Part shown: positions 1-64,000 of the stretch, one piece after another | How the letters are laid out: the number at the start of each line of letters is the position of its first letter | How positions within the stretch are numbered: position 1 is the first letter of the stretch | Source of the DNA: a virus | Lineage: Duplodnaviria; Caudoviricetes | Virus record (IMG/VR): IMGVR_UViG_2900261899_000001 | Span: 41,248-105,247 of that record | Reading direction: 5' to 3' (one strand) | Length of the DNA: 64,000 nucleotides | Translations under genes and position numbers: made by a program | The notes under the pieces: generated by a model | The model's database searches: none | The model's input: the letters and a program-made list of their open reading frames with translations, nothing else | Told to the model about the DNA's origin: nothing

Positions 1-216
1 CTCCTCGACGACGCCACCGCCCTCCGCCTTGTCGCGGACGGCCGCAAGATCCCGAGGTCGAAGTTCACCTGCCTCGTGAAGCGCGGGCTGATCCGCCTGC
101 GCGGGCACGGTGCCAAGACGCGGCCGGTGCTCACCGGCTCCGGCGAGGCAGCGCTCCGCACGGTCCGCCGCGCGGCGCGCCGGGCTCGGCCCGACGCCCA
201 CGCCCACCATCCCTGA
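1..216 (+). CDS. Partial hypothetical protein (5' truncated)
   Basis: Open frame from base 1 (LLDDATALRLVADGRK...LVKRGLI) to TGA at 214-216. Confidence 0.5.
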   Translation, partial: LLDDATALRLVADGRKIPRSKFTCLVKRGLIRLRGHGAKTRPVLTGSGEAALRTVRRAARRARPDAHAHHP

Positions 217-256
217 TCCTGCTCAAGGGCCACGCCCTGCTCTCGTGGAGTCCATC

Positions 257-400
257 ATGTTTTCGATCCTCGCCACCCTGCCCGCCACCACCGCGATCGC
301 CGTCACCCTCCTGGGACCGCCGGTCCTGGTCCTCGTGACCGTCTTCGGTCTCAGCGAGGGTGTGCGGGTCGTGCGCTTTGCTCGGGCTCGGGGGCGCTGA
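257..400 (+). CDS. Small membrane protein
   Basis: GGAG RBS before ATG 257; hydrophobic stretch. Confidence 0.55.
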   Translation: MFSILATLPATTAIAVTLLGPPVLVLVTVFGLSEGVRVVRFARARGR

Positions 401-402
401 TC

Positions 403-687
403 ATGGCCGGCCACCCCCCAACCGCCATCGACGTCCGTGTCGGCCGCCGCCTCGCCGAGGCCCGAAAGGCCGCCGGCCTGTCCTGCAAGGAGATCGGCGC
501 CGTGCTCGGCATCAGCGCCTCCCTGTTCTGGCGGTATGAAACCGGCCAGCGACGCATCAGCGTCGGCCACATGCAGATGGTGGCCGACCTCCTCTACCTG
601 CCGGTCACGACGTTCTTCGACCCGCCCGCCCCGGCCGGCGTCGAGCCGCCCTCCCCTGCCCTCTCCACCGATGCCGCGGGGATCTGA
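403..687 (+). CDS. XRE-family HTH regulator
   Basis: IDVRVGRRLAEARKAAGLS...LGIS...YETGQRRIS motif. Confidence 0.85.
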   Translation: MAGHPPTAIDVRVGRRLAEARKAAGLSCKEIGAVLGISASLFWRYETGQRRISVGHMQMVADLLYLPVTTFFDPPAPAGVEPPSPALSTDAAGI

Positions 688-689
688 TC

Positions 690-983
690 ATGGGCATCCG
701 TCGCTCATCAAGATCGATCGAGGTCTTCGTCAATGTCGGGGATGTACTCGGCGAACTGACCGACGAGGAACTAGTCGAGGAACTGAAGTCACGGCGGATC
801 GACGACCCGAACTTGCTGGGTTGCGATCGGTCAGATGCCGAACACGCGATCGACCTTATGCGGTCGCGACACTTCAAGGATGCGCTCACGCTCTTGGAGC
901 GCGCCCTCTACCCGAAATTTCAGTCTCGTGACGCATGCGCAAGCGCCATCGCCGAGATCCGCTTGAGGGCGTCACACCGATGA
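690..983 (+). CDS. Hypothetical phage protein
   Basis: Tightly packed ORF in early operon. Confidence 0.6.
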   Translation: MGIRRSSRSIEVFVNVGDVLGELTDEELVEELKSRRIDDPNLLGCDRSDAEHAIDLMRSRHFKDALTLLERALYPKFQSRDACASAIAEIRLRASHR

Positions 984-1234
984 GCCGTCGCAGCGCCCTC
1001 TCCCACCGAGCTGTCGCCGACCTTCTTGTCGACGCAGGCTTCACGGACCGCCTGCCCGCCGACGATCTCGGCATGGCGCACCTGATCTGCCGGGCGGTCG
1101 ACCGCACCGAGCACAAGCTCGGTCAGGTCCCCGGCACGCCCGACGACTTCGACGAGATACGGTTCGAGCACCGGCTGCTGGTCGGGGCCCGCGAGGCCGC
1201 GCCGGTCCGCACCATCCATGCGGGGGTGCACTGA
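980..1234 (+). CDS. Hypothetical phage protein
   Basis: ATGA overlap with upstream stop. Confidence 0.55.
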   Translation: MSRRSALSHRAVADLLVDAGFTDRLPADDLGMAHLICRAVDRTEHKLGQVPGTPDDFDEIRFEHRLLVGAREAAPVRTIHAGVH

Positions 1235-1236
1235 CC

Positions 1237-1392
1237 ATGGCCGCGATGAACCCCGCCGCCGCGGTCGTCTGGGTGATCCTGCTGGGTCTGCCCATCGGCT
1301 TCGCGTTCCTGGCGCTGTCGCGCCTGAGCTCACCGCCCGCGGCCACCGGGGGCGATCTCGACACCAACGAACAGCGGGGGCCGCGCTCATGA
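1237..1392 (+). CDS. Small membrane peptide
   Basis: MAAMNPAAAVVWVILLGLPIGFAFLAL; stop overlaps next ATG (ATGA). Confidence 0.5.
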   Translation: MAAMNPAAAVVWVILLGLPIGFAFLALSRLSSPPAATGGDLDTNEQRGPRS

Positions 1393-2699
1393 AGATCTTT
1401 CGCCTCGAAGCCGAGAACGTGAAGCGGCTCAAGGCCGTCTCCATCACGCCCGACGGCAATCTCGTGGAGATCACGGGCCGTAACGGCCAAGGCAAGTCGT
1501 CGGTCCTCGACGCGATCTGGTGGGCGTTGTCCGGAACGAAGCCGATTCAGGCCGTGCCGATCCGGAAGGGTCAGGATGAGGCCCGCATCCGGCTCGACCT
1601 CGGCGAGATCCGGGTCACCCGCACCTTCAAGAAGCGCGATGGCGCCGAGTTCACCACGGCGGTGGTCGTCGAGAACGCAGACGGCGCGCGCTTCGCCCGT
1701 CCGCAGGAGCTTCTCGACAAGCTGCTCGGCCAGTTGTCGTTCGATCCGCTTGCCTTCACCCGCATGGACGGCCGGCAGCAGCTCGACGCGATGAAGCGTT
1801 TCGTGCCGGGCTTCGACTTCGCCGGCACGGAGAAGGCGAACAAGGACGATTTCGCCGGGCGGACCGAGGTGAACCGTTCTGCGAAAGCGCTGCGCGCTCA
1901 AGCCGACGGCATCACGGTCCCGTCCGGCACGCCCGAGGCCCGCATCGACACCGCCGCGCTCGTCGCGGAGATGGAACAGGCCGGCGAGCACAACACCGAC
2001 ATCGAACGGCGGCGTGGCCGGCGTGAGCAGGCCGAGCGTGCCATCGAGGCCTATGCCGAGACCGCCGCGGGGAGCCGCAACCGGGCCGCCGCGTTGCGGA
2101 AGGAAGCGGACGAAGCCGAGGCTCGTGCCGACCGCGACGATGCCGAGGCCGGGCGGATCCGGGCAAGCCTCGCTGAGGCCTCTGCCCTGCCCGATCCCAT
2201 CGACACCTCGGCGCTGCGCCAGCGCATCGCCGCCGCCGGCGAGACCAACGCCGCCGTGGCGCGCCGCGAGGAGCGTGACCGGATCGACGCCCGCGCCAAG
2301 GAGGCCGAGGCGAAAGCGGCCGCGCTCACCAAGGCCATCGAGGGCCGCGTCGCCGGTATGCGCTCCGCCATCGCCCAAGCCGACCTGCCGGTACCGGGCA
2401 TTGCCTTCGGTGACGACGAGATCCTGCTGAACGGCGTGCCGTTCGATCAGGCCTCGTCCGCTGAGCAGCTGCGCACCTCCGTCGCGATCGCCATGGCGGC
2501 CAATCCGAAGCTGCGCGTGATCCGCGTCCAGGACGGGTCGCTGCTCGATGCCGAAGCGATGGCGATCCTCGGCGAGATGGCCGACGCGGCCGACTGCCAG
2601 GTCTGGGTCGAGTGTGTGCAGTCGGGCCGCTCGACCGCGATCGTCATCGAGGACGGCGAAGTCCTCGGCGCAACCGCCACCCCCATCGCCGCGGAGTAG
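1389..2699 (+). CDS. SMC/Rad50-like AAA ATPase with coiled coil
   Basis: MKIFRLEAENVKRL, Walker A GRNGQGKSS, central coiled coil, SSAEQ signature, degenerate Walker B/D-loop VQDGSLLD. Confidence 0.85.
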   Translation: MKIFRLEAENVKRLKAVSITPDGNLVEITGRNGQGKSSVLDAIWWALSGTKPIQAVPIRKGQDEARIRLDLGEIRVTRTFKKRDGAEFTTAVVVENADGARFARPQELLDKLLGQLSFDPLAFTRMDGRQQLDAMKRFVPGFDFAGTEKANKDDFAGRTEVNRSAKALRAQADGITVPSGTPEARIDTAALVAEMEQAGEHNTDIERRRGRREQAERAIEAYAETAAGSRNRAAALRKEADEAEARADRDDAEAGRIRASLAEASALPDPIDTSALRQRIAAAGETNAAVARREERDRIDARAKEAEAKAAALTKAIEGRVAGMRSAIAQADLPVPGIAFGDDEILLNGVPFDQASSAEQLRTSVAIAMAANPKLRVIRVQDGSLLDAEAMAILGEMADAADCQVWVECVQSGRSTAIVIEDGEVLGATATPIAAE

Positions 2700-2704
2700 C
2701 CCCC

Positions 2705-3646
2705 ATGAAGATCGAACGCATTCCCTACACCACGCGCGATGCCTGGCTTGCCGGCCGCGCGAAGGACATCACCGCCTCGGTCGCCGGCGCGGTGCTCGGC
2801 GCCCACGAATACACAACCGCCTTCGAACTCTGGGCGCTGAAAAGTGGTCTCCTGTCGGAGGATCCGACCGAGACGCCGGCGATGCGCCGCGGCCGCCTCC
2901 TCGAGGACGACGCCCTGCAGATGCTGGCCGAGGATCGCCCGACCTGGACGGTCGAGCCGGGCGGCAACGTCTACCTGCGGGCGCCGGACTTTCGCATCGG
3001 CGCGACCCCGGACGCCTACGCCGTGGATCCGAACCGACCAGGCCGTGGCGTCGTGCAGGTCAAGACCGTCTCCGATCTGATCTTCCGCAAGAAGTGGAAG
3101 GATGACGACGGGTCCCTGAACCTGCCGGTCTGGATCGCCTGCCAAGCCATCGTCGAGGCGAAGCTCACCGGGGCATCCTGGGCCTGTGTCGTGCTGATGG
3201 TCGTCGGCCACGGCCTCGACCTCCACGTGATCGACATCCCGCTTCACGCCGGAATCTGGGACCGCCTCGTCGATGAGGCCGCGGCTTTCTGGGCTCGTGT
3301 CGACAGCGGCGAGGCGCCCCCCGCCGACTACGCTCGCGACGGCGACACCATCGCCGATCTCTGGCCGCCGGATGCGACCCGCGAGGTCCTCGATCTGTCC
3401 GGCGACAACCTCATCCCGATGCTCGTCGACGAACTCGACGACGCCAAGGGCCGCATCAATCTCGACGAGACCCGCGTCAAAGAGATCAAGGCCGAACTCG
3501 TCGAGAAGCTCGCCGGCGCCACCGTCGGCCGCCTCGCCGACGGCCGCGAGATCACCCGCACGATCCAGCGGCGCGGCGAATTCACGGTCAAGGCGACCAG
3601 CTTCCCCGTCCTGAAAATCCGCGCACCGCGAAAGGCCGCAGCATGA
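2705..3646 (+). CDS. YqaJ-like viral recombination exonuclease
   Basis: WL..R...ITAS, RGRLLED, GATPD, QVKT motifs; upstream of RecT. Confidence 0.85.
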   Translation: MKIERIPYTTRDAWLAGRAKDITASVAGAVLGAHEYTTAFELWALKSGLLSEDPTETPAMRRGRLLEDDALQMLAEDRPTWTVEPGGNVYLRAPDFRIGATPDAYAVDPNRPGRGVVQVKTVSDLIFRKKWKDDDGSLNLPVWIACQAIVEAKLTGASWACVVLMVVGHGLDLHVIDIPLHAGIWDRLVDEAAAFWARVDSGEAPPADYARDGDTIADLWPPDATREVLDLSGDNLIPMLVDELDDAKGRINLDETRVKEIKAELVEKLAGATVGRLADGREITRTIQRRGEFTVKATSFPVLKIRAPRKAAA

Positions 3647-4608
3647 GCCACGCTCTCGAACTCACCCAAACCGAACGCAAGATCGCGGAACGCATCGATC
3701 CGTCCTCGATGGACGGGCTGACGGTTTCGTCGTCCGCCGGCGGCATCGTGTTCGCCAACGCCGCCGAGGTCATGAACTACGCGAAGATGATGGCCGTCGC
3801 GAATAGTGGCGTCCGTAAGCACCTCCGCGGAAACGTTGGCGCCTGCCTCGCGATCGTGACCCAGGCCGTCGAGTGGGGCATGTCGGCCTACGCGGTGGCG
3901 AACAAGAGCTACTTCTTCAACGACCAGATCGCCTTCGAGTCTCAGCTCGTCCAGGCCGTGATCCTGAAGCGGGCGCCGATCAAGGGCCGGATCAAGTTCG
4001 AATTCACTGGCGAGGGCGAGAAGCGCAAGTGCCGGGCCTGGGCGCGCCTTGCCGACGATCCCGAAGAGATCGCCGAGTACATCTCGCCCGAGTTCGGCAA
4101 GATCACCCCGAAGAACTCGCCGCTTTGGAAGTCCGACCCGGATCAGCAGCACTGCTATTATGCCGGTCGCGCCCTGTGCCGCCGCCATTTCCCCGACGTG
4201 CTGCTCGGCGTCTACGGCGAGGACGAACTGACCCCTCCTCCGCCCGGGCCGGACAACGCGCGCGACGTCACGCCCGCGAAGGGGTTGAACGCGAAGCTCG
4301 ATGCCCTCGCCGCCCGGCCGAAGTCGCAGATCGATCACGCCGAGGATGCCGAGTTCAGCGAGGCGTTCACCGGTGGCGACCATGAGACCGGCGCCAACGA
4401 GACGGTACCCGAGTCGGACGGAGGCGGTGACGATCCGGCCCCCGACATCGATCCGCAGAGCGCCGCCTACAAGCTCGGCCACGACGGCGGGATGAAAGGC
4501 TTTCGGAAAGGGCTGACGGCCGCGATCAAGGAAGATCCGGCGCAGTTGGCGAACTACGAAGCCGGGTATTCGGCCGCCCTGCATGAAAAGAACCGGGAGG
4601 ACGACTGA
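3643..4608 (+). CDS. recT: RecT-family single-strand annealing protein
   Basis: QAVEWGMSAYAVANK, SPLWKSDPDQQ..Y..R..R.FPDVLLGVY motifs. Confidence 0.8.
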   Translation: MSHALELTQTERKIAERIDPSSMDGLTVSSSAGGIVFANAAEVMNYAKMMAVANSGVRKHLRGNVGACLAIVTQAVEWGMSAYAVANKSYFFNDQIAFESQLVQAVILKRAPIKGRIKFEFTGEGEKRKCRAWARLADDPEEIAEYISPEFGKITPKNSPLWKSDPDQQHCYYAGRALCRRHFPDVLLGVYGEDELTPPPPGPDNARDVTPAKGLNAKLDALAARPKSQIDHAEDAEFSEAFTGGDHETGANETVPESDGGGDDPAPDIDPQSAAYKLGHDGGMKGFRKGLTAAIKEDPAQLANYEAGYSAALHEKNREDD

Positions 4609-5057
4609 TGTCGGTCTCCCCGGACCCCAAGACCAGCGCCGCCGCCGCCGTGGACAAGCTGCCTATCGTCATCACGCGCGATGATGGCCGGTACTTCGCG
4701 ATCGAGGCCGCAGGGCGCCGTGCTGTCGGTCTCGGCTTCGACGAGATGCTCGGCGCCGTGGTCGGGCTCGCGCACCCCGAACTCACGACGGTGCCCGCGT
4801 ACATGCGGGGTGCCGGATCTCTCGCCGTCGCGAAGGATGCGCCCTCAGCCACGATCACGATCCCGCTCGCTCTCGCGGAGAGCATTTCGGCGGAGATGGC
4901 CGACCTGCTCTGCTGGTGCCGCGGCTTCGTCACTGCTCTTCCCGACAATGCCGATCGTCACCCGATGGGGCTCGACCTGACCCGTGAAATGCGGATCAGG
5001 CTCGATGTGGCGATCGCGGCGGCGAAGGGCATCGAACCGCAGGAATTCCCCTTCTGA
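4608..5057 (+). CDS. Hypothetical protein
   Basis: Translationally coupled ORF. Confidence 0.6.
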   Translation: MSVSPDPKTSAAAAVDKLPIVITRDDGRYFAIEAAGRRAVGLGFDEMLGAVVGLAHPELTTVPAYMRGAGSLAVAKDAPSATITIPLALAESISAEMADLLCWCRGFVTALPDNADRHPMGLDLTREMRIRLDVAIAAAKGIEPQEFPF

Positions 5058-5293
5058 TGTCGATCCCCGCTCGCGCGGCCGAGCAGGCCGTCACCGTCAG
5101 TGTCGCTCGCTGCCCGTGCGGGCTCTGCGACCACGTCATCGGCCTGCTGCACGACGAGACCGGCGAGGTTTTCGCCGAATTCTCCCTCGCGCCGGATGCG
5201 GCCCGCGGCTTCATCGCCGACGTCCAGACGGTTCTGGACGCCCTGCCCCCCGTCGGAAGCCTCACCGGCATCCGCTGCGAGGGCACGGCCTGA
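5057..5293 (+). CDS. Small Cys-rich hypothetical protein
   Basis: CPCGLCDH motif; coupled start. Confidence 0.55.
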   Translation: MSIPARAAEQAVTVSVARCPCGLCDHVIGLLHDETGEVFAEFSLAPDAARGFIADVQTVLDALPPVGSLTGIRCEGTA

Positions 5294-5332
5294 ACGACCT
5301 TCCCCTCCCCTCCTGACCCACGGTCACCGCTC

Positions 5333-5815
5333 ATGGCGCCCCCGATCCTGACCTCATCCTCCACCGTCTGCCGCGGCCAGATCCAGGCCCGCGAATACGG
5401 CTCCGAAGCCGAGATGCGGTCCTCCTATGCCGCGATCCAGAAACGCATGATGGCGCCCTCGCCACCGCCTTGCCCTCGGCCGGCACCGCGTGCCCCATCC
5501 GGCGCGCCGGCATGCTCCTGGGATGCCCAGGTCGTCGCCACGCTCGGCGCCGACCGGATCTACCGGGAGCCCCGGCGCATCATCGCCCGCATCGCCGAGG
5601 CGCACGGAGTGACCTCGGCCGACATCACCGGGCCGAGCCGTAAGACCCTCCACTTCAAGGCCCGTCTCGCCGCGATCGCAGAGGTGCTCGACCTCAACCC
5701 GCGGCTGTCGATTCCGCAGCTCGGCAAGATCTTCGGGGGGCGGGACAGCACGACGATCCGCAACGCCTTCCGGCACCTCGGACACGAGCCGCAGCCCGTG
5801 GGGGCCCGCCAGTGA
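5333..5815 (+). CDS. DnaA C-terminal-like HTH protein
   Basis: IAEAHGVT..DI.G.SR......AR...SIPQLGKIFGGRDSTTI resembles the DnaA domain IV signature. Confidence 0.75.
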   Translation: MAPPILTSSSTVCRGQIQAREYGSEAEMRSSYAAIQKRMMAPSPPPCPRPAPRAPSGAPACSWDAQVVATLGADRIYREPRRIIARIAEAHGVTSADITGPSRKTLHFKARLAAIAEVLDLNPRLSIPQLGKIFGGRDSTTIRNAFRHLGHEPQPVGARQ

Positions 5816-6378
5816 ACCTCACGGTGCGCACTGCATTCCCCGCCTCGGCAATACCGATGCCGCCGGGCCTCGACCGACCGTTCGCCGGCAAGACCGGGGT
5901 CATCGCCGACCGCCTCGTTGCGGCCGAGGGCAACGCCGTTCCGGCCGGCGTGCTGGCGGAGACGGCATTCGGTGCGGACAACCTCCGCTGCCGGCAGTCC
6001 CTGCGCGGGGCCGTCCAGACGCTCCGCAAGGCGTTGGCGCGCACCGGATCGGACGACCGGATCATCGAGACCGGCCGGGGGCCGACGCTGACCTATGCGT
6101 GGGTGCGGTCGACGCCGAAACCCGAGATAGAACCCGTCGCACCACCCGCCGCCATGCCGGTGCACGCCTCGAACCCGCGCGCGATCACCCTGGCGCCATG
6201 CGGCTACGCGGCGTGGTCGTATGTGCCTGGCACGAACATCCGCGGGCCGGTTCAGGTGATCCGCCGGCACGGCGAGGACGAGGAGCGCCGGCTGACGCAA
6301 CTCGACATCGCGAACGGCCGGCCGACGACGGAGCACGCGCGGTTTGCGACCGAGGATGACGATGGGGGCGAGGCTTGA
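5812..6378 (+). CDS. Winged-helix (OmpR C-terminal-like) protein
   Basis: VQTLRKAL......IIETGRG motif. Confidence 0.5.
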   Translation: MNLTVRTAFPASAIPMPPGLDRPFAGKTGVIADRLVAAEGNAVPAGVLAETAFGADNLRCRQSLRGAVQTLRKALARTGSDDRIIETGRGPTLTYAWVRSTPKPEIEPVAPPAAMPVHASNPRAITLAPCGYAAWSYVPGTNIRGPVQVIRRHGEDEERRLTQLDIANGRPTTEHARFATEDDDGGEA

Positions 6379-6866
6379 GCGCGCCCGAGATCATCGATCG
6401 GCGGCTCGACCGGCCTAAGGACGTGAAGGCTTTCCGGCGCTGGCTCGCCCGGAACGGTGCCGAGATGCTCGACCCAACGAACGCGTACGAGGTGGTTCGA
6501 TTCCGGGGCACGGCGGGGCTGTCGATCGTCTACGCGAATGGCAGCGGACGGTCCCACGCGCTGACCGGTCAGGCCGAGGACGCTTGGACGGCCTTCTGCG
6601 ACGGGCGGTCGCTCGACCTCGCGCCGCAGGCGGCCTGGATCGACGATCCCGATCAGCGTCCCGCTGCGATGTCAGATGCGGACCTGATCGAACAGGCCGG
6701 TCGCATGCCCATCACCATCGCGTTCCTGATGGAGCACGACGCCTTGCCGATGCGGGAGGCGTCCCAGCGCCTCTTCGGACTCGAACGTAGCGGCCGACTG
6801 GTTCGCTCCGGCGGCCGGCCCGGCACGGCCCTGACGTGGAACGTCGCTGCCGAGGTGCGGGCATGA
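6375..6866 (+). CDS. Hypothetical phage protein
   Basis: WL..NGAE.L.PTN.YEVVRF; coupled. Confidence 0.6.
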   Translation: MSAPEIIDRRLDRPKDVKAFRRWLARNGAEMLDPTNAYEVVRFRGTAGLSIVYANGSGRSHALTGQAEDAWTAFCDGRSLDLAPQAAWIDDPDQRPAAMSDADLIEQAGRMPITIAFLMEHDALPMREASQRLFGLERSGRLVRSGGRPGTALTWNVAAEVRA

Positions 6867-7339
6867 TCCGCCACGAGGACGTCATTACTCGCGAGATGGT
6901 TAGATCTGAGCCAAATACCTTGTTCGTATTTGGCGATAACCTGCAGCGTCGTGGGCGAGGCGGTCAAGCTAAAGAGATGCGCGGCGAACCGAACGCCGTT
7001 GGCATCCCTACGAAGCGATGGCCGAGCCGAAACATCAACGCATACTTCTCCGATGCGGATTTTGCAGAGGTGAAGGCCGCAGCATCGCCTGATCTCCAAA
7101 GATTGGCCGATCATCTGCGCGCGGGCGGCACCATCGTCTGGCCTTATGCCGGCATCGGCACCGGTCGGGCCGAACTCAAGGAGCGAGCGCCCCACGTCTG
7201 GTTTTGGCTGTTCCGCGCCAAGCATCGCCTTCTGCAGATCGTAGCGGAGCGCGAGGGCCATGCAGTTTGCTCGCTCGAATCCGCCCTTGGGGCCGAGGAT
7301 TACGCGCGGTTCGTAGCGATGGGGGCCGGTCATGCCTGA
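6863..7339 (+). CDS. Conserved phage protein (FVFGDN...G.GGQA family, possibly macrodomain-like)
   Basis: LFVFGDNLQRRGRGGQA, GIPTK, GIGTGRA motifs. Confidence 0.6.
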   Translation: MIRHEDVITREMVRSEPNTLFVFGDNLQRRGRGGQAKEMRGEPNAVGIPTKRWPSRNINAYFSDADFAEVKAAASPDLQRLADHLRAGGTIVWPYAGIGTGRAELKERAPHVWFWLFRAKHRLLQIVAEREGHAVCSLESALGAEDYARFVAMGAGHA

Positions 7340-7363
7340 TACGCTTGACCGAGGTGCACCGGT

Positions 7364-7894
7364 ATGACGGCACCCATCTGCCCGACCTGTGCGACAGCGG
7401 CCGTCCTGACCACCGGCGCCGCTGTCTACCCGAACCGTCCCGATCTGGCCGCGAAGCCGATCTGGCGATGCGAGGGCTGCGGCGCCTATGTTGCCTGCCA
7501 TCCCGACACGACCGTTCCGCTCGGCACGCCGGCCGATGCCGCGACACGCGCGGCTCGGATGAACCTGCACCAGAAGCGTCTCGATCCACTGTGGAAGGAG
7601 GCTTGGCGCGAGCCGGCCTATGCCAAGAACGGCTGCGGGCCGAAGACGCGCCGGAGCATCCAGAAGGCCGCCCGCGAGCGTGTCTATGCCTACCTCGCGG
7701 GCCGGATGCGGCTGACGCCGGCCGAGTGCCACACCGGCCTGTTCACACGCGAGCAGTGCCGCGTCGCCTGGGGCGTCCTGTCGGCAACCTCCTACGCGGA
7801 GATCCGCACCTGGGCTCGGGCCCTGAACCCGAAGCCGCGCCGCGAGCGCAAAGCCCCCTCCCCTTCTTCCGACATCCAGCGGATTGCCCGGTGA
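7364..7894 (+). CDS. DUF3268-like zinc-finger protein
   Basis: CPTC...WRCEGCGAYVACHP..PLGTPA...CH.G.F motif. Confidence 0.75.
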   Translation: MTAPICPTCATAAVLTTGAAVYPNRPDLAAKPIWRCEGCGAYVACHPDTTVPLGTPADAATRAARMNLHQKRLDPLWKEAWREPAYAKNGCGPKTRRSIQKAARERVYAYLAGRMRLTPAECHTGLFTREQCRVAWGVLSATSYAEIRTWARALNPKPRRERKAPSPSSDIQRIAR

Positions 7895-9996
7895 TCCAGA
7901 CCCCTATCATCGATTCCCTCGCTGGGCCCGGCGGGCGCCGCGCAGCGCCCAGACGCAAGCTCCTCGTCGCCGACCTCCTCTGCGGAGCCGGCGGATCCTC
8001 AACCGGCTGCCAGCGTGCGCTGGCCGAGCTCGGGCTCGAAATGGACCTCGTCGCGGTCAATCACTGGCCGACCGCCATCGCGACGCACGAGAAGAACCAC
8101 CCGACCGCCCGGCACTACGTCCAGGACATCGCGACGGTGCGCCCGCACTTGCTGGTGCCGGAGGGCTACCTCGACCTGCTGATGGCCTCGCCAACCTGCA
8201 CGCACCATTCGGTGGCGCGCGGCGGCAAGCCGACCTCGGACCAGCAGCGTAGCGATCCCTGGCACATCATCACCTGGCTCACCGAGCTGCGGGTGAAGCG
8301 CCTCATCATCGAGAACGTGTGGGAGTTCGTCGGCTGGGGCCCGATCGACCACCGCACCGGCAAGCCCGTCGCCTCGCGCAAGGGCGAATACTTCCGCGCC
8401 TGGATCGACACAATCAAGCGGCTTGGCTTCCAGCCAGAGTGGCGCAAGCTCAACGCGGCCGACTTCGGCGACGCCACGACGCGATCGCGCTTCATCCTGA
8501 TGGCGCGCTCGGACCGCAAGCGACTGGTCTGGCCGGTCGCGACGCACCGCCGCCGTGACGGCACCATCGACCTGTTCTCAGGCGCGAAGCCGTGGCGCCC
8601 GGCCCGCGAGATCATCGACTGGTCGATCACCGGCCGATCGATCTTCGATCGGAAGAAGGCCCTAGCCCCGAAGACGCTCGCACGCATCTACGCTGGCGCC
8701 GTGAAGTTCCGCTGGCCGGAGCCGTTCTTGGTAATCCTGCGCAATCACATGGCGGCGCAGGGCATGGATGGGCCGCTGCCGGCGATCACCGCTGGCGGGA
8801 CGCATATCGGCCTCGCGCAGCCGATGCTGATCAAGCAGAACTTCCGGCGTGACGTGCAGGGCGTGGATGAGCCGGCACCAACGGTCATGACGCAGGCGCG
8901 GATAGGTGTCGCCGAGCCCGTCATCGTGAATATGAAGGGGCAGTCGCTGGCGGATGGCGTTGGCCTACCGCTCCCGACGCAGACGGCTCATGCCGCGCAT
9001 ATCTACCTCGCAGAGCCGTTCGTGATGGCCCCGGGAAGCACCGGCGCGCCGCGCGCTACCGAGTCCCCCCTTCCAACGATCACCACCGGGGGTGCTGAGT
9101 CCGAAGACCCGGGGTGCGCACGGCCCATGCCGGTCGAGCCGTTCGTCGTCTCGGCCGCCCACGGCGTCGATGCGTCCGAGGCGGACCCGCACAGCCGTCG
9201 CACGAAGAGCGTCGACGAGCCGATTGGCACCGTGCACGCCGGCGGGGGCAACTTCGGTGTCGTCGAACCCTTCGTTTTCTCGCGCCACGCCGAGGGCGCG
9301 CCGCGATCGATCGACGAACCGACGCCGACCCAGGTCGCCAAGCACTCGCACGTCCTGATCTCGCCCTATTACGGCTCCGGCTCGGGCGAGACCTGCACCG
9401 AGGCAGAAGTTCCGCTGCCGACAGTTACTTCAAAGGGCCGGTTCGGCATGGTCGTGCCGGTGACCCAGTCGAACGGTGGCGCGCTCGCGAGAGACGTCGC
9501 CGAGCCGGTGCCGACGATGACTACGGCCAAGGGCGGCGAATTCGCTGTCGTCATGCCCATCACACATCACGACAGCAGCTACCGTGTACGCGACGCCGCG
9601 ATCGACCCTTTGCCGACGGTCACCGGCGCGAACCGGGGCGAGCTCGCCTTCATCGCCGCGCATTTCGGCGAGCGCGATGGTCAGGCGCCGCGCACCCACG
9701 ACATCGAGGAGCCTGCGCCGACACTCTGCGCCACTGGCCGCGTGAACCTCGTCCGGGGCACCGACCGCTACGACATCCTCTTCCGGATGCTGGAGCCGCA
9801 CGAACTGGCGGCTGCCATGGGCTTCAACGAGGGCGAGGCCCGCTACGAGTTCACCGGGACGAAGACGGAGCAGATCAAGCAGATCGGAAACGCTGTCTCG
9901 GTCGCGAAGATGAAGGCCTGCGTCAGCGCCATCATGGCCGACGCGGCCCCAGTCCGGCGCGACGATGCGCCCGTCATTCTGATCGCGGCTGAGTAA
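7891..9996 (+). CDS. C5 DNA cytosine methyltransferase with long repetitive variable region
   Basis: DLLCGAGG (motif I), SPTC, IENV, R.RF, QIGNAV; GTG start overlapping upstream stop. Confidence 0.9.
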   Translation: MIQTPIIDSLAGPGGRRAAPRRKLLVADLLCGAGGSSTGCQRALAELGLEMDLVAVNHWPTAIATHEKNHPTARHYVQDIATVRPHLLVPEGYLDLLMASPTCTHHSVARGGKPTSDQQRSDPWHIITWLTELRVKRLIIENVWEFVGWGPIDHRTGKPVASRKGEYFRAWIDTIKRLGFQPEWRKLNAADFGDATTRSRFILMARSDRKRLVWPVATHRRRDGTIDLFSGAKPWRPAREIIDWSITGRSIFDRKKALAPKTLARIYAGAVKFRWPEPFLVILRNHMAAQGMDGPLPAITAGGTHIGLAQPMLIKQNFRRDVQGVDEPAPTVMTQARIGVAEPVIVNMKGQSLADGVGLPLPTQTAHAAHIYLAEPFVMAPGSTGAPRATESPLPTITTGGAESEDPGCARPMPVEPFVVSAAHGVDASEADPHSRRTKSVDEPIGTVHAGGGNFGVVEPFVFSRHAEGAPRSIDEPTPTQVAKHSHVLISPYYGSGSGETCTEAEVPLPTVTSKGRFGMVVPVTQSNGGALARDVAEPVPTMTTAKGGEFAVVMPITHHDSSYRVRDAAIDPLPTVTGANRGELAFIAAHFGERDGQAPRTHDIEEPAPTLCATGRVNLVRGTDRYDILFRMLEPHELAAAMGFNEGEARYEFTGTKTEQIKQIGNAVSVAKMKACVSAIMADAAPVRRDDAPVILIAAE

Positions 9997-10000
9997 GGCG

Positions 10001-10891
10001 ATGTCCGACTTCACGCGCGGATCTTGGGCCGGTGGGCTCGCGGAATGGATCGATGGCGACACCGTCTTCCTGTCGGTCGCCTTCACATGGAAGCTCGATG
10101 ACGCCTACCAGCGGGCGATCTTCTGGAAGGCGCAAGGCTACAGGGTTCGCGCGGGCGGACCGGGGATCTTCACGCGCAAGCACTACCTCGCCGACGTCGC
10201 CGAGATCGGCGGAAGCGCCCCTGATGCCGTGATCCGTCACAACCCGATGGCGACGGTCGCCAGCCGGGGTTGCTCGGTCGGCTGCTGGTTCTGCATCGTC
10301 CCAAAGATGGAGGGGCGCACCTACACCGAACTCCCGGATTTTCCGGTGCGGCCGGTGCTCTGCGACAACAATCTCTCCGACCTGTCACGCGAGTACCAGG
10401 AGCACATCGTGTCCCGGTACCGCGCAACGGGCGTGCCTCTCCTCGATGCGAACAGCGGTTTCGAGCCGCGCACCTTCGACGACGAGGTCTACCGGCGCTG
10501 GCAGCCGATCCTGCGCGGCCCATGGCGGTTCGGCTTCGATGAGGCGACCGAGGGTGCCGATGTCGAGCGGGCTTTCCGTCTGCTGAGAGATGTCTCGTCG
10601 CGTCGGAAGCAAGTCTACACGATGATCGGCCATGAGCCGTTTGCCGTGTGCATGGAGCGGATCCGGCGCGTGATCGCATGGGGCGGGGAGCCGTACGCCC
10701 AGCCGTTCATGAAGCTCAACGCGCTCGAGAAGCGTCCGCACGTCCGGCACGACTGGACACCGCGCCTGCTGAGCGACGTGGCCCGCTGGGTGAACCGACG
10801 CGGGTGGAAGTCCGGCGACTTCGACACGTACCGTCGCTCCGCTCGCAATCGGCACCCGGCCCAGGCCGACCAATTGGAGCTCGCCGCCTGA
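10001..10891 (+). CDS. Radical SAM protein
   Basis: SRGCSVGCWFCIVP (CxxxCxxC), DNN. Confidence 0.85.
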   Translation: MSDFTRGSWAGGLAEWIDGDTVFLSVAFTWKLDDAYQRAIFWKAQGYRVRAGGPGIFTRKHYLADVAEIGGSAPDAVIRHNPMATVASRGCSVGCWFCIVPKMEGRTYTELPDFPVRPVLCDNNLSDLSREYQEHIVSRYRATGVPLLDANSGFEPRTFDDEVYRRWQPILRGPWRFGFDEATEGADVERAFRLLRDVSSRRKQVYTMIGHEPFAVCMERIRRVIAWGGEPYAQPFMKLNALEKRPHVRHDWTPRLLSDVARWVNRRGWKSGDFDTYRRSARNRHPAQADQLELAA

Positions 10892-11622
10892 TGACCGACC
10901 GACCCATGATCTTCTCCGCACCGATGGTGCGCGCTTTGCTCGAAGGGCGGAAGTCGCAGACGCGGCGGCTGCTGAAGGGTGGCGTGCCCGAGGCGCCGGG
11001 GATGGGCGTCCACCCGAGCCACGTTGCCAATCGCCCGGCACCGTACCTCGACGCCTATTGCAGCGAGCGCAAGTCCGTCGCGAACCCGCGGGGCATGTCG
11101 ACCCTATGGTGCTGGTGGACGCGCGACGACCGGATGGGGCGGGACTTCCGGGTGGCCTACAAGCCGGGCGACCGGCTCTGGGTCCGCGAGAACTGCCGGG
11201 CTGAAGAATTGCCGGAAGGCCAAGACGGTGTCCGGTTTCGGGCTGACGACACCTTCGTCAACATCGCAGCGAACCGTGACGCGGCCGACGCCTGGCTCGC
11301 GCTCTTCTACTATCGCGGGCGAGGCAAAGCCGGGATCGGTAATCCGGTCCCTTCAATCCACATGCCGCGCTGGGCCTCGCGCCTCACGCTTCTCGTCACC
11401 GACGTGAAGGTCGAGCGGCTTCAGGACATCAGCGAGGCGGACGCCCAAGCCGAGGGCGCGGTGGGCATGCCGACCTGGGGTAGCCACCGCAACGGCTTCA
11501 ACGCGATCTGGCTCGACATCCACGGTGCCGAATCCTGGAACGCGAACCCATGGATCGTGGGCGTTTCGTTCGAAGTGGTCCGCGCGAACATCGATGCGCT
11601 TCCGGCAGCGAGGGCGGCATGA
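10891..11622 (+). CDS. ASCH/PUA-like phage protein
   Basis: PMIFSAPMVRALLEGRKSQTRR, GDRLWVRE, PSIHMPRWASR, ERLQDISE.DA.AEG, W.ANPW. Confidence 0.75.
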   Translation: MTDRPMIFSAPMVRALLEGRKSQTRRLLKGGVPEAPGMGVHPSHVANRPAPYLDAYCSERKSVANPRGMSTLWCWWTRDDRMGRDFRVAYKPGDRLWVRENCRAEELPEGQDGVRFRADDTFVNIAANRDAADAWLALFYYRGRGKAGIGNPVPSIHMPRWASRLTLLVTDVKVERLQDISEADAQAEGAVGMPTWGSHRNGFNAIWLDIHGAESWNANPWIVGVSFEVVRANIDALPAARAA

Positions 11623-12107
11623 CGCGCTGCTACGCCGCCGACACGTCAGTCCCGATGGACCGCAGCATTTCGGAGATCCGCACGACGGTGCGCCGCTACG
11701 GGGCGACTGAGTTCGCGCACATGGAGAGCGACGACCAGGCTGCGATCACCTTCACGATGAAGGGCCGGCGCATACTATTCCGGCTGGCCATGCCGGACCG
11801 CAAGAGCCGCGAGTTCACGCACACCGAGGCAAAGCGCCAGGCGCGCAGTGCCACGGCCGCCGAGGCCGCCTGGGAGCAAGCCTGCCGATCTCGGTGGCGG
11901 GCTCTCGCGCTCGTCATCAAAGCAAAGCTGGAGGCGGTCGAAGTCGGAATCGTGGTGTTTGAAGATGAGTTTTTAGCGAACACTGTCCCCCCAGGGGCCT
12001 CGGTCACCTTCGGCGAAACCGTGCGCGAGAGCATGCGGATCGCCCACGAGACCCGCGAACTGACGCCGCTCCTCCCGCACATCAGAGGGGGGGACCCTCG
12101 TGGTTGA
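11619..12107 (+). CDS. Conserved hypothetical phage protein
   Basis: YA..TSV...S..EI, WRAL.L.IKAKLEAVE.GI..FE.EFLA. Confidence 0.65.
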   Translation: MTRCYAADTSVPMDRSISEIRTTVRRYGATEFAHMESDDQAAITFTMKGRRILFRLAMPDRKSREFTHTEAKRQARSATAAEAAWEQACRSRWRALALVIKAKLEAVEVGIVVFEDEFLANTVPPGASVTFGETVRESMRIAHETRELTPLLPHIRGGDPRG

Positions 12108-12678
12108 CTTAAAAGGCAACACGACCGCCCGTCCTGTGATCCAAGGATCCGCGGAATTCTCCGACTGCGGCTTCTACCGTCATCGGCTCGACCGGTGGTG
12201 GGGCGAGGCCCCGCGCGCCCTTGTGATCGGCGCGAACCCGAGCCGCGCCGGCGCCGACGATAACGACCCGACGATCTGCCGGCTGATCGCGCTGCTGTCC
12301 TGGCGGACCGACATCGGCGGGTTCACGATGATGAACGCCGACGACTTCATCGCGACCGACCCGGCCGATCATGTCCGCTGGCGCGACGGCCTCGACATCA
12401 CGGCGCTGAAGTTCGTGCGGGGGCAGAACCTGCAGCGCATCCGCGATGTGTCGACCACGGCGGCCGTTCGCATCGTTGCCTTCGGCAACCTGCTGACGCC
12501 CGGTCTCCACCGCGACCGCGTACTGGCCGCCCTCAGTCTCGACGGCCGACACCCCCTGTTCGCCTTCGGTCTGACCGACAGTGGGGCACCGAAGCATCCG
12601 CTGGCGCGCGGTCACCACCGGATCCCGAACGACGCGCCGCTGATCGAATGGCGGCCGGCCTTGAGGAGCGCGGCATGA
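12100..12678 (+). CDS. DUF1643 family protein
   Basis: S.CG.YR..L.R.W, NPS.A....DPT, G.PKHPL. Confidence 0.8.
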   Translation: MVDLKGNTTARPVIQGSAEFSDCGFYRHRLDRWWGEAPRALVIGANPSRAGADDNDPTICRLIALLSWRTDIGGFTMMNADDFIATDPADHVRWRDGLDITALKFVRGQNLQRIRDVSTTAAVRIVAFGNLLTPGLHRDRVLAALSLDGRHPLFAFGLTDSGAPKHPLARGHHRIPNDAPLIEWRPALRSAA

Positions 12679-12956
12679 GCGAGACCCCTGCCCTCACCCG
12701 CGTGTTCCTCACGCTGCCCGACGTTCTCGAAACCGGCATCGTCGAGATCGAGGTGGAGATCGTCAGCGCCGAGGTGATCCGTCGGAGCGACGGCTTCTTG
12801 CTCGGCGGCTTCGGCGTCACCTGGCATCGCCATCGGGCCAGCGCCTGGCGTCGTGCTGGCGAGATCCGGCGCGCGCGCGTCGAAAGCCTCCTGACCGAGA
12901 TCGATCGCGTCAACGCCCTCGACTTCGGGGCCAGCAGCGGAGGCTTCCGTGGCTGA
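12675..12956 (+). CDS. Hypothetical protein
   Basis: ATGA coupling with RBS GAGGAG. Confidence 0.55.
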   Translation: MSETPALTRVFLTLPDVLETGIVEIEVEIVSAEVIRRSDGFLLGGFGVTWHRHRASAWRRAGEIRRARVESLLTEIDRVNALDFGASSGGFRG

Positions 12957-12995
12957 AGTGCGCCCTGCCCTGCCTTGTCACCCGGAGCACCTTCG

Positions 12996-13301
12996 ATGAC
13001 GGCCCCGTCGCTGATCACCGCTGCCCGCAACGCGCCTGACGCCCGTGACCGCATCCTCGAAATGGCGGTCCTGATGCAGGAGCACCGTTTCGGCCCCGAG
13101 GGCGGCTGCACCGACCATCACCTCGAGGTCGCCGGGTTCACGCGAGCCGAAATCGAGGTCTACGCGAACTCCGCCCGCGCGGTGCTGGCGCGCCGGCCGT
13201 CTGAGTTGCGCACCACGCGGCCCGGCCGCGTCACGGGACGCACGCTGGCAAAGCGCGCCGAAGCGATCCGGGCTCGGATCAAGGGAGGCGGCCGTGGCTG
13301 A
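12996..13301 (+). CDS. Hypothetical protein
   Basis: GGAG RBS; in operon. Confidence 0.55.
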   Translation: MTAPSLITAARNAPDARDRILEMAVLMQEHRFGPEGGCTDHHLEVAGFTRAEIEVYANSARAVLARRPSELRTTRPGRVTGRTLAKRAEAIRARIKGGGRG

Positions 13302-14274
13302 GACTACAGGCATCTCGTGGTGCGACCGGACGTGGTCGCCTTGGATCGGTTGCACCAAGATCAGCCCGGCGTGCGACGGCTGCTATGCCGCGCACCTGAT
13401 GGACACCCGGATGGGTCGCGTCGAGTGGGGCCCGCATGGTGTCCGGCAGCGGACCAGCGAGACCTACTGGCGCAACCTTGGAAAGTGGGATCGGGAGGCG
13501 AAGGCTGCCGGCAGGATCATCACCGTGTTCCCGTCGCTCTGCGACCCATGGGACAACGCGGCCGACCCAGGTATCCGGCGCGAGTGGTTCGCCGTCATGC
13601 GCGAGACGCCGAGCCTGATGCACCTGCTGCTTTCGAAGCGACCGCAGAACGCGGTCGCCATGGCGCGGGCTGCCGGCGGATTGCCGAAGAACGCAGCGCT
13701 TGGCGCGACTTGTGAAAATCAGGAGGTAGCGAACCGGAACGTACGCCACCTGCTCGACGCCGCACGCGAACTCTACCCGGCCTTCACCTTCGTCTCGGCC
13801 GAGCCGCTGCTCGGGCCGATTGACTTCACCCGGATCGACTACGGCACCATTCGCGGCCACACGGTCATTCGCGATGCCCTGAAGGCATCCGACATCGAAC
13901 GTATCGATTGGGTAATCACGGGTGGAGAAACGGGTCAGGGCCAGCACAAAGCTAGACCGTCCCATCCGGATTGGTTTCGATTGATCCAGGAACAGTGCAC
14001 TGCCGCTGGCGTCCCCTACCACCATAAGCAGAACGGCGAATGGTCCACCACGCATCCGAATTGGCCGCGCGCCCACCCGACCGTCATGGCGAACGACGGT
14101 ACGCTCTACCGGCCCGAGGACCTCGCCTACCCTGACGGTCCTCGATACGGCGAGGCCATTCGCGCGAACCACGACAAGGCGCACCTGACCAACATCTACC
14201 GCGTCGGCAAGAAGCTCTCTGGCCGGCTCTTGGACGGCGTCGAGTACAACGGCATGCCGGAGTTACGGCCATGA
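13294..14274 (+). CDS. DUF5131 (phage Gp37/Gp68) radical-SAM-like protein
   Basis: I.W.D.TW.PW.GCTKISP.CD.CYA, LLSKRP, FVSAEPLLG, DWVITGGE.G. Confidence 0.85.
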   Translation: MAETTGISWCDRTWSPWIGCTKISPACDGCYAAHLMDTRMGRVEWGPHGVRQRTSETYWRNLGKWDREAKAAGRIITVFPSLCDPWDNAADPGIRREWFAVMRETPSLMHLLLSKRPQNAVAMARAAGGLPKNAALGATCENQEVANRNVRHLLDAARELYPAFTFVSAEPLLGPIDFTRIDYGTIRGHTVIRDALKASDIERIDWVITGGETGQGQHKARPSHPDWFRLIQEQCTAAGVPYHHKQNGEWSTTHPNWPRAHPTVMANDGTLYRPEDLAYPDGPRYGEAIRANHDKAHLTNIYRVGKKLSGRLLDGVEYNGMPELRP

Positions 14275-14663
14275 ACATTACGGTCCCCTGCCCTCGCTGC
14301 TCCGGCACCGGGTACGACACGTTCGAGGACCGGCACGCTGAGACCAATCACGACGTCTGCAAGGCGTGCGGCGGCGAGGGCGTGATCCCGGCACGGACAG
14401 GCGAGACGCGGGAGGCGTCAGCCGTGCCGGAGGGTGGGCTAGCGCCCTCGCGACGGGATTGTGTGCTCGCGATCGCCGACGGCGAGGTGATCGGCGCGGG
14501 GCCAGTCAACGAAGCCGGCTCCTGGTTCGCCCAGGAGCCCGCGGTGACGGAGGTCGTGCGCATGCCCGCCGAGGCTGCCGGCCGATTCCTATTCCGAGCA
14601 TGGCCCGGCCGAGCGGCTGCGCTGAACATCCTCGGCGAGACTGGCTCCGCCGTGGCGCTGTAG
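14271..14663 (+). CDS. Protein with DnaJ-type zinc finger
   Basis: CPRCSGTG...CKACGGEG. Confidence 0.55.
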   Translation: MNITVPCPRCSGTGYDTFEDRHAETNHDVCKACGGEGVIPARTGETREASAVPEGGLAPSRRDCVLAIADGEVIGAGPVNEAGSWFAQEPAVTEVVRMPAEAAGRFLFRAWPGRAAALNILGETGSAVAL

Positions 14664-14672
14664 GATCATCGA

Positions 14673-15221
14673 ATGGCGAAGATCATCGAACTGAAGCAAT
14701 TCCGCCGCGGTAGCGTCCGGTGCCCGGCGATCGGGCTCGTGTTCCCGCAATTGTACCGCCGGCGTGGGGTGAACTGGACCTATCCGCCCGGCAAGGACGA
14801 TAGCAATTTCGAAGAGCTCATTCCGGGCATTCATCCTGATATCAATTACACCCTGACCACCGAGGATGATGGCACCGTCGCCAATCCCGAGTGGGATCCC
14901 ATCGAGCATCCCTCGCCCGAGTACGAGACCGGGTGGATCATCGTCCGGCATCACCAATCCCATGCCCACGTCGAAGGCTATCTGGATGGGTATGGCGACA
15001 TGGTCGCCACGGACCGTCTCGGCAGAATGGTGTTCGAGACATCGACTGGTCTTTTCACGGTTCTGCAGCGTGATCCTCTCCCGGGACAACCGCAACCGCT
15101 CATCGCGTACGCGACGAAGGTCCCCCATCCGATGGTCGGGGAAGATCACTGGTACAAGGTGCTCGGCATCGATGGCGTCGAGCATGAGTCGAGCGTGCTC
15201 TTGCCGGACATCATGTTCTGA
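14673..15221 (+). CDS. Hypothetical protein
   Basis: AGGA RBS; ORF fills gap before repA. Confidence 0.55.
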   Translation: MAKIIELKQFRRGSVRCPAIGLVFPQLYRRRGVNWTYPPGKDDSNFEELIPGIHPDINYTLTTEDDGTVANPEWDPIEHPSPEYETGWIIVRHHQSHAHVEGYLDGYGDMVATDRLGRMVFETSTGLFTVLQRDPLPGQPQPLIAYATKVPHPMVGEDHWYKVLGIDGVEHESSVLLPDIMF

Positions 15222-15348
15222 CCGGCGAGGACGCCGGACGAGCGGCTCTTGCTTTTGACTCGACACCCTTCCCCGAATCGGCGTTCTTGCTTAACGCTTA
15301 AAGTTTCTCGGTCCGATTGGCCGATTTTCTGAAAACGTGTTCGGGGCA

Positions 15349-16569
15349 ATGAACCAACGTGCGGTCGTAGTACCACCCACGGAACGGGCGATCGAGGCGC
15401 CAGGCGCCCTCATCGGCCACGACGCTGCGACTCTGCGTAATCGGCTGCAGTCGATCAGCTCCGGCCTGTTTCCACCGGACGCCGCGAAGACGCTTCGGCG
15501 GTTCGCGGCAAGCGAGGCGGCCAAGATCCTCGGGGTGACGGTTCAGCGGCTCAGCCAGCTGGAGGGCGACGAGGCCGTTCCGGACCCGGAGGTTTCGAAC
15601 ACGGGTCGGCGCTCCTACAGCCTCGATGACATCCATGCGATCCGGCTGCACCTAGACAAGGTGACGAAGACCGACCGGCGGTACGATCCCCGCCGCGAGG
15701 ACGGCGAGCACCTTCAGGTCATCTCGGTCGTCAACTTCAAGGGCGGGTCCGGCAAGACCACCACGGCGGCGCATCTCGCGCAGTCGCTGGCGCTGCGCGG
15801 CTACCGGGTGCTGGCGATCGATCTCGACCCGCAGGCCAGCCTGTCCGCGCTGCTTGGCGTGCAGCCCGAGATCGACGTCGCGCCGAACCAGACGCTCTAC
15901 GCCGCCATCCGCTACGACGACGACCGCCGGGCGTTGAGCGAGGTGATCCGCAGGACCTACTTCGCCGGTCTGGATCTGGTCCCGGCCAACCTCGAACTGC
16001 AGGACTTCGAATTCGACACGCCGCGGGCTTTGACCAGCCGGCAGCCGGGCGAACCGCTGTTCTTCGAGCGGATGGCGCGGGTGCTGGACGAGGTCGAGGC
16101 CGAGTACGACGTCGTGGTCGTCGATTGCCCGCCGCAGCTCGGCTACCTGACGCTCTCCGCGCTCAGCGCCGCGACCGCACTCCTGGTCACGGTCCACCCG
16201 CAGATGCTGGACGTCGCCTCGATGAGCCAGTTCCTGGCGATGGTCGAGGACCTGCTGTCCGTCATCTCGGAGCAGGGCGCCACACTGAGCTACGATTGGA
16301 TCAGCTACCTGATCACGCGCTACGAGCCCCAGGACGGCCCGCAGACGCAGGTCGTCGGCATGCTCCGCGACCTGTTCGGCGATCGCGTCCTGACGAGCCC
16401 GATGTTGAAGTCGTCAGCTGTGTCCGATGCCGGGCTCTCGAAGCAGACCCTCTACGAAATGGGACGCGCCGGGGTGACGCGCTCGACCTATGACCGTGCC
16501 CTCGAGGCGGTCGATCTGGTCAACAGCGAGATTGAAGCCAAGATGCAGCGCGGTTGGGGCCGGGCATGA
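15349..16569 (+). CDS. repA: Plasmid partition ATPase RepA (ParA family)
   Basis: N-terminal HTH, NFKGGSGKTT, DLDPQAS, DCPPQLG, HPQMLDVASM. Confidence 0.95.
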   Translation: MNQRAVVVPPTERAIEAPGALIGHDAATLRNRLQSISSGLFPPDAAKTLRRFAASEAAKILGVTVQRLSQLEGDEAVPDPEVSNTGRRSYSLDDIHAIRLHLDKVTKTDRRYDPRREDGEHLQVISVVNFKGGSGKTTTAAHLAQSLALRGYRVLAIDLDPQASLSALLGVQPEIDVAPNQTLYAAIRYDDDRRALSEVIRRTYFAGLDLVPANLELQDFEFDTPRALTSRQPGEPLFFERMARVLDEVEAEYDVVVVDCPPQLGYLTLSALSAATALLVTVHPQMLDVASMSQFLAMVEDLLSVISEQGATLSYDWISYLITRYEPQDGPQTQVVGMLRDLFGDRVLTSPMLKSSAVSDAGLSKQTLYEMGRAGVTRSTYDRALEAVDLVNSEIEAKMQRGWGRA

Positions 16570-17666
16570 GCAGAAAGGCGAACCTCAGCGCCCTGCTCGC
16601 CGGCAAGACTGCGCCTGCCCCAGGGCCGCAGACGGACGCGCCGGCGGGGAACTTGGCAGCTGCCAAGATCACCCCTGCCCCCACTGACAAGCCCGACTTG
16701 GCAGCTGCCAAGAAAGCGCCGCCGGACTGGTCGGCGCGGCCTCGAAGCGGCGCGATCCGCGGCATGGAAGCGACGCTTCGGACGCTGGCAGACGGACCAG
16801 GGCGGCCCGAGGACGGCACGTCGGTCGTCGAACTGGATCCGACCCTGCTCGACCCGTCCATGGTCGTCGACCGCGTTGCCGATCCCGGTGATCCGTCTTT
16901 CGCGGCGCTCGTCGACAGCATGCGTGATGGCGGACAGCAGGTCCCGATCCTGGTGCGCCGACATCCGCAGAGCACCGGCCGGTTCCAGATCGCCTATGGG
17001 CACCGTCGCTGGCGCGCCGCAGCCGAACTCGGCCGGCCGGTTCGGGCCCTCATCAAGCCCCTGACGGACGATGAACTCGTCGTCGCGCAAGGCAAGGAAA
17101 ACCTCGAACGGCGTGACCTCAGCTATATCGAGCGGGCACTGTTCGCCGCCCGCATGGAAGCCCAGGGGTTCAAGCGCGAGACGATCTGGTCCGCGATGGG
17201 GACCGTCGAGTCGGAGATCAGCCGGTACGTCGCGATCGTCGCCAACGTGCCCGAGCATCTCATCGCGGCGATCGGGCCGGCCCCGAAAATCGGGCGCCCG
17301 CGCTGGGTGGCTTTCAGCGATCGGTTGAGGGCGGTGGGCGCTGGTCTTGCCGAAGCCGCCGTGGCTGAGCCCGGTTTCGCAGAGAAGGCGACCGACGACC
17401 GGTTCGCCGCCGTGTTCGCGGCGCTGACCGCGAAGCCGGCAGCGAAGGCACAGAGGCCGCAAGTCTGGAAGGACCCCAGAGGTCGCAAGGTCGCGCGCGT
17501 CGAGCGCAGCGGCGGCCGCTTCATTCTGTCGATCGATGAGACGCTGGCGCCCAGACTTGGGCCCGCTCTGTTCGAACGGCTTCCCGAGATCCTGGCCGCC
17601 CTTGAGGCCGGCGAGGACGAACCCGTTCCGCAACGCGAACCGAAAGGAGACCGACCCCCGGAATAA
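16566..17666 (+). CDS. repB: Plasmid partition protein RepB (ParB family)
   Basis: GQQVPILVR, YGHRR, QGKENLERRDLSYIERA, IGPAPKIGRPRW. Confidence 0.95.
   Translation: MSRKANLSALLAGKTAPAPGPQTDAPAGNLAAAKITPAPTDKPDLAAAKKAPPDWSARPRSGAIRGMEATLRTLADGPGRPEDGTSVVELDPTLLDPSMVVDRVADPGDPSFAALVDSMRDGGQQVPILVRRHPQSTGRFQIAYGHRRWRAAAELGRPVRALIKPLTDDELVVAQGKENLERRDLSYIERALFAARMEAQGFKRETIWSAMGTVESEISRYVAIVANVPEHLIAAIGPAPKIGRPRWVAFSDRLRAVGAGLAEAAVAEPGFAEKATDDRFAAVFAALTAKPAAKAQRPQVWKDPRGRKVARVERSGGRFILSIDETLAPRLGPALFERLPEILAALEAGEDEPVPQREPKGDRPPE
16652..16712. promoter_or_regulatory. Two parS-like palindromes inside repB
   Basis: Identical 16-bp perfect palindrome CTTGGCAGCTGCCAAG at 16652-16667 and 16697-16712, resembling repABC parS sites. 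Confidence 0.7.
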
Positions 17667-17752
17667 GAAAAGGCCCCCCGAACCGCGTCCGGAAGGCCCT
17701 CTCTATTAGTCCTGGCAGACGTAGAGAATCATACCTCCCGGCACATCGTCAA
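17666..17752 (-). ncRNA. repABC counter-transcribed RNA (ctRNA) with its promoter
   Basis: repB-repC intergenic; minus-strand TTGACG...GATTCT promoter (17752-17725), then stem-loop and T-rich tail ending near 17666. Confidence 0.75.
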
Positions 17753-17812
17753 GCGATTTGACGCCGACCCGTTTCGGCGAACGCCCGATCTTTGCCCGGC
17801 TTCGGCCACGCC

Positions 17813-19087
17813 ATGATCGATCATTTCACGACGCCCTTTGGGCGGCGATCGCTGACGGCTGCGCAGATCCAAGCGCAGGCGAAGGCAGCCGCATGCCCGC
17901 CCGAGACCACCGCCGACAAATGGGCAGTGGTCCGCCACGTCTCGACGGCCCGCTGCGAACTGGGGTTGGCCGATCGCGCCATCGCGATCCTCTCGGCCCT
18001 GGTGAGCTTCCATCCGGAGACCAACCTCCAAGCCGGGGAGGGGGCACAACTCGTCGTCTTCCCGTCCAATGCGCAGATCCGGCTGCGCGCCCACGGCATC
18101 GCTGAGACGACCCTGCGGTACCACCTCGGGGCGCTCGTCGAGGCCGGCATCCTCATTCGCCGCGATAGCCCGAACGGGAAACGCTACGCCCGGAAAGGAC
18201 AGGGCGGCGAGATCGCTGAAGCCTTCGGCTTCGACCTGACGCCGCTGGTGGCGCGTGCCGCCGAGTTCGCGGCAATTGCCGACCGGATCGCGGCGGCCGA
18301 ACGCGCCGAGCGCCTGGCCAAGGAGCGGGTGAGTCTGAAGCGGCGCGATCTCCGCAAGCTGATCGAATGGGCGGCCGAGGCCGGCGCTGCTGGTCCGTGG
18401 GGAGCCCTGTCCCGGCAGCTTGAGGATCTGATCGACGGCTTTCCGCGCCGCCCGTCCGGCGAGGCCCTGGCGACGATGGATGCCGCGCTCGGCTCGCTCC
18501 TGACCGAAGCCCACAAGCATCTGGATGTCGTTGCGGAATCCACGATTCACGATGGCAATGCCAGCGAAACACGACGGCACCATCATAATTCAAAACCAGA
18601 GACCGTTAGAATCGAACATACAAACGGCGGGAGCCCAGAAGAACCGGTGGCGCCACAGGACCGAGAGGGCAGGGCCGGGTCGACGTACCCGTTGCCCATG
18701 GTGATCGAGGCCTGCCCCGACATCGTCGACTATGCTCGGGGTGGCGTCAGGACGTGGGGCGACTTGATCGATGCTGCCGAGCTCGTCCGCGGCATGCTCG
18801 GGATCAGCCCAACCGCCTGGCGCGAGGCTCGCGACGCAATGGGACCGGAAACGGCGGCCGTAACGGTGGCGGCGATCCTGCAGCGGGCCGAGCACATCCG
18901 AAGCCCAGGCGGCTACTTGCGGTCTCTGGTCGAACGAAAGCGGGGAGGGCTGTTCAGCCTGGGACCGGTCCTGCAGGCGCTGCTGCGAGCCCGCGATCCG
19001 GCGACGATGCACGCGGGGAGGGATAAGTTCGGCGTTCCGCGGCCGTCAGGGGTGCCCAGCATGGCCCCGCGCAGGGCAGGCGGGTAG
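17813..19087 (+). CDS. repC: Replication initiator RepC
   Basis: TTPFGRR, VVFPSNAQ, RRDSPNGKRYARK, AFGFDLTPL, CPDI.DY, SPGGYLRSL. Confidence 0.95.
   Translation: MIDHFTTPFGRRSLTAAQIQAQAKAAACPPETTADKWAVVRHVSTARCELGLADRAIAILSALVSFHPETNLQAGEGAQLVVFPSNAQIRLRAHGIAETTLRYHLGALVEAGILIRRDSPNGKRYARKGQGGEIAEAFGFDLTPLVARAAEFAAIADRIAAAERAERLAKERVSLKRRDLRKLIEWAAEAGAAGPWGALSRQLEDLIDGFPRRPSGEALATMDAALGSLLTEAHKHLDVVAESTIHDGNASETRRHHHNSKPETVRIEHTNGGSPEEPVAPQDREGRAGSTYPLPMVIEACPDIVDYARGGVRTWGDLIDAAELVRGMLGISPTAWREARDAMGPETAAVTVAAILQRAEHIRSPGGYLRSLVERKRGGLFSLGPVLQALLRARDPATMHAGRDKFGVPRPSGVPSMAPRRAGG
18530..18625. other. Probable oriV inside repC
   Basis: Locally A-rich stretch with three GANTC sites; repABC origins lie within repC. 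Confidence 0.45.
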
Positions 19088-19131
19088 GTTTTCGTCACGG
19101 GCAACGCCCGGCTCTGAAGGAGACCTGACCC

Positions 19132-20190
19132 ATGGCCGATATGCACCGCAAGCTCGACATCAACCTGTACGACACGCACATCGGCATCTGGCAGGACGAT
19201 GCGAACGATCCTTCGTTCCAGAAAGAGATCTTCGGACCGCTCATCCGCCTGCTGCACGATCACGGCTGGGTCGTCCGAGCCGACGGTCTGACGCGCTACC
19301 GGTCCCTGCGGCCAAACTATCGCCTCGGATGGCGTGGCGACTTGCGGGTCGCGATCCAAATCAGTGGGCGTTGCATTGAATTGGTTTTCTGGTCGGGGCT
19401 CGCCGAGCCGAGCAATCCGAACGGCCTCCGGTACGACTTCGACAAACGGAAGCGTGCCCCGTACCTCGACCGGGTCCGCATTGATCTGGAAACCCGGCGC
19501 ATCCTCACATGGCTGCGCCAGCGCGCGGCGCTCACGATCTCGCCGCCGCGTCACGTCCCATGCGGGATCGGTTTTGGTGAGATGAGCGCCGACACTTACA
19601 TTGATCGATCGATCCGCTCATCCGGCCACTACGTGCCGGAACTCGGGCGCGCACGCTTCTACAACGAGCCGCGCGAGCAGACGTCCGGGGACCGCCGGCA
19701 GCTCTCGCACGACTCCACCGTGTGGTTCCGCGACCGGAAAGGCCGCGTCCTGCGCGGGCGCGCCTTCTATAGCCTGGGTCAGAATTGGCTCGTCGCGGCG
19801 GGTCGCTGGGGCGTCTACCACGTCCAGCATTGGGATCTGTTCGTGGCGCCACCCGCGGACCTTCGCGGCAAGAGCAATGCGCGCGCGCGCCGCTCCCGCC
19901 TCGAGGGCGAGTTGACGAGGGCCTTGCGGCGCGACGACTACCGCCGCGCCGAGGTGCTGAAGCAGATCCTGTTCGGTAATGCCCCGATCTACCGGATCTG
20001 GTCGCGGAAGAACGACTGCTACTACGCGCCGAATTCGAGCGGCTACACGAGCGACGCCTTAGGCGCCGGCCGGTACATGCGCGACGAGGCTGAGAGCGAG
20101 GTCCGTCGTGTCCCGCACATCCTCAGTTTGGTAACGCCGGATGGGCGACACCTCCGGGCGGAAGAACTCGATCAGGCGAAGGCCGCATGA
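19132..20190 (+). CDS. Hypothetical protein
   Basis: 352 aa ORF with AAGGAG RBS. Confidence 0.7.
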   Translation: MADMHRKLDINLYDTHIGIWQDDANDPSFQKEIFGPLIRLLHDHGWVVRADGLTRYRSLRPNYRLGWRGDLRVAIQISGRCIELVFWSGLAEPSNPNGLRYDFDKRKRAPYLDRVRIDLETRRILTWLRQRAALTISPPRHVPCGIGFGEMSADTYIDRSIRSSGHYVPELGRARFYNEPREQTSGDRRQLSHDSTVWFRDRKGRVLRGRAFYSLGQNWLVAAGRWGVYHVQHWDLFVAPPADLRGKSNARARRSRLEGELTRALRRDDYRRAEVLKQILFGNAPIYRIWSRKNDCYYAPNSSGYTSDALGAGRYMRDEAESEVRRVPHILSLVTPDGRHLRAEELDQAKAA

Positions 20191-20510
20191 CACCGGAAGA
20201 AATGACGGCCGCGCGCCATGCGCTCAGCAAGCTCTGGGGGCTCGGCCGTCTGCTGACCTACGGCGAGATGGCGCACATCCTCCGGCTCCGGCCGGAGAAC
20301 GGGTCCGACACCGTCACCAAGTGGGAATCCGGGAGGTCGCCGATCAGCGGGCCGGTCTCGGTCGCGGTCGAGATGATGCTGGCCGGCGCGATCCCGCCGA
20401 CGAAAGATGAGGCGCTGGCGCTGACCCATGCGCGCACCAGCCCGCGGGGGCCGTTGGGAGAGAACGCAGTGGGGTGGAAGAAGGGGCAGCGAGGAAAGCA
20501 CGATGAATGA
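20187..20510 (+). CDS. HTH protein
   Basis: MTPEEM..AR..L...EMA..L......V.KWESGR.PI. Confidence 0.7.
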   Translation: MTPEEMTAARHALSKLWGLGRLLTYGEMAHILRLRPENGSDTVTKWESGRSPISGPVSVAVEMMLAGAIPPTKDEALALTHARTSPRGPLGENAVGWKKGQRGKHDE

Positions 20511-21096
20511 CGGGGAGGCTCCTCAACCCGAAGACCGGATTGAAAACCATCGACCGTATCAATATCTCGCGGCATACGTGAAGTTACGCAACGACATCAG
20601 CGAAATATGGTATGACAAGTCCGCAGACGCACTAAAACACTCTGTTGAGTTTAGTAAGCTCATAATCACCAACCTTCAGATCATCAATGCAGGCGGTCTT
20701 CTGGCGGTGCCAACCGTATCGGCAAGCGTTCTTGGGCTGACCGGACTGAATCATACTGAAAGGTTGTTATACCTTGGTCTTCCGATGGCTGTTTTTGCCC
20801 TTGGGCTCCTGCTCGCTACCCTATGCTCCTACTTTACATACCGGAACTATCTCGCGCACGCGCACACAGCGGATGCCCAGGCATGGAGATCGACTCTTGA
20901 AGTAGAGAATGCGCTGCCGAACCTTGCACTTGATCGAATAGAGCAGACAATCAGAAACTTGGAGGAGATTGACAAGCTACAGCTGGGGAATCTGGCTGCT
21001 GTTCAAAATAATTACATCCGCGTCTTGGTCTGTGGGTGGCTATCGGTCACTTGCTTTGTAGCTGCTTGCATTATTCTGGCTTTGTTTTCAAAATAG
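20503..21096 (+). CDS. Low-GC membrane protein (moron)
   Basis: About three hydrophobic segments; visibly lower GC than flanks. Confidence 0.65.
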   Translation: MNDGEAPQPEDRIENHRPYQYLAAYVKLRNDISEIWYDKSADALKHSVEFSKLIITNLQIINAGGLLAVPTVSASVLGLTGLNHTERLLYLGLPMAVFALGLLLATLCSYFTYRNYLAHAHTADAQAWRSTLEVENALPNLALDRIEQTIRNLEEIDKLQLGNLAAVQNNYIRVLVCGWLSVTCFVAACIILALFSK

Positions 21097-21107
21097 GAAT
21101 CTCAGCA

Positions 21108-21308
21108 ATGCGCGATGACGCGGAGCAGGCAATTAACCGTGCCGAAGCCGTCTTCGTACTGATTGATCCGGCCTATGCCGGCCGCCTCCGTTACGTTGAA
21201 ATCACCAAGGAGACCGCACTTCGCCTCGTCCTGGCGGATGCGCCCGGACGGGAGCTCCGACTGGATTGGGCCGACACGGCTCTGTATCTGTTGCCGCCTC
21301 TGGGCTGA
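21108..21308 (+). CDS. Small hypothetical protein
   Basis: AGGA RBS, ATG 21108. Confidence 0.45.
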   Translation: MRDDAEQAINRAEAVFVLIDPAYAGRLRYVEITKETALRLVLADAPGRELRLDWADTALYLLPPLG

Positions 21309-21316
21309 CGCGGCGC

Positions 21317-21772
21317 TCAGCGCCTCCCCCGGACAAGCGGCCTGTGCAGCCGTAGCGACGTAGTGACGACGCCCCAGATTTCGGCTTCGGCGATGTCCTC
21401 GATCGGTGTCGCCGGCAGATCTGGGCTGTCGAAGGACAGAAGCGCCCGGTTGCCTTTCAGGCGATAGCGTTTCAGCGAAGCGGTCCCGTCTATGATCGCG
21501 AGCACGATGTCGTCGTGCGCCGGGGTGACGCTGCGATCGACCACGACGATGTCTCCATCGTGGATGCCGGCGCGGATGACCGACGAGCCCGATACGCGCC
21601 ATAGGAAGGTCGCCGGCGGATTCGGCACCAGCCAGCGCGGCAACCCAAGCGCCTCCTCCATGAAGTCGTCGGCCGGGGACGGAAACCCGGCGCACACGGC
21701 CGGCCCCATGAGGGGCACCTCGATCGTTCCGAGGCTGTCCACGGGTAGTTCGTCGTACGTGACGAGATGCAC
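21317..21772 (-). CDS. umuD: UmuD/LexA-type S24 peptidase
   Basis: V.AGFPSPADDF, ATFL.RVSGSS...AGIHDGD.VVVDRS, LKR; probable GTG start at 21772. Confidence 0.8.
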   Translation of the reverse strand: MHLVTYDELPVDSLGTIEVPLMGPAVCAGFPSPADDFMEEALGLPRWLVPNPPATFLWRVSGSSVIRAGIHDGDIVVVDRSVTPAHDDIVLAIIDGTASLKRYRLKGNRALLSFDSPDLPATPIEDIAEAEIWGVVTTSLRLHRPLVRGRR

Positions 21773-21793
21773 CTTGTTCTCCCTCGCAGACAG

Positions 21794-21808
21794 GAACACA
21801 ACGGGAAC
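21794..21808. promoter_or_regulatory. Alphaproteobacterial LexA (SOS) box
   Basis: GAAC-ACAACGG-GAAC (GAAC-N7-GAAC) just upstream of the umuD-like gene. Confidence 0.75.
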
Positions 21809-21871
21809 AAGCAGCCGGCGGTTCAATGGTCAAGGCGGCCTTTGGGCAGCCTGTGGAAAGCGGGGACGACG

Positions 21872-22126
21872 ATGGCGATCAAGACCACCCACCTCGTGCA
21901 GAGCTTCGTGATCAAGCGGAAGCGACTGGTGCCCGGCGACCAGCAGCTGGCGCCGACCGAAAGCGGGGCGCTGAAACGCGCCGAGGCCATGGCCGGGCGG
22001 ATACCGGGAACGGCCGCGATCCGGATCATGGCCGACGATGAAACCGGCGAGTTGGAGAGCGCGACGATCCTCGGTCAGTTCGGCCAGGTGCCGGACGACT
22101 TCGCCGAGCAGCTTCAAGGCGGCTGA
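21872..22126 (+). CDS. Small conserved hypothetical protein
   Basis: GGGGA RBS; divergent from umuD; followed by hairpin. Confidence 0.65.
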   Translation: MAIKTTHLVQSFVIKRKRLVPGDQQLAPTESGALKRAEAMAGRIPGTAAIRIMADDETGELESATILGQFGQVPDDFAEQLQGG

Positions 22127-22415
22127 GATAGCTCGGCCCCGCCGCCCGATCTGATCACGGGCTGGCGGGGGAGCGCTTGAATCTCACCAGCGGGTTGGGC
22201 CGATACGCAACATGGCCCGGAGAGCATAAGGCCGGCGGCCGGTTAGCCCGGGATCAACGGTGCCGCCTCAAGCATGTGTCGGTCTGAGACGACCCGAGGC
22301 GTCGGCTGCTTGAGGCCGGCGTGTGGATAGCGGGGATTGCGGGCAAACCTCTGCGTGCCGTGAACCCAACTTCATCCATCCAACGTTGAGCACCCTGATC
22401 GTTCGAGGCCCACCG

Positions 22416-22589
22416 ATGTTCGAGTTCTGGGAAAACGCGCCGGGCTGCTGGCGCTGGGCCTTCGTCTTCCGGGGCGAACAATTGGCGCGCGCCGAGGAAG
22501 ACTACACGAGCCGGGGCAAGGCCGCGGCTGCTGCGGAGGTCTTCGCACGAGACGTCGATCGTGCTCGGAAGCGAATGGACGTTCGCTAG
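22416..22589 (+). CDS. YegP/DUF1508-like small protein
   Basis: FE.W....G.WRW.....G..LA..E.Y motif. Confidence 0.6.
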   Translation: MFEFWENAPGCWRWAFVFRGEQLARAEEDYTSRGKAAAAAEVFARDVDRARKRMDVR

Positions 22590-22603
22590 GTCCAGGAACG
22601 CCA

Positions 22604-22638
22604 AAAGCGCCCGCCACCTCGAAAGGCAGCGGGCGCTA
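22604..22638. terminator. Hairpin terminator between convergent early and late arms
   Basis: AAAAGCGCCCGC...GCGGGCGCT. Confidence 0.55.
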
Positions 22639-22711
22639 TCGCATCGTGACGGCGGAGATCGGACTTACGGCGGCGGCCGGCTCCCAGCCTCGACGCGAGG
22701 GCATTGCGAAA

Positions 22712-23359
22712 TCAGCCCGGAGGCTGGCCGCGTCCTGTGTCGAGAGCGTCGATCCGGTGCTGCTGGCGATCGTTGAAAGCCCGGATGTGCTCATCGACGG
22801 AACCGCGAAGCATGCCGACGACCCGGTCCTGGGCCTCGAAGCGGCCGGTCAGCTCCGAGCGGGAGACGACGTTGTCCTCGAGGCGCTTCAGATCGGCGGC
22901 GAGCTGGTCGTTCCGCTTCTCGGCCCGCGCCTCGACCCGAGCGATGCGATCCCGCTGAAAGTCGTAGTCCCGCTCTTGGGCCCGCCAATGCAGTTCGTGC
23001 TCGGCACGAGTGACCTGGGTCGCCGCAACCTGCTCGGTCCGCTTATCGGCCCTATCCTGCATGACCTGAAGGGCGGTCTTCAGATCGGACATGCCGGAGG
23101 TGAGCGGCCAGAAGGCCAACCCACCGACGACGGTAAGGACCGTTATACCGACGCCGACAGCTGACCAGATCACACCCCAGGGCGTCTGGCCCCGGCGATC
23201 GAGCTTGTCGCTCAAGCCAGTGACGGCCGAGGCGACGCTCTGCAGGGTGCCGACAATGCCCTCGACCCGTGTTTCCAGCGCCGAGAGGCGGGAGTCGGAA
23301 GTCGGCTGCATCTGTTGCTGCTGCATCTGCTGAGGATGCTGGAAGGACTGCTGGGTCAT
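22712..23359 (-). CDS. Membrane-anchored coiled-coil protein (lysis region)
   Basis: TM segment WGVIWSAVGVGITVLTVVGGLAFW flanked by coiled coils. Confidence 0.65.
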   Translation of the reverse strand: MTQQSFQHPQQMQQQQMQPTSDSRLSALETRVEGIVGTLQSVASAVTGLSDKLDRRGQTPWGVIWSAVGVGITVLTVVGGLAFWPLTSGMSDLKTALQVMQDRADKRTEQVAATQVTRAEHELHWRAQERDYDFQRDRIARVEARAEKRNDQLAADLKRLEDNVVSRSELTGRFEAQDRVVGMLRGSVDEHIRAFNDRQQHRIDALDTGRGQPPG

Positions 23360-23487
23360 GTCATTGAGCCCCCACGGGCAAAAAGACCCCCCGGCCAATG
23401 ACCGGAGGGTGCGCGCCGATGTTTCGGTCGAGCGGGTGCGGAATTCTCGCGAAACCTTCGCGGGAGTTGTGACGGCGGTCGCGCCGG

Positions 23488-23895
23488 TTATCTCGTGAAG
23501 ATCTTGCGGACGGTGCCGGCGATACCCGTCACACCGATCACGGCCATGACGATCGCCCATTCCATCTTGTCGTAGGGCTCGGGCAGAGCGGCCACACGCC
23601 AATGGAACAGGAAGGTCGAGTCGAGCACGATCGCGCCGAAGTGCAGCATGCACAGCGCGAAGGCGAAGGGGATCATCCATGCGGTCCACGGCGAGAGGTG
23701 CTGGGCCGCCCGCTCGGCCGCGATCACCTTCCGCTCCTCGACGTAGGCCGTGAGCTGCGCCTGGGCGACCGTCGTATCACCGGTGACGTTCTGGCCGTTC
23801 GTCAGAACGCTGTTGTCGGACCGCTTGCCGAGGTAGTCGAACAGCTTCCCGATGACGCCGGGAAGGCCAAGCACGAGCGACGCGAAGAAGCCCAT
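23488..23895 (-). CDS. Holin-like membrane protein
   Basis: Three hydrophobic segments; downstream of endolysin. Confidence 0.65.
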   Translation of the reverse strand: MGFFASLVLGLPGVIGKLFDYLGKRSDNSVLTNGQNVTGDTTVAQAQLTAYVEERKVIAAERAAQHLSPWTAWMIPFAFALCMLHFGAIVLDSTFLFHWRVAALPEPYDKMEWAIVMAVIGVTGIAGTVRKIFTR

Positions 23896-24140
23896 CAGCG
23901 TGGTCCTTCGCCGGGTCCGGCCGGCCGCGCCGCATCGCGGATGCTCTTCAGCACCGGCGGCAGCGCCAGGCGCGCAAGGGTCAACACCGCGCCGATCTTC
24001 ACCCCGTACTCGGGCGGCAGAATCAGCGACCAGTCGAAGCCGACCACCGCGTTGAGGATGTCCGGCAGCGAGAACAGAAGGGCGAGCAGGTAAATCCGCA
24101 CGCCGACGAGGCGCGCGTTGATGCGCTGGACCATGTTCAT
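23895..24140 (-). CDS. Small two-TM protein (holin/antiholin candidate)
   Basis: Hydrophobic; coupled to endolysin. Confidence 0.55.
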   Translation of the reverse strand: MNMVQRINARLVGVRIYLLALLFSLPDILNAVVGFDWSLILPPEYGVKIGAVLTLARLALPPVLKSIRDAARPAGPGEGPR

Positions 24141-24141
24141 G

Positions 24142-24942
24142 TCAGACGTCCTTTCGCGACAGGGCGGCGTGGAGACGCGACCAGAAGCCGGGCGCGTTGT
24201 CGTTGGAGGCCGGCGGCTCGACATCGGCCTTCGCGACCACCGGCACGGTCACGGGCTTTCCGAGAGCTCCAGGAAGACGCGCGGCGGTCAGCGGCATGCC
24301 GCCGGCGACGAGCGCGGCCTCGATCGTCACGGCGTAGCCCGCGATCAGCGCGGCCTTGTCCGTGCCGTTCACGGTGCGGCGGGCGCCGACGTAGTCGCAG
24401 CGTGAGCCCGCGATGAAGTCCTCGAGAGCTCTGCCGGTGAAGTCGCCCTTCAGCGACAGGCCGCGCGTCACGCCCTCGATCAGGATCTGCGCGGACACGT
24501 CGGGCAGGAGCGCCAGGTCGGGATTGCCGGCGAGGTCGAGCCCGAGGAGCGCACCCATCTTGCGATAGTTGTCCTCGTGCGTGAGCTGCACGTCGCCGCG
24601 GCCGTAAAAGGAGCGCCCGGCGGCGTTCGGCAGCGCGTAGTTCCGGCTGATCCGTCCCGACGCGAGCAGCCGCGCGACGGCGGCGCGCGCGCTGGCATCT
24701 GAGACGGCGAAACCCTCGCGCACCGGCAGCATGCGCCGGCCGGTCTCGTGGAAGCTCGTCGCCAGGATGTAGGCGAGGTGGCGCCGGTCGAGGATCAGCG
24801 CGTGGAGGAAGAAGGCATCGAGCAGCCGGTTCACGCCGTCGACCTGCGACTGGGCCAGCGCGCCGAACAGCGGACGGACGCCGTCGAAAAACTTGCCGCG
24901 ATCGAGGCGCGCGAAAGCGCCCGCGTCGGTGGACGTCGCCAT
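24142..24942 (-). CDS. GH19-like endolysin
   Basis: LAYILATSFHET, FYGRGDVQLTH..NY, ARRTVNGTDKA. Confidence 0.85.
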   Translation of the reverse strand: MATSTDAGAFARLDRGKFFDGVRPLFGALAQSQVDGVNRLLDAFFLHALILDRRHLAYILATSFHETGRRMLPVREGFAVSDASARAAVARLLASGRISRNYALPNAAGRSFYGRGDVQLTHEDNYRKMGALLGLDLAGNPDLALLPDVSAQILIEGVTRGLSLKGDFTGRALEDFIAGSRCDYVGARRTVNGTDKAALIAGYAVTIEAALVAGGMPLTAARLPGALGKPVTVPVVAKADVEPPASNDNAPGFWSRLHAALSRKDV

Positions 24943-25052
24943 GGTGGTCTCCGATTGTCGGGTGGGCCAGTTTTGATCGCGGGCGGGCGATCTGATCCAA
25001 TGCGCTGAAAATAACGTTTCAGATCAGAAGCTTAGCGATTGACCGAAGTGGT

Positions 25053-25547
25053 CTATTTTTGACGGGATTTTGATCGGTTGGCCCGGTAAGTCCCGAACAC
25101 CCGGTCCCAGGCCGTCGTGACGACGCCGAAATTCGCCTCGACGCCGCAGTGATGCGCGGCGTGGCGCAGCTTCAGCGCGTAGAGCGGATGCCCCGGCGCG
25201 ATGGTCCAGTGATGCACGGCGTGGTGGACCGTGATGTAGCCGAGGTAGCCGAGCGCGAAGCCGGCCAAAATCCCGGCCGGGAGGACGAGGGCGAGCCCAG
25301 CGAAGACCGCCAGCGAGTGCCAGGACGTCACGCCGGTGCGGCCGCACGGCTTGGCGTGGTGCGCGTCGTGCGCAGCCCGGAAGCCCGGCACGCGGTGGAA
25401 CAGCACCCGGTGGATCGCGTACTCGGCGAGCGTCCAGGTGAAGAGGCCGGACACAATGCCGACGAGACCGGCATCACCGAGAACGATGAGCAGCAGGGCT
25501 AGGACCGGCATCGTGACGAAGTCGGCATAGTAGGCCAGGCGCGACAT
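25053..25547 (-). CDS. Fatty acid hydroxylase / sterol desaturase family protein
   Basis: EYAIHRVLFH, H.AHH, Y..VHHAVHH, H..HH, NFGV.T..WDRVFGT. Confidence 0.85.
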   Translation of the reverse strand: MSRLAYYADFVTMPVLALLLIVLGDAGLVGIVSGLFTWTLAEYAIHRVLFHRVPGFRAAHDAHHAKPCGRTGVTSWHSLAVFAGLALVLPAGILAGFALGYLGYITVHHAVHHWTIAPGHPLYALKLRHAAHHCGVEANFGVVTTAWDRVFGTYRANRSKSRQK

Positions 25548-25600
25548 ACGCTTACTCCTGTCGCACCGGCGCCCAATGGTCGGGCCCCGGTGCGGGTGGC

Positions 25601-25765
25601 TCAAAACACTTTCGCCAAGATCACGGCGGCGACGATCGCCACGATGGCCGTTACGGTCGCGAAGCGGGGGTGGGCGGCGACCTGGGCGACAAGCGCGCGC
25701 AGGCCAGATTTGGCGGCGGTACCTGCGCCGGCGGCGGCCTCGGTCTCGATGGTTTTGAGGTCCAT
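25601..25765 (-). CDS. Small membrane protein
   Basis: AAGGAG RBS; C-terminal TM (FATVTAIVAIVAAVILAKVF). Confidence 0.55.
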   Translation of the reverse strand: MDLKTIETEAAAGAGTAAKSGLRALVAQVAAHPRFATVTAIVAIVAAVILAKVF

Positions 25766-25844
25766 GCTGGTTCTCCTTCAGGGGGCTTACGGCTGCGGGA
25801 GCGCCAGATGACGTATCCCGCGCCGATCTTTGGATTCCTGGGGC

Positions 25845-26189
25845 TCAGCCGCCGTGCGCTAAGCCGACGCGACAGACGCCGGCGCAGCCGATCGCCCGCG
25901 CCGCCCCGGCCGAGAGATCGATCGCGCGTCCCTTCACGAAGGGACCGCGATCGTTGATCCGCACCAGCACCGAGCGGCCGGTGGCTTCGTTCGTCACGCG
26001 TATCCGGGTGCCGAACGGCAGTGTCTTGTGCGCGGCGGTGAGGGCGTTCTGGTCGAACCGCTCGCCGTTGGCAGTCTTCCGGCCGTGGAAGCCGGGTCCG
26101 TACCAAGAGGCGATGTCGGCGTGAGCGGGCGCGACGCTGAGCAGGGCGCAGACGATCGCGGCCCGCAGCGCGAGGCGCTGCAGGAGCAT
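25845..26189 (-). CDS. rlpA: RlpA-like (DPBB) lytic transglycosylase with signal peptide
   Basis: [49 protein letters not shown]. Confidence 0.9.
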
Positions 26190-26223
26190 CGGGGATCTCC
26201 GATTTCAGTTGAGGGGAGGGGCC

Positions 26224-26607
26224 TCAGGGGCCGATCGCGAGAACGCTGACGGTCAGGCCGGCGCCGGCACGTTTCTCGGGCATGCCGCCGATCGCGATGG
26301 TGTTGGGCAGGTTCACGAAACCGGATGCCGCAACGAGGGTCCGGCCGGTAGTGATCGCGACGGCCGAGTTTGCAATCGTCGTGTCGGCCGACAGCGCCGA
26401 AGCGAGGATCTTGGGAACCGCCGTGAACCCGGCCTGCGACAGGTCCACCGACCAGGCGCCGGTGGACGTGGTGCTCGCTTCGCCAATCCAGAGCTTGCAG
26501 GCCGCAACGACGCCCGAGGCGCCGTAGGCGGGGATTGGGATCGTGTCACCGGCCGGCATCTCGGCGAGGCCGGTGGCCAAGAGGGCGACCGGCTTGCGCT
26601 GTGCCAT
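26224..26607 (-). CDS. Hypothetical virion-associated protein
   Basis: In late operon. Confidence 0.55.
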   Translation of the reverse strand: MAQRKPVALLATGLAEMPAGDTIPIPAYGASGVVAACKLWIGEASTTSTGAWSVDLSQAGFTAVPKILASALSADTTIANSAVAITTGRTLVAASGFVNLPNTIAIGGMPEKRAGAGLTVSVLAIGP

Positions 26608-26618
26608 GGCCGTCGACC

Positions 26619-27137
26619 TCAATTCCGGGAGACAGGCTCGCCGCGGGTGAACTGGAGCGTGTTGGCGTCGAGCACCTTGCCGACCTTCTGCCAGGTCTGA
26701 CCGGCTGTCGCGGCCCCGGCTGTGGCGACCGCGCCGGGCGTCGAGGGCGACAGGAATGCGTCGCCGACGGTCAGGCCGGTGAAGCCGGGCACGACGCCGC
26801 TGCCGAGATAGACGCGGGCGGTGCCGTTGGCCGCAACCGGTCCGAGAACGTAGCCGTCAGCCGGCTTGCCCTGCGTCGAGCCGTCGGCGTTGCGTGCCGT
26901 CGCGGCGCCGCTGTTGGCATAGACGTTCACGAGGCACGGACCGGCCAGCGCCTCGGAGGCCGGCATGTCCTTGATGTCCGCCGCGACGCCGGGCGGCATC
27001 ATGGTCGGATCCCAGGTGCCGGTCGTCGGATCGAGGGCGGGGATCTTACCGGCATTGGCTGCGCCGCCGGTGGTGACGGGAACGGCCTCGGCGAGTGACG
27101 TAGCGCCCTGCACAAGGAAACGCTGGACAGCGGCCAT
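26619..27137 (-). CDS. Putative structural (capsid cement/decoration-like) protein
   Basis: AGKIPALD, ASEAL, ADG......ADGYV, FLS.STPG. Confidence 0.55.
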   Translation of the reverse strand: MAAVQRFLVQGATSLAEAVPVTTGGAANAGKIPALDPTTGTWDPTMMPPGVAADIKDMPASEALAGPCLVNVYANSGAATARNADGSTQGKPADGYVLGPVAANGTARVYLGSGVVPGFTGLTVGDAFLSPSTPGAVATAGAATAGQTWQKVGKVLDANTLQFTRGEPVSRN

Positions 27138-27150
27138 GAATAGCTCCGGA

Positions 27151-27753
27151 TCAGGATGCGAGGATGACGGCGGGGCCGAGCGCCAGGATCAGGCGGCTCG
27201 GTGTCACGAAGGTGCCGACAGGGAACCGGAACCCGGCCTCCGGCGGGATTTGCACGAGCGTCCCGGCCGGCCCGAGAAAGGCCGGCCCAGGCGCGTAATT
27301 CCACGACGGCTCCTCGACGGGGCCGCAGGTCAGGACGTCGACGGTGGCATCGGCGAGGGCGGCGCCGAGCGTGAGGCCGAGGACGCTGTCGGCTTGTCTC
27401 GGGTCGTCGCAGGACGCGAGCGCGACGCGCCCGGACCCGGTTCTTCGCACGAGGCGGTGGCCGCCGAGATCGCCGTCGGCGATCAGGGCTTCGACCGGCG
27501 AGCCAACGGGGCGCCGGGCGAGCGTGGCCGCGAGATAGCCGAGGCAGTCTGCGGCCGTGGCATAGGCCTGCTCGTCGAGGCCAGTGATCAGCCCGTAGGG
27601 CGCGCAGACGATCACCTCTCCGGTGGTCGCGCGAGCAATACTGATCTGGCCATCGACGCGCAGGCTCGCGATCAGCTCTCGCGCCTGAAAGATGCTGGTG
27701 TCGCCGCTGATCCGGACGCCCCCGAGCGCCGCGTCGTAACCGACCGCGATCAT
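27151..27753 (-). CDS. Putative structural protein
   Basis: ATGA coupling; DLGGHRLV, G.VEEPSWN..PGP.FLG..G.L.Q.PP. Confidence 0.55.
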   Translation of the reverse strand: MIAVGYDAALGGVRISGDTSIFQARELIASLRVDGQISIARATTGEVIVCAPYGLITGLDEQAYATAADCLGYLAATLARRPVGSPVEALIADGDLGGHRLVRRTGSGRVALASCDDPRQADSVLGLTLGAALADATVDVLTCGPVEEPSWNYAPGPAFLGPAGTLVQIPPEAGFRFPVGTFVTPSRLILALGPAVILAS

Positions 27754-28469
27754 GTCGAGGATCCCACGAACGTGCTCTCGGGATAGACCAGGACCGAGCG
27801 TTTCAGGATGTGGATCGGCACGGTCGAGGTCAGGAACAGGGCCGCCCCGTTCGCCATCACCTTGTCGAGCGTCTGAAACTCGACCACCAGCGTGACCCGT
27901 TCGGGATCGGGGTCGCCGGCGTCCTTGAACAGGTCGGCCGTGTCGGTCGCCAGAGGCGGCGTCGAACCGGGAACGACACCGGCATCCACGTCGAGGAGGA
28001 TCGTGCCGTTGGCCTGCATCGAGCGGACCAGCAGGTTCACCTGGATCTTGAAGCGGTCGGCGAAGGCGCGGCCCCTGACACGGGCGCCGTCCCACAGCGT
28101 GAGGCCCGCAAACGGGGGGTTGAGATACAGCGAACTCAGGGCCGGATCGGGCGTGAAGGCGATCGGCGTGCGGGTCCGCTGCGCGAGGAGGTCCCCCGGT
28201 TCGCGCACCGTTCGGCTGTAGCCGACCTGACCGCCGCCGATCGGACCGGGCGGGCCTTGCGGTCCATCCCGGCCCGGTGGCCCCTGAAACAAGGCTCGCT
28301 CAGCTTCGCTCAAGCCGCGCGCGGGAGACGGCGGAGGCGCCCGCCGCGCCCACGCCGGCACGTTTCCAGAGGTCGCACCCGGAACCGGCCGCACCGGCGA
28401 CGCCGGCTGCCCGAAGGGTGGCGCGGACACCGCGGCACCCAAGCCAAACGATCGGGGATCGGGCATCAC
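27750..28469 (-). CDS. Protein with short collagen-like repeat
   Basis: QGPPGRDGPQGPPGP. Confidence 0.6.
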   Translation of the reverse strand: MMPDPRSFGLGAAVSAPPFGQPASPVRPVPGATSGNVPAWARRAPPPSPARGLSEAERALFQGPPGRDGPQGPPGPIGGGQVGYSRTVREPGDLLAQRTRTPIAFTPDPALSSLYLNPPFAGLTLWDGARVRGRAFADRFKIQVNLLVRSMQANGTILLDVDAGVVPGSTPPLATDTADLFKDAGDPDPERVTLVVEFQTLDKVMANGAALFLTSTVPIHILKRSVLVYPESTFVGSST

Positions 28470-28708
28470 GGCCTCGGGTGACGGTGGCGACGATTGGAGG
28501 GGCCCAGTCCTTCAGCCGCCTACCGCGACCGAGGGAGGGGGATTAGACTTGGCCAGTCGTCTCGCTCGGTTGCCCGCCTTGCGGGGTGACGGCGGGTCGG
28601 GATCGTCAAATCGACGATCCCGACCCGCTTGGCCTTACGCCGGCGTGGCCAGCAGGAGGGCGGGGAGCGCTGGGCGCATCATTGATAGGCCGCCTCTGGA
28701 CACAATCG

Positions 28709-30640
28709 TCAGCCGCCCGCCGTGAGAGTAAGCGATTTCAGCGTCCCGCCATCGTTATAGTAAAACTTCACCGTCCCGGTGGATGTATTCTTCCAGAGCA
28801 AGAACTGGCCTGCCGGGATGAAGCCGGCGGTCGCGTCTGATCCGAGCCGGAACGATCCGAACCGTGGTCCCCACGCGCCTTTGCCGACATATTCGACCGT
28901 GACGTCGATGTCCGTGCTGTCGCTCGGCGCGAACGTGATAGCGTTGCCGGCAATGGCCCCTTTCAGCGTCATGAAGTTGGCCATGCTCGCGACAGGCAAG
29001 ACGCTAAGCGCCCCAAGGCCGTTGGTCGCCTTTCCGACTTTTACCGAGCCGAGAAGCGGGTCCAGCGCCTCCGATCCGGAGAAGCGCGTCGCCTGCAACA
29101 CGGGCACCTCGATCGCCGCGATCCCGAGGGCGTTCATGTGGTTGAGGGTGTTGCCACCGCCGGCCGTCGTGTTGGTATAGGTCTCGAAGTCCGTAACCGT
29201 CGGCGTGTAGGTTCGCGAAACGCCGAGGGTCGCAGATGCCACCGTCGTGCTGACGCCAGCCACGTTCGAGCCGACACCAGCAATCGACGGGGTGAATGGC
29301 CCGCCGAACAGGGGGACCAGTTCGCTGTAGACCTGAACCCCGTTCCACAGCACGGTCAGAACGCCCGCTTTGACCTGCACCTCCAGCGCAAGATCGCCCG
29401 CGCCAGAGGCAGGCACACCGCCGACGATGAAGCCGGCGTAGCTGCGCCCTGTGCCTTCGTAGACCTGGAGCGTGAGGTTGCCGCTGCCGCTGTCCTTGCC
29501 CAGGACGAGGATGTTGTCGGACCTGTTACCGATCTGAACCGTGAGGTTGGTCAGGTTCGACCATAGGCTCGACCCCTGACCGGGGAATGTCGCCTTGAGA
29601 TCATAATCGCCATCGGTCTTGCCGAGCGTAACGGGCAAGGACAGTCCAGCAACACCAACCACGGATTGCTGCATGCGCTGGTCGACCGGGTCGACACCGT
29701 CGCGCATCAGGCGCTGCCAACGGTTGAAGTCGATCAGGCCGAGCCCCTTGGCGCGGGCATAGGTGCGCAGGAAGCCGGCCGCGACGTAGCGGGGCTCCTG
29801 ACCAAGCGGGTAGCCACCAAAAGAGCCAACCGGGTCATAGGCGGTCTGCTTGTTGGTGATCAGCACGACGTCCGGAACTTTCGTCCACCCGGCGATCGTG
29901 TCGAGCACGGTGTGGAAGGCGTCGAGATTGATCGGCGTGGCGTCGGGGTTCATTCCGAAGTTGAGGAACAGCAGATCGGGGCTTTGAGCCTGGACGAGGC
30001 TAAGCCAGTTCGCCGAGGTTGGCGTGTACCAGGACGGGAAGTTGGACGTCGCCGCACCGGCAGCGGAAGTCCAGGTCTGCGACGCCACGGCCCGGTTGAC
30101 GAAACTGATGCTCTTGCCGGGGTTGTCCGCCTTGATCCTGCGGATGATCGTCGGCCACATGTACTCCGTCGTCGCGATCTCGTCGGCGGTGTCGGTGCTC
30201 GTCGAGTCGCCCATGATGACGACTTTGGCCGAGCCGGCAGCCAGAGCCTTTGCGAACTGCTTGAGATGCTGGCTCGGGATCAGGTCGGTGCTAGGCGGCG
30301 GTGTCGTTCCGCCCGTTAGCGGCGTGACTTGCCTGTAGCTGGCTCCGGTCAGCCGGCCTTCGCCCACGAGGATCGTGCGCGACAAGCCTTTGCCACCCTG
30401 ACCGATCGCGGGCGCGTAGTACAAGCCCGGCGGGAAATAGAGGTAACGGTAGCCGTTGGCTGCGGCATAGGCATCGGCCGAGACCAGCGCCGCGCTGTCG
30501 TCGGTCGCGCCGTCGCCCTTGGCCCCTCGGTCTTTGACGTTCAACCAGTCAGATGCACGAACGACACTGCTACGAGCAGTGTTGCCGTTGCCGGCGACAA
30601 AAGGTGTTTGAGATCCGAACGGCGGAAGGCTTGAACCCAT
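28709..30640 (-). CDS. Tail-associated SGNH/GDSL esterase with pectate-lyase-like N-terminus
   Basis: NVKDRGAKGDGATDD, VIMGDSTS, NFGMN, NHMNALG. Confidence 0.7.
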   Translation of the reverse strand: MGSSLPPFGSQTPFVAGNGNTARSSVVRASDWLNVKDRGAKGDGATDDSAALVSADAYAAANGYRYLYFPPGLYYAPAIGQGGKGLSRTILVGEGRLTGASYRQVTPLTGGTTPPPSTDLIPSQHLKQFAKALAAGSAKVVIMGDSTSTDTADEIATTEYMWPTIIRRIKADNPGKSISFVNRAVASQTWTSAAGAATSNFPSWYTPTSANWLSLVQAQSPDLLFLNFGMNPDATPINLDAFHTVLDTIAGWTKVPDVVLITNKQTAYDPVGSFGGYPLGQEPRYVAAGFLRTYARAKGLGLIDFNRWQRLMRDGVDPVDQRMQQSVVGVAGLSLPVTLGKTDGDYDLKATFPGQGSSLWSNLTNLTVQIGNRSDNILVLGKDSGSGNLTLQVYEGTGRSYAGFIVGGVPASGAGDLALEVQVKAGVLTVLWNGVQVYSELVPLFGGPFTPSIAGVGSNVAGVSTTVASATLGVSRTYTPTVTDFETYTNTTAGGGNTLNHMNALGIAAIEVPVLQATRFSGSEALDPLLGSVKVGKATNGLGALSVLPVASMANFMTLKGAIAGNAITFAPSDSTDIDVTVEYVGKGAWGPRFGSFRLGSDATAGFIPAGQFLLWKNTSTGTVKFYYNDGGTLKSLTLTAGG

Positions 30641-30765
30641 AGCTCAGCCCTCCCGCGCGAAAGCGAAGGTCGTCATCGGTCGGTCTCCGGGCATGGCGAG
30701 AGAGCCCAGCGGCACGAGGCGCGGGCGGATCAGACGTTGAGGGTCAGGTCAGGCGTTGAGGGCGA

Positions 30766-32463
30766 TCAGCCCTTCAGGACGAAGACGGACGATCCGCTCG
30801 CCGAGATCGCGAAGATGTCGACGAGCGTGACGAGGCCGGTGTCCCAGCCACGGCTCCCGCCCTGGTCGCCGGCGGTCGGAGCCGCCGCGAAGGGCATCCC
30901 CGAACCGACGACGGCAGCGGCCCCGAAGCTCGCGGTGAACAGGGTGGTCCCGTTGTTCGTAATCTCGAAGAGGCGGTCGCCCGCGCTCGCGATCTTCGTC
31001 GAGGTGTTGGCAGGGAGCGCAATCGTCGACCCGGCGAGGTTCGCGGAGGGGCCAACGACCGGCAGCGGGTTGTTGGCAGGCGTCCCGACCCGGATCGACT
31101 TGTTGCCGATCGCCGCCCGCATCAGGGCCGTGACGGGGCCGTTGGTGATCGCCGTGGTGGCGCGAACCCGCACGGCCTTGAGGCCGGTGGCCGTGCCCTC
31201 ATAGATGCCGGGTGCCGTGAAGGTGGAGACGGCAGGACCACCGCCGTAGGGCAGCAGGGACATCGCGGTGGCGTCGGAATAGTCACCGAGTGCCGAGCCT
31301 TCGATGACGATCGAGCCGGTCCATGTCCCTGTCGGAAGGGCCAAAATGATCGTGTTGCGGCCGGACATCTCGACGGAGACGGTGTCGCCGACGAGCGAGA
31401 GCGCGCTCGAGGCTTCGCGCGGCGGCGTCAGGACGCTCAGCAGGCCACCCGATACAGTACCCGCCAGCGTCCCAAGGTACCCGAGCGAGCGCTTGAACAG
31501 GGCGACGAAGGAGAAGGCGCCCCCATCCGACGTCGCGGCCGTGTCGGCCTGCAGACCGAAGTTCGTGGCGAAGGGGCCGTCCGAGGACAGTACCACCGGG
31601 AGGGATTGTGCCGCCGGTTTCGTGCCGAGGGATGTGGGAAGCTGGCTTGTCGTCGCGAGCGTGCCCAGCGCCGTCAGGATGCTCGTGAGGGTCGCGGCCG
31701 CGACGTCCTGCTTGGCCGCCGTCGAAGCGCCCTGAGGCAGGCTGAGCGGCGCGGCGAGCAGCGCTCGGATCGCTTCTGCCTTGGTAGCTGTGGTGGCATC
31801 CTGGGCCGCGAGGTACTTCAGGACGGCGACGGCCGTGGCCGACGCGGCCGAACCGTCCCAGGCCGCATCGGACGCCTTGCCGAAGCTCGTCACGAACACG
31901 CCGTTCGTCGCGAAATCCACCGGCAGGCTGTTCGAGGACGGCGCCGGACCTTGGGCCGGGACCTTGCTGGCGAGCGACGCGAGGTCTGCGTTCTGCATCG
32001 TCAGCGTGCCGGAGACCGGCACCGGGTTGCCGGTGTCGTTGCTGATCTCGACCTGATTGGCGACGGTAATGTTGCCGTCGACGTGGATCGTCGCCCCGCC
32101 GACATCGACCGGGATGCGCTGGCCGGCCGGCGCGGTGACGGCCAGCGTGCCGGCGAGGAGCGCGCGGACCTGCTCGTTCTTGGCGAGCAGCGTTGCGAGG
32201 GCCGCCTCAATCCCCGCTTCGGTGGCGAGCGCCTGCAGCACGGCCAGAGCCGAAGCCTGACCCGCCGCGGTCGCGAGCCCGGCAGTCTGCGCGTCGAGGG
32301 TGACGTGCCCCGGCGTGGCCTGCGTGAACAGCGAGGCTCCGGCTTCCGTCGAGGGCACCGAGCGCGGCGCGCGGATCGGTACGCCGGACGGATCCAGCCC
32401 GAGATCCGCGTCGGCATAGATCACCGGCGCGCCGAGCGCGTTTTTGTAGACAGTCCCCGTCAT
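30766..32463 (-). CDS. Ala/Thr-rich fibre-like structural protein
   Basis: 565 aa ORF in tail cluster with internal repeats. Confidence 0.55.
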   Translation of the reverse strand: MTGTVYKNALGAPVIYADADLGLDPSGVPIRAPRSVPSTEAGASLFTQATPGHVTLDAQTAGLATAAGQASALAVLQALATEAGIEAALATLLAKNEQVRALLAGTLAVTAPAGQRIPVDVGGATIHVDGNITVANQVEISNDTGNPVPVSGTLTMQNADLASLASKVPAQGPAPSSNSLPVDFATNGVFVTSFGKASDAAWDGSAASATAVAVLKYLAAQDATTATKAEAIRALLAAPLSLPQGASTAAKQDVAAATLTSILTALGTLATTSQLPTSLGTKPAAQSLPVVLSSDGPFATNFGLQADTAATSDGGAFSFVALFKRSLGYLGTLAGTVSGGLLSVLTPPREASSALSLVGDTVSVEMSGRNTIILALPTGTWTGSIVIEGSALGDYSDATAMSLLPYGGGPAVSTFTAPGIYEGTATGLKAVRVRATTAITNGPVTALMRAAIGNKSIRVGTPANNPLPVVGPSANLAGSTIALPANTSTKIASAGDRLFEITNNGTTLFTASFGAAAVVGSGMPFAAAPTAGDQGGSRGWDTGLVTLVDIFAISASGSSVFVLKG

Positions 32464-32466
32464 GGG

Positions 32467-33063
32467 TCAGATCCGGCAGATGAGAGGGGCGAAGCCGGTC
32501 ATGGTGAACCGGTGGAAGTTGAGGTTCGGCGGCGCGAGCAGGTCGGCGTTGAGCGCCGTCACGGCGTCGATCTGAGCTTGCAGTTCGGCGACGCGTTGAT
32601 CGGTGTAGGCGGTGTCCGTCGGACCCTGCGGACCGGTGGTCAGCGCCGGCAGCACCACGCCCGAACCGGGCTGGCCGGCCACGAGGATCTGCGTGAAGGC
32701 CGCCTGCTGCCGAACCAGGGCGCTGTCGGTGGCCGGAAGAACCCGGACCGATGACCGCCCGAGCCATTCGTCGATCGTCGACCCCGTCACCGTCCGGTGA
32801 ACGTCGAACACGAGCGTCGTCGGGGTCGAAGCGAGCCAACCCCCGCGCGCCGCCTTCGGGACCGATAGGATGAGACTGTCCGTCAGCCCGTTCGTGTCCG
32901 CGATCCAGGTGATCGCACCGTTCGCACTATCGAGCGCCACGGCCTCGGGACCGCCGAAGCTGCCTGTCATCGTGGCCGTGAGCCGCGATCCCGTCAGGTT
33001 CAGGGGAACGACGAGTGGGACAATGACCCGCCAATCCGCGGTATCGAGGCATGTAGCGGGCAT
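32467..33063 (-). CDS. Fibre adaptor-like structural protein; 5' end matched by array 2
   Basis: DTADWR...PLNLTG pattern; position in tail-fibre cluster. Confidence 0.55.
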   Translation of the reverse strand: MPATCLDTADWRVIVPLVVPLNLTGSRLTATMTGSFGGPEAVALDSANGAITWIADTNGLTDSLILSVPKAARGGWLASTPTTLVFDVHRTVTGSTIDEWLGRSSVRVLPATDSALVRQQAAFTQILVAGQPGSGVVLPALTTGPQGPTDTAYTDQRVAELQAQIDAVTALNADLLAPPNLNFHRFTMTGFAPLICRI

Positions 33064-33082
33064 GGAAGACCTTCAGATCGAC

Positions 33083-33111
33083 TTGCTCCCGCAAGGGACC
33101 GGGAATACCGT
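33083..33111 (+). promoter_or_regulatory. Sigma70-like promoter of array 2
   Basis: TTGCTC-N17-TACCGT, 6 nt before the TAGC start of the array. Confidence 0.6.
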
Positions 33112-33117
33112 CGTGAC

Positions 33118-33236
33118 TAGCGCGGCATGGCACGGCACCGTTCGGCGTGGCATGGCGAGGCACGGCGCGGCGAGGCTGGGTCGGGTCTGGCGTGGCGTGG
33201 TAGGGGTGAAGAGGTCGGCGTGAGCCGGCCTTTTCC
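33118..33236 (+). ncRNA. GGY-NN pentamer array RNA 2 (candidate gapped guide RNA)
   Basis: TAGCGC, then GGCAT GGCAC GGCAC CGTTC GGCGT GGCAT GGCGA GGCAC GGCGC GGCGA GGCTG GGTCG GGTCT GGCGT GGCGT GGTAG GGGTG, then hairpin AAGAGGTCGGC-GTGA-GCCGGCCTTTT. Confidence 0.8.
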
Positions 33237-33247
33237 GCTTTTTGGAG

Positions 33248-33458
33248 CTACCGACCGTCGTCGCCCTGCCAGAGGGCCTGATCGGCCTGTGCGGGTCTGG
33301 ACATGGTGGATCTCGCATGAACGACTGCGCGGGCGCGCGGGCGAATGCACTCGATCCGAGCGCCGCTACGCCTCGGTGTTGCCGGCGCCGGGTTCGAGGA
33401 AGGACCGCGTGCCGTTGGTGACGGCCGACCGTGTGCGCGGACTGCGTTGCTTGGTCAT
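33248..33458 (-). pseudogene. Two short gene remnants
   Basis: 33458-33366 MTKQRSPRTRSAVTNGTRSFLE...* and 33304-33248 MSRPAQADQALWQGDD..*, both resembling truncated phage protein N-termini. Confidence 0.35.
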
Positions 33459-33679
33459 GGGTCGCGCCTTGGCGTCCCCACTGTCTCTGATGTGGTCGAG
33501 CGATCAGTCTTCGAATAGTTGATCGTATCAAGCAGGGCGGGCGGTGACTGATCGGGATTGGCAGTAAAGGCACGGCCCTGCGCCAAGGCCGAAGCAAGCA
33601 ACTGGATATGGATGCCACGAGGTCTTTTGAACCGTCCAGATGCTGCTATTTTTTTCTCCAAATCGTCTGACATTTTCAC
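33455..33679 (-). CDS. Small hypothetical protein
   Basis: ORF directly after tail spike; lower GC. Confidence 0.4.
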   Translation of the reverse strand: MKMSDDLEKKIAASGRFKRPRGIHIQLLASALAQGRAFTANPDQSPPALLDTINYSKTDRSTTSETVGTPRRDP

Positions 33680-33684
33680 CTATC

Positions 33685-35883
33685 TTAACCAAAATTGCGG
33701 TCAACGAATTTGTTCGTTGCGCCTGAGTTGTCGATAATACCTCCGGTGACGAGGTTTCTGGCGCTATTCTCAGTCACCCAGAAGTAATCACCGCATCCAG
33801 AGTCTAAGCGAACGCCAAATCCCTGCTTGGCCCCAGGCTGAGAGAAGTCGACGTTGAACTTGTTGCGGCTGATGTGAAAATCGGCATTGCCAGAACCGCC
33901 CACGCGAACGCCGCCGCTGCCGTTAATCGAAATATTGCAACTTTCGATGTTGAAGTTTTTGTTGTTGTTGTTGACTGCAAAGCCAATGTTTCGGCTTGCG
34001 CCAATGTCGCAGCCTATGAACTTGAGGCCGTCAGTGCTGTCCATCTGCACGGCGTTGCCGCCATGGTTCCAAGACCAGCATCCGATGTACATGCTCTGTG
34101 CGATCTGCGAGAGCAGCATCCCCTCGTGCGACGTATCCCAGAATACGTTCGCATAGCGGTTGTAGCCTGAGCACTGACCACGGGTGAGGCTCGGCGAGCC
34201 AATCGTCTTGGCATAGAGCCCGCCGATGAAATCGCCGTCGCTGAGGATGATGGCCTCGCAGGCCCCGACCTGTCGCAGAGAACCAAGGCTGAAGTCGTAA
34301 TCAATTGAGCTGATGGTGCCGACGGCGCCTGATGTGTTGCCCGTCACCGTCGTGCCAGCGGCCAGCTGGTTCGGGATCAGCATTCGGTACTGCGATCCAG
34401 TGAGCTGGATGATGTTCAAGCCCGTGTAAGGCGAGCCGGAGATCGTCAGCCCCTCGCCGGCCTGGAATGTGCCGTTGACGCTTGAGAAGTTGATGGTGTC
34501 GCAGATTGAGGCAGTAACGAACTGCGAGAGGAACACGTCGTTTGAGTTCTCGATGTAGACGGCGGTCTCTCGGCCGTCCGACACGCCGAAATCATAGCCA
34601 CGGACGCCCGCACTGTTCTTGACTGATATGCCTCGGTAGGCGGTCGAGATGTTGATGTCGTTGAAGTAGCCCGACACCTGCATGTCGAGGGCAACGCCAG
34701 CGGTCGGGCGAACCGAGAGCGACACCGGCCCCATGTCGATCCCGGAGATGCGGGAGCCGGGAACGCCGGTGGTGCGGATGAAGTTGGTGGTTCCCGTCGA
34801 CCAGCGCACGCGGGTGATCGCTCGGCCCCGGCCGACGAGGCTCTGCCCGCGGGTGGCCACCAGCGTACCGCCAGCCGCACGATACTCGCCGGCGCCCATC
34901 AGCCCGAGGCCATTGTTTACGAGGGCGTCGATCGCCTTCTGAGTGGCCGCGATGCAGTCGGTCGTCGTGTTCTTGAAGCCGTGAAACCAATCGACTTCGC
35001 AGACCGCGAGCCCAGCGATGGAGCCACCGGCCGACAGGTCGAAGATCTGATAGGCACCTGCAGTCAGACCCGCCGTGAAGGTGACCGTGACGCCGTTGTC
35101 CGGCTTCAGCATCACGCCACGCGGGAAACGATAGTGAGCCGAGAGGGTGATGTTGGACGAAATCCGGATCGTGCCGGGCTTAAGTAGCCATTCCCCGAAG
35201 CCTTGAAGCGCATCGGCGAACGAAAGATTTGCGGCATCGTCGGCCGTACCATTAGCGACCAGATTATTGAGAACAGGCGCCTTGGCGGCCAGAGACGCGG
35301 CTGTCGCCGCAGCATCGGCTGCTCCAACGTCGCTGGCGATGAGATTTATTGACGATCCGGATTTGCCATTGACCGTCGTCGGATTGCCTTGAGGCCCTTG
35401 CAGGCCCGCAGCGCCAGTGGCGCCTTGCGGTCCTTGCGCGCCCTGTGCTCCAGCCGCGCCGGCAGGCCCTCGAATTTGGCCGACGTTGTGCCAGTTGCCG
35501 CCGGGGCCGGCGTCGTTGCCGGAGGCGGTGTAGACGTAGCCGTCGCCGCTGGAATAGCCGGTCCCGTTCGACGTCATCAGGTAGACGTCGCCAAGCGTGT
35601 TGCCGGACGACGGAAGGTCCGAGGGGGTAGCCCGCGATCCTTTGATCGTCGTTCCCGCGCCTTGGTCGCCCTTCGGGCCAGGGTCGCCCTTCGGGCCAGG
35701 GTTGCCCTGCTGGCCGGGGTTGCCGCGCTCGCCACGCTCGCCCTGCAGACCGCGTTCGCCCTGGCCACCGGGCAAACCGGGGGCACCGGCGCCCCCAGGG
35801 AGGCCGCGTAGGCCCGGGGCGCCGCCGCCGAGCACGACCTGAGGCACGACGCCCGCGGAGGACGCGCCCAACACGTACGGCAT
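33685..35883 (-). CDS. Tail spike: collagen-like N-terminus plus right-handed beta-helix (pectate-lyase-like)
   Basis: (GXX)n repeats, W.NVGQIRGP, Asn/Gly-rich beta-helix C-terminus of lower GC. Confidence 0.75.
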   Translation of the reverse strand: MPYVLGASSAGVVPQVVLGGGAPGLRGLPGGAGAPGLPGGQGERGLQGERGERGNPGQQGNPGPKGDPGPKGDQGAGTTIKGSRATPSDLPSSGNTLGDVYLMTSNGTGYSSGDGYVYTASGNDAGPGGNWHNVGQIRGPAGAAGAQGAQGPQGATGAAGLQGPQGNPTTVNGKSGSSINLIASDVGAADAAATAASLAAKAPVLNNLVANGTADDAANLSFADALQGFGEWLLKPGTIRISSNITLSAHYRFPRGVMLKPDNGVTVTFTAGLTAGAYQIFDLSAGGSIAGLAVCEVDWFHGFKNTTTDCIAATQKAIDALVNNGLGLMGAGEYRAAGGTLVATRGQSLVGRGRAITRVRWSTGTTNFIRTTGVPGSRISGIDMGPVSLSVRPTAGVALDMQVSGYFNDINISTAYRGISVKNSAGVRGYDFGVSDGRETAVYIENSNDVFLSQFVTASICDTINFSSVNGTFQAGEGLTISGSPYTGLNIIQLTGSQYRMLIPNQLAAGTTVTGNTSGAVGTISSIDYDFSLGSLRQVGACEAIILSDGDFIGGLYAKTIGSPSLTRGQCSGYNRYANVFWDTSHEGMLLSQIAQSMYIGCWSWNHGGNAVQMDSTDGLKFIGCDIGASRNIGFAVNNNNKNFNIESCNISINGSGGVRVGGSGNADFHISRNKFNVDFSQPGAKQGFGVRLDSGCGDYFWVTENSARNLVTGGIIDNSGATNKFVDRNFG

Positions 35884-35998
35884 GCCGGAACTCTCGAAGA
35901 CAGGGGGAGGCGCGCGTGGAAAAGCCCGGGGCGATTGGGCCGGGACGCGCGGCTTGCGGTCGGGCAGAAGCTGGCCGTATGGACCGCCCGAGGGGCGG

Positions 35999-36658
35999 TC
36001 AGAGCAGGTAGACGACGGCCTCGACGAAGGTCAGCGGACCGTAATAAGCAACCTTGCGTCGGTCATCGCCGAACGCGAGGAGCTCGTAGACGTAGTCGCC
36101 CGGAAGCAGACGTCCTGATCCCATCGTTGTGTAGGGGACCATCAGACCGGGAGCGCCAGTTCCGTTGCCCTTCACGATGAGGGGATCGGAATTGTCCGTT
36201 GGGTCGGACAACGCCTCGAAGATCAGCCGTTGGATGGTGTCGGCGCGCCGGACCTGCAGCACATAGCTGATGCCGGTGTCGTTGATCGTCGCGGGCGTCG
36301 GCTGCACCGCGAAGGCGTCGCCAACCCTGAACGGGGTCGAGCCCGGTGTGACCGTCAGGACGAGACCGCCGGCGGAGAGTGGTGCGCCGGCGTATCCCAG
36401 AGCCGTGACGGCGCCGTTGGGATCGGTGACCGTGATGCCGACGAGATTGTCGGTCGAGGTCACCACGACGGCGTGGCCGCCCAAGGGCGTGCGGGGTTCG
36501 ACGCTCTGGACGCTGACGGACCCGTTGCCGGTGTTGCCGCTGCCGACAACGACGCCCGCGGTGCCGGCTTGATATAGCGGAAAGCTGTCCGTCCAGTCGT
36601 CGTTGAGCGCGACGCGCAGGGGCTGGTAACGCGGCTGGATCGCCAGGATGTTCGTCAC
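35999..36658 (-). CDS. Fibre adaptor-like structural protein
   Basis: NDDW, GNTGNG, F.VGD.F, GDYVYEL. Confidence 0.55.
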   Translation of the reverse strand: MTNILAIQPRYQPLRVALNDDWTDSFPLYQAGTAGVVVGSGNTGNGSVSVQSVEPRTPLGGHAVVVTSTDNLVGITVTDPNGAVTALGYAGAPLSAGGLVLTVTPGSTPFRVGDAFAVQPTPATINDTGISYVLQVRRADTIQRLIFEALSDPTDNSDPLIVKGNGTGAPGLMVPYTTMGSGRLLPGDYVYELLAFGDDRRKVAYYGPLTFVEAVVYLL

Positions 36659-36667
36659 GGACCGGCC

Positions 36668-37102
36668 TCAGGCGACGAGTTCGTTGGCCCGGATCAGCAG
36701 CGCATCGACCTGCGCCGGGCTGTAACTGCGCGCCGCGATCATCGCTTGCGTCAGCGGGTCGACGCGACGGATCTCGGTGGCCAGATCCCAGTCCTCTTGG
36801 AGGTCGGGATTGGACGCGAGCGCTGCCTTTACCGCTGGCCATTCCGGCTCCGGAAACACGGCCAGCTCCCCGGTCTCGGCCAGGGCGCGTTTCAGTCCGA
36901 GCTTCGAGGCCGAGGTCGGCACGACGACAACGACGGGCGGCGGCGGTGGGGCCGCAAAGCCGTCATCGGTCGCAAGCCAGCCGATGGCGATGTCCGCCAC
37001 GTGGGAGACGTCCCGGACGTCGAACAGGTCGTGCGGCCATGCGTCCTCGCCTTCGGACAGGGCGTGCACGATCCCGCTATTCACGAGCGCGAACAGAGCC
37101 AT
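36668..37102 (-). CDS. Tail fibre assembly-like protein
   Basis: IGW..TDDGFAAPPPP, W..ATEI.R..P; follows fibre gene. Confidence 0.6.
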   Translation of the reverse strand: MALFALVNSGIVHALSEGEDAWPHDLFDVRDVSHVADIAIGWLATDDGFAAPPPPPVVVVVPTSASKLGLKRALAETGELAVFPEPEWPAVKAALASNPDLQEDWDLATEIRRVDPLTQAMIAARSYSPAQVDALLIRANELVA

Positions 37103-37112
37103 GCTTCAATCC

Positions 37113-39062
37113 TCAGACGGTAAGGGTGACGCGGCCGGGCGAGCCGTTGCCGCCGGGATAGTTGCCCGACGAACCGTTGCCGCCGACGCCGGGGGCGGTC
37201 GACGTGTTGCCGGCCGCGCCGTAGTTGAAATTCGGGGATCCGCCGGCGCCCGGGGACGCGCCGCCGACGCCGCCGAGATAAGATGGTCCGACGGGGAGGC
37301 CGTAGCCGCCGGCATCGCCGTTGTCGTTGATGTCGCCGCCCGACGCGATGCCGCCTGCCCCGAACTGCGAGTTGTTGGCGCCGGACGTCGAGAAGTACCC
37401 ACCACCACCGCTCGTCGCTGCGCAGAGGGTCTGCCCGGCGTTGAACGTGGTACTGTTGGCATCGACAACCGATCCGCTGGCGACCGTGATCGAGGTGGTG
37501 CCCCCGGCCGCTCCGTTCTGCGGGGACGCACCACCGGCACCGCCTGCCCCTCCAGCGCCAACGACGATCGTCAAAACGGTGTCGACGACCGCTGTGGCCA
37601 CCTTCTGAGCATTGCCACCGCCGCCGCCGCCGGAACCCGCTGAGGTCGAAGCGTTGGCGCCGCCGCCGCCTCCGCCTGGACCGCGGCATTCCCGGACCAG
37701 GAACGTGCGGTTCGCTGGGATCGAGAGCGAGTAGGAGCCAGGTGTGATGTACTGCTTCGGCGAGGCGCCCGGGATCTTGAGCGTGTTGATGTAGGTGACG
37801 GTCGGACCGTTGCCGGAATTGGTCAGACGAAGCTCGGAGCCGTTGTCGGCGAGGATGATTTCGGCGTTATCCAGCCAGTCGCCGACCTGGATTGGCGTGC
37901 CGTCGAACCGCTTCACGGGGCGCGTGCCGAGGCCGTCGAGATTGGCCGTTGTGCCGCCGTTCGCCGAAGCCAGGGCCGTCGTGATCGTGTAGAGCGCCCC
38001 CTGCTCGTAGGCGGTGATGTTCGGGGCGACGTCGACGACGAGGTTGGTGGCCGTGGCGGCCCCGCCAGTCGCGACGACGCCGGTGTGGACCAGCTGCAGC
38101 GAGGGGACTGTCTGCGCGAGCTCGGATCGCGCCGCGGTCCGGAAGCGCCAGGCGCCGCTCTTGAAGACGACCTCGATGATCTCGCCCGAGATGTCGCCGG
38201 CCTTGAGCGCCGCGCCACCACGGGTGACGACGGCCGCGGCCGCATTCCCGTTCAGCGCCAGCGTCACGGCGCCCGTGTTCGTGTTCGGGCAGAACAGGCG
38301 CACCGCGAGGCCGTCGATCAGCGCGGCCGGGGCCGGGCTGACCGAGGCGGTGAGGTCGTTGGTGCCCGTGGCGACACCGTAGACCCACTTGCCCGACTGA
38401 ACGGCGGTCGGCAGGCCCGGCAGCTTCGTCGGGATGAAGGGCGCCGACGCGTGCTGGACGATGTTGCCGGCCGTGATCGTGGTCTGACCGGCGTTCAGCG
38501 TGACGATGAACAGCGGTGCCCAGCCCGCATCGGGGGAGGGCGGCTGCTGGGTGCCGGCGGTCGCGGCGATACCGGCCTTCACCTGGACGGCAGCGGCGCC
38601 GCGGCGGGCGGTGTTCTGCGCGGTGCCGGCATTGCCCGGACCGGCGAAGGGCTGCGCCGGGTTGGCGGCGTTGTAGTACGGCAGCACCTTCGCGCCGTCA
38701 TCGACGTCCTGGTACTGGACCTCGACGAGGAAGGCCTGCGAGTAGCCCGCCGTGCTCGGGGGCGCGAAGGTGAGCGCAGTGGCGTCGAGCGCCTTGCCGA
38801 TCTTCACGATCGAACGGCTGTCGGCCGCAATCGAGCCGAAGGTCGTCGCGTCGATATTCGCGGTCTGGAAGACGACGCCCGGCGACAGCGTCGCGATCAG
38901 CGAGGCCGGTGCAGTCGGGCTCAGCGAGAAGCCGTCGACGACGATGCCGGTCCCGAGAAAGGCCTGCGCGAGCAGGCCGTCGGATACCATGGCATTCTTG
39001 GCGAGCGTCAGGATGTCGGTGTCGCGCGGAAGCGCACCGGCGTAGACCAAGGGCCTATCCAT
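37113..39062 (-). CDS. Tail fibre protein with Gly-rich C-terminus
   Basis: Follows baseplate genes; NTGAVTL.LNG repeats; GGGGGG/GAGG domain. Confidence 0.75.
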   Translation of the reverse strand: MDRPLVYAGALPRDTDILTLAKNAMVSDGLLAQAFLGTGIVVDGFSLSPTAPASLIATLSPGVVFQTANIDATTFGSIAADSRSIVKIGKALDATALTFAPPSTAGYSQAFLVEVQYQDVDDGAKVLPYYNAANPAQPFAGPGNAGTAQNTARRGAAAVQVKAGIAATAGTQQPPSPDAGWAPLFIVTLNAGQTTITAGNIVQHASAPFIPTKLPGLPTAVQSGKWVYGVATGTNDLTASVSPAPAALIDGLAVRLFCPNTNTGAVTLALNGNAAAAVVTRGGAALKAGDISGEIIEVVFKSGAWRFRTAARSELAQTVPSLQLVHTGVVATGGAATATNLVVDVAPNITAYEQGALYTITTALASANGGTTANLDGLGTRPVKRFDGTPIQVGDWLDNAEIILADNGSELRLTNSGNGPTVTYINTLKIPGASPKQYITPGSYSLSIPANRTFLVRECRGPGGGGGGANASTSAGSGGGGGGNAQKVATAVVDTVLTIVVGAGGAGGAGGASPQNGAAGGTTSITVASGSVVDANSTTFNAGQTLCAATSGGGGYFSTSGANNSQFGAGGIASGGDINDNGDAGGYGLPVGPSYLGGVGGASPGAGGSPNFNYGAAGNTSTAPGVGGNGSSGNYPGGNGSPGRVTLTV

Positions 39063-39136
39063 CGCGGGACTTTCGGTCGGAGGATGTTCGGGATGCGCTG
39101 GGGCCGACCGTCAGCGGTCGGGCGAGCGGCGGCGCG

Positions 39137-39907
39137 CTAGGATTGGATCGCGGTCCAGCCGATCGTGCCGGCCGCGACAGTCGCGGCAATGGTCGCGTAG
39201 ATCTCGGCGTCCGTGACCTGCGCCTCGGACTGGCTGAGATCCGCGTAGGCGATCACGCCGACGCCGTAGCCGCCGCCCGGGCTGCCGTATCCGGAGAGCT
39301 CCGGGATGCCGGCCGTTGCCGGGCGGAAGGCGGTGATGAAGGTCTGGTAGGGGTAGGCGAGCGAGCCCCAGGCGCCGGCACCGCCCGACACCATCTGGCT
39401 CGGTGCGGGGACGACGTAGGCGAAGGTGCCGATCCCATAGGCGCTCGGGTTGTCACCGTAGCCTGAGACTGGCTGCTCGCCGGTCCCGCTGCCCGCATAG
39501 GCGATGGCGCCGATGCCGTAGCCACCGCAGTCGCCCGGATTCCAGAGTTCCTGCAGGACCGGTTCGCGGCCCGTCAGATCGACGAGCGCCCGCCGGATCG
39601 CCTCGCGCGTCGCGCGCGGCCGCAGCAGTTCGCGCAGGATGCGGGGACGAAAGGCGTCGTCGGTCTCGGCCGCACGGCGCAGGAAGCGCAGGCCGAAGAA
39701 GTCGAAGGCGATGAGGTCGAGCCAGCCGCCGGTGGCCGTGGCGATCCGCGTCTGCGCCTTGGCGTATGCGATCAGGCCATGGACGAAGGCCAGGAGCGCC
39801 GCGATGCCGCCGAGCAGACCGTCGAGGATCGGGGCCTCGTCCGGAAACCAGGGCGGCAGGAGCGTGCGCAGGCGCGCCAGCATGTCGTCCGCATCGCCAA
39901 CGGCCAT
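39137..39907 (-). CDS. Baseplate wedge protein (gpI-like)
   Basis: LLP.WF, RIATATG.WLD....FFG..R...E.D..FR.RI. Confidence 0.75.
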   Translation of the reverse strand: MAVGDADDMLARLRTLLPPWFPDEAPILDGLLGGIAALLAFVHGLIAYAKAQTRIATATGGWLDLIAFDFFGLRFLRRAAETDDAFRPRILRELLRPRATREAIRRALVDLTGREPVLQELWNPGDCGGYGIGAIAYAGSGTGEQPVSGYGDNPSAYGIGTFAYVVPAPSQMVSGGAGAWGSLAYPYQTFITAFRPATAGIPELSGYGSPGGGYGVGVIAYADLSQSEAQVTDAEIYATIAATVAAGTIGWTAIQS

Positions 39908-39911
39908 GGTC

Positions 39912-41042
39912 TTATCCGATGACGATGGTGGGCGCCTTGATCGTGACCTGGGGGGAGGGGGCGATGTCCTCCTTGGCCCCGTTGACGGTCAGGCCGGTGA
40001 CGTTCTTCACGCCGGGGGAGGCGTCGTAGGCGACCTGGACCAGCCGGGTGTAGGTCAGGCCGGCGCCGAGCCCGAGGCCGTTCACGAACGTGCTGATCGC
40101 TTTCGAGACCGCGGCCTCGACGTCGGCGAGCAGGTACCCGAACGCGGCCTCGACATGCATCTCGATGCGGACGTTGCGCACCGTCGGCGGGAACACCGCG
40201 TAGATGATGCCCGACGCTCGCACGGCGTAGATCGCCGTGGTGACGTCGGCGAGGAGGTCGTCGCCCGGTGCGCCGGTGCCGTCGTCGACGACGACGTAGA
40301 TGAAGCCGGGGTTCGGGCTGCCGTCGCGACTCTCGTTCTCGACGATCTGATACTGGATCCCGAGTTCGAGGCTCGACACCGCGAAGGCGATGGCGGGGTT
40401 TGTGGCCTTGGCCAGGGAGGCGAAGAACAGCGTCTTGCGCACCCGCAGCGCCTCGTCGGTCTCGGCGTCGGAGCCGTTCGCGAAGGCGACGAGGTTGATC
40501 ACGGTGTCGATGCCGGGCGTGGCCGACGTGATCACCGTGATGGTGTTCTTGAGGACGTTGCTCGCCGCCGACGGGATGTCGGCCTTCACCGGTACTGCGG
40601 CCTGCGCGACGCCGATCGGCACCACGTAGCCGTTCCGGGCTAGACTGAAGGACGGCACCGTGCTGTCGGCGACGACCGTGAAGGTCTGCGAGCCATCCTC
40701 GGTCTGAACGGTGGCGCCGACCGGGATCAACGCTTCGACGGTCGCTGTGAACCGCGAAAACACGACCGAGCCGCTCGACGGCGCCGCGCCGAGACGCGTC
40801 AGGCCGAAATCGTTGACCCAGGAATCGAGATCGGCGCCGCTTGAGGTCGCGGCGCGGGTCAGGGTCAGGACGTAGACAATCAGGCTTTCGAGCCAGAGCG
40901 TCAGGTCCGCGGTGGCCTCGGCCACGGCGCGCAGGACGGCGCCGACCGAGAAGTCGACGAGCGCAGTCGCGCGGCCCTGTACGCCCGCCGCGAAGTTCTC
41001 CACCAGCGTGACGAAGTTGCGGATCGGAATCGCCGCCATCAC
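39912..41042 (-). CDS. Baseplate J-like protein
   Basis: G.DLD....FGLTR, NG.D.ETDEALR.R. Confidence 0.85.
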   Translation of the reverse strand: MMAAIPIRNFVTLVENFAAGVQGRATALVDFSVGAVLRAVAEATADLTLWLESLIVYVLTLTRAATSSGADLDSWVNDFGLTRLGAAPSSGSVVFSRFTATVEALIPVGATVQTEDGSQTFTVVADSTVPSFSLARNGYVVPIGVAQAAVPVKADIPSAASNVLKNTITVITSATPGIDTVINLVAFANGSDAETDEALRVRKTLFFASLAKATNPAIAFAVSSLELGIQYQIVENESRDGSPNPGFIYVVVDDGTGAPGDDLLADVTTAIYAVRASGIIYAVFPPTVRNVRIEMHVEAAFGYLLADVEAAVSKAISTFVNGLGLGAGLTYTRLVQVAYDASPGVKNVTGLTVNGAKEDIAPSPQVTIKAPTIVIG

Positions 41043-41401
41043 GGTACCTCGAAGGACAGCGTCTGCTGCCGGCCGGTGGCGGCGTCGGCGTAGATGATCC
41101 GGACGTGGACGCCGTTCAGGATCGGCGTCACCACGATGACGGGGTCGGGGTCGCGGGCAACGGAGGCCTCGCGAAAGATTTGCGACCGGATCAGTGCTGA
41201 CAGCTCATCGGCGTCGATCAGGCCACCGACGCGAAGCTGAACGCCGGCGCCGTATCCGAGGTTCTGGATGTACGTCCCGGCCACCGTCAGCAGGCGGCGC
41301 AGGACGCGCTGGACGCCGCGCTGGGTGCCGTCGACGAGCAGCAGGTCGCCGGTCGGCCCGACGGAGAGGTCGGAGCCGATCATCAGGCTGAGATCAGGCA
41401 T
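41039..41401 (-). CDS. Baseplate gp25/gp46-like protein
   Basis: DL.VGPTGDL, QRVLRRLLT..G.YI....YGAG. Confidence 0.75.
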   Translation of the reverse strand: MPDLSLMIGSDLSVGPTGDLLLVDGTQRGVQRVLRRLLTVAGTYIQNLGYGAGVQLRVGGLIDADELSALIRSQIFREASVARDPDPVIVVTPILNGVHVRIIYADAATGRQQTLSFEVP

Positions 41402-41428
41402 AGGTCCGACCGGGTCGTGGGAAGCGGC

Positions 41429-42037
41429 TTAAGCGGTCAGGACGCCCCGGCCGCCGGAGGTGACGCCGCCGGCACCGGCGATGGTCTCGGAGGCGGTCAC
41501 GGAGCCGTCCACGGTCACCGGCCCCTTGATATTGATCCCCTTGCCCTTGAAGCTCTGCGAGCCGGCGCCGGAATCGACGGTGATGTTCTTGCCCTTGGTG
41601 TCGACGCTGACGTGGCCGTCCTTGTCGAACTTGAAGGAACCGCCGTCCTTGTGGGTGACGGTGATGCCGCCATCCTTATCGAAGAGCATCGAGCCCTTGG
41701 TGCCGTGCATCAGCAGCATCTCGCCGGCCTTCACCTTCGGCGGCTTTTGCTTGTCAGAATAGATTCGGGAAATGATGACGGGGGTGTTGTGATCGCCCTC
41801 GATGTGGGCGACGACAAATTGGTCGCCGATGTTGGGCCCTATGGCGATACCAAAACCATTCCCGATATGTGCAGATCCCAGCGGTACCCAGCCGCTCGAA
41901 TTGCCTTCCGGCATATACTTCAAAACAACCGAATGGCTGTCCTCGTTGTACGAGGTCACTTCGGCGATGCGTATCGGGGCTCGCGAGGCGTCCGCGTAGG
42001 ACGACTCACGACGGATCAGGTTCGAGAGATCCGACAT
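41429..42037 (-). CDS. Baseplate spike (gpV-like)
   Basis: SGWVPL, P.IGDQ.VV....GD OB-fold motif, beta-strand repeats. Confidence 0.8.
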   Translation of the reverse strand: MSDLSNLIRRESSYADASRAPIRIAEVTSYNEDSHSVVLKYMPEGNSSGWVPLGSAHIGNGFGIAIGPNIGDQFVVAHIEGDHNTPVIISRIYSDKQKPPKVKAGEMLLMHGTKGSMLFDKDGGITVTHKDGGSFKFDKDGHVSVDTKGKNITVDSGAGSQSFKGKGINIKGPVTVDGSVTASETIAGAGGVTSGGRGVLTA

Positions 42038-43095
42038 CAGGACATCTTCCGGTCTTTGGACGCCGCCTTCGCCGTGATCGGGCAGCGGTAGCCCTCGTCA
42101 TCGTTGATCCGGTGCTCGACGCTCTCGATGTCGTAGCGCTGGTCGAACGAGCACCCGGTACCGGACAGGTCGAGCTTCATCCGGGCGGTGATGCCGGGAT
42201 CACCGGGCACGTTGAGGCTGATCTGGCGCTCCTGCTTGGTGGCGCGCTTCAGACGCTTTTCTGCGATTCGATCCGCGCGATTCTGTTTCAGGCCCGGCGC
42301 CCGGTATTCGTAGGTGATGCCGTCGCCGTCCTTGCCGACGCCGGTGGCCGCTGCGAGGGTCTTCTTCGCCTCGATGCTCTTGCCGGTGCGGTGGTCGTGC
42401 GACTTGACCTTCACCGTCGCCTTCTGCGCGAGGTCGAGGTTGCGCTGGCCTGACAGGGTGATGAAGTCGCCGCGCGCGAAGCTCTCCGGCGTCGGCTCTT
42501 CGTAGACCACCTGCAGGATCGGCAGATCGTCTTCGCTGTCGGAGCGCAGATGCAGGGTGTCGCCCTTGACGAAGGGCACTAGGCCCTCGGCTTCGGCGAG
42601 GTAGTTGATCACGTCCCAGTCGGTGTAACCGTTCGTGGTGTGGACGTGGTCGATGTCGTACTGCCGGCCGGCCTTCAGCGTATCGCTGTCGACATCGAGC
42701 TTCAGCCCGGACCGCTTTGCAATCTCGGAGGCGATGTCGCCGGATTTCTTGTTTTTGAAGCTCTCGTTCGACTTCTTGTCGATGAGCTTTTTCGTCTTGT
42801 CGTGGCCGTTGACGTCGATCCGGCGCTCCAGCCACTTCGGGGCGACGGCGGTGACCGTGCCTTCGAAGATCGGTGCGCTGAAATCGGCACCGTCGATGCC
42901 GACGACGACCTTGATCTCGATTTCGGGCGTGTCGCACCAGTAGGCGGTGTCTCGGCCCGGTGGCAGTCCGGACATCGCCAGCGTGGCGTGGAAGGTATCG
43001 GACTTTGCCTCGCGGCCGAGATGCACCTCGATCGAGATGCACTCGACGGGAACGCCCCCGGCGAGGATGTAGCCCCGCGGGCGCCGGTCGGACAT
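42037..43095 (-). CDS. Baseplate hub (late control D-like)
   Basis: IF.G.V, G.D....L, TDW.....LA..EG, G.P.I. Confidence 0.75.
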   Translation of the reverse strand: MSDRRPRGYILAGGVPVECISIEVHLGREAKSDTFHATLAMSGLPPGRDTAYWCDTPEIEIKVVVGIDGADFSAPIFEGTVTAVAPKWLERRIDVNGHDKTKKLIDKKSNESFKNKKSGDIASEIAKRSGLKLDVDSDTLKAGRQYDIDHVHTTNGYTDWDVINYLAEAEGLVPFVKGDTLHLRSDSEDDLPILQVVYEEPTPESFARGDFITLSGQRNLDLAQKATVKVKSHDHRTGKSIEAKKTLAAATGVGKDGDGITYEYRAPGLKQNRADRIAEKRLKRATKQERQISLNVPGDPGITARMKLDLSGTGCSFDQRYDIESVEHRINDDEGYRCPITAKAASKDRKMS

Positions 43096-43099
43096 CGGT

Positions 43100-43315
43100 T
43101 CAGGCCCCGATCACGCCACTGGTCGTCTGGCCCTTCGGGGGCCGATCCGGCAGCACCAGCGTGACGACGCCGGTGAGGAAGGGGTCGCGCAGGCCGTTGA
43201 GGCGCGCGATGCGGGCCCAGAGGGTGTGGTCGCCGAGTTCGCGGGCGGCGATCTCGTACAGGTTGCCGCCGGAGACCGTGACGACACGGGCGTTGCGGCC
43301 GACCTGGATCTGCAC
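43100..43315 (-). CDS. LysM/tail X-like protein
   Basis: GNLYEIAARELGD...W.RIA.LNGL.DP. Confidence 0.75.
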   Translation of the reverse strand: MQIQVGRNARVVTVSGGNLYEIAARELGDHTLWARIARLNGLRDPFLTGVVTLVLPDRPPKGQTTSGVIGA

Positions 43316-43319
43316 CGGG

Positions 43320-44078
43320 CTACCCGATCAAGGAGAGGTTCGCGGAGAGTCGACCGACGCCGCCGCGCAGCGTGGTCAGGTTCGATTGAGCCTGGATCGC
43401 CGCGAGTGCGCCCGTGACGGAGGCCGCGAAGCCCGGCGCCAGGAGCGCGTTCGGGTCCGGCGCCGCTGCTGCGGTGATCGCGGCATCCCCGGCGGCGATC
43501 GCGGTGTCGAGCGTGGCGACAGCGACCGAGGCCGTGTCTTGCAGCGGCCCGACCCGCGACAGCGGGATGTCGGCCAGACTGCCGACTGCGTTAACTGCCG
43601 AGAACAGGCCCGACATCGCATCGCCGACGAGGCCGCCGGCCAGGGCGGCCAACGGAAGGGCCGAAGCGATGTCGGCGCCGATCAGGGAGCCGATGCTCGA
43701 TCCGATGTCCTCAGCCGCCGAACCGCCGTCGTCGACGACGTAGCAGGTAATCCGATAAGGAAGATCGAATTCGCGCTGATAGTCGGCCTCGAACTCCTCG
43801 ACGATGACCGTGAAGTAGAGGCCGCCCCACGACAGCGGGACCTGGGAGCCGCGCTTCGCCATCGCGTTGATGGCGAGCGCCCGGGCCTTGGCGTCTGCAC
43901 CGCGGAACCGGCCCTCCCACTTCGCGTCGCAGAACTCGAAGCCCATCGCGTCGGGGACGCGCTTGCCCCCGATGAGGACGTTCTTGGCGATCCGCTGCTT
44001 GCCGCCGAACGGGATCTTCGACGGGACCTCATGGCCGCGCAGCGTGATGCCGCCGATCGAAACGGTGGAACTGGCCAT
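43320..44078 (-). CDS. Tail tube initiator-like protein
   Basis: EVP..IPFGG.Q, LIGG.R..DAMG, W.G.F.G, L.W; GGAGG RBS. Confidence 0.65.
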   Translation of the reverse strand: MASSTVSIGGITLRGHEVPSKIPFGGKQRIAKNVLIGGKRVPDAMGFEFCDAKWEGRFRGADAKARALAINAMAKRGSQVPLSWGGLYFTVIVEEFEADYQREFDLPYRITCYVVDDGGSAAEDIGSSIGSLIGADIASALPLAALAGGLVGDAMSGLFSAVNAVGSLADIPLSRVGPLQDTASVAVATLDTAIAAGDAAITAAAAPDPNALLAPGFAASVTGALAAIQAQSNLTTLRGGVGRLSANLSLIG

Positions 44079-44273
44079 GGCCCCTCCCGAGGCGAGGGGT
44101 GGACGCAGAAACGGCAACGGCCCCGGCAGAAATCTGCGCGGGGCCGTTCGTAGGGTCCCTTATACGTCAAGGAACTCTTGGCGACTAGACGGAGGCGCAG
44201 CCATAACAGGCCACCGGCGCGCACATTGTAATAGCGCACGTGGTGCGCTATTTTAGGGATGGGAGGCGGGAAT

Positions 44274-44507
44274 GTGCCGACGTTAAAGCGCTTCGACCAA
44301 TTCAAGATTTGCGTCTTCGCTGACGATCATCCGCCGCCGCATTTCCATGTGATCGGGCGCGGGTTTAAGGCAACGATCTTGTTCGAGACGCTATCGCTTG
44401 ATGTCGGAGAATGCCCCCGGAAGGTGTTCGCGGAGGCGGTGACTTGGGCCGCCGTGAATCGCGAAGCCCTCGAAGAAGCTTGGAGGAACCTCAATGAGCG
44501 ATCGTGA
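44274..44507 (+). CDS. DUF4160 family protein
   Basis: MPT......I....DH.PPHFHV motif. Confidence 0.75.
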   Translation: MPTLKRFDQFKICVFADDHPPPHFHVIGRGFKATILFETLSLDVGECPRKVFAEAVTWAAVNREALEEAWRNLNERS

Positions 44508-45249
44508 CATGATCCGCGCCGGGGATCCTATTCCGTCGATCGGGGCCGTAGAGGTTGGCAACGGTCCTTACGACGTCCTTATCACCTGGGCCGATGGTCA
44601 TCGAGCCGGCCAGCAAATCCTCATCGACCTCGCCCCAGTGATCCTGACCTACAAGGTCTTCATTCCGTTGCGCGATGACCGCCGTCTTTTCGCAACCGTG
44701 CGCGTGGCCGAGTACGGCGAGGCCATCGAGTGGGGTGATAACGATGATCTGGCGGTCGCTGGGACGACGTTGGAGCGCCTTGCCAACGAAACGATGACCA
44801 ATGTCGATTTTGCAGCATTTCTGAAGCGCAACAGGCTCACACTAGATGCCGCAGCTGGGCAGCTCGGGATCGGTCGTCGTCAGGTGTCATACTACGCCAA
44901 AGGGCGGGAGATTCCGAGATATATCTCCCTCGCTTGTAAATATATCGAAGAGCGCAAAGCAGTAGATGATATAAATAATTATTTATCTGCCGGCAACACG
45001 CTTACTAAGATAGGATTGCACAACTGTGTTATAACTGACGGGAATAACAACTTCGATTGCGTGGCTCAAGCTACCGCGGCCTGGGACAGTAATGTCGTGA
45101 TTATCAAAGATGGGGGGGTGATAGAAGGCTATTATGTACCACCGGGTGAGAAACCTGAAGTGATAGTTAAAGGCGGTACGATTAAGGTAGGTTCGGGAAA
45201 TGTAACTGGCACAAGGCGTGCTAAATTAAATCTTGATAAAATTAGATAA
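44494..45249 (+). CDS. DUF2442-HTH antitoxin-like protein with AT-rich C-terminal extension
   Basis: F.PL.D..LF..V....G.AIEW, HTH LT...AA..LGI.RR.V.YY..G..IPR.I.LAC. Confidence 0.7.
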   Translation: MSDRDMIRAGDPIPSIGAVEVGNGPYDVLITWADGHRAGQQILIDLAPVILTYKVFIPLRDDRRLFATVRVAEYGEAIEWGDNDDLAVAGTTLERLANETMTNVDFAAFLKRNRLTLDAAAGQLGIGRRQVSYYAKGREIPRYISLACKYIEERKAVDDINNYLSAGNTLTKIGLHNCVITDGNNNFDCVAQATAAWDSNVVIIKDGGVIEGYYVPPGEKPEVIVKGGTIKVGSGNVTGTRRAKLNLDKIR

Positions 45250-45384
45250 TAGCCATGACCGACCGATCTCTCACCGCCGGGCACCGCGATGATATTCTTC
45301 TACGCACCTTAGACGGCGATTAGAAAAGACTGAGACATTACCCATTTGGGGTAGGATGATATACTAGATTAGGATACCTCAATC

Positions 45385-45690
45385 GTGCAGCTTACAATTG
45401 AAGTGGGCGAACTTAAGGTTCTGGCGAGCGGTGTACTGCTTGTCGATTCCGGTCGAGATGTAAAGTTTACAATTGAAGGAAATGTGTTTGAGCTTATGAT
45501 TGATAAAGATGGGCCGCCATATGAAAAGGTTGGCACAAATCATATTCGAGCCTACTTTAACACTGATAAAATGGTCAGTACTAGTTCAATGATCGGCGAT
45601 TATAATGGTAGGCCGTTAATGATCTCAATCCGTGTTCAGCAGCAAGGTACCCACATTAGGCAGGTTTTTTATACACTGGGTCATCATTAA
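45385..45690 (+). CDS. AT-rich hypothetical protein
   Basis: AGGA RBS; low GC. Confidence 0.55.
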   Translation: MQLTIEVGELKVLASGVLLVDSGRDVKFTIEGNVFELMIDKDGPPYEKVGTNHIRAYFNTDKMVSTSSMIGDYNGRPLMISIRVQQQGTHIRQVFYTLGHH

Positions 45691-45992
45691 TGGCTGTCCG
45701 TCTAGATCTTCCGCCTGACAAAACTTTGGCAACCCGTGTAATTGAAACGGAAGCCGAGCACAATACGCGAAAACTTGAGCGCGGTTTAATGGGTTTGATC
45801 TTTGGTCTCGCCACCGAAAAACCCGGAAATATCGCTGGCTTTGCGCTGATAGCTTTCTGCCTCATGTTTGCGGGGGTTTTGATTTGGGGCACCGATAGCA
45901 GCAGTCTATCAAAGAAAGACGTACTTTCGCTTATAGGTGGTTTTATCACCTTAACGCTCGGCTTCGTATTTGGTCGAACATCATCGTCTTAG
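45690..45992 (+). CDS. AT-rich two-TM membrane protein
   Basis: TAATG coupling; hydrophobic segments ending LGFVFG. Confidence 0.6.
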   Translation: MAVRLDLPPDKTLATRVIETEAEHNTRKLERGLMGLIFGLATEKPGNIAGFALIAFCLMFAGVLIWGTDSSSLSKKDVLSLIGGFITLTLGFVFGRTSSS

Positions 45993-46030
45993 ATGTGTGG
46001 TGCAACGAAGTCATGGACATGAAGAAAATG

Positions 46031-46124
46031 GAAAAGGCCGGCGCGAGCCAGCCCTTTCACCCTTGCCTCGCCTCAACAAACCCCGCCCCGCGGTACCCCG
46101 CCTTGGCCGGCCGTGCCTTAGCTA
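46031..46124 (-). ncRNA. GGY-NN pentamer array RNA 3 (candidate gapped guide RNA)
   Basis: Minus strand: TA GCTAA GGCAC GGCCG GCCAA GGCGG GGTAC CGCGG GGCGG GGTTT GTTGA GGCGA GGCAA GGGTG, then AAAGGGCTGGC-TCGC-GCCGGCCTTTTC. Confidence 0.8.
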
Positions 46125-46131
46125 GATCTCG

Positions 46132-46160
46132 AGCCTAGGATCGGTCCAGCGGCTGGGCAA
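46132..46160 (-). promoter_or_regulatory. Sigma70-like promoter of array 3
   Basis: TTGCCC-N17-TAGGCT, 7 nt before TAGC; same layout as array 2 promoter. Confidence 0.6.
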
Positions 46161-46209
46161 GACAGAGGGTGTGTTTGTCCCTCCCGGTGTACGAGAGGGA
46201 CGGCCGCCG

Positions 46210-48729
46210 TCAGGCTAGGACGCGACCGCCGTACCCTACCGGCGTTTTCAGCGTCGAATCGTCGAACGAACCGGTCCCGTTTCTCGTGTTCGCTTCGGCG
46301 ACCTGATGGTGCGTCACGGACCGACCGACCGTGCGGCCGTCGAGATGCACCGAGCTGGCAACCTGGATCGGGGCGGAACGCCCCTTGTAGATCAGGGAGC
46401 TCGATTTGCCGGGTGTCGCACCGCCACCGCCACCGCCGCCGGACGCGCCGCTTCCGAGATCGGCGCCGCCCGCCGGTTTGGCGCTTGCGCTTCCGATCGC
46501 GGCACGAGCAGCAGCCGCTACCCCGCCGATCCAACCCGCAAGCGCGTTCAGCGGGCCGCCAGCGCCTTGCGCCGCTTGCCCCGCCTTCTGAGCGCCAGAC
46601 GCAGCCTCATTGAGCGTGGAGACCGCACCAGCTGCCGTAGACGCGAGCCGCTGCTTGGCCGCTTCGATATTCTCCGTCGAAAGGCCCAGCCCTTCGGTGC
46701 CGATGTGACGCCGCGGGTTTTCACCACCGCCCGTCATGAATCCGTCGGGACCGCCGAACTCGAATGGCGTGGTACTTTTTCGGCGCTGCTCGGATAGAGT
46801 GTCGGCAAGTTTGCGAGCTGGCTCGCCTGCGATCTTATCCCACGGAAGCGTGACGGCGGCGATGGTGACAGCCGCACCGGCACCGACAGCCAGCGCTGGA
46901 AGGCTGAGCGTGCCGACGGCGGCAATAGCTAGTGCTGCAATACCCGCAGCTGCCGCACCACCGACAACAGCGGCCGTGGCGCCCATCGCCGTCTCGGCTG
47001 CGACTGGATGCTTCTCTAGTGTGTTTGCCACGCCTCCAAGCGCTGCGTTCAAGCGGTTAAGGTTGTCGACAAGGTTTGGGATTGCTGGCTCCGAGAGTGC
47101 GGTCGCCACTGCGCCGCCCTGCGATTTGGTGCCCTGCAGAGCCGCATAGGGGTCGTCGCGCCTATAGGCCGTGGTATCGCCGGAAGTCTTATCGTACCCG
47201 GCGAAGTCTTTTTCGATCTTACTTTTTTGCTGCGCCAATTCGAACAAAAATCCGTAGGCGTTCTTGTCGGTAAAAATTTTACCGAGGGTACGAAGCAGAT
47301 CGGTCTTGTCATCAGTATTGACGCCACCCGCTTTGAGCTTCGGAATGACGTTGTTGTAAAGCCATAGATCCGGGTCCTTGGCCCGGTCATAAGTTTTTCC
47401 GTCCAAGCCCACATCTGAAAATTGAGCACCCGGCTGGACTAACGTGTGTTTCTTGTTCCAAGTGACAGTTGGTTCTTGAAGAAGATTATATTTGTAGGCT
47501 TCAGTGAGCCCCGAGCCCAGCATACGCAAGCCACCGACACCCTTTGCCGCGAAGGTCGCGAACTGGGTACCGGCGCGCTGTCCAATTTCCTGCGAAAGCG
47601 CCGCGAAGGCGCCGTAGCGAAAGTGGTCGCTGGTCAGATTTAGCATCTGACCGCCGTTTTTCTGTGCGGTAAAGTAGTTCGATGGGTTGAGCTTGTCGCC
47701 GTACCAGAAGGCCAACCTCATCAGCGAGTTGGCGTGCTTCTTGACCCCCTCCGAGGTAATCTCGTTAGCTGTTTCAGCCGATTTCACGGCCGTGTAAATC
47801 TCGTTTACAGCGTTCTTAGCGCCGTGATTGCCGGCTTTGGCCTTCAGTGCCGAGAACTCTGGTAGCAATTCTGGCGCTTCGTGAATTGCTTTGTCGATGT
47901 CGCCAAGAATACCGCGGAGATCGTTGATGTGCTCGAAGATCTCGACAGGGGATAGATTAGGAAATTGTTGCGAACCCTTATATGAAAGTTCCTTGGCATG
48001 ATCGATCTGCGCTGGGCTAGCTCCGGTCTGCCGCATGCCGAGTTCAATGTGGCGCATATCGACGCCGGTCTCGATGACCTCAGAGAGCGTATGGACCCCG
48101 CCGGAGACCCCAATGACGCTTGCAAGTGCCGAGCCTTCATGGCCGACGAGACCATGCGTTCCGTGACTGCGCCGGCCATGCCCCCTGCCACGCGTGGCGC
48201 GCCCGGCACCGGTGCCAGCGCCCCCGGCCCCGCCGCCACCCCGGACGGGCGTTGGCAAGTTCACATTGCTCGCGGCTGACTGCAGGCGACGCATGGCGCC
48301 GGCCGCCGAATTGATCCGGCTCGTCCAACCCGAGATCGACTGCGTGACACCCCGCGCCGCTGAAGCGACGCCTTGGGTCTCGCGGCGCATGACGCGCATC
48401 TCGGCGATGGGCTTGCCGATGGCGCTGGCCCAGCGCTGCATTTCACGGTCCAGACCGTTGCCACCCTTCAAGCCAGACATGGCACGCGAGATCCGCGCGA
48501 CCTCGCGCTCGATCTTTTGGCCGGCGGAGGAGGACTTCGACAGTTCGCGGTTCAGTTGGCCGGCGGCGGACGCAGCGCGGTTCAGGGGCGAGACCCAGCG
48601 ACCGAACGATTTCTCAACGGATTTGGTTTTAGAGTCGACATCGCTCAGGGTCTTGAGCAGGCGCGTCATCTCGGGCACGAGATTGCCCGCGAGCGTCATG
48701 CTCGTCTGGATGCGATACACGTCGCTCAC
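46210..48729 (-). CDS. Tape measure protein
   Basis: 839 aa helical Ala/Gly-rich ORF between tail chaperone region and baseplate; C-terminal LDGR.V. Confidence 0.8.
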   Translation of the reverse strand: MSDVYRIQTSMTLAGNLVPEMTRLLKTLSDVDSKTKSVEKSFGRWVSPLNRAASAAGQLNRELSKSSSAGQKIEREVARISRAMSGLKGGNGLDREMQRWASAIGKPIAEMRVMRRETQGVASAARGVTQSISGWTSRINSAAGAMRRLQSAASNVNLPTPVRGGGGAGGAGTGAGRATRGRGHGRRSHGTHGLVGHEGSALASVIGVSGGVHTLSEVIETGVDMRHIELGMRQTGASPAQIDHAKELSYKGSQQFPNLSPVEIFEHINDLRGILGDIDKAIHEAPELLPEFSALKAKAGNHGAKNAVNEIYTAVKSAETANEITSEGVKKHANSLMRLAFWYGDKLNPSNYFTAQKNGGQMLNLTSDHFRYGAFAALSQEIGQRAGTQFATFAAKGVGGLRMLGSGLTEAYKYNLLQEPTVTWNKKHTLVQPGAQFSDVGLDGKTYDRAKDPDLWLYNNVIPKLKAGGVNTDDKTDLLRTLGKIFTDKNAYGFLFELAQQKSKIEKDFAGYDKTSGDTTAYRRDDPYAALQGTKSQGGAVATALSEPAIPNLVDNLNRLNAALGGVANTLEKHPVAAETAMGATAAVVGGAAAAGIAALAIAAVGTLSLPALAVGAGAAVTIAAVTLPWDKIAGEPARKLADTLSEQRRKSTTPFEFGGPDGFMTGGGENPRRHIGTEGLGLSTENIEAAKQRLASTAAGAVSTLNEAASGAQKAGQAAQGAGGPLNALAGWIGGVAAAARAAIGSASAKPAGGADLGSGASGGGGGGGATPGKSSSLIYKGRSAPIQVASSVHLDGRTVGRSVTHHQVAEANTRNGTGSFDDSTLKTPVGYGGRVLA

Positions 48730-48750
48730 GGCGTACCCCGGGGAGAAGTC

Positions 48751-49197
48751 ATGAAGGGGTTATGGCTCGCCGTTCTTGCGGCGATCATACTGGCGCCCCC
48801 AGCGGCCGCGCAGACCCAGCAGGGCTGGGCGCAATGCCGTACCGTTGCGGACAGCCTGGAGCGGCTGAAATGCTTCGATGGTCTTGGGCCCGCGCCGGTG
48901 GCGCAGGTGGGTGCCTACGAGAAAATGACCTTGATCGATTGGAAGACCGACAAGGCATCGCTACAAGGAAAAAAGGTCGAGGTCGAAGGTCTCGCCATGC
49001 CGTTTGCCGGCGGAGCGCTGCTGTCGATCCAAGCGGGCGATGTCAGTCCGGTCTTCCTTGATGTCGAGCGCGTGCCGCGGGATCAACGCAGGCGGCTTCT
49101 AGGCTGCTCGCCTATGTGCCGATTGTCGGTGCAGGGTAGCGGTGGCACGGTACAATATCAGCAGGGTATCATCGCCGATACTTTGAGTTTCCGCTAA
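48751..49197 (+). CDS. Exported protein (moron)
   Basis: Signal peptide MKGLWLAVLAAIILAPPAAA; C....D..ERL.CFD motif. Confidence 0.65.
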   Translation: MKGLWLAVLAAIILAPPAAAQTQQGWAQCRTVADSLERLKCFDGLGPAPVAQVGAYEKMTLIDWKTDKASLQGKKVEVEGLAMPFAGGALLSIQAGDVSPVFLDVERVPRDQRRRLLGCSPMCRLSVQGSGGTVQYQQGIIADTLSFR

Positions 49198-49274
49198 TTT
49201 ATTAGTCAGACGACTAACATTAAAGTCTTAGCGGATCACCCGATGCCCTGGCTGCGGCAATGGACGGAAATGAA

Positions 49275-49781
49275 TTATCGAGGCGGAAACAACAAAAGCG
49301 TCAAAAAGGCCGTTTTGCTATCTTCGCTAGCGGCCTCAAGCCCGGTCAACGCCGACTTTGCAATAAGAATAAAGTGCTCGACTTCTGACACAGTTAAGAC
49401 GTGTGATGGGTCATAATCGGCTAGCATACGCTGTTCATATAGGTCAATAAATGCGTCGGCGTACCCGGTTATTTGCGCATCAAATCCGCCTGCCGGCCAA
49501 TACCTGCTGTATTTCTGGCTTGGATTCTGCTTTTTTATTTCAACACAAAGAGACCTCATTTTGCCGTGATCTATTGATCTGTAAGCCAAGCTATAAAGGC
49601 TGCTGCCTCTTTTATCCTCTCCGACGGACTGGTCGGCGGCCGCCTTCAGACCGGCATGGAACACGGCATAATAGGTAGCCGATACTGCTCTACATCTGTC
49701 AGCCAAGCGCGGTCGTTCCTGCCCAGGCAGCACAGCGAGCAGGCGTTCGGCCTGCTCAACCAAATGTGCGGGTTCGATCAC
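49275..49781 (-). CDS. HEPN-domain protein
   Basis: RAVSATYYAVFHA, H, L...R..ADYD. Confidence 0.7.
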   Translation of the reverse strand: MIEPAHLVEQAERLLAVLPGQERPRLADRCRAVSATYYAVFHAGLKAAADQSVGEDKRGSSLYSLAYRSIDHGKMRSLCVEIKKQNPSQKYSRYWPAGGFDAQITGYADAFIDLYEQRMLADYDPSHVLTVSEVEHFILIAKSALTGLEAASEDSKTAFLTLLLFPPR

Positions 49782-50070
49782 GCTGAAGCTCTATCCAATC
49801 TTCCATTCGGGCAAAGCTAACTAGTGGCACACGGTCCTCACCGGCCCTGTGTAACTCGCTTTTCATCCTACTGATGATATTGAGCAGTTGTGTTCCTCCA
49901 AAGTCGTCGGCGTTTGCCTCTGGGTACACAATAGTTATTTTGAGCGCATCGGACCCATCGGATGTTTGAGCGCCCGCTATTGCTGTCGATATTGGGACAA
50001 ACTTACCCAAAACATCCCGAGATGTTTCCTTCGCCAGTCTTGATATTTCACCTAAATCTAGCCGCATCAC
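49756..50070 (-). CDS. Small partner of HEPN gene (possible degenerate nucleotidyltransferase fold)
   Basis: Overlaps HEPN start; DG.DAL.I.IV...GE.R.P...F. Confidence 0.5.
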   Translation of the reverse strand: MMRLDLGEISRLAKETSRDVLGKFVPISTAIAGAQTSDGSDALKITIVYPEANADDFGGTQLLNIISRMKSELHRAGEDRVPLVSFARMEDWIELQRDRTRTFG

Positions 50071-50078
50071 CGCATGCC

Positions 50079-50333
50079 TCAGCCCTGTATTCCCAGGACG
50101 GGCGCCTTCAGCCGGACGCCCGGCCCCCCGCCGTTCTCTGCGATGAACTCGAGCCCAGCCTCCGCAAGCGCTTTCTCAACCTTTGCCAGATTGTCGGTGA
50201 TAGCCTTGGGAACCCCCTCGCTCTCCTCCATCCGTTTGATTGTTGCGGGGGACACCCCAGAGGTATCCGCTAAATCCCTTACGGACCACCGAAGGTAGCC
50301 GCGTGCCATCCGAATCTGGGCCCCGGTGACCAT
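50079..50333 (-). CDS. XRE-family HTH regulator
   Basis: TGAQIRMAR..L.WS..DLA..SGVS..TIKR.E...LAEAG.EF..ENGGGPGVRL. Confidence 0.85.
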   Translation of the reverse strand: MVTGAQIRMARGYLRWSVRDLADTSGVSPATIKRMEESEGVPKAITDNLAKVEKALAEAGLEFIAENGGGPGVRLKAPVLGIQG

Positions 50334-50364
50334 AAAAGCTAAATGACCCATATTTGGTCTAGCG

Positions 50365-50413
50365 TGAGCTAAATTGGTTGACACGGGCGCCTCCATGAGC
50401 CAATTTAGCTCAT
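50365..50413 (+). promoter_or_regulatory. Promoter with inverted operator repeats
   Basis: TTGACA(50378)-N17-CAATTT; 13-bp inverted repeat TGAGCTAAATTGG (50365-77) / CCAATTTAGCTCA (50400-12). Confidence 0.65.
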
Positions 50414-50459
50414 GGCCGCTGCAAATGAAAGCGACCTTACCACTAAGAGGATCGCGCCG

Positions 50460-50804
50460 ATGCCCGTGAATGCAAAGATCCCCACCCCCCTGCGCGCAAA
50501 CATCATGGCCAGGGCCTGGGAGTTATTCCGCAAGCGCTACAATTACCCCCGCACCCCGTTCCGTTCGATCGGCCGCGCATGTTTCGCGTCGGCTCTAAAA
50601 GCCGCGTGGGCGGAAGCCCGTGAGACTGTTCGTCTTGTCGGTTTCGGGGCCGATGCCCTGAGGCGCTCTATCGAGGCACTTTCCTCTCCGGCTCACGCGG
50701 TAGGCCTTTCCTCAAGCTACGCGCTTGGCCCTCAGGCCGCGATGGAGCGGTATCAACAAAAGCTCGCTTTAACGGCCGCCCTGAACTTCGCGATTGCGGC
50801 TTGA
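50460..50804 (+). CDS. Hypothetical protein
   Basis: GAGGA RBS; IMARAW...R, FA.ALK.AWAEAR motif. Confidence 0.65.
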   Translation: MPVNAKIPTPLRANIMARAWELFRKRYNYPRTPFRSIGRACFASALKAAWAEARETVRLVGFGADALRRSIEALSSPAHAVGLSSSYALGPQAAMERYQQKLALTAALNFAIAA

Positions 50805-50815
50805 GGGAGGGAGCT

Positions 50816-51313
50816 ATGCAAAATCGGAGAGCAATCCTCACGGCCCTTATTGCGGTACCGCTGACTGGGCCGTTGTGTGCGGGTCAGCCTCATCTTGACG
50901 CGGCCCTGCTCGACCTCGGCAGGCGCTTCGATGCCGCCGTGGCGGCGCACAAAGCCCACGTCCGGGCCTACTTCGCGGCTGACGAGGCCCATACCCAGGC
51001 GCTCCAGGCCGCTAAGTCGGCTGGGCGGTTCAAGGGGCTCGACGCTGAAGCCTACGCAGCGCTCCACTCGCAGCTAATTGAGCCGTTCAACGCGGCGCTA
51101 GAGAGGGACGACGAACTCCACGACGCCTGCGGCAAGCTGGGCGAGCAAATCATCGCGATCCAACCCAAGACTCTGGATGGAATCGCTGTTCTTGCCCGTG
51201 TCTGCCAGTTCGAATCGCGGCAGGCCTGGGAAGCGCCGAAGAGCCGCGAGTACGATGAGGACGTCCTCGTTGCCCTCGTCGACGGCATCTTGGCCGTGGC
51301 CGCTACGGCGTGA
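50816..51313 (+). CDS. Hypothetical protein
   Basis: NRR..L, DAALL.LG, I......TLDG....AR. Confidence 0.6.
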   Translation: MQNRRAILTALIAVPLTGPLCAGQPHLDAALLDLGRRFDAAVAAHKAHVRAYFAADEAHTQALQAAKSAGRFKGLDAEAYAALHSQLIEPFNAALERDDELHDACGKLGEQIIAIQPKTLDGIAVLARVCQFESRQAWEAPKSREYDEDVLVALVDGILAVAATA

Positions 51314-51753
51314 CCTACGAGGAATACCTTGCATCCCCACGATGGGCCGAGCTGCGCCGGCTGAGGCTAGCCCTCGACGGATTCCGCTGCCGGGGCTGCG
51401 ATACCGCCGACAATCTTGAGGTTCACCACCGGCGCTACGGCACCCCGCTGGGCAGCGAGACGGTCGACGACCTGACGACGCTCTGTGGCGGCCCCGAGGG
51501 CTGCCACCACGCGATCACCACCATCATCCGCCGCCGCCTGTACGCGACCCGTCAGTATGACGTGACCGCAGTCGCTCGGCTGGCCCCCGGCAATCTGGAG
51601 AAGAACGATGTCCCAGGACTACGAGCGTTTAAGATTTCGGCTCACCGGCGTGTCGCCCCTGGTCATGCACAACGGTCGCTTGGCGAACCCGCTGGACTCG
51701 TTTGCGAAGGCGCTGAAGGCGGTCTCGGGAAAGCGCGGCAAGACGGACGCTGA
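51310..51753 (+). CDS. HNH endonuclease
   Basis: Y.EYL.SPRW...R...L..DGFRCRGC....LEVHH..Y...G.E...DL.TLC....CH. Confidence 0.8.
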   Translation: MTYEEYLASPRWAELRRLRLALDGFRCRGCDTADNLEVHHRRYGTPLGSETVDDLTTLCGGPEGCHHAITTIIRRRLYATRQYDVTAVARLAPGNLEKNDVPGLRAFKISAHRRVAPGHAQRSLGEPAGLVCEGAEGGLGKARQDGR

Positions 51754-52183
51754 CTTCGAGGAGATGGCCCGTATCGAGTTCCTGGGCGGCCTCTATGTCG
51801 GCGACGATGGTCCTTGCATCCCCGGCGAATTGATCGAAGCGGTCCTGATCGCGGCGGCCAAAAAGAACAAGCGCGGCATGCAGGCCAAGGCCGGCATCCT
51901 TTCGGACGGCAACCACCGGGTCGAGTACCACGGCCCCAGAGGGGCAGAGGAGCTGTGGGCGGACGACCGCTTCCGCCTCGTTGCCGGCGTTCGTGTCGGA
52001 CAGGCCCGTGTGATGCGGACCCGCCCGATCTTTCGGGAGTGGTCGTCAGAAATCTTCGTTGACTTCCTGCCGGGTCAATTGAACCGGGCGGACGTCGCGG
52101 GAATGGTTAGAACCGCAGGCACCATCGTCGGCATCGGCGATTGGAGGCCGCGGTTTGGAAGGTTCACAGTGGAGACGCTGTGA
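51608..52183 (+). CDS. Stand-alone RAMP/Cas7-like protein
   Basis: N-terminal strand RFRLTGVSPLVMHN, central PCIPGELIEAVLIAAA, C-terminal Gly-rich loop AGTIVGIGDWRPRFGRFTV; GGAG RBS; directly followed by pentamer array. Confidence 0.7.
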   Translation: MSQDYERLRFRLTGVSPLVMHNGRLANPLDSFAKALKAVSGKRGKTDADFEEMARIEFLGGLYVGDDGPCIPGELIEAVLIAAAKKNKRGMQAKAGILSDGNHRVEYHGPRGAEELWADDRFRLVAGVRVGQARVMRTRPIFREWSSEIFVDFLPGQLNRADVAGMVRTAGTIVGIGDWRPRFGRFTVETL

Positions 52184-52273
52184 TAGCCCGGTAGGGCAAG
52201 GCGGGTCGCGGCATGCCTCGGCAAGGCGTGGTTCGGTAGGGGTGAAAAGGGCCGGCTTTCGCCGGCCCTTTTC
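52184..52273 (+). ncRNA. GGY-NN pentamer array RNA 1 (candidate gapped guide RNA)
   Basis: TAGCCC, then GGTAG GGCAA GGCGG GTCGC GGCAT GCCTC GGCAA GGCGT GGTTC GGTAG GGGTG, then hairpin AAAAGGGCCGGC-TTTC-GCCGGCCCTTTT. Confidence 0.8.
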
Positions 52274-52277
52274 CACA

Positions 52278-52715
52278 TCAGCGGTTTGTCGCTCCGCTCA
52301 GGTGCCGGAACACGGCTTCGCCGAGGATGCGGTGAACCTCGCCCTCCTTGCGGACAGCAGCTGTCTTCAGGACCGGGCGAGGCGGGATCCCGCGGGAGGT
52401 TCCCAACTCCTGCCACGTCGCCTTCGGATCGTCGGACCCCACGGCGGCTTCGTGGTCGCTCACAACGGTGCGCGCGTAGGCATCGCGCATGGCGCCGGTT
52501 TCGAGCAGTGGGCTATCGCCCGTGGCTTTTCGAGCCACGGTCTCGCTCTGCAAGGCTGGCCACCCGGGTTGGTAGGTCCCGGGCAGCCGCTTTGCCTCAT
52601 CGAGAACGACCTCCGAAGCTTGTTCGAGCCCGCGGCGTTGAGCGGCCGGCAGGGTAGCGACGCGGCCGCGCATAAAGCCGACGAACGCACCGATCGACGA
52701 GAACGTGCGCGCCAT
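52278..52715 (-). CDS. HK97 gp10-like tail completion/morphogenesis protein
   Basis: W..L...T..RK, PLLETG.MR, A..QELGT..IPPRP.L. Confidence 0.75.
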   Translation of the reverse strand: MARTFSSIGAFVGFMRGRVATLPAAQRRGLEQASEVVLDEAKRLPGTYQPGWPALQSETVARKATGDSPLLETGAMRDAYARTVVSDHEAAVGSDDPKATWQELGTSRGIPPRPVLKTAAVRKEGEVHRILGEAVFRHLSGATNR

Positions 52716-52718
52716 CGA

Positions 52719-52900
52719 TCATCCGTCTTGCCTGCGCCAGGACCATGAGCCCCAGTCGAATTCGCCGCCCCGGTTCTTGCCGTGGGTGATGACGAGAGCT
52801 TGCCGCATCGTGCTGTCGAGGCTGAACGCCACATCGAACGGGACCCCGGCACTGACGAGCGCCATGCACTCCTGCAGCTCGGGGTCCTCGGTCAGTTTTT
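52719..52900 (-). CDS. -1 frameshift extension of tail assembly chaperone
   Basis: Open -1 frame after slippery A AAA AAC; LVSAGVPFDVAFSL...G..FDW. Confidence 0.6.
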
Positions 52901-53323
52901 TACCGCGTCCGGATCGAAGGTGTCGGGCTCGGCCGTCTTGAAGACCTTGCCCATCTCGTCGGTGAGCTCGTCCCAGTCCTCGCCAATGCGGAACACGAGA
53001 GCCTCGATCTGGCTCTGCGAGGACGGCATGGAGACCGGCTGCCGATCGATGGCGGTCACCGAGCAGGCGATCATCGCATAGTTCGCGTACAGCGCGTTCA
53101 CGACATGCTCGGAACCGATTGCCTTCGAGGCGAGCATCCGATCCAGTGGGCCGAGCTTGCGAACCGTGAAGGTTCGGCCACTCGACAGTTCGATCTCGGC
53201 AACCTTTTTCGACGGCGCCGCCGCCACGATGGTCTGAGACGGAGTCGGCGTCTGCACAGCCGGCGCCACCGGGCCGGTCTCGGGTGCCGCGGTCTCGCCG
53301 GCCTGGATGATCTTCACGCCCAT
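52892..53323 (-). CDS. Tail assembly chaperone
   Basis: Downstream of tube; ends GTA AAA AAC TGA. Confidence 0.7.
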   Translation of the reverse strand: MGVKIIQAGETAAPETGPVAPAVQTPTPSQTIVAAAPSKKVAEIELSSGRTFTVRKLGPLDRMLASKAIGSEHVVNALYANYAMIACSVTAIDRQPVSMPSSQSQIEALVFRIGEDWDELTDEMGKVFKTAEPDTFDPDAVKN

Positions 53324-53414
53324 AACTGTGTCTCAGCCTGCTTCGGTGGAGGAAAGGTGTCGACGCGCGCGTGAAACCGTCCGAGGGTCCGGTTGTCTCG
53401 GGCAAGGAATTTCG

Positions 53415-53645
53415 ATGCGGCGAATGATGTACGGCGCGCTGGCGGCGATCGCAGCGCTATGGTTGGTGGCGCCGGCGCCCGCGCAAGCGACGCCCGGCAT
53501 GCTGAATGCCCAAGGGTGCCATGGGCATCCCCGGCACTGTCACAGCCGCTCAGACTGGAGCACCAACAGCAGGGGACGACACTATGTGGCGGGGCACTTC
53601 GGCGGCGGTCATCGGCATCGTCGCCGCGGTCATCGGCGCCGGTAG
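53415..53645 (+). CDS. Small secreted His/Arg-rich protein
   Basis: Signal peptide, G.LNAQGCH....HCH, basic tail. Confidence 0.55.
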   Translation: MRRMMYGALAAIAALWLVAPAPAQATPGMLNAQGCHGHPRHCHSRSDWSTNSRGRHYVAGHFGGGHRHRRRGHRRR

Positions 53646-54279
53646 CGCCCGCGCCGAACCGATCGTCGGTCGCGCGTCGGTGATCGACGGCGACACGATC
53701 GAAATCCGGGGGCAGCGATTCCGGCTACAGGGCGTCGACACGCCCGAGAGCGCACAACTCTGCCAGGATGCCGGCGGGAAGGACTACCGCTGCGGGCAGA
53801 AGGCGTCGCTCGCCCTGGCCGACAAGATCGGCGCCGGCAACGTCTCCTGCGAACCCGTTACCACCGACCGCTACGGCCGTACTGTCGCGATCTGCTCGCT
53901 GAACGCGCTCGACCTGAACGGATGGCTCGTCGAGCAGGGGCTCGGCATGGCCTACCGGAAGTACTCGACAGCCTACGTCGGGCAGGAGGAGGCCGCGAAG
54001 GCCGCTCGGCGTGGGATCTGGCAGGGTGCGTTCACGCCGCCGTGGGACTGGCGGAAGGGCGAACGGATCGGGCCGGAGGGGCAAACTGTGCCCCCGCCCG
54101 TTCACACGGCCGGGGCCTGCGATATCAAGGGCAACATCAGTCGAGGCGGCGATCGGATCTACCACCTGCCCGGCTCGCGCAGCTACGAGAAGACGGTGAT
54201 CACAGAGTCATCGGGCGAGCGGATGTTCTGTTCCGAGGACGAAGCGAAGGCGGCCGGTTGGCGACCGCCTCGCGGTTGA
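53584..54279 (+). CDS. Thermonuclease (SNase) with C-terminal IKGNI domain
   Basis: VIDGDTI, RLQGVDTPE, DRYGR, CDIKGNI....IYH.PG...Y...FCSE.EA..AGWR. Confidence 0.85.
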   Translation: MWRGTSAAVIGIVAAVIGAGSARAEPIVGRASVIDGDTIEIRGQRFRLQGVDTPESAQLCQDAGGKDYRCGQKASLALADKIGAGNVSCEPVTTDRYGRTVAICSLNALDLNGWLVEQGLGMAYRKYSTAYVGQEEAAKAARRGIWQGAFTPPWDWRKGERIGPEGQTVPPPVHTAGACDIKGNISRGGDRIYHLPGSRSYEKTVITESSGERMFCSEDEAKAAGWRPPRG

Positions 54280-54363
54280 GTGGTGAGCGCCGTGTCTCCA
54301 GGCGCGTAGACTTTCGGCATCGGTGGATGATACCATCTGCCCGGGATCTCATCGGGGCGATCC

Positions 54364-54711
54364 GTGACCATCGAGTACGAAACCGACACCGTTCTGCCGC
54401 CGATGCACCCCGGCGAGGTGCTCCGCGAGGAGTTTCTGCTCCCGCTGCGCCTCAGTCCCTACAAGGTGGCCAAGGCCTGCGGGGTCCCGCGGACCCGGAT
54501 CGAGCGAATCGCGCGCGAGGAGATGGGCATCACGGCCGACAGCGCGCTGCGGCTCGGCCGCTACTTCAACACCAGTGCCGATCTGTGGCTCAACCTGCAG
54601 CGCAAGTTCGAGGTCGAGATGGCAAAGCGTGCCATTGGGGACGAGTTGGCCGCGATCGAGCCTCTGAAGCGCGAAGCCGACGGGTCCGATCAGCCGATCA
54701 CTGCACCTTGA
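54364..54711 (+). CDS. higA: HigA-family antitoxin
   Basis: PMHPGEVLREEFL.PL, ITAD.ALRL.RYF.TS...WLNLQ. Confidence 0.85.
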   Translation: MTIEYETDTVLPPMHPGEVLREEFLLPLRLSPYKVAKACGVPRTRIERIAREEMGITADSALRLGRYFNTSADLWLNLQRKFEVEMAKRAIGDELAAIEPLKREADGSDQPITAP

Positions 54712-55138
54712 TGCGGGTCGAGGCCGACCAGTCGAGCTTGAGCACGACGGTCTTGCCGCGCTCGGCCTTGCCGGCATCGGACAGCTTGAACGCGCAGCCG
54801 ATGTAGCGCCACTGCGTGAAGCCGCCGTTGACCTCCTGGATGGTCTCCAGGATCGTCGCCTGCCGGATCGTCTGGCCCGAATAGAAGCCGGCCTCGCGGG
54901 TGGCGATCCAGTCGTCGACGACGGAGTTCGACCGGTCGATGTCGCAGGAGCCTTCCCAGCCGTCGGGATCCTCCTCGAAGATCGGTGGCCCGTTGAGCGG
55001 GCGGGACTTCACCTGCTCGGTGCGCTGCTTCTTGTCCCAACCGGTCTTGATCGGGATCGAAAGCGGAACGCCGGTGGCAGGATCGACGATCTCGAACGCG
55101 ACGTCGTGCCCGGTGTTGAAGGTGCCGAACGAGGACAT
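54698..55138 (-). CDS. Tail tube protein
   Basis: 146 aa ORF directly after sheath; GWEG. Confidence 0.75.
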   Translation of the reverse strand: MSSFGTFNTGHDVAFEIVDPATGVPLSIPIKTGWDKKQRTEQVKSRPLNGPPIFEEDPDGWEGSCDIDRSNSVVDDWIATREAGFYSGQTIRQATILETIQEVNGGFTQWRYIGCAFKLSDAGKAERGKTVVLKLDWSASTRIKVQ

Positions 55139-55231
55139 GGATTATGGGCTCCGGACTCGGAGGTCGATCGGAAGAAGGCGGAAGGCTCGTCGGGCAGGGG
55201 AGGGCCGGCGCCGCCGTGGCGCCGGCGCCGA

Positions 55232-56800
55232 TCAGGCCGCGAGCGACGTCGTGATGACGGCGAAGTTGAAGCCGGTCGGCTGGTTCTGCGTGCGGGTGAT
55301 CTGCACGGTCTGACCGCCCTCGATGTCGATGAGGAAGTATTCGACCACCGCGAGGTAGACGACCTTCACCGCGGCCTTCAGGTAGCCGGCGGCGATGCGG
55401 TTCACGGGGTTGTTCGAAAGATCGCAGATGACCTGGAAGTCATCGATCATCTTCTCGCCCTGCAGCGAGCCGAGGAAGGCGTTCAGCGTCGCCGAAGCGC
55501 GGGCGCGGGTCGAGTCGTCGGCCTGGCGGCTCTGCAGTTCACCGACGTATTTCCCCATGCCGGCGTCGAGCGTCTTGGCGATGTAGTTCGTCAGCCGGGT
55601 GTAAGCGACCTGGTGGATGCCGACGTTCGAGGAGGTGTTGCGACCGAAGCGGTTGCCGAACACCTTGCCGGCCGGGATCGGGTTGCAGATCAGCGAGAGG
55701 CCGTTCGAGCCGAGCAACTGGAGCTCGGCGTCGGAATAGGTCGCGCCGGTCGCGGACCGCTGCGTTCCGATGATGCCCTGCATCGGCTTGTTCAGCGTGG
55801 TGAACTGGGGCGCGAGGTTGACGAGCTTTCCGAGTTCGAAAGCCTGGGGCGAGACGTAGCGGTTGAGCCCGTTGGCCTCGTCGTAGAACAGGATCCAGTC
55901 GCCGACGAGGCGCTCGAAGGCGTAAGAGTCGATGCCACCGTCGTTGCGGGCCGAGACCGCCGTGGTGAGCGACTCGCCCGGCGTGCCGACACCGATCATC
56001 AACACACCCTCGGACAGGCCGAAGGCGATCTGCGTGGCATTCGTGGTGTCGTCGGTGCAGTCGCAGAGCGCCGCCACCGAGCAGCCGACGCTGCGCAGGG
56101 CGAACATGCCGGAGCGCGGGGTCGTGTCGGTGCCGACGAGGGTCTGTGCCGTGACACCCGAGGCGCCGTCGGTGCCGCCGGCCAGCGTGACCTTGGTGTT
56201 CTGGGTCGGGGCCGTGGTGCCGACGCCGGCCGCTGCGACGACGATCTGCGAGGCGCCGCGCGAGATGCTCTGGCCGTTGTTGATGGCCGAGGCGAGGGCC
56301 GGCCAGAAGGCCGCACCGGTGGCGGGCAGGTTGTCGAAGGCCTCCGAACCCAGGAAGGGCAGGGCGACGATCGCGCGGAGCGTGCCCGGGGCCGAGCCGC
56401 TGGTGACCAGGAAGCTGATCTGGTTCCCGCCCGTGCCGGTGTAGCGCGCCGTCAGGGTCAGGCAGTTCGTCTGCACGGTGGCGGTGGCGGCGAGGTCGGT
56501 GCCGTCGGTGACGCGGACACAGGCATAGGCGCCGGCGGCACCCTGCTTGGAGCCGACCGACACGAAGGTGCCCATGTCGTACTTGCGGTTCTGGGCCGGC
56601 CCGAAGTTCGGCTTGAAGCCGGACGGATCCGAGACCAGCACCGCGCGGCCGACCGGACCCCAGATCGCGGTACCGATGAGCCCGCCGATGTTCGTCGGGA
56701 CGCCGTTCAGCAGGAGTAGCTGCGGTTCGACTATGGAAATGTACAATCCGGGCGTCACGAGCGCGGTCGTGTTGAGCTGTCCGGCCGAGAAAATCGCCAC
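55232..56800 (-). CDS. Tail sheath protein
   Basis: PGLYI, G.A.WGP, LAGGTDG, C-terminal F.V.CD.SNN. Confidence 0.9.
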   Translation of the reverse strand: MAIFSAGQLNTTALVTPGLYISIVEPQLLLLNGVPTNIGGLIGTAIWGPVGRAVLVSDPSGFKPNFGPAQNRKYDMGTFVSVGSKQGAAGAYACVRVTDGTDLAATATVQTNCLTLTARYTGTGGNQISFLVTSGSAPGTLRAIVALPFLGSEAFDNLPATGAAFWPALASAINNGQSISRGASQIVVAAAGVGTTAPTQNTKVTLAGGTDGASGVTAQTLVGTDTTPRSGMFALRSVGCSVAALCDCTDDTTNATQIAFGLSEGVLMIGVGTPGESLTTAVSARNDGGIDSYAFERLVGDWILFYDEANGLNRYVSPQAFELGKLVNLAPQFTTLNKPMQGIIGTQRSATGATYSDAELQLLGSNGLSLICNPIPAGKVFGNRFGRNTSSNVGIHQVAYTRLTNYIAKTLDAGMGKYVGELQSRQADDSTRARASATLNAFLGSLQGEKMIDDFQVICDLSNNPVNRIAAGYLKAAVKVVYLAVVEYFLIDIEGGQTVQITRTQNQPTGFNFAVITTSLAA

Positions 56801-56872
56801 GGCGCTTCTCCAAAAGAAAAAGCCCCGCTCGCGCAGGGCCTGGATACAGGGGAGGGTTAGGAGGAGCGGGGC

Positions 56873-57076
56873 TTAGGAGGCCTTCGCCGCCTTGTCGGTC
56901 TTTGTGTCGGGCGCCGGCTCGACGGAGGCGTCGGCGGCCTTCGCGGGCGCGACCTTCACGACGTGCGCAGCCTGCTCGCGGTCGGCCATGATCGCCGCGA
57001 CCTTGTTGGGATCCGAAATCCGCTGACCGGCCTCGTAGCCGGCGACCGGCGAGATGACGACGAGATCGAAGTCCAT
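56873..57076 (-). CDS. Small hypothetical protein
   Basis: GAGGA RBS; followed by hairpin terminator near 56815-56840. Confidence 0.6.
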   Translation of the reverse strand: MDFDLVVISPVAGYEAGQRISDPNKVAAIMADREQAAHVVKVAPAKAADASVEPAPDTKTDKAAKAS

Positions 57077-57087
57077 GAAGGTATCCT

Positions 57088-57978
57088 CTACCCGAGCACG
57101 AAGGTGGTCGGGTCGGTGGGCAGGGCAGGGGGGATGATGGCCGGTCGCCCGGCCGAGGCGATCAGGACCTCCGTCGCATCGACGGTCAGGTACTCGCCGA
57201 ACTCGAACCAATGGCTGATGTCGCGCCGGTAGATCCCGGCCTTCTGCTCGTTGTCGACGTCGGTAGTGTGGTCGTAACTGATCCAGGCCGCCGAGCCGTC
57301 GCAGAGCGGCAGGAAGCGATTATGACAGCCGGCAAGATCCGAGGTGTCGGCGAGCCGGGACCGCACGATGCGGCCGGCGGCCTTCCGAAGATCCGGGCTC
57401 GGCGCCCAGATCGTCGTCATGATCGCGCGCTGGGAGCGCTCGACCTCTTTCGCCAGCCGCTGGACCGAACCGACACGTGCCGTCAGCCGGTAGGCCGTGG
57501 GGATCGTAACCACCGCGCCAGCGGCCGTGGCCGGGATGTCGGCGGCTACGATGAACGCGGCGAGTGCCGTCGCAATGGTGGCCGGCGTGTCGGCCGCCTG
57601 GACCGCATAGGCGAATCCGCGATCCCGCACGGAGACCGATACGGTCTGCGGCACGGCAACGGTGCCGCCGATCGTCAGTGTGGTCTCGGTCGTCGCGACG
57701 CTCAGCGTCTGGGCCGGCGGCGAGACGCGCAGCCATTGCGGCAGCGCGCGGGTGGTGACCCGTTCGAGATTCGGCGGCGGAAACACCGAGACGTAGACGC
57801 CGCGCGCCTCGCCCGTCTTCACGCCGGCAACGACGCGGTCGAGATCGGCCGGCAGCGGCCAGCCCTTCACGATGTAGACGTCGGCATCGATGGCGGAGGC
57901 GCGGTCCGCGCCGTCCGGATAGAGCGCCGAACCGAGCAGCGCCGCGATGGCGTCGACGACGTCGGAGAGGTCCGCCAT
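57088..57978 (-). CDS. Tail terminator / neck protein
   Basis: MADLSDV, GWP....LD, YRRD; precedes sheath. Confidence 0.65.
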   Translation of the reverse strand: MADLSDVVDAIAALLGSALYPDGADRASAIDADVYIVKGWPLPADLDRVVAGVKTGEARGVYVSVFPPPNLERVTTRALPQWLRVSPPAQTLSVATTETTLTIGGTVAVPQTVSVSVRDRGFAYAVQAADTPATIATALAAFIVAADIPATAAGAVVTIPTAYRLTARVGSVQRLAKEVERSQRAIMTTIWAPSPDLRKAAGRIVRSRLADTSDLAGCHNRFLPLCDGSAAWISYDHTTDVDNEQKAGIYRRDISHWFEFGEYLTVDATEVLIASAGRPAIIPPALPTDPTTFVLG

Positions 57979-57979
57979 G

Positions 57980-58435
57980 TCAGGATGCGTCCGGTGGCGG
58001 TGCAGCTTCGATGGCAGCGAGTGCGGTGCGGACCTCGACGGCTTCGTAGACCGTGATGGCACCGCCCTCGTGAAACCAGCGCCGCTCGGCCGAGCGCTGG
58101 ATCACGGAGTCGGCTGCGGGCCAAGCGGCGATGCTGTAGGCGTGCCCGCCGGTCTCGTGGACGACGGAGACGACCCAGCCGTTCGGCAGGACCCGGGCGC
58201 CGAGGGTGACGATGGCGACCTCGCCGCGCATCTCTTCGTGGACCAGTTCGCCGGCCTGGTGTCGCCAACCATCGTCGTCCTGGATCAGAACCCGGACGAG
58301 GCCTTCGTCTTCATCGGCCGTGACGACGGCGCCCAGTCTGACGCCGTCGAGGAACACGTCGTAGCGCTCGCGCGGCTGGCCAGAGAGAATCCCGGGGCGA
58401 AAGCCGGGGTCGCCGCGATTGATCGAGATCCGCAT
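57980..58435 (-). CDS. Hypothetical protein
   Basis: VFLDG......TADEDEG.V motif. Confidence 0.55.
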   Translation of the reverse strand: MRISINRGDPGFRPGILSGQPRERYDVFLDGVRLGAVVTADEDEGLVRVLIQDDDGWRHQAGELVHEEMRGEVAIVTLGARVLPNGWVVSVVHETGGHAYSIAAWPAADSVIQRSAERRWFHEGGAITVYEAVEVRTALAAIEAAPPPDAS

Positions 58436-58438
58436 CGC

Positions 58439-58801
58439 TCAGGCCTCAAGGCGTTCGGTGCGCAGCGTGAAGCCCATGGGATGGGGGTAGCTGGCGATGA
58501 CCTGGTACCGGTTGCCGAGATCGTCGATGACGACGTCGCGGTTGACGATCGCGCCCATCGGCGGGGCAGCACGGCGCGGTATGAAGATGTCCCACACGGT
58601 CGCGCTCTGGGCGTCGGCCGGGACGTTCGCCGCCGGGCGACCGGAGGAGGTGGCATGCTGGACCGAGGCCGGCAGGCCCTGGAAGACGGTGATTTCGCCG
58701 TCCCGATCGAGACCGCCGTAGCCAGATTGCAAACCCGGCGCAGCGACGGCGTCGCCCTCGGGGCGGGTGATGGTGATCTTGCGCGGGTAGCACCAGCTCA
58801 T
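58439..58801 (-). CDS. Head-tail adaptor/stopper
   Basis: Position; W.IFIP, D...DD.G.RY.V. Confidence 0.65.
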   Translation of the reverse strand: MSWCYPRKITITRPEGDAVAAPGLQSGYGGLDRDGEITVFQGLPASVQHATSSGRPAANVPADAQSATVWDIFIPRRAAPPMGAIVNRDVVIDDLGNRYQVIASYPHPMGFTLRTERLEA

Positions 58802-58808
58802 GATGCCC

Positions 58809-59432
58809 TCACGCCGGCAGGGTGTCTTGGTACTGGGAGAGCACCGCGTAGACGCTCGGCGGCATCGGGATCGACTTGCCGCCCATCCGCACGACGCCAC
58901 CGAGCGCGGCAAAGCGTTCTTCGTGGTCGCCCGCCTTCCGGGCCACGAGATCGGCCGGCCGGTCCTGCGCCAGATACCCGGTCTTCAGCCAGTCGAGGCA
59001 GGCCATGACGAGGTCGGCCGGGATCCGCGCATAGCCCGCCGTGTAGGTCACGCTGACGTTCTGGCGCCCGCGGGGGAAGGTGTAGCCGTAGACGTCGAGG
59101 GTGCGGCGGCCGTCATGAACGTAGCCGGGTCCATGCGGGTTGGAGCGTGCCGAGACCGGACGGCCCTCGATCTCGAGCGAGGCGATCGCCGTGATCGGGA
59201 AGTTTCGCATCAGCAGCCGCGGGTTGCCGGACCCGTCATACGTCTCGGTATGCTCGGTCAGGACGAAGGAGCGTGAGCACCATGTCGCGATGCGCTCCGA
59301 AACGGCCGAGATCGCAAGCTGCAGCCCGACATCGTCGGTGCCGGCTGGGATGCCGAGATAGCCGTAGGCCACCGCAAGCGTCGTGAGGTCGGCGGGACCG
59401 GGCTCGATGGCCGGGGGCGTGGGATCGGCCAT
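58809..59432 (-). CDS. Head-tail connector (gp6-like)
   Basis: LTTL, C.R.F, YDG.G, FPRG.QNV.VTYTAGY..IP.DL. Confidence 0.8.
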   Translation of the reverse strand: MADPTPPAIEPGPADLTTLAVAYGYLGIPAGTDDVGLQLAISAVSERIATWCSRSFVLTEHTETYDGSGNPRLLMRNFPITAIASLEIEGRPVSARSNPHGPGYVHDGRRTLDVYGYTFPRGRQNVSVTYTAGYARIPADLVMACLDWLKTGYLAQDRPADLVARKAGDHEERFAALGGVVRMGGKSIPMPPSVYAVLSQYQDTLPA

Positions 59433-59444
59433 CGCGGCGTCCGT

Positions 59445-59702
59445 TTAGGCGGCGGGCGGTTCGTCGGTGGGTGCGGTTTCGCCGAGATCGACCAACCGGA
59501 AGCCGTGCGGGGCGATGGCGACGAGCACGCCGATGGGCGCGAACGTCCAGCCCTCGTCGTTTGCGGCATAGGTCACGCCGTCGACGGTCACGGAGGCGTT
59601 TGGATCGTCGTGCTCGACCGCAGCGAAGCCTTCGGGAACGACGACGGGCTCGACGTCGGCCTGGGTGGCTGCGGCGGAGCGGTTTGGATTGCGGCGGGGC
59701 AT
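59445..59702 (-). CDS. Small hypothetical head protein
   Basis: Between capsid and connector. Confidence 0.55.
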   Translation of the reverse strand: MPRRNPNRSAAATQADVEPVVVPEGFAAVEHDDPNASVTVDGVTYAANDEGWTFAPIGVLVAIAPHGFRLVDLGETAPTDEPPAA

Positions 59703-59784
59703 GCGATTCTCGCGTTGCGAGACCGGGCGGCGGATGCCGCCCGGCTCGTTGATGGAGACAGGTGATCGGGCGGCGAAGCCGCGA

Positions 59785-61314
59785 TCAGCCCTTTGCGATG
59801 TTCGTCACGATTCCCATGGCGAAGGGGGCGTACACGGCGAGGACTTCCTCGGCGTAGACACCGACCTGGCGCTGGCGGGTCGTGATCGGCCAATCGATCT
59901 CGTAGTAGTCCTGGCGGACCTTCACCTCGGCGACGTTGGGAACCTCGTTCGCCTGGTACTGGATCGGCAGGTTCTCGGCCCAGCCGATCATCGTGCCCGG
60001 GGGCAGAGCCGGGTGGATCTTCACCGGAATCTTGCTGCCGCCCTCGGTCGAGTACGGGTTGAAGTAGTACTCGATCGTGCCGCCGGCCGTGGCCTTCACA
60101 CCGCCGCTCTGCGGATCCTGCATGTAGTGCAGGAGCGGAGCGGAGCTGCCGGTCAGGACGGCGTTGGTGAGGCCGGTCGTCTCCTGGCTGTTCACGTACA
60201 GAACCGACGGGGAGACCTGGTAGGCATCCCACATGCCCTGGAGCATGGCGTCGACCTCGTTGCACGAGCCGCGGCCCGAAGAGGTCAGTTTGGTGCCGAT
60301 GCCGGCGGTGCCGGTGGCGAGCTGGTTCACATAGGCGGCACCGTTCGCACCGGCCTTGAAGGCGGTGGTCAGGAGGCCGTCGAAGGCGAGGTTCGGGTTC
60401 GCCGAGTTGTCGGCCGTGATGGCGGTCGCCGGCTGGGTGCCGGTGCGCAGCGTCGAGAGCGAGACCGAGTTGATGTAGGTGATCGCCTGCAGCACCTCGG
60501 AGCCGGACGGACCGACGAACCAAGCGTAGCCCATGGCACCCATGATCGGCGCGACGGACGCCAGGATGCTCTGGCCCGACGTCACCGCGACGCTGCCGGC
60601 GGCCGACTTGTTCGAGGAGCCGCCGTAGAGCGTGAAGGTCTTGCCGTCAGCGCCGTTGATCACCTTGGTGGTCGGAATGCCGTTGGCGATCGACGCGCCA
60701 CGGCAACCCTCGAACGAGAGGGCGACGACGATGACCGAGTAGGTCGCGGCGGCGATCGCACCGGTGCTGCCGGAGGCCGAGGCGACCGGAGCAGACGGCG
60801 TGCCGAGCTGCAGAGTCGCGTTGCCGCCGAGGAGCGCGTTCTCCTCCTTCAGCATCATCTTCTGTAGCATGCGCATGGTCATGCGCGCCTTGACGTCCTC
60901 GAAGCCGCGACCGGCGTTGATCGCCTCGAAGCTGGCGCCGTCTTCCTCGCCGATCGTTACGTAGGAGGCGGCCTTGTTCGACGTGGCGTAGCTCATCTGA
61001 CCGGAGCGCTGGCCTTCCGGCACCCAGCCCTGGGCGTCGTAGCCGGAGCCGATGATGCGATCGATCGCCTTCCAGTTGGTGGCGACGCCGATGCCGCCGC
61101 CGACGCGGGGCAGGCGGTTCCGGATCGGCGTGTTGACCGGGTAGAGGTTCTTCGCCGGGGCCTGGAGGTCGTAGGCGACGAGGCCGGTCTGCGTGGTGAT
61201 GCTCTTGGCGAGCTCGTCGTTCGACATGCCGGCGGCGGACAGGATGGAGCGGGCGATGTCCTCGCTCGGGGCCTGCAGGGCGGCCTTGATGAGATCGTCG
61301 GTGTTGGCGGTCAT
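59785..61314 (-). CDS. Major capsid protein
   Basis: Follows protease/scaffold; YDL..PAK.LYPV.TP.RN..PR, EE..LLGG, FDGL; large internal insertion. Confidence 0.8.
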   Translation of the reverse strand: MTANTDDLIKAALQAPSEDIARSILSAAGMSNDELAKSITTQTGLVAYDLQAPAKNLYPVNTPIRNRLPRVGGGIGVATNWKAIDRIIGSGYDAQGWVPEGQRSGQMSYATSNKAASYVTIGEEDGASFEAINAGRGFEDVKARMTMRMLQKMMLKEENALLGGNATLQLGTPSAPVASASGSTGAIAAATYSVIVVALSFEGCRGASIANGIPTTKVINGADGKTFTLYGGSSNKSAAGSVAVTSGQSILASVAPIMGAMGYAWFVGPSGSEVLQAITYINSVSLSTLRTGTQPATAITADNSANPNLAFDGLLTTAFKAGANGAAYVNQLATGTAGIGTKLTSSGRGSCNEVDAMLQGMWDAYQVSPSVLYVNSQETTGLTNAVLTGSSAPLLHYMQDPQSGGVKATAGGTIEYYFNPYSTEGGSKIPVKIHPALPPGTMIGWAENLPIQYQANEVPNVAEVKVRQDYYEIDWPITTRQRQVGVYAEEVLAVYAPFAMGIVTNIAKG

Positions 61315-61413
61315 GGGTCGTGCGATCCTTGTCGGCACAAAAAAACCGCCCCGAAAGGCGGCTGCGCGGTCGGCCCCGGGTGACCGGGGAGGCGGGTCAG
61401 GGTAGCGGGGCGA

Positions 61414-62871
61414 TCAGCGGCTGACGGAAATCGGCCGAGCGTGCGCTGCCTTCAGCAGGGCCAGGGTGCGGTCCTCCTCCGACATCTCGTCGAGGGCCTT
61501 CCTGACGTCTTCCGTGGACAGGCTGGGTGCCGCGGAAGCGGCAGGGCTGCCGATCACGTCCTGCTCCTTCGAGACGGGCGTGATGTCGGCCTTGGCGAAC
61601 GTCCCGGCGGTCTTCGCCGGGGCGGGCTCGGCCTCGACCTTGGCGAGGCGGGCGGTCAGACCCTCCACGGCCTTGGCGAGCGGTTCGACGCGGTCGGCGA
61701 GCTTGACGAGGGCTTCGTCGCGCTCGGCGACCTTGGCGAGCAGGGAATCGTGTTCGGCCTTGGTCAGGGCCTCGGCGTCGGCGGCCTTCGACAGCGCCTC
61801 GCTGGCCGCGGCCTTCTTGGCGGTGACCTCGGCGACGAGCTCGTCGATCTCCTCGATCGCCATCTCCTTGAAGAGGGCGGCGCCGGCGACGAGCCAGGAG
61901 CGCATCTTGGCGGGAACGGGGCTATTGTCGCCCTCGTAATCGGCCTCGCAGGCACAGGACGACACGATGGACGCGATGGACGAGATTACGTCCGAGAAGC
62001 GCTGGACCGTGTACATGCCCTTCGCCAGATCGTCGGCACCGGCGGCCTTGCTAACGCTGGCTTCGAGGGCGTCGACGGCAGCGGCGGCACGCGCGAGCGC
62101 GTCGACGGGACTGGTGGCATCCGCCTTCTCGACAACCGCGACGGTCTCGGGCCCCGTCTTGGCGACCTCGCCATCGACGGGCTTGTCCGGGGACGGAGCG
62201 TCCACCGCGCCGTCGACGGTTGGCTTGGCCACTTCGGTGACGGCGGCCACATCGGCCTTCGGCGCTTCGACCGTGGCGGTCGCGGTCTGAGCGGCCGCGG
62301 CTGCCTCGAGGGCCTTGGCGACGGCCTCGCCCGGGGATGCCGCAGGCGCGACACCGGTCTCCTTCACCGCCGCGGCGGCGTCGGGCGCAGTGTCTGCGCC
62401 AGCGGAATCCTTCATGGAATCGTCCTCTTCGTGATCGGCCTTCCAGACGTCGAAGACCGCTTCCGGATTGCACGGGCGGTCGACGAGGCTGATCTCGTTC
62501 AGGCGGATCTTGGTGATGGTTTTGCGCTTGGCGGGATCCCGGGCGAGGACCTTCCCGCCGATGGAGAAGCCCTTGTAGGTCCCGCTCTTGATCTTCAGGA
62601 TCGCGACGGGATCGACGACGGTGGCCGTGATCACGGTCCGGTCGTCGTCACCGACCTCGGCGACGTCGACGGTGCCGGCGGCCGAAAGCTGGTGCATCTC
62701 GCGCAGCGGCCCGGAGCCGTGTGCGAAGAAGTCGGGGAGGGCGTCCCGGATCGCGTCGGCGGTGATGGTTTCGCCGGCCGCGTCCGTGGCTTCGCTGGAG
62801 GCGATCCCGGTCACCGTCAGGGTGCCGTTGTCGTTCTCGTCGGCCTTCTGCAAGGACAGGAAGAAGCGCAT
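61414..62871 (-). CDS. Prohead protease fused to scaffold
   Basis: V.GIAS.E..D..GE, LREMH, GFSIGG, EISLVDRP.NPEA; Ala-rich coiled C-terminus. Confidence 0.85.
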   Translation of the reverse strand: MRFFLSLQKADENDNGTLTVTGIASSEATDAAGETITADAIRDALPDFFAHGSGPLREMHQLSAAGTVDVAEVGDDDRTVITATVVDPVAILKIKSGTYKGFSIGGKVLARDPAKRKTITKIRLNEISLVDRPCNPEAVFDVWKADHEEDDSMKDSAGADTAPDAAAAVKETGVAPAASPGEAVAKALEAAAAAQTATATVEAPKADVAAVTEVAKPTVDGAVDAPSPDKPVDGEVAKTGPETVAVVEKADATSPVDALARAAAAVDALEASVSKAAGADDLAKGMYTVQRFSDVISSIASIVSSCACEADYEGDNSPVPAKMRSWLVAGAALFKEMAIEEIDELVAEVTAKKAAASEALSKAADAEALTKAEHDSLLAKVAERDEALVKLADRVEPLAKAVEGLTARLAKVEAEPAPAKTAGTFAKADITPVSKEQDVIGSPAASAAPSLSTEDVRKALDEMSEEDRTLALLKAAHARPISVSR

Positions 62872-63995
62872 CAGGCGTCCTCGTCACCCTCAGGGGGATC
62901 GATGTCCGGGTCTTCGTCGTCGCCATTCCCAGAATCGACTTCGGGGGGCTGGGCGGCGCGCGCTGCGGCCTCGGCGCTCGCGATGACCGCGGCGTCGTTG
63001 GCTTCGATCTCGATCGCACCCTGCGCGATGTAGATCCGAGCCTTGTTGCCGCCCGGCACGGGACCTTGGCCGCGGCGCTCACGCACCTCGTCGATGGTCT
63101 CGGAGCCGTTGCGGAGGTTCTTATCGTCGATCTCGGCCTGAACCTTCGGATCGATCTCGCGAGCCGGGTTCCACTCGAATTCGAGATCGGGGTGGCCGAG
63201 GTCGTCCTGGACGACACTGTCGAGCATGCGCTTGGCCCAGAGCAGCAACGGGGCGAGCCCCTGTTCCTCGCTCTGCTCGGCGTCGTTGTCCGAGGTGGCC
63301 CGGTTGACCTGCTTCACGAACGGGGTCGGCGGCAGGCTGAAGGCGAAGCAGACGATGCGGGCGAGCCACTCGTCGAATTCGTCCTTGATCGGGGCGTCCT
63401 TGAAGGCCTGGTACTTGGTATCCTTCGGAACCCAGAGTTGCTTGGACCGCTCGCCGGTCTGTCCGCTGAGCTTGGCGTCCATCCAGGACTGCCAGTCCTT
63501 GATCTGCTCGGGCGTCCAGCCCTCGGGCGCACTCAGCAAGCCAGCCGGCGTGTTGCCCTCGGTGAAGTAGGCGAGCTGCGTGGCCTGCCGGCGCATGGCC
63601 GTCGTCAGTGTGACGACGATCTGCTCGACGGGGCTGTAGCCGTAGAGGTGGTTGGACCGCGGATTGCGCGGGGCATAGATCAGGTCGTCGCTCGTGAGGT
63701 CGGCCCACGGGACACCCTTGATGACCTGCTGGTAAGCCGGGAGCGGCATCATGGGCCGGCGGCCGCGCTCGTCGACCAGAACCTTGATCGTGCCGCCGTC
63801 GACCACGTCGAGGCCGATCAGCTCACCGCCGCGATTCCGGCGCCGCTCGATCGCTGGCGCATCAAGCACCAGCAGGTCCTCGACGAGCATGCGCATCCAG
63901 GTCGCGAACGGTGTGACACCGTCCGGCTTGCGCAACATCTTCTCGACGGCGTCGATGCGGGTGTCGCGATCATGCTGTCGGGCCCGCCCGAGCAT
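62871..63995 (-). CDS. Portal protein (start probably beyond window edge)
   Basis: YGYSPVEQI, YFTEGN.P.G, F.LPP, N.AT, TI.EVR...G..P. Confidence 0.85.
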   Translation of the reverse strand: MLGRARQHDRDTRIDAVEKMLRKPDGVTPFATWMRMLVEDLLVLDAPAIERRRNRGGELIGLDVVDGGTIKVLVDERGRRPMMPLPAYQQVIKGVPWADLTSDDLIYAPRNPRSNHLYGYSPVEQIVVTLTTAMRRQATQLAYFTEGNTPAGLLSAPEGWTPEQIKDWQSWMDAKLSGQTGERSKQLWVPKDTKYQAFKDAPIKDEFDEWLARIVCFAFSLPPTPFVKQVNRATSDNDAEQSEEQGLAPLLLWAKRMLDSVVQDDLGHPDLEFEWNPAREIDPKVQAEIDDKNLRNGSETIDEVRERRGQGPVPGGNKARIYIAQGAIEIEANDAAVIASAEAAARAAQPPEVDSGNGDDEDPDIDPPEGDEDA

Positions 63996-64000
63996 CTTGC

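What the first reader, a model, noticed from the sequence alone, without database searches (positions are those of the whole stretch)
33019..33236. Array 2 decodes to a homolog of the start of the neighbouring tail gene
The NN string is AT AC AC TC GT AT GA AC GC GA TG CG CT GT GT. The divergent gene starting at 33063 reads ATG CCC GCT ACA TGC CTC GAT ACC GCG GAT TGG CGG GTC ATT GTC. In register from the ATG, 8 of 15 dinucleotides match (22/30 nt), including six in a row. The guide reads M-T-T-S-V-I-D-T-A-D-W-R-L-V-V against M-P-A-T-C-L-D-T-A-D-W-R-V-I-V, and most differences are conservative substitutions. The real target is therefore likely an orthologous allele in a related phage. This independently repeats the code found for array 3.
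Basis: partly seen in the sequence, partly recalled or inferred. Interest (0 to 1): 0.92.

Follow-up and report, generated by a model that had tools for sequence, protein, structure and literature searches.

The report
VIPR guide RNA in a prophage
The 5-base repeat array is a guide RNA gene of a recently described phage system (VIPR) that reads DNA two bases out of every three, and it is aimed at the start of a tail-module gene as carried by rival prophages rather than at the phage's own copy.

Summary
Positions 33124-33198 (+) hold 15 GGYNN units, then a constant GGTAGGGGTGAA and a terminator hairpin. Read with one skipped base per unit, the NN string matches the first 15 codons of the adjacent 198-aa gene at 22/30. 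It matches 9 of 12 orthologous gene starts in other genomes of the genus better, up to 26/30. In 12 of 12 loci the best place is codon 1. Shuffled guides reach at most 22.

This is not a new kind of system. Four 2026 bioRxiv preprints describe VIPR: a small RAMP protein (Vipr) plus vrRNAs made of GGY/NN repeats that recognise dsDNA by a "1-nt skip rule" and silence competing phages.

The window meets the tested defining features:
- A Vipr homologue lies at 51608-52183. It has a Cas7-like fold, and the residues named for the solved Vipr structure are conserved.
- An HNH-like neighbour gene lies just upstream.
- Two further vrRNAs share the same tail (46026-46117 minus strand; 52190-52275 plus strand).

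New details: two vrRNAs lie far from vipr, each has its own promoter-like leader, and each sits beside the phage's own diverged copy of its target. One self copy carries a rare synonymous AGA at a guide position. Verdict: new member of a known kind.

The parts
33082..33123 (+). Promoter-like leader of vrRNA A2 (CTTGCTC...GGACCG...TACCGTCGTGACTAGC)
   Evidence: A similar block (CTTGCYC, GGACCG, TA...TCG.GA, CTAGC) precedes array A1 at 46118-46161 (-). The motif occurs only at these two places in the window. Promoter function is inferred. The sigma-70 consensus scan did not call it.
33124..33198 (+). Guide region of vrRNA A2: 15 GGYNN units (14 conform to GGY; unit 4 is CGTTC)
   Evidence: The NN string matches orthologous gene starts at 21-26 of 30 under a 1-nt skip.
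33199..33208 (+). Constant tail-proximal units GGTAG GGGTG, not part of the guide
   Evidence: Identical in A3 (52235-52244); A1 has GGCAA GGGTG. Their NN match 0 of 4 bases in the self site and in all 5 best orthologues.
33209..33246 (+). 3' tail: AAGAGG, GC-rich hairpin, U run (intrinsic terminator)
   Evidence: Terminator scan 33208-33235 plus T run. Fold -24.8 kcal/mol, z -2.9. The same architecture follows A1 and A3.
33019..33063 (-). Self near-target: first 15 codons of the adjacent 198-aa gene (22/30 = 73%)
32467..33063 (-). 198-aa tail-module gene of unknown function, with a conserved N-terminal ~150 aa and a variable C-terminus; this is the target family of A2
   Evidence: No Pfam or PHROG hit. 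9 homologues. It lies between a collagen-like tail fibre gene (33685-35883) and tail-spike-like genes. The N-terminus is conserved in the homologues, so the ATG at 33063 is the real start.
51608..52183 (+). vipr: 191-aa RAMP-fold protein, the presumed partner of all three vrRNAs
   Evidence: AF2 pLDDT 93.4. The Foldseek hits listed at E<=0.001 are all CRISPR RAMP entries: Csm3/Cas7, type III-D, type VII and Cas6 (E 1e-4, prob 1.0). 37% identity, E 4e-43, to the Felixounavirus HY02 protein, which is flanked by GGTNN arrays. phrog_4652 at 1e-52.
51310..51753 (+). HNH-like ORF upstream of and overlapping vipr; candidate vap (accessory) gene
   Evidence: PHROG HNH endonuclease families, best E 1.3e-6; no Pfam hit. 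A homologue lies directly upstream of vipr in 5 of 7 other Methylobacterium-type vipr loci examined (L036, L037, L038, L039, L042).
52190..52275 (+). vrRNA A3: 9 guide units, the constant GGTAGGGGTG, then a hairpin tail; it starts 6 bases after the vipr stop codon
   Evidence: No convincing target was found.
46026..46161 (-). vrRNA A1: leader 46118-46161, 10 guide units 46068-46117, constant GGCAAGGGTG 46058-46067, hairpin tail 46026-46057
46258..46287 (-). Self near-target of A1: codons TRNGTGSFDD near the 3' end of the 839-aa tape-measure-like gene (17/20), in frame
   Evidence: (best place in the whole genome). The Arg codon here is AGA where the guide and two orthologues have CG.

Best explanation
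Array 2 is a vrRNA gene of a VIPR (Viral Interference Programmable Repeat) system carried by a prophage. It is transcribed from the + strand, from its own leader, to a hairpin terminator. In the published mechanism, one Vipr protomer binds each GGY, and the protomers form a filament that displays the 15 NN dinucleotides. These pair with a DNA strand two bases out of three and skip the wobble base. The guide has the sense of the coding strand, so it would pair with the template strand. The address it spells is the first 15 codons (M-x-T-x-V-I-D-T-A-D-W-R-L-V-V) of a conserved tail-module gene family. Orthologous alleles in other prophages of the genus match at 80-87%, while the phage's own neighbouring allele has diverged to 73%. 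The most likely function is therefore silencing, or blocking, of the tail operon of related phages that superinfect or co-reside, while sparing self. What is shown here: the array anatomy, the code, the better match to non-self alleles, and the presence of a Vipr homologue with the functional residues. What is inferred from the literature: RNP formation, dsDNA binding, and repression as the outcome.
For: (1) Anatomy. 15 GGYNN units are followed by a constant tail shared with two other arrays in the same prophage. These three are the only such elements in the 4.6-Mb genome that carry this tail.
(2) Code. Only a 1-nt skip gives signal, and the skipped base is the wobble position in every case.
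(3) Targets. In 12 of 12 orthologous loci the best place is codon 1. 9 of 12 beat the self copy and 5 of 12 reach 80% or more. Shuffles reach at most 22 against a real score of 26. One IMG/VR viral contig carries the same gene at 23/30.
(4) The guide covers the most conserved stretch of the family: D7, W11, V15 and P16 are nearly invariant.
(5) Effector. The 191-aa ORF is modelled with high confidence and its fold matches Cas7/Csm3. It is 37% identical to a Felixounavirus protein flanked by GGTNN arrays. The residues the cryo-EM paper names as binding G1, G2, Y3, the skip-base backbone and the non-target strand are H17, K33, R39, E71, K82, G87, R138, D177, W178 and R179. They stand at those very numbers in the HY02 protein and align to H21, K37, R43, E74, K85, G90, R139, D178, W179 and R180 here (the paper read). 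H21, R139, W179 and R180 are invariant, and D178 nearly invariant, across 42 homologues.
(6) vipr homologues in 6 other genomes of the genus were examined, giving 7 further loci counting the second locus of G000. 6 of these 7 loci have GGYNN arrays directly downstream; L041 is a partial match without one.
(7) Signs of self-escape. In the A1 self site the guide's CG faces AGA. That is the only AGA among 47 Arg codons of that gene, and AGA is 1.5% of Arg codons genome-wide, whereas two orthologues have CGC. In the A2 self site three of the four mismatches inside the conserved core are first-position changes among aliphatic residues: I to L, L to V, V to I.
(8) Of the 11 other genomes that carry the target gene, only 1 (G008) also has a vipr homologue.
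(9) The published biology matches: vrRNAs of 9-16 GGY/NN repeats plus a tail, the 1-nt skip rule, no PAM, either strand, and targets in competing phages and prophages.
Against: No expression data: no RNA run was listed, which is not evidence either way.
How many mismatches Vipr tolerates is not stated in the text I read, so 73% may not be enough to spare the self gene.
The percentages depend on unit boundaries. If the two constant tail units are counted, the best non-self score falls to 26/34 = 76%.
A1 matches its own phage at 17/20 = 85%, against 18/20 for two orthologues. A vrRNA of a close relative (G141) has its best match in the whole genus in its own tape-measure gene, at 18/20. The first paper reports no self hit at 80% or more in its sets.
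The N-terminal divergence of the self protein (8 of 15 residues shared with L022) is about the same as the whole-protein divergence (64% identity), so escape is not proven for A2.
None of the 12 orthologous loci has a vrRNA beside the gene, so co-variation of a guide with its neighbouring allele could not be tested.
The HNH-like neighbour raises the possibility that the outcome is cleavage rather than repression.
Confidence: 0.78

Rival explanations
1. Self-regulation. The dispersed vrRNAs act on their own prophage. Vipr filaments bind the neighbouring tail gene start (A2) and the end of the tape-measure gene (A1), either to keep late genes silent in the lysogen or to time them. Being next to the target favours action in cis.
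For: A1 and A2 each sit within 60-170 bp of the best in-window match. A1's self site is the best place in the whole genome, at 17/20. The G141 vrRNA's best match among 146 genomes is its own tape-measure gene at 18/20, with 0 of 500 shuffles reaching that score. Both dispersed vrRNAs carry their own leader.
Against: A2 matches 9 of 12 foreign alleles better than the self allele. The self sites differ from the guides exactly where orthologues agree with them, including a rare synonymous AGA. The papers I read report lower self scores than non-self scores and interpret this as avoidance of autoimmunity. Few related prophages are in the sampled genomes, so the self allele may simply be the nearest available relative of an unsampled true target.
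Confidence: 0.15
2. Decoy or 'guns for hire' use. A1 and A2 are solo vrRNAs meant to be loaded onto the Vipr of another, incoming phage and so redirect it, as described for satellite-encoded solo vrRNAs.
For: Solo vrRNAs away from vipr exist in satellites and in VIPR-null phages (abstract and section 8 of 10.64898/2026.10.15.759431). A1 and A2 lie 5.5 and 18.5 kb from vipr and carry their own leaders.
Against: A1 and A2 share their constant units and tail with A3, which abuts the resident vipr. Close relatives' vrRNAs have different tails. That points to loading by the resident Vipr. The targets are phage structural genes, not multi-copy host repeats.
Confidence: 0.05
3. No guide at all. The array is a GGC-triplet binding site for an RNA-binding protein in front of a terminator (a TRAP-like attenuator), or a G-rich structural element, and the resemblance to the gene is chance.
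For: There is a triplet repeat with 2-nt spacers directly upstream of a terminator hairpin. The self match alone is only tied for best at genome scale.
Against: In 12 of 12 orthologous loci the best place is in register at codon 1, at up to 26/30, with shuffles reaching at most 22. The signal is specific to the 1-nt skip. A Vipr homologue is present.
Confidence: 0.02

Closest known systems
VIPR systems, type II (Escherichia phage SUSP1 and Pseudomonas fulva prophage; bioRxiv 10.64898/2026.04.26.720920 and 10.64898/2026.04.26.720927)
   Same: A ~20-kDa RAMP-fold Vipr with the same G-loop (GDWRPRFGRF), thumb Arg and beta-sheet His. vrRNAs of GGY/NN pentamers followed by a constant 3' tail. The 1-nt skip code is aligned to the wobble position. 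Targets lie in related mobile elements. One vrRNA lies directly beside vipr.
   Different: Only 37% identity to the Felixounavirus protein. The repeat is mostly GGC rather than GGT. The tail is a plain GC hairpin terminator; I did not test for a pseudoknot. The neighbour gene is HNH-like and upstream, not the downstream 146-aa gene seen in HY02. Two vrRNAs lie 5.5 and 18.5 kb from vipr, inside the tail module. The VIPR type (I-VII) could not be assigned because the classification is in figures and supplements that I could not see.
Solo / orphan vrRNAs of satellites and VIPR-null phages (bioRxiv 10.64898/2026.10.15.759431)
   Same: vrRNA genes that stand apart from vipr and have their own transcription signals. 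Self-match scores are lower than non-self scores.
   Different: Here the phage keeps vipr. Each dispersed vrRNA sits next to the phage's own diverged copy of the gene it addresses. The sections I read do not describe such an arrangement.
Class 1 CRISPR backbone (Cas7/Csm3 filaments on crRNA)
   Same: The RAMP fold is the top structural match. One protomer binds per repeat of the guide, and a thumb breaks the duplex periodically (per the papers).
   Different: No direct repeat/spacer array was found in the window. No cas gene was seen among the ORFs I scanned, which is only part of the window. The guide information is non-contiguous, 2 bases of every 5 in the RNA against 2 of every 3 in the DNA, whereas CRISPR pairs 5 of every 6.
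TRAP-type attenuators (trinucleotide repeats with 2-3-nt spacers ahead of a terminator; recalled, not from a call)
   Same: A triplet repeat with 2-nt spacers next to a terminator, bound by one protein subunit per triplet.
   Different: In TRAP the spacers carry no information. Here they spell a gene start.

Membership tests
VIPR | A Vipr protein: small RAMP fold with RRM core, glycine-rich loop and thumb | tested here: met
   ORF 51608-52183. AF2 pLDDT 93.4, pTM 0.86. The Foldseek PDB hits listed at E<=0.001 are all CRISPR RAMP entries (Csm3/Cas7, type III-D, type VII, Cas6), with TMq 0.27-0.56. The C-terminal GIGDWRPRFGRF is the G-loop.
VIPR | Sequence relationship to characterised Vipr proteins and conservation of their functional residues | tested here: met
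   tblastn hit 136 phage records, among them Felixounaviruses at E 2e-32. BLASTP to the HY02 protein gave 37% identity, E 4e-43. H17, K33, R39, E71, K82, G87, R138, D177, W178 and R179 of the cryo-EM paper are at those numbers in HY02 and align to identical residues here. SUSP1 itself was not fetched.
VIPR | vrRNA made of tandem GGY/NN (YNNGG) pentamers, at least 4 and typically 9-16 units | tested here: met
   A2 has 15 guide units plus 2 constant units, A1 has 10+2, A3 has 9+2.
VIPR | Constant, structured 3' tail after the repeats | tested here: met
   GG(TAG/CAA)GGGTGAA plus a 12-15-bp hairpin plus a U run in all three arrays. A pseudoknot, as in the SUSP1 clade, was not examined.
VIPR | Target read by the 1-nt skip rule, with the skipped base at the wobble position | tested here: met
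   Skips of 0, 2 or 3 bases and the reversed unit order give background (15-20). A skip of 1 gives 21-26 of 30 for A2 and 18 of 20 for A1. All sites are in frame with NN on codon positions 1-2.
VIPR | Natural target with at least 80% NN match in another mobile element | tested here: met
   A2: 5 of 12 orthologous loci reach 24/30 or more. A1: 18/20 in L044 and L045. A3: none found.
VIPR | No self hit at 80% or more (reported for the published sets) | tested here: inconclusive
   A2 self is 73%. A1 self is 85% over 10 units, or 77% if the GGCAA unit is counted. G141's vrRNA self match is 90%.
VIPR | vipr-accessory (vap) gene next to vipr | tested here: inconclusive
   An HNH-like ORF at 51310-51753 has homologues upstream of vipr in 5 of 7 other loci. 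There is no Pfam hit. A legend in the paper mentions HNH-domain Vap proteins, but I could not compare sequences.
VIPR | vrRNA is expressed, co-purifies with Vipr, and the RNP binds dsDNA and represses transcription | not testable with these tools
   No RNA run was listed. This needs sRNA-seq, pull-down and reporter assays.
CRISPR-Cas (considered) | Array of 25-40-nt direct repeats with spacers, and cas genes | tested here: not met
   Tandem Repeats Finder shows no such array in the window. Only part of the window's ORFs were scanned against Pfam or PHROGs, and none of them matched a Cas family.

The most novel reading that the evidence does not exclude
The dispersed vrRNA genes form 'guide plus immune allele' cassettes. 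Each guide is physically linked to a copy of its own target gene that has escaped it. Escape is by the few changes a wobble-skipping guide can see: a synonymous CGN-to-AGA switch and first-position swaps among I, L and V. In a population of mosaic prophages such a pair would behave like a poison-antidote element. A rival carrying the ancestral allele is silenced, and a recombinant is safe only if it takes guide and allele together. The same adjacency would also allow some self-directed control of late genes.
Probability: 0.3. Interest if true: 0.65.

Novelty: new member of a known kind. Interest (0 to 1): 0.42.

Why it matters
A reader without tools recovered the published VIPR code from raw sequence, and the code holds in an organism group far from the characterised E. 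coli and Pseudomonas systems. Names on close homologues suggest the group is Methylobacterium. The locus gives a natural, testable guide-target pair: A2 against the conserved start of a tail-module gene found in 11 of 145 other genomes of the genus. It offers a contrast between a 73% self allele and 80-87% rival alleles that could calibrate the mismatch tolerance of Vipr. It also provides a concrete example of the only kind of synonymous escape open to a target of a wobble-skipping guide (Arg CGN to AGA). Finally, the placement of guides beside their own diverged targets, and two self matches at 85-90%, bear on whether VIPR is purely a weapon against rivals or also a regulator of its own phage.

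Tried and rejected
- Rfam at gathering thresholds gave 0 matches in the window.
- The constant tail motif was searched in 60 relatives. All 6 non-self hits were tRNA ends, a poly-G stretch or coding sequence, not arrays.
- The same motif in IMG/VR gave 12 hits, none an array.
- The 198-aa protein has no relative in IMG/VR by the protein route.
- An exact 18-base gapped pattern then found one viral contig carrying the gene. The metagenome scan returned only that same 56,204-nt contig.
- The single genome-contig scan used a 16-base gapped pattern. It was uninformative, and I did not inspect those loci.
- None of the 12 orthologous loci has a pentamer array within 1.5 kb.
- A3: the best in-window, in-genome and genus-wide matches are scattered. 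There were 15 hits at 2 or fewer mismatches against 3 for the reversed control, with no common gene. Its target is unknown.
- For the vrRNAs of G078 I found no self or window match above background.
- Reading the array as a mini-ORF with NNG codons or as quintuplet decoding, as a 5'UTR fold-back onto the coding start, as a G-quadruplex, or as a TRAP-like site were all considered and dropped once the orthologue matches and the Vipr homologue were in hand.
- No RNA holder was listed for 32900-33400.
Supplementary files of the papers were not opened. They may hold the type classification and the list of 2,664 Vipr sequences, which might already include this protein family, so I do not claim that this locus is unreported.

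Papers:
- 10.64898/2026.04.26.720920: outline with abstract; sections 4, 10, 18, 20, 26, 27; passages.
- 10.64898/2026.04.26.720927: outline, part 1 of section 4, and a term search with no hits.
- 10.64898/2026.10.15.759431: outline, sections 8 and 17, passages.
- 10.64898/2026.10.21.760802: passages only.
Full report
**What is there.** Positions 33124-33198 of the + strand hold 15 five-base units of the form GGYNN; 14 conform, and unit 4 is CGTTC. They are followed by GGTAG GGGTG, then AAGAGG, a GC-rich hairpin and a T run. A period-5 scan of the window and of the whole 4.6-Mb assembly finds only two more elements with the same ending. One is on the minus strand at 46026-46117 (here A1). The other is on the plus strand at 52190-52275 (here A3). 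The array of the finding is A2. All three end in GG(TAG/CAA)GGGTGAA plus a 12-15-bp hairpin plus TTTTCC. A1 and A2 are also preceded by a similar 42-44-base leader (CTTGCYC ... GGACCG ... TA...TCG.GA ... CTAGC), which occurs nowhere else in the window. A3 begins six bases after the stop codon of a 191-aa ORF.

**Check of the observation.** 8 of 15 dinucleotides match, which is 22 of 30 bases, with six in a row. This is the best place in the window on either strand. Unit shuffles of the guide reached 22 in 0 of 300 trials and base shuffles in 1 of 300. At the scale of the whole genome the self match is only tied with four other places on a local score, so taken alone it would be suggestive rather than proven.

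**The decisive test.** The 198-aa protein has nine homologues in the large protein collection. Their N-termini read MATTVIDTADWSLVV, MRTNVIDTADWRLVV and the like. That is closer to the decoded guide (M-T-T-S-V-I-D-T-A-D-W-R-L-V-V) than the phage's own MPATCLDTADWRVIV. A protein search of the 146 genomes of the genus found the gene in 11 other genomes, giving 12 loci. In 12 of 12 loci the best-scoring place for the guide, over about 3.5 kb and both strands, is exactly codon 1 of the gene. The scores are 26, 25, 25, 24, 24, 23, 23, 23, 23, 21, 21 and 21 of 30. Nine exceed the self score of 22, and five reach 80% or more. Unit shuffles never exceeded 22, and 0 of 300 reached the real score in 11 of 12 loci. 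Skips of 0, 2 or 3 bases, and the guide with its units in reverse order, give background values of 15-20. The two constant units before the tail (AG, TG) match nothing in any allele, so they belong to the tail and not to the guide. One IMG/VR viral contig carries the same gene at 23/30.

**The same code in a second array.** A1's ten guide units match, in frame, the codons TRNGTGSFDD near the end of the upstream 839-aa tape-measure-like gene at 17/20. This is the best place in the whole genome. They match the equivalent site in two orthologues at 18/20. For A3, with only 18 informative bases, I found no convergent target in the window, the genome or the genus.

**What it is.** A literature search on pentanucleotide repeats and guide RNA led to four 2026 bioRxiv preprints on VIPR. 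As read, the system works as follows.
- Vipr is a ~20-kDa RAMP protein, encoded mostly in phages and prophages.
- vrRNAs consist of 9-16 GGY/NN repeats followed by a constant tail.
- One protomer binds per repeat and sequesters the GGY.
- The NN pair with a DNA strand in which every third base is skipped, and the skipped base usually falls on the codon wobble position.
- Either strand can be targeted, and no PAM is needed.
- The outcome shown is transcriptional silencing.
- Natural targets are satellites, resident prophages and rival VIPR systems, scored at 80% or more NN match. No self hit at that level was found in the published sets.

**Membership.** The 191-aa ORF 51608-52183 has no Pfam family but matches phrog_4652 at 1e-52. 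It has over a thousand homologues in the protein collection. With an alignment of 42 of them it folds at pLDDT 93.4. The PDB structures listed at E of 0.001 or better are all CRISPR RAMP entries: Csm3/Cas7 of type III-A, type III-D, type VII Cas7 and Cas6. By tblastn it hits 136 phage records, many of them Felixounaviruses. In Escherichia phage HY02 the homologue is flanked on both sides by GGTNN arrays. The pairwise alignment is 37% identical with E 4e-43. The residues the cryo-EM paper names are H17, K33, R39, E71, K82, G87, R138, D177, W178 and R179. They stand at exactly those numbers in HY02 and align to identical residues here: H21, K37, R43, E74, K85, G90, R139, D178, W179 and R180. H21, R139, W179 and R180 are invariant, and D178 nearly so, in my alignment. 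Within the genus, 7 of 146 genomes, this one included, have a vipr homologue. That gives 7 further loci, counting a second locus in this genome, and 6 of the 7 have GGYNN arrays directly downstream. An HNH-like ORF (51310-51753; PHROG HNH families, best E 1.3e-6; no Pfam hit) lies just upstream of vipr. It has homologues in the same position in 5 of the 7 other loci. It is a candidate vap gene, and a figure legend in the paper mentions HNH-domain Vap proteins. I could not assign the VIPR type, because that rests on figures and supplements I could not see.

**How it most likely works.** The guide has the sense of the coding strand, so under the published model it pairs with the template strand of the first 45 bp of the gene. 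This stretch is the most conserved in the family (D7, W11, V15 and P16 are nearly invariant). A Vipr filament there would block the tail operon of a related phage. Only one of the 11 other genomes with the target gene also has a vipr homologue. The phage's own allele differs from the guide at seven units. Within the conserved core three of the four differences are first-position swaps among aliphatic residues: ATC to CTC, CTC to GTC, and GTC to ATT.

For A1 the self site differs at two units. One of them is Arg encoded by AGA, where the guide has CG and both orthologues have CGC. AGA is 1.5% of Arg codons in 1,123 long ORFs of the genome, and this is the only AGA among 47 Arg codons in that gene. 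A wobble-skipping guide can be escaped synonymously only through the six-fold degenerate amino acids, so this is what escape from one's own guide would look like. I take this as moderate support for rival-directed guides and self alleles that have moved away from them.

**What speaks against, and the main rival.** I have no expression data. The tolerated number of mismatches is not given in the text I read. The percentages also move with the choice of unit boundaries: the best score is 26/34 if the constant units are counted. A1's self match is 85%, or 77% if the GGCAA unit is counted. In the closest vipr-bearing relative for which I held a whole contig (G141), the vrRNA beside vipr matches that prophage's own tape-measure gene at 18/20, in frame. 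No shuffle reached this in 500 trials, and no other genome of the genus has a better site. This differs from the published statement that no self hit reached 80%. Both dispersed vrRNAs also sit 60-170 bp from their self sites. Self-regulation of late genes is therefore a live alternative, at about 0.15. It may equally be that the self allele is just the nearest sampled relative of an unsampled perfect target. I could not test co-variation between guides and neighbouring alleles. None of the 12 orthologous loci has an array, the metagenome scan added no new locus, and the look-up of contigs by protein was closed.

**Novelty.** What may be new is the following.
- The host group.
- The plain hairpin tail.
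- The HNH-like neighbour inside a prophage.
- vrRNA genes placed 5.5 and 18.5 kb from vipr within the tail module, each beside the phage's own diverged copy of its target.
- The AGA escape signature.
- The self matches at 85-90%.

I rate it a new member of a known kind, of moderate interest.

Noticed in passing
G000:C2:132842-133402 and 133419-133453 (outside the window; locus L042): The same genome holds a second vipr homologue (42% identity to the window's). A 7-unit GGYNN array (GGCTC GGCTA GGCGA GGTCA GGTTT GGTTA GGCAT) lies directly downstream with a different hairpin tail, and an HNH-like ORF lies upstream. That makes two VIPR systems in one cell.
   Followed up: partly
G141:C162:25635-25699 (vrRNA) and 20514-20542 (site); loci L190, L191, L200: In a prophage whose Vipr is 80% identical, the vrRNA next to vipr matches the prophage's own 923-aa tape-measure gene at 18/20, in frame. 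0 of 500 shuffles reach this, and no genome of the genus has a better site.
   Followed up: yes
G078:C3:667585-667654 (locus L186): A prophage whose Vipr is 83% identical also has a vrRNA-like array about 8 kb upstream of vipr, besides two tandem arrays directly downstream. Its tails differ from those in the window. No target was found above background.
   Followed up: partly
window 33600-33999 and 44800-45999: There are low-GC islands (0.48, and 0.43-0.47, against 0.66 for the window) directly next to vrRNA A2 and vrRNA A1. The first covers the 3' end of the collagen-like tail fibre gene. The vrRNA genes thus sit at likely module junctions.
   Followed up: no
window 51608-51753: The HNH-like ORF and vipr overlap by about 145 bases in different frames. 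The full-length match of the HNH-like ORF in L036 overlaps vipr there too. Whether the overlap is real or the upstream ORF ends earlier in practice is open.
   Followed up: no
window 32467-33063 and 51608-52183: The proteins on record for this assembly are shorter than the ORFs (167 against 198 aa; 177 against 191 aa). Homologues conserve the missing N-termini, so the recorded starts look too far downstream. With the recorded start, the guide's target site would have been taken for non-coding.
   Followed up: partly
window 53506-54279 (+): An ORF with a staphylococcal-nuclease domain (PF00565, E 1.4e-14) lies 1.2 kb downstream of the VIPR locus. No link to VIPR was tested.
   Followed up: no
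window 35664-35724: An 18-base tandem repeat (3.4 copies, 90% matches) lies inside the collagen-like N-terminal part of the 732-aa tail fibre gene.
   Followed up: no

Follow-up and report, generated by a model that had tools for sequence, protein, structure and literature searches.

Three short repeat elements share one scaffold within a 64,000-nt stretch of a Caudoviricetes prophage (IMG/VR record IMGVR_UViG_2900261899_000001, hereafter the window), two of them far from the third, which raises the question of which protein they serve and against what. We consider them very probably the vrRNA guide RNAs of a phage-borne VIPR (Viral Interference Programmable Repeat) system, a DNA-targeting system lodged here in a high-GC bacterial prophage, with two of the guides aimed at the alleles of rival prophages. 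VIPR was first described in 2026, mainly in enterobacterial and Pseudomonas phages (bioRxiv 10.64898/2026.04.26.720920, 10.64898/2026.04.26.720927). The elements do not form a new class: they match the vrRNAs of these systems. A published vrRNA has 9-16 GGY/NN units and a tail, and the GGY bases and the tail are the part bound by Vipr (bioRxiv 10.64898/2026.04.26.720920, 10.64898/2026.04.26.720927).

Architecture of the three elements

Each element (e1, e2 and e3; Table 1) starts with TAGC (at 33118, at 46124 on the - strand and at 52184) and closes with GGYAR-GGGTG-AA and then a G+C-rich terminator hairpin, as the initial annotation of this DNA had described. The hairpin loops differ (GTGA, TCGC and TTTC), also in line with that description, and a short run of T and then CC follow the hairpin. 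The repeats are 5-nt GGYNN units that keep one phase as far as the GGGTG junction in all three elements, with a pyrimidine retained at the third position. There are 16 units in e1, 12 in e2 and 10 in e3, for lengths given earlier as about 11, 12 and 16 units. Among the units of e2 and e3 several are degenerate, which the VIPR preprint permits. The stem changes had been said to keep pairing through G-U, and 93% of the cells are indeed paired across five sequences, with such G-U replacements; only one pair changes on both sides, which does not rise above shuffles. The first base of e3 is the one right after the vipr stop codon. Searches of the whole window with Rfam at the gathering threshold gave no match, and neither did a tRNA scan. 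The effector, the 5-nt code and the prior description of the system had all gone unrecognised in the initial annotation.

The promoters proposed earlier for the two distal copies are present as far as hexamers and spacing go, but a sigma-70 scan called neither of them (3/6 consensus matches per hexamer). At the other end, the tails of e1 and e2 are the two strongest terminator-like sites within 32900-52400. The ORF at 33073-33618 (- strand), which overlaps e1, was considered as a gene and rejected, the region having no coding signature.

Table 1. Features of the VIPR system and of its predicted targets in the window
Feature	Position	Strand	Description
Tail-module gene	32467..33063	-	198 aa, no family match; alleles in related prophages carry the predicted e1 target
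Own-allele partial e1 match	33017..33063	-	First 16 codons from the ATG of 32467-33063; 22/32 (69%), 55 nt from e1
Putative e1 promoter	33083..33111	+	TTGCTC-N17-TACCGT, predicted; 6 nt upstream of e1
vrRNA e1	33118..33240	+	TAGC, 16 GGYNN units (33124-33203), then the junction and a terminator hairpin (33208-33235); runs antisense to the tail operon
Non-coding filler adjoining e1	33241..33684		Within a 620-nt gap; from 33250 G+C flat over codon positions; stops in all six frames
Inserted island	44118..46209		Separates the tape-measure gene from the tail gene that follows; carries e2 plus four + strand ORFs
vrRNA e2	46027..46124	-	TAGC, 12 units (46063-46122), then the junction and a terminator hairpin (46031-46058)
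Putative e2 promoter	46132..46160	-	TTGCCC-N17-TAGGCT, predicted; 7 nt upstream of e2
Tape-measure-like gene	46210..48729	-	phrog_28, weak; related-prophage alleles carry the predicted e2 target
Own-allele partial e2 match	46256..46290	-	Close to the tape-measure gene's 3' end, in frame; 19/24 (79%), 132 nt from e2
Small HNH-endonuclease-like gene	51310..51753	+	Candidate vap (vipr-accessory); overlaps the vipr start; phrog_119 HNH endonuclease, E 1.3e-6
vipr	51608..52183	+	RAMP-type Vipr effector, 191 aa; phrog_4652, E 1e-52
vrRNA e3	52184..52275	+	TAGC, 10 GGYNN units (52190-52239), GGGTGAA junction, hairpin

The Vipr effector and an overlapping HNH-like gene

The product of the gene next to e3 matches the PDB entry 36pp_D, "SUSP1 Vipr protein", over its full length (residues 5-187), with an E-value of 1.2e-31 as a single sequence and of 5.8e-45 as a profile. 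The preprints give the residues of SUSP1 Vipr that hold G1, G2, Y3 and the skipped target base. In our alignment this contact set is kept: H21, K37, E74, R139, D178, W179 and R180 correspond to H17, K33, E71, R138, D177, W178 and R179 of SUSP1, and M72 of SUSP1 Vipr is a Leu here. The G-loop GDWRPRFGRF is invariant among 23 Vipr homologues.

The translation of the small gene that overlaps the start of vipr has CxxC and HH motifs, and it matches the HNH part of IscB weakly, far under the cut-off. Such an HNH-like gene lies directly upstream of vipr at both vipr loci of this genome (the second vipr gene, on contig C2, also has an adjacent GGYNN array), at 8 of the 15 loci searched and at 55 of 80 viral loci. 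Its product may work with Vipr.

A single effector working with several single-guide cassettes, encoded apart but built on a common scaffold, had been proposed at the outset, and this is supported here: vipr stands directly upstream of e3, the GGY bases and the 3' tail are common to the elements, and each distal copy has a strong terminator of its own. Since one of the distal elements is antisense to its neighbours and the other lies 5.5 kb from vipr, e1 and e2 cannot be processed from the vipr transcript.

Copy number and occurrence in relatives

The initial annotation had called for a covariance model and for a search of relatives. The model, built from the last repeats and the tail, finds exactly three copies in the whole 4.6-Mb genome (E 2.9e-13, 6.5e-13 and 1.7e-11), the next match being the antisense of e3 at E 0.03. 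A more lenient scan of both strands of the genome (six or more GGY among nine units in phase) gives 13 arrays, 4 of which are clearly vrRNA-like: the three in the window and the one by the vipr gene of contig C2. In a related viral record (G401), whose Vipr is 78% identical to ours, two vrRNAs immediately follow vipr and bear this same tail. GGYNN arrays lie beside vipr in all six other same-genus genomes having a Vipr match, and this architecture flanks the gene at every related locus inspected. The tail model, when applied to 120 same-genus genomes, returned three weak matches, which are ordinary terminators after unrelated genes and have no repeats. A megablast of positions 30000-54000 against phage and plasmid records gave no match. 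In DNA so rich in G+C, two tblastx comparisons returned chiefly noise, and nothing but their vipr match was used.

The distal elements lie 5.5 kb (e2) and 18.4 kb (e1) from vipr, both inside the tail-gene region. None of the 122 arrays in 80 related viral loci is more than 3 kb from vipr, and the dispersal seen in this prophage is thus unusual.

Predicted targets of the guides

To score targets we followed the published rule, in which the NN bases of the guide are compared with the target and one target base is skipped per unit. The partial match of e1 at the start of the neighbouring tail-module gene is tied for the best of its own genome, where three sites reach 22/32. Homologues of this gene occur at 12 loci in 11 of the 120 same-genus genomes, and the best e1 match is always the homologous 5' end, with 21-26/32. 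In four related same-genus prophages the scores are 26/32 (81%, which barely reaches the 80% threshold of the preprint), 25/32, 25/32 and 24/32, against 22/32 for the own allele. These sites are in frame and the skipped base is the wobble position. The own allele has Cys-Leu where 9 of the 12 homologues have Val-Ile. In two relatives, a stop lies about 60 nt upstream of the site homologous to the e1 target.

The own site of e2 is the single best in the whole genome and has the NN bases on codon positions 1-2; at 79%, it is narrowly under the 80% threshold. In two same-genus genomes, G453 and G408, the tape-measure homologues agree with e2 at 21/24 positions (88%) of the homologous site, in frame and with the wobble position as the base skipped. 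Here the own allele reads AGA, in contrast to the CG of the guide and of both relatives, and AGA makes up only 4 of the 378 Arg codons in 12 long genes of the window. A pattern search for the e2 target with at most 3 mismatches found nothing in 401 genomes of the family.

For comparison, 100 base-shuffled guides run over the same 251,843 bases peak at 23 for e1 and at 19 for e2. Across the whole own genome, neither guide has a site of at least 80% (maxima of 22/32 and 19/24) or a significant host-genome target. The picture is different for e3, for which no target was found in 252 kb of related prophage DNA (best 15/20, for a null maximum of 16). In its own genome e3 twice reaches 17/20, the level of shuffled guides; one such site, near the second vipr locus on contig C2, was considered as a target and rejected, being out of frame in an 893-aa ORF. 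Looking for an e3 target in G401 and at other vipr loci gave nothing, and we found no cross-targeting between VIPR systems when the guides of G472, G401 and the window were compared with each other's loci. The guide at the C2 locus, with its 7 units, was left out of the scoring as too short.

These observations suggest the following scheme. By homology with SUSP1, one Vipr protomer would bind each GGYNN unit and the protomers would build a filament along the RNA, concealing the GGY bases and displaying the NN bases, which would then pair with double-stranded DNA while skipping every third target base. Guide e3 would be produced from the vipr locus, and e1 and e2 would be expressed as separate cassettes among the tail genes and would rely in trans on the same Vipr. 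According to a further preprint, vrRNAs encoded away from vipr do work in trans (bioRxiv 10.64898/2026.10.15.759431). For e1 the predicted target is the first 16 codons of the tail-module gene, and for e2 it is the tape-measure gene's 3' end, in alleles belonging to related prophages that lack the system, and sufficient mismatches would spare the own alleles beside the guides. The ribonucleoprotein would silence the competitor, or might cut it if the HNH protein is recruited.

Alternative explanations

The distal guides might instead act through their partial matches on their own neighbouring genes and not on rivals, for example by repressing the tail operon during lysogeny or by setting the time of late transcription. 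For both guides the best match anywhere in the genome is indeed the neighbouring gene, 55 and 132 nt away, and the e1 site spans a start codon beside a divergent promoter region. In addition, 6 of the 96 guides in other viral loci have significant partial self-matches, five of them within 1.5 kb. However, such self-regulation predicts that the own target matches best, when it is the foreign alleles that do (81-88% vs 69-79%), and the changes in the own alleles, including the rare synonymous Arg codon, specifically abolish matches. For the published vrRNA sets that were searched against their own contigs, no self-hits of at least 80% are reported (bioRxiv 10.64898/2026.04.26.720920, 10.64898/2026.04.26.720927). 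We consider self-regulation improbable. Self-sparing is nevertheless not clean everywhere, since a related guide of G401 matches its own two tape-measure genes at 21/26 (81%).

It is also quite unlikely that the distal copies serve mainly to load the Vipr of other phages, sequestering it or redirecting it at third parties. Precedents for such decoys are the solo vrRNAs that redirect the VIPR of a helper phage to decoy sites and the orphan vrRNAs of phages without vipr, both described in one preprint (bioRxiv 10.64898/2026.10.15.759431). Yet this phage has its own vipr, with an adjacent vrRNA that bears the same tail, and the matches of the distal guides are specific, in frame and located in structural genes of rivals, not in host repeats; no significant target was found in the host genome.

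That the elements are not guide RNAs at all, the 5-nt G-rich repeats being a protein sponge, G-quadruplex elements or decayed repeats in front of terminators, is most implausible: no Rfam family is found at the gathering score and the GG-N3 spacing could in principle give two-tier quadruplexes, but the third position stays a pyrimidine, the adjacent gene encodes a Vipr homologue in which the GGY-binding residues are conserved, the same architecture is found by vipr at every related locus inspected, and the NN positions give in-frame matches to homologous genes, which neither a sponge nor a quadruplex would. A sponge for a TRAP-like ring protein or a G-quadruplex had been entertained for the 5-nt GG period and was dropped once the Vipr homology was found.

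Comparison with known systems

The reading as VIPR guides aimed at rival prophages places the locus close to the type II systems of SUSP1 and Pseudomonas fulva, with a homologous Vipr, the same GGY contacts and vrRNAs of about 100 nt made of GGY/NN units and a conserved 3' tail. They also share targets in coding DNA with the wobble base skipped, and a phage-borne location with competing mobile elements as the predicted quarry. There are differences too. The SUSP1 clade has a pseudoknot tail, whereas the tails of this prophage are simple terminator hairpins; and two of the guides here are placed 5.5 and 18.4 kb away, within a region of tail genes. The HNH-like candidate accessory gene, upstream of vipr and overlapping it, does not resemble the gene that lies downstream of vipr in phage HY02. 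An HNH-type nuclease gene next to vipr is rather reminiscent of the nuclease-associated types III-V, and HNH is among the vap domains listed in the preprint. The same preprint describes an enrichment of types III and V within islands of host defence, with viruses as their targets, whereas this system resides in a prophage and would be aimed at prophage structural genes.

The distal guides resemble the solo and orphan vrRNAs of F5 satellites and VIPR-null phages (10.64898/2026.10.15.759431), which are cassettes off the vipr operon that have the cognate tail and act in trans. They are not solo in the sense of that preprint, where the term stands for no Vipr on the contig or within 20 kb (10.64898/2026.10.15.759431), since here vipr is in the same prophage. 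The solo vrRNA targets that it describes are host REP elements, vipr genes, other vrRNAs and satellites; those predicted for e1 and e2 are alleles of the guide's neighbouring gene.

Like Cas7 on the crRNA of Class 1 CRISPR systems, the RAMP-fold Vipr of the preprints polymerises on its guide and flips bases out of it at regular intervals. The code is different, with 5-nt units in which three bases are flipped and two pair, compared with one base flipped in six in Class 1. The elements are not a CRISPR array, which has direct repeats of 20-40 nt, spacers and cas genes: their units have 5 nt, and we found no cas families among the window proteins scanned.

Placement of the distal guides

The site that a homing endonuclease cassette recognises lies in the flanking gene of cassette-free relatives, and the allele of the carrier differs. 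The placement of e1 and e2 follows the pattern of such intron-less homing: both lie beside a site that is recognised in cassette-less relatives, and the own allele is different. We found no GGYNN arrays within about 1.5 kb of the homologous e1 and e2 sites in the relatives. The contrast is clearest for e2, as the syntenic G453 prophage shares the gene order but has neither the e2 island nor the vipr island. There, the homologue of the gene at 43320-44117 comes directly after the tape-measure gene, and this empty junction is about 25 nt from the e2 target. A mobile cassette between conserved genes is also what free-standing homing endonucleases of T4-like phages are, e.g. SegB (PMC2330249). Unlike these, the mobile cassettes here would be guide RNA genes and not nuclease genes, and the protein parts are encoded elsewhere in the phage.

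We tentatively suggest, as a possibility we find rather doubtful, that the distal vrRNA genes are selfish "homing guides", each inserted beside the site it recognises and travelling with an immune allele. If the HNH protein cuts the site bound by Vipr and vrRNA in a relative that is co-resident or co-infecting, or if stalling of the complex there leads to a break, repair from this phage would copy the cassette and the linked immune allele into the rival. Such transfer would amount to RNA-guided marker exclusion, analogous to the intron-less homing of free-standing endonucleases. In a weaker form without cutting, the linkage between the guide and the immune allele may itself be selected, because recombinants with the guide and a sensitive allele would silence themselves. 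The main texts consulted of the 2026 VIPR preprints make no mention of a distal guide beside the phage's own mismatched allele, and two of them do not contain the word "homing". If the placement reflects linkage selection or homing, it would bear on how guides spread and avoid self-targeting, and on guide-encoding elements as mobile units before CRISPR adaptation existed.

The locus also adds a divergent VIPR clade, found in a high-GC prophage and accompanied by an HNH-like gene, and it offers concrete predicted natural targets, the structural genes of related prophages. The closest homologues of this Vipr carry the names of Methylobacterium, Microvirga and Azospirillum, and it is about 37% identical to the proteins of Felixounavirus.

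The repeat elements and their genomic setting

By direct reading and alignment, the elements e1, e2, and e3 are tracts of GGYNN units with strict 5-nt periodicity and, in agreement with the initial annotation, all three start with TAGC and end with GGYAR-GGGTG-AA followed by a G+C-rich hairpin and a short T run. Parsing in 5-nt units returned two of the lengths claimed earlier (12 and 16 units), whereas the third, put at about 11, is 10. The hairpins dominate the predicted structure of the elements, whose whole-element fold z-scores relative to shuffles are -3.3, -2.2, and -3.7, and those of e1 and e2 are the two strongest terminator-like sites found by a scan of 32900-52400. The promoters proposed for the two distal copies, e1 and e2, fared less well: the hexamers are common to both, but they match the sigma-70 consensus only weakly and were not called in a scan.

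Coordinates of the repeat tracts and of the adjoining genes in the window
Feature	Position	Strand	Description
e1 repeat tract	33124-33203	+	16 GGYNN units
e2 repeat tract	46063-46122	-	12 GGYNN units
HNH-like ORF	51310-51753	+	overlaps vipr start; CxxC and HH motifs; HNH-endonuclease PHROGs, E 1.3e-6
vipr	51608-52183	+	191 aa; phrog_4652, E 1e-52
e3 repeat tract	52190-52239	+	10 GGYNN units

Chance repetition does not account for the elements. A covariance model of the tail together with the last repeats recovered only e1, e2, and e3 from the 4.6-Mb genome that carries the window (E 1.7e-11 to 2.9e-13), the next match being the antisense of e3 (E 0.03). The tail model yielded no additional true copy in 120 other same-genus genomes, and its three weak matches there are plain terminators. 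A lenient in-phase GGY scan of the whole genome gave 13 arrays, of which four are clear, namely the three elements and one on another contig, C2. No Rfam family matches the elements at gathering score.

The window has a G+C content of 66% and contains a prophage, whose long minus-strand genes between 28 and 49 kb match PHROGs of tail-fibre, tail-spike, baseplate-type, and tape-measure proteins. The first base of e3 directly follows the stop codon of vipr. The e2 element lies on the strand of the tape-measure-like gene, 85 nt downstream of it. The e1 element is on the plus strand and antisense to the tail operon; it lies upstream of gene 32467-33063, 55 nt from the gene's start.

The effector is a Vipr protein

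VIPR systems were described in 2026 in bioRxiv preprints from one group, and the same arrays were recovered by a further preprint. As presented there (10.64898/2026.04.26.720920, 10.64898/2026.04.26.720927), the effector is a small RAMP-type protein, Vipr, and the guide is a vrRNA of ~100 nt that combines 9-16 GGY/NN repeats with a conserved 3' tail. Each repeat is bound by one Vipr protomer, which sequesters GGY and presents NN. The NN bases pair with double-stranded DNA, skipping every third target base, usually the codon wobble position; a PAM is not required, and the natural targets are located in competing prophages and satellites. In the SUSP1 Vipr of these preprints, G1, G2, Y3, and the skipped base are held by H17, K33, E71, M72, R138, D177, W178, and R179.

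No Pfam or NCBIfam family matches the 191-aa protein. Among solved structures it matches one, chain D of PDB 36pp, "SUSP1 Vipr protein" (E 1.2e-31; E 5.8e-45 when a profile of 23 homologues is used), in an alignment covering about the full length of both proteins. In the profile alignment, the counterparts of the SUSP1 contact residues are H21, K37, E74, L75, R139, D178, W179, and R180, most of them invariant or nearly so among the window protein and its homologues. Because of this homology, the conserved contact residues, and the published architecture of VIPR, sequence comparison identifies the gene as vipr and the three elements as vrRNAs.

Nuclease vaps, with HNH domains named, occur in some VIPR types, and types III and V show enrichment in defence islands (VIPR preprint). 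The HNH-like ORF of the window, a candidate vap (vipr-accessory) gene, is co-conserved with vipr and the first vrRNA. In the related viral record G401, which encodes a 78% identical Vipr, nucleotide similarity with the window begins exactly at this ORF. By tblastn it lies directly upstream of vipr in 8 of 15 loci, and these are 8 of the 9 loci in which Vipr has a full-length identity of at least 41%; the same arrangement is found in 55 of 80 viral loci. Felixounavirus differs in having a 146-aa gene downstream of vipr, without similarity to the upstream HNH ORF of the window.

The same genome has a second VIPR locus outside the window (C2:132842-133480, locus L010), with a 42% identical Vipr and likewise an HNH-like ORF upstream of vipr and overlapping it. 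Its short GGYNN array has a different tail and starts inside the end of vipr, and an integrase-like gene lies just upstream.

Two guides are unusually far from vipr

Vipr homologues are abundant: 1111 proteins were retrieved at E up to 1e-5, the nearest named ones from Methylobacterium, Microvirga, and Azospirillum, and 136 phage records have one. Six of the 120 other same-genus genomes have a match, each adjoined by GGYNN arrays with different tails. Our own array caller, applied to 80 viral loci and their flanks of at most 10 kb, gave 122 arrays, 118 within 1 kb of vipr, 4 at 1-3 kb, and none farther away, all on the vipr strand. The distal guides lie 5.5 kb (e2) and 18.4 kb (e1) from vipr with separate terminators, one of them on the opposite strand, a dispersal that is unusual against this background. 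They fall outside the published definition of "solo" vrRNAs, which have no Vipr within 20 kb (10.64898/2026.10.15.759431), since vipr is within that distance.

The distal guides match alleles of related prophages

Targets were scored by the published rule, in which the NN of each unit are kept and joined by one wildcard; scores are NN positions paired over the total. Neither e1 nor e2 has a site at 80% or more in the own genome, and their maxima are equalled by base-shuffled guides. The location of the top sites is not random. For e2, the single best site in the genome (19/24) is in the reading frame of the tape-measure gene, close to its 3' end and 132 nt from the guide. Of the three best sites for e1 (22/32), one is 55 nt away and has the ATG of gene 32467-33063 as its exact start.

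Homologues of these two genes were taken from the 120 same-genus genomes (one per species, a sample of the genus). The best match of e1 is the homologous 5' end in 12 of 12 homologous loci, with scores of 26, 25, 25, 24, 24, 23, 23, 23, 23, 21, 21, and 21 of 32, against 22 for the own allele. At the homologous tape-measure site, e2 scores 21/24 in the same-genus genomes G453 and G408 and 19 in the own allele; for more distant homologues the scores are 14-16. Overall, the numbers for both guides lie near the conventional 80%. The maxima of 100 shuffled guides over 251,843 bases of related prophage stretches are 23 (e1) and 19 (e2), in a null that preserves base composition, not codon structure. 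The own tape-measure site has an AGA arginine codon where the guide, G453, and G408 have CG, and of the 378 arginine codons in 12 long genes of the window, 4 are AGA. At the tail-gene site, the own allele encodes Cys-Leu, and 9 of the 12 homologues Val-Ile. No target of e3 was found in the own genome, the related prophage stretches, or other vipr loci.

The G453 prophage is syntenic with that of the window: the neck genes, the tape-measure gene, and the tail genes after it keep the same order, and the flanking genes are 49-72% identical. It lacks the 2.1-kb island that carries e2, the empty junction being ~25 nt from its e2 target, and the 3.5-kb stretch between neck genes and tape-measure gene that carries HNH-vipr-e3 in the window. 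None of the related rival prophage stretches compared encodes Vipr.

The reading best supported by these sequences is that of a VIPR system in a prophage, with distal guides that would be aimed at structural-gene alleles of related, system-free prophages and with own alleles that mismatches would spare. The effect on the target might be transcriptional blockade, as shown for the SUSP1 system (VIPR preprints), or cutting via the HNH partner. The e1 site, at a start codon, would suit silencing; that of e2, 27 codons before the gene end, would be better suited to cutting, or to a polar block on the tail genes downstream, than to silencing the gene itself. It is conceivable, if rather unlikely, that the adjacency of guide and immune allele reflects linkage selection or a homing-like process. 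Under the former, recombinants joining a guide to a sensitive allele would harm themselves; the latter would resemble free-standing homing endonucleases, reported to transfer themselves and flanking markers through cutting the recipient (PMC2330249).

Guides beside their own partial matches in other loci

The second vrRNA of G401, related to e2 (75% identity), scores 21/26 against the C-terminal region of both G401 tape-measure genes, one of them ~1 kb away. Two of 11 further guides from other loci have self-matches exceeded by none of 200 shuffles, one 61 nt from the array and the other at 1.9 kb, where it falls in frame toward the end of a 3080-aa ORF. In a systematic comparison of 96 distinct guides, all taken from viral loci at least 6 kb long, 6 have self-matches at p <=0.01 (about 1 expected) and 9 at p <=0.05 (about 4.8 expected); five of the former six lie no more than 1.5 kb from the array, mostly in frame within long ORFs. 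Because of this excess, the pattern is real, but it concerns a minority of vipr-adjacent guides. In the window it holds for both distal guides.

The tape-measure-like ORFs of G401 (the 99-kb record behind locus L002) are paralogous, encode 994 and 986 aa (15359-18343 and 33314-36274, both minus strand), and each have a peptidase-like segment. This record may hold two related prophages.

Other features of the window

Immediately upstream of the e1 insertion is a tail-fibre gene (33685-35883, minus strand) with a segment of collagen triple-helix repeats (PF01391, E 7.5e-9). The gene flanked by the homologues of 35999-36658 and of 32467-33063 does not appear to be conserved among relatives. The island adjoining e2, which separates the tape-measure gene from the next tail gene (44259-45992, plus strand), has ORFs matching DUF4160 (E 1.6e-11) and, weakly, DUF6864, and two more without a family. 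Between the VIPR block and the tape-measure gene lies a 168-aa ORF (49275-49781, minus strand) with a weak HEPN-domain match below the cut-off (E 0.0035). The first gene of the plus-strand block ending in HNH-vipr (50412-50804) has a weak similarity to the anti-CRISPR AcrIIA3 (E 6.8e-5, 22.9 bits for a cut-off of 70), which is only a lead, and one to Pfam Phage_Gp111, also far below threshold. Just past the neck genes, a 257-aa ORF (53506-54279, plus strand) matches phage endonuclease/nuclease PHROGs (phrog_452, E 1e-10). Finally, the first third of the window has a second block of phage-like genes (1-20500, plus strand), which may be part of the same prophage or of a neighbouring one, and which is in parts 67-70% identical in nucleotide sequence to the end of G401.

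What the first reader, a model, noticed from the sequence alone, without database searches (positions are those of the whole stretch)
46031..46290. Array 3 decodes, with every third base skipped, to the adjacent tape-measure 3' end
The NN string of the minus-strand array is AA AC CG AA GG AC GG GG TT GA GA. The tape-measure sense strand at 46290-46258 reads AAC ACG AGA AAC GGG ACC GGT TCG TTC GAC GAT. Comparing codon positions 1-2 gives 9 of 11 dinucleotides identical (19/22 nt), about 135 bp from the array. The guide spells N-T-R-N-G-T-G-G-F-D-D against the gene's N-T-R-N-G-T-G-S-F-D-D. This is direct in-window evidence for an NN-x-NN-x non-contiguous targeting code.
Basis: seen in the sequence. 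Interest (0 to 1): 0.95.

Follow-up and report, generated by a model that had tools for sequence, protein, structure and literature searches.

The report
VIPR guide RNA beside its target
The repeat array is a guide RNA of a recently described phage system (VIPR) that reads DNA two bases at a time and skips every third, and here it matches the end of the prophage's own tape-measure gene next door.

Summary
The 11 NN dinucleotides of the minus-strand NNGGC array (46119..46065) match codon positions 1-2 of the adjacent 839-aa tape-measure ORF at 46290..46258 in 19 of 22 bases. This is the best gap-1 hit in the window and in the whole 4.6 Mb assembly; 3 of 3000 dinucleotide-order shuffles reach it. 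Gaps 0, 2 and 4 give at most 16 of 22.

This is a VIPR system (bioRxiv 2026): vrRNAs of 9-16 GGY/NN repeats plus a fixed 3' tail, bound by a Vipr filament, and a one-base skip in the target.

The 191-aa ORF 51608..52183 matches the solved SUSP1 Vipr protein (E 1.2e-31). Three vrRNAs in the window share the repeat tract and a hairpin tail.

Two points are less ordinary. First, the guide hits its own contig at 86%, which the discovery paper did not see in the clades it tested. Second, both dispersed vrRNAs lie within about 140 bp of the prophage's own copy of the gene family they match.

Homologous tape-measure ends in two related genomes match equally well (19/22). The own gene's mismatched Arg codon is its only AGA among 47 Arg codons.

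Verdict: a new member of a known kind.

The parts
46065..46119 (-). vrRNA3 repeat tract: 11 NNGGY units (GGY/NN register). Three of the 11 GGY motifs are degenerate (GCC, CGC, GTT).
46021..46064 (-). vrRNA3 3' tail: AAGGGUG, then a 12-bp hairpin (46058..46031), then a U-rich run. It looks like a terminator.
   Evidence: The tail is conserved in 10 vrRNAs, and 8 of 16 predicted pairs show compensatory changes.
46258..46290 (-). Cognate site of vrRNA3, written as the non-target (coding) strand. NN falls on codon positions 1-2 and the skipped base on the wobble, at codons 814-824 (NTRNGTGSFDD). The + strand would be the strand paired by the guide.
   Evidence: polarity rule
46210..48729 (-). 839-aa probable tape-measure gene that holds the site.
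   Evidence: phrog_28 at E 1.2e-4. It sits at the head of a tail/baseplate module. Homologous C-termini occur in G008 and G133.
51608..52183 (+). vipr gene (191 aa, RAMP-type guide-binding protein).
   Evidence: PDB 36pp_D SUSP1 Vipr, E 1.2e-31, residues 8-190 aligned to 4-189 of 202; phrog_4652 at E 1e-52
52188..52274 (+). vrRNA2: 10 units plus an AGGGG unit and a hairpin tail, directly after vipr.
33122..33243 (+). vrRNA1: 16 units plus an AGGGG unit and a hairpin tail. It is a dispersed ('solo') copy in the tail module.
33020..33066 (-). Own-genome partial site of vrRNA1 (23/32): the start codon and first 15 codons of ORF 32467..33063(-).
51310..51753 (+). HNH-endonuclease-like ORF that overlaps the start of vipr. 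It is a candidate accessory (vap) gene.
   Evidence: PHROG HNH families at E 1e-6. Pfam HNH was found in the equivalent ORF of L012, L013 and L014.

Best explanation
Array 3 is a guide RNA (vrRNA) of a prophage-borne VIPR system.

Shown: the repeat tract, the shared tail, the vipr homologue, the one-base-skip match in frame with wobble skipping, and its recurrence in relatives.

Inferred from the published mechanism: Vipr protomers from ORF 51608..52183 polymerise along the RNA, one per GGY/NN repeat. They hide each GGY and present the NN pairs. The filament then opens double-stranded DNA and pairs the NN bases with the template (+) strand at 46258..46290, skipping each wobble base. A bound filament blocks transcription.

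Inferred here: the guide is aimed at a conserved motif ([N/D]TRNGT[G/Q][G/S]FD) 26 residues from the C-terminus of tape-measure proteins of a family of related prophages, where a roadblock would cut off the downstream tail and baseplate genes. On this reading, the hit on the phage's own gene is a consequence of kinship with those targets. It is weakened by two mismatched units, one of them a synonymous CGN-to-AGA switch.
For: Protein. The 191-aa ORF matches the solved SUSP1 Vipr at E 1.2e-31 over 183 residues. In the printed alignment, the residues the structure paper names for GGY and DNA contacts are conserved: H17, K33, R39, E71, K82, G87, R138, D177, W178, R179. K88 is not. This is my reading.

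RNA. Three arrays of 10-16 units share ARGGGUGAA plus a 12-13 bp hairpin. Across 10 tails, 8 of 16 predicted pairs have compensatory changes. All 7 IMG/VR loci that encode a relative of the protein carry NNGG[C/T/A] arrays downstream of the gene.

Code. The match is 19/22 at gap 1 only. Three of 3000 shuffles reach it, and it is the best hit in the assembly.

Recurrence.
- G061 array b has the same flanks as array 3 but different NN letters. It matches its own tape-measure gene (phrog_2276, E 1e-51) in frame at 19/22, with 0 of 500 shuffles reaching that score. The two tape-measure proteins do not align by BLASTP.
- G150 array a matches its own tape-measure gene at 18/22, in frame, 0 of 200 shuffles.
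- G087 array a matches the antisense strand of its own 'DNA ejection protein' gene with 8 perfect units and the skipped base on the wobble, 0 of 200 shuffles.

Kin targets. Among 146 genomes of the genus, the pattern with up to 3 mismatches is found in 6. Three of these are homologous tape-measure ends at the same distance from the stop: the own gene, G008 and G133, each at 19/22. G008 and G133 carry CG and GG at the units where the own gene mismatches.

Codon. The own gene's Arg codon at unit 3 is the only AGA among its 47 Arg codons. AGA makes up 5 of 252 Arg codons in 14 prophage genes.

Parallel case. vrRNA1 matches the first codons of homologues of its neighbour ORF better in four of five other genomes (27, 26, 26 and 25 of 32; fifth 24) than in its own (23/32).
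Against: No RNA data: no RNA run was listed, so expression, the RNA ends and binding to Vipr are all unshown.

No target better than the own gene was found. The best relatives tie at 19/22. Exact searches of units 2-10 in IMG/VR, the genome set and the metagenome set gave only chance-level hits besides one Methylobacterium tape-measure gene, again at 19/22. The evidence therefore does not show that the guide is aimed at others rather than at itself.

With the 12th unit counted, the own match is 79%, just under the papers' 80% cut-off.

The effect of two mismatched units on binding is unknown. I found no mismatch-tolerance data in the passages I read.

The tape-measure call for the window's ORF rests on a weak PHROG hit (E 1.2e-4) and on synteny.

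Of 35 in-phase runs tested in 8 sequences, only 2 gave significant own-genome hits. In the more distant relatives (G062-G068), own-genome matching was not seen in any of the 24 runs tested.
Confidence: 0.85

Rival explanations
1. Self-regulation. vrRNA3 with Vipr binds the prophage's own tape-measure 3' end on purpose, to keep the tail operon silent in the lysogen or to time late expression. This can coexist with kin-targeting.
For: The own site is tied for the best match in the genus at 19/22. In 3 of 4 related prophages, one vrRNA matches that prophage's own tape-measure gene: window, G061 and G150. Array 3 and G061 array b differ at 5 units, and each agrees with its own gene there. This looks like co-variation with self.
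Against: The published clades show no own-contig hits at 80% or more, and show self scores lower than non-self scores. The single rare AGA codon and a Gly-to-Ser change sit exactly on the guide, which looks like loss of pairing rather than maintenance. vrRNA1 matches its own gene worst among the true homologues.
Confidence: 0.25
2. Guide-plus-resistant-allele cassette. Each dispersed vrRNA is kept next to an allele of its target gene that has escaped it, so that the weapon and the immunity travel together when phages recombine.
For: Both dispersed vrRNAs lie next to the own copy of the family they match. vrRNA3 is 138 nt from its site, and vrRNA1 is 56 nt from its site. The own alleles carry guide-breaking changes. 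Homologous genes in the relatives examined have no array beside them: 9 of 9 loci lack a tail-bearing array, though one has a 7-unit GG-periodic run without a tail.
Against: In G061, G087 and G150 the arrays sit beside vipr, 5-19 kb from their own-genome sites. vrRNA3 does not score lower on self than on the known relatives. There are only two cases, both in one prophage.
Confidence: 0.2
3. Coincidence. The 19/22 agreement is a chance hit picked out of many possible decodings.
For: Three of 3000 shuffles reach 19/22 somewhere in the window. An unrelated 22/22 hit exists in a Pantoea patatin-like gene, on the antisense strand, so chance matches do occur in very large databases.
Against: The hit lies 138 nt from the array, on the same strand and in the wobble-skipping register. 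It is the top hit in 4.6 Mb. The same relation recurs with other letters in G061 and G150. The code is established experimentally.
Confidence: 0.02
4. The arrays are some other GG-periodic RNA or DNA element: a sponge for a ring protein of the TRAP or CsrA kind, tandem two-tier G-quadruplexes, a packaging site, or a five-base 'codon' message.
For: The five-base period with a fixed GGN and two free bases resembles TRAP sites. Every array ends with an in-phase TGA, and array 1 has an in-phase ATG. Arrays lie near contig ends in G062 and G064.
Against: A Vipr homologue sits beside the arrays. In-phase TAG occurs in arrays of G063, G064 and L046, so a read-3-skip-2 message is not kept open. Dinucleotides are kept identical where the implied residues would differ (AA against AAC, TT against TTC), which points to base pairing rather than peptide similarity.
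Confidence: 0.02

Closest known systems
VIPR systems, SUSP1 / Pseudomonas fulva clades (type II), bioRxiv 10.64898/2026.04.26.720920 and 10.64898/2026.04.26.720927
   Same: A single Vipr protein of about 20 kDa, with E 1.2e-31 to the solved SUSP1 protein. vrRNAs of 10-16 GGY/NN pentamers with a fixed structured 3' tail. A one-base skip that falls on the wobble. A target in a coding sequence. A prophage setting.
   Different: About 37% identity to SUSP1 Vipr, by my count of the alignment printed. The tail is a plain 12-13 bp hairpin with a U run, whereas the paper describes a pseudoknot for the SUSP1 clade. Two of the three vrRNAs are scattered in the tail module rather than flanking vipr. The guide hits its own contig at 86%, which the paper did not see for the P. 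fulva clade or for types III and V. The neighbouring gene is HNH-like rather than a described vap1. I could not assign a type because the classification data are in supplements I could not open.
Solo (orphan) vrRNAs of SUSP1-family phages and F5 satellites, bioRxiv 10.64898/2026.10.15.759431
   Same: vrRNAs placed away from vipr. The logic of scoring lower on self than on rivals: vrRNA1 here scores 23/32 on self against 24-27/32 on five homologues. Virion-module genes are involved in the conflict; the satellites carry tape-measure and baseplate genes.
   Different: Here the phage keeps vipr. The solo guides match structural genes, not vipr, vrRNAs, a recombinase or host REP decoys. They also sit directly beside the own copy of the matched gene.
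Class 1 CRISPR backbone (Cas7 filament on crRNA)
   Same: A RAMP-fold protein polymerised along a guide, with a thumb that breaks the guide-target duplex periodically.
   Different: CRISPR flips one base in six on both strands and uses contiguous 5-nt segments. Here 3 of 5 guide bases and 1 of 3 target bases are displaced. There is no CRISPR repeat-spacer array, no Cas1/Cas2 and no PAM.

Membership tests
VIPR system | Vipr protein: small RAMP homologue (RRM core, G-loop, thumb) | tested here: met
   ORF 51608..52183 matches PDB 36pp_D 'SUSP1 Vipr protein' at E 1.2e-31, aligning 8-190 to 4-189 of 202. The G-loop GDWRPRFGRF and the thumb RPIFR motifs are conserved. The fold itself was not predicted.
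VIPR system | vrRNA of 9-16 tandem YNNGG (GGY/NN) repeats with conserved GGY and variable NN | tested here: met
   Array 3 has 11 units, array 2 has 10 and array 1 has 16. GGY is intact in 8 of 11 units of array 3. NN strings differ between homologous arrays of the window and G061.
VIPR system | Invariant, structured 3' tail after the repeat tract | tested here: met
   ARGGGUGAA plus a hairpin in all three arrays. Ten tails were aligned, and 8 of 16 pairs are compensatory. Whether it forms a pseudoknot like the SUSP1 tail was not tested.
VIPR system | Natural target obeying the one-base skip rule at 80% or more NN match, gapless, with the skipped base on the codon wobble | tested here: met
   19/22 = 86% at gap 1, in frame. 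It is 79% if a 12th unit is counted. G061 array b is 19/22 and G150 array a is 18/22.
VIPR system | Accessory gene (vap) beside vipr | tested here: inconclusive
   An HNH-like ORF overlaps the start of vipr in the window, L012, L013 and L014. It does not in L097 (Rha/ANT protein) or L098. The paper's fig. S21 legend lists HNH among Vap domains, but I could not see which type.
VIPR system | vrRNA expressed as an RNA of about 100 nt and bound by Vipr | not testable with these tools
   No RNA run was listed. There is a terminator-like hairpin at the 3' end and no sigma-70-like promoter match in 45900..46320.
VIPR system | Sequence-specific dsDNA binding and transcriptional silencing | not testable with these tools
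   Known only for the SUSP1 and P. fulva systems.
CRISPR-Cas | Repeat-spacer array with cas1/cas2 or a multi-subunit effector | tested here: not met
   No such repeats appear in the tandem-repeat and Rfam scans. The only RAMP-like gene is the lone vipr.

The most novel reading that the evidence does not exclude
The dispersed vrRNAs are physically linked to the prophage's own, partly guide-resistant allele of the gene family they attack. Guide and immunity would then form a small cassette that spreads by recombination, a poison-antidote logic for RNA-guided silencing. The sole AGA codon would be an example of the one synonymous escape route that the wobble-skipping code leaves open, namely six-fold degenerate Arg, Leu and Ser codons. 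Alternatively, the closeness of guide and cognate gene (56 and 138 nt) may be a trace of how new vrRNA guides arise, which I saw addressed nowhere in the VIPR text I read.
Probability: 0.2. Interest if true: 0.7.

Novelty: new member of a known kind. Interest (0 to 1): 0.5.

Why it matters
The finding shows that the VIPR one-base-skip code can be read straight from a single genome window. It also adds an alphaproteobacterial prophage clade to the described systems; sources name its closest protein relatives Methylobacterium, Microvirga and Azospirillum.

For specialists the code itself is no longer news. Three points are new:
- own-contig hits at 80% or more;
- guides lying beside the own copy of their target family;
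- a rare AGA codon sitting on a mismatched guide unit.

Together these make three questions testable: how these systems avoid or use self-silencing, how many mismatched units they tolerate, and whether six-fold degenerate codons serve as escape routes from a code thought to be proof against synonymous change.

Tried and rejected
Before the literature search I considered several other readings. None explains a lone Vipr homologue beside the arrays.
- A TRAP-like or CsrA-like protein sponge. CAGGA starts each module in G064.
- Tandem two-tier G-quadruplexes.
- A terminase binding site. Arrays sit near contig ends.
- A DGR-like template/variable repeat pair.
- A 'read three, skip two' message. 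Every array ends in an in-phase TGA, and array 1 has an in-phase ATG. This reading fails because in-phase TAG occurs in other arrays, and because dinucleotides stay identical where the implied residues differ.

Searches that found nothing or only chance hits:
- Rfam at gathering thresholds gave 0 matches, and there are no tRNAs.
- A tail-motif pattern searched in 60 relatives gave only chance hits without arrays.
- tblastn of the tape-measure protein against GenBank phages gave no match.
- Exact search of guide units 2-10: IMG/VR gave 0 hits, the genome set 18 and metagenomes 16. By my arithmetic, about 17 hits are expected by chance in the genome set for 18 fixed bases. Only L078 and L124, a Methylobacterium-type tape-measure end at 19/22, are meaningful. 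The 22/22 hit in a Pantoea chromosome lies antisense in a patatin-like gene and is read as chance.
- vrRNA2: no own-genome hit. In the genus, 53 of 146 genomes hit with up to 3 mismatches, but these reduce to a few conserved chromosomal loci, one of them out of the wobble register, plus singletons. That is close to the reversed-pattern control. Its target remains unknown.
- Arrays of the distant relatives G062-G068: 0 of 24 runs gave a significant own-contig hit. Several of those contigs are incomplete.
- No RNA holder was listed for 45900..46700.

Not done or not available:
- Structure prediction, fold search, complex prediction and the protein atlas were not used, because the sequence match to a solved Vipr made them unnecessary.
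- Supplements of the three VIPR papers were not seen. They hold the type classification, the locus list and the self-targeting tables, and they may already list this clade.

What I read of the papers:
- 10.64898/2026.04.26.720920: outline, Results, Discussion, Methods parts 1-2 and searched passages.
- 10.64898/2026.04.26.720927: outline and Results.
- 10.64898/2026.10.15.759431: outline, sections 8 and 17, and searched passages.
- 10.64898/2026.10.21.760802: search listing only.
Full report
What is there.

On the minus strand, 46119..46065 is a run of eleven five-base units: AAGGC ACGGC CGGCC AAGGC GGGGT ACCGC GGGGC GGGGT TTGTT GAGGC GAGGC. It is followed by AAGGGTG and a 12-bp hairpin with a U-rich run at 46058..46021. 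Two more arrays in the window have the same build, at 33122..33243(+) and 52188..52274(+).

The window is identical to G000:C32:41248-105247. Of 25 occurrences of the tail motif in the 4.6 Mb assembly, only these three carry arrays.

The region is a prophage tail module. It holds a collagen-like tail fibre, baseplate and tail proteins, and an 839-aa ORF at 46210..48729(-) with a weak tape-measure hit. Rfam and tRNA scans are blank.

The observation.

The NN string of array 3 is AA AC CG AA GG AC GG GG TT GA GA. Read with one base skipped after each pair, it matches the minus strand at 46290..46259 in 19 of 22 bases and 9 of 11 dinucleotides. The site is in frame with the 839-aa ORF at codons 814-824 (NTRNGTGSFDD), and the skipped base is the wobble.

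- Gap 1 gives 19, with 15 as next best. Gap 0 gives at most 16, and gaps 2 and 4 at most 15. Gap 3 finds only the array itself.
- Three of 3000 shuffles of the dinucleotide order reach 19 anywhere in the window.
- In the whole assembly the site stays on top, 19 against 17.
- The site lies 138 nt from the array on the same strand.

If the AAGGG unit that opens the tail is counted as a twelfth guide unit, the match is 19/24.

Finding relatives.

The 191-aa ORF just upstream of array 2 (51608..52183, phrog_4652 at E 1e-52, no Pfam hit) has 1112 relatives at E 0.001 or better. Every relative that carries a name is called hypothetical. All seven IMG/VR loci that encode a relative carry NNGG[C/T/A] arrays downstream, some in long tandem series.

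In the closest of them (G061, 78% identity) the second array has the same first and last units as array 3 but different letters in between: AA AC AT AA GA AA CG TC TT AA GA. It matches G061:33469..33438(-) at 19/22 with gap 1. Zero of 500 shuffles reach that score, and other gaps give nothing. The site is in frame, at codons 933-943 of a 983-aa tape-measure gene (phrog_2276, E 1e-51).

The two tape-measure proteins do not align by BLASTP. Even so, the two arrays differ at five units and each agrees with its own gene there.

Identification.

A full-text search for 'every third nucleotide' plus 'guide RNA' led to three 2026 preprints on VIPR systems. According to the parts I read:
- vrRNAs hold 9-16 YNNGG repeats and an invariant structured tail.
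- Vipr, a RAMP protein of about 20 kDa, forms a helical filament with one protomer per repeat. It sequesters each GGY and presents the NN.
- The NN pairs bind the target DNA strand with one base skipped, usually the wobble.
- Either strand can be targeted, and there is no PAM.
- The outcome is transcriptional silencing of competing phages and satellites.

The window's 191-aa ORF matches the solved SUSP1 Vipr (PDB 36pp_D) at E 1.2e-31 over residues 8-190. In the printed alignment the residues the structure paper names are conserved: H17, K33, R39, E71, K82, G87, R138, D177, W178 and R179. K88 is not.

The tails of ten vrRNAs from the window and from four IMG/VR contigs (loci L050, L036, L040, L046) share ARGGGUGAA and a hairpin, and 8 of 16 pairs show compensatory changes.

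This locus is a further member.

What the guide is for.

The discovery paper reports no own-contig hit at 80% or more for the P. fulva clade or for types III and V. Here the own hit is 86%.

I looked for better targets. Among 146 genomes of the genus, the pattern with up to three mismatches occurs in six. Three of those are homologous tape-measure ends, each 26 residues from the stop: the own gene, G008 (DTRNGTQGFDD) and G133 (DTRNGTGGFDS). All three score 19/22. The other three are unrelated. No hit has fewer than three mismatches.

Exact searches of units 2-10 in IMG/VR (0 hits), the genome set (18) and metagenomes (16) add only one more copy of the G133-type gene. The rest are at chance level, including a 22/22 hit lying antisense in a Pantoea patatin-like gene.

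G008 and G133 carry CG and GG at the two units where the own gene mismatches. The own gene's AGA at unit 3 is its only AGA among 47 Arg codons, and AGA accounts for 5 of 252 Arg codons in 14 prophage genes.

With this query, vipr is found in 7 of 146 genus genomes. G133 is not among them.

Parallel evidence from the other arrays.

vrRNA1 lies 56 nt from its best own-genome site, the start codon and first 15 codons of the divergent ORF 32467..33063. It matches that site at 23/32, which is not significant on its own: 22 of 200 shuffles do as well. Homologues of that ORF in other genomes match at 27, 26, 26, 25 and 24 of 32. None of the nine relatives' loci examined has a vrRNA beside the gene.

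Two further close relatives also hit their own prophage:
- G150 array a matches its tape-measure gene at 18/22, in frame.
- G087 array a matches the antisense strand of its 'DNA ejection protein' gene with eight perfect units and the skipped base on the wobble.
In each case 0 of 200 shuffles reach the score.

By contrast, 0 of 24 runs in the more distant contigs G062-G068 gave a significant own-contig hit. vrRNA2 has no credible target in its own genome or in the genus.

Reading.

The best-supported account is that vrRNA3 is a VIPR guide against a conserved C-terminal motif of tape-measure genes in a family of related prophages. The own gene is hit because it belongs to that family, and its two mismatched units may lessen self-silencing.

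The data do not exclude deliberate self-repression, since the own site ties for best.

Both dispersed guides lie within about 140 nt of the own copy of their target family. I could not explain this. It suggests either a guide-plus-resistant-allele cassette or a clue to how guides arise.

Limits.

- There are no RNA or binding data.
- The type and the accessory gene were not assigned. An HNH-like ORF overlaps the start of vipr in 4 of 6 loci examined.

Noticed in passing
window 33122..33243 (+) and 33020..33066 (-): vrRNA1 (16 units) lies 56 nt from its best own-genome site, the start codon and first 15 codons of the divergent ORF 32467..33063. It matches that site at 23/32. Homologues of the ORF in five other genus genomes match better: 27, 26, 26, 25 and 24 of 32.
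   Followed up: yes
window 52188..52274 (+): vrRNA2, directly after vipr, has no credible one-skip target in its own genome or in 146 genus genomes. The recurrent 17-18/20 hit is a conserved chromosomal gene in which the skipped base is not the wobble.
   Followed up: partly
G000:C2:132842-133402 and 133417-133456 (outside the window): A second vipr homologue (42% identity, E 1.3e-45) in the same genome, followed by one short 8-unit array with a different tail. It has no own-genome target (best score 13/16).
   Followed up: partly
window 44259..45992 (+): A low-GC island (0.45 against about 0.67 elsewhere) of four plus-strand ORFs, one with a weak DUF6864 hit. It is wedged between vrRNA3 and the rest of the minus-strand tail module. 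G061 also has a low-GC stretch at the 3' end of its tape-measure gene.
   Followed up: no
window 46120..46140: A run of six-base palindromes (AGATCT, CTCGAG, CCTAGG) lies immediately 5' of vrRNA3 on the RNA strand. Nothing similar precedes vrRNA1 or vrRNA2. A short TAGC precedes all three.
   Followed up: no
window 51310..51753 (+): An HNH-like ORF overlaps the start of vipr by 146 nt. The same overlap and HNH domain recur in L012, L013 and L014 but not in L097 or L098. It may be an accessory (vap) gene or the phage's packaging HNH.
   Followed up: partly
L015/L016/L017 (G064, G066) about 3430..4060; L018: Distant relatives carry at least 11 tandem vrRNA-like modules of 8-13 units, each starting with CAGGA and shifted in phase from the last. 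They run up to the contig end, and no terminator hairpin separates them.
   Followed up: partly
G087:C3 about 660629..660669; G150:C162:20514..20545: In two close relatives, the vrRNA next to vipr matches that prophage's own virion genes. One hits a 'DNA ejection protein' gene on the antisense strand with 8 perfect units. The other hits a tape-measure gene at 18/22.
   Followed up: yes
L072:5642..5673 (-): A perfect 22/22 one-skip match to vrRNA3 lies antisense inside a patatin-like phospholipase gene of a Pantoea chromosome. I read it as chance given the size of the database.
   Followed up: partly
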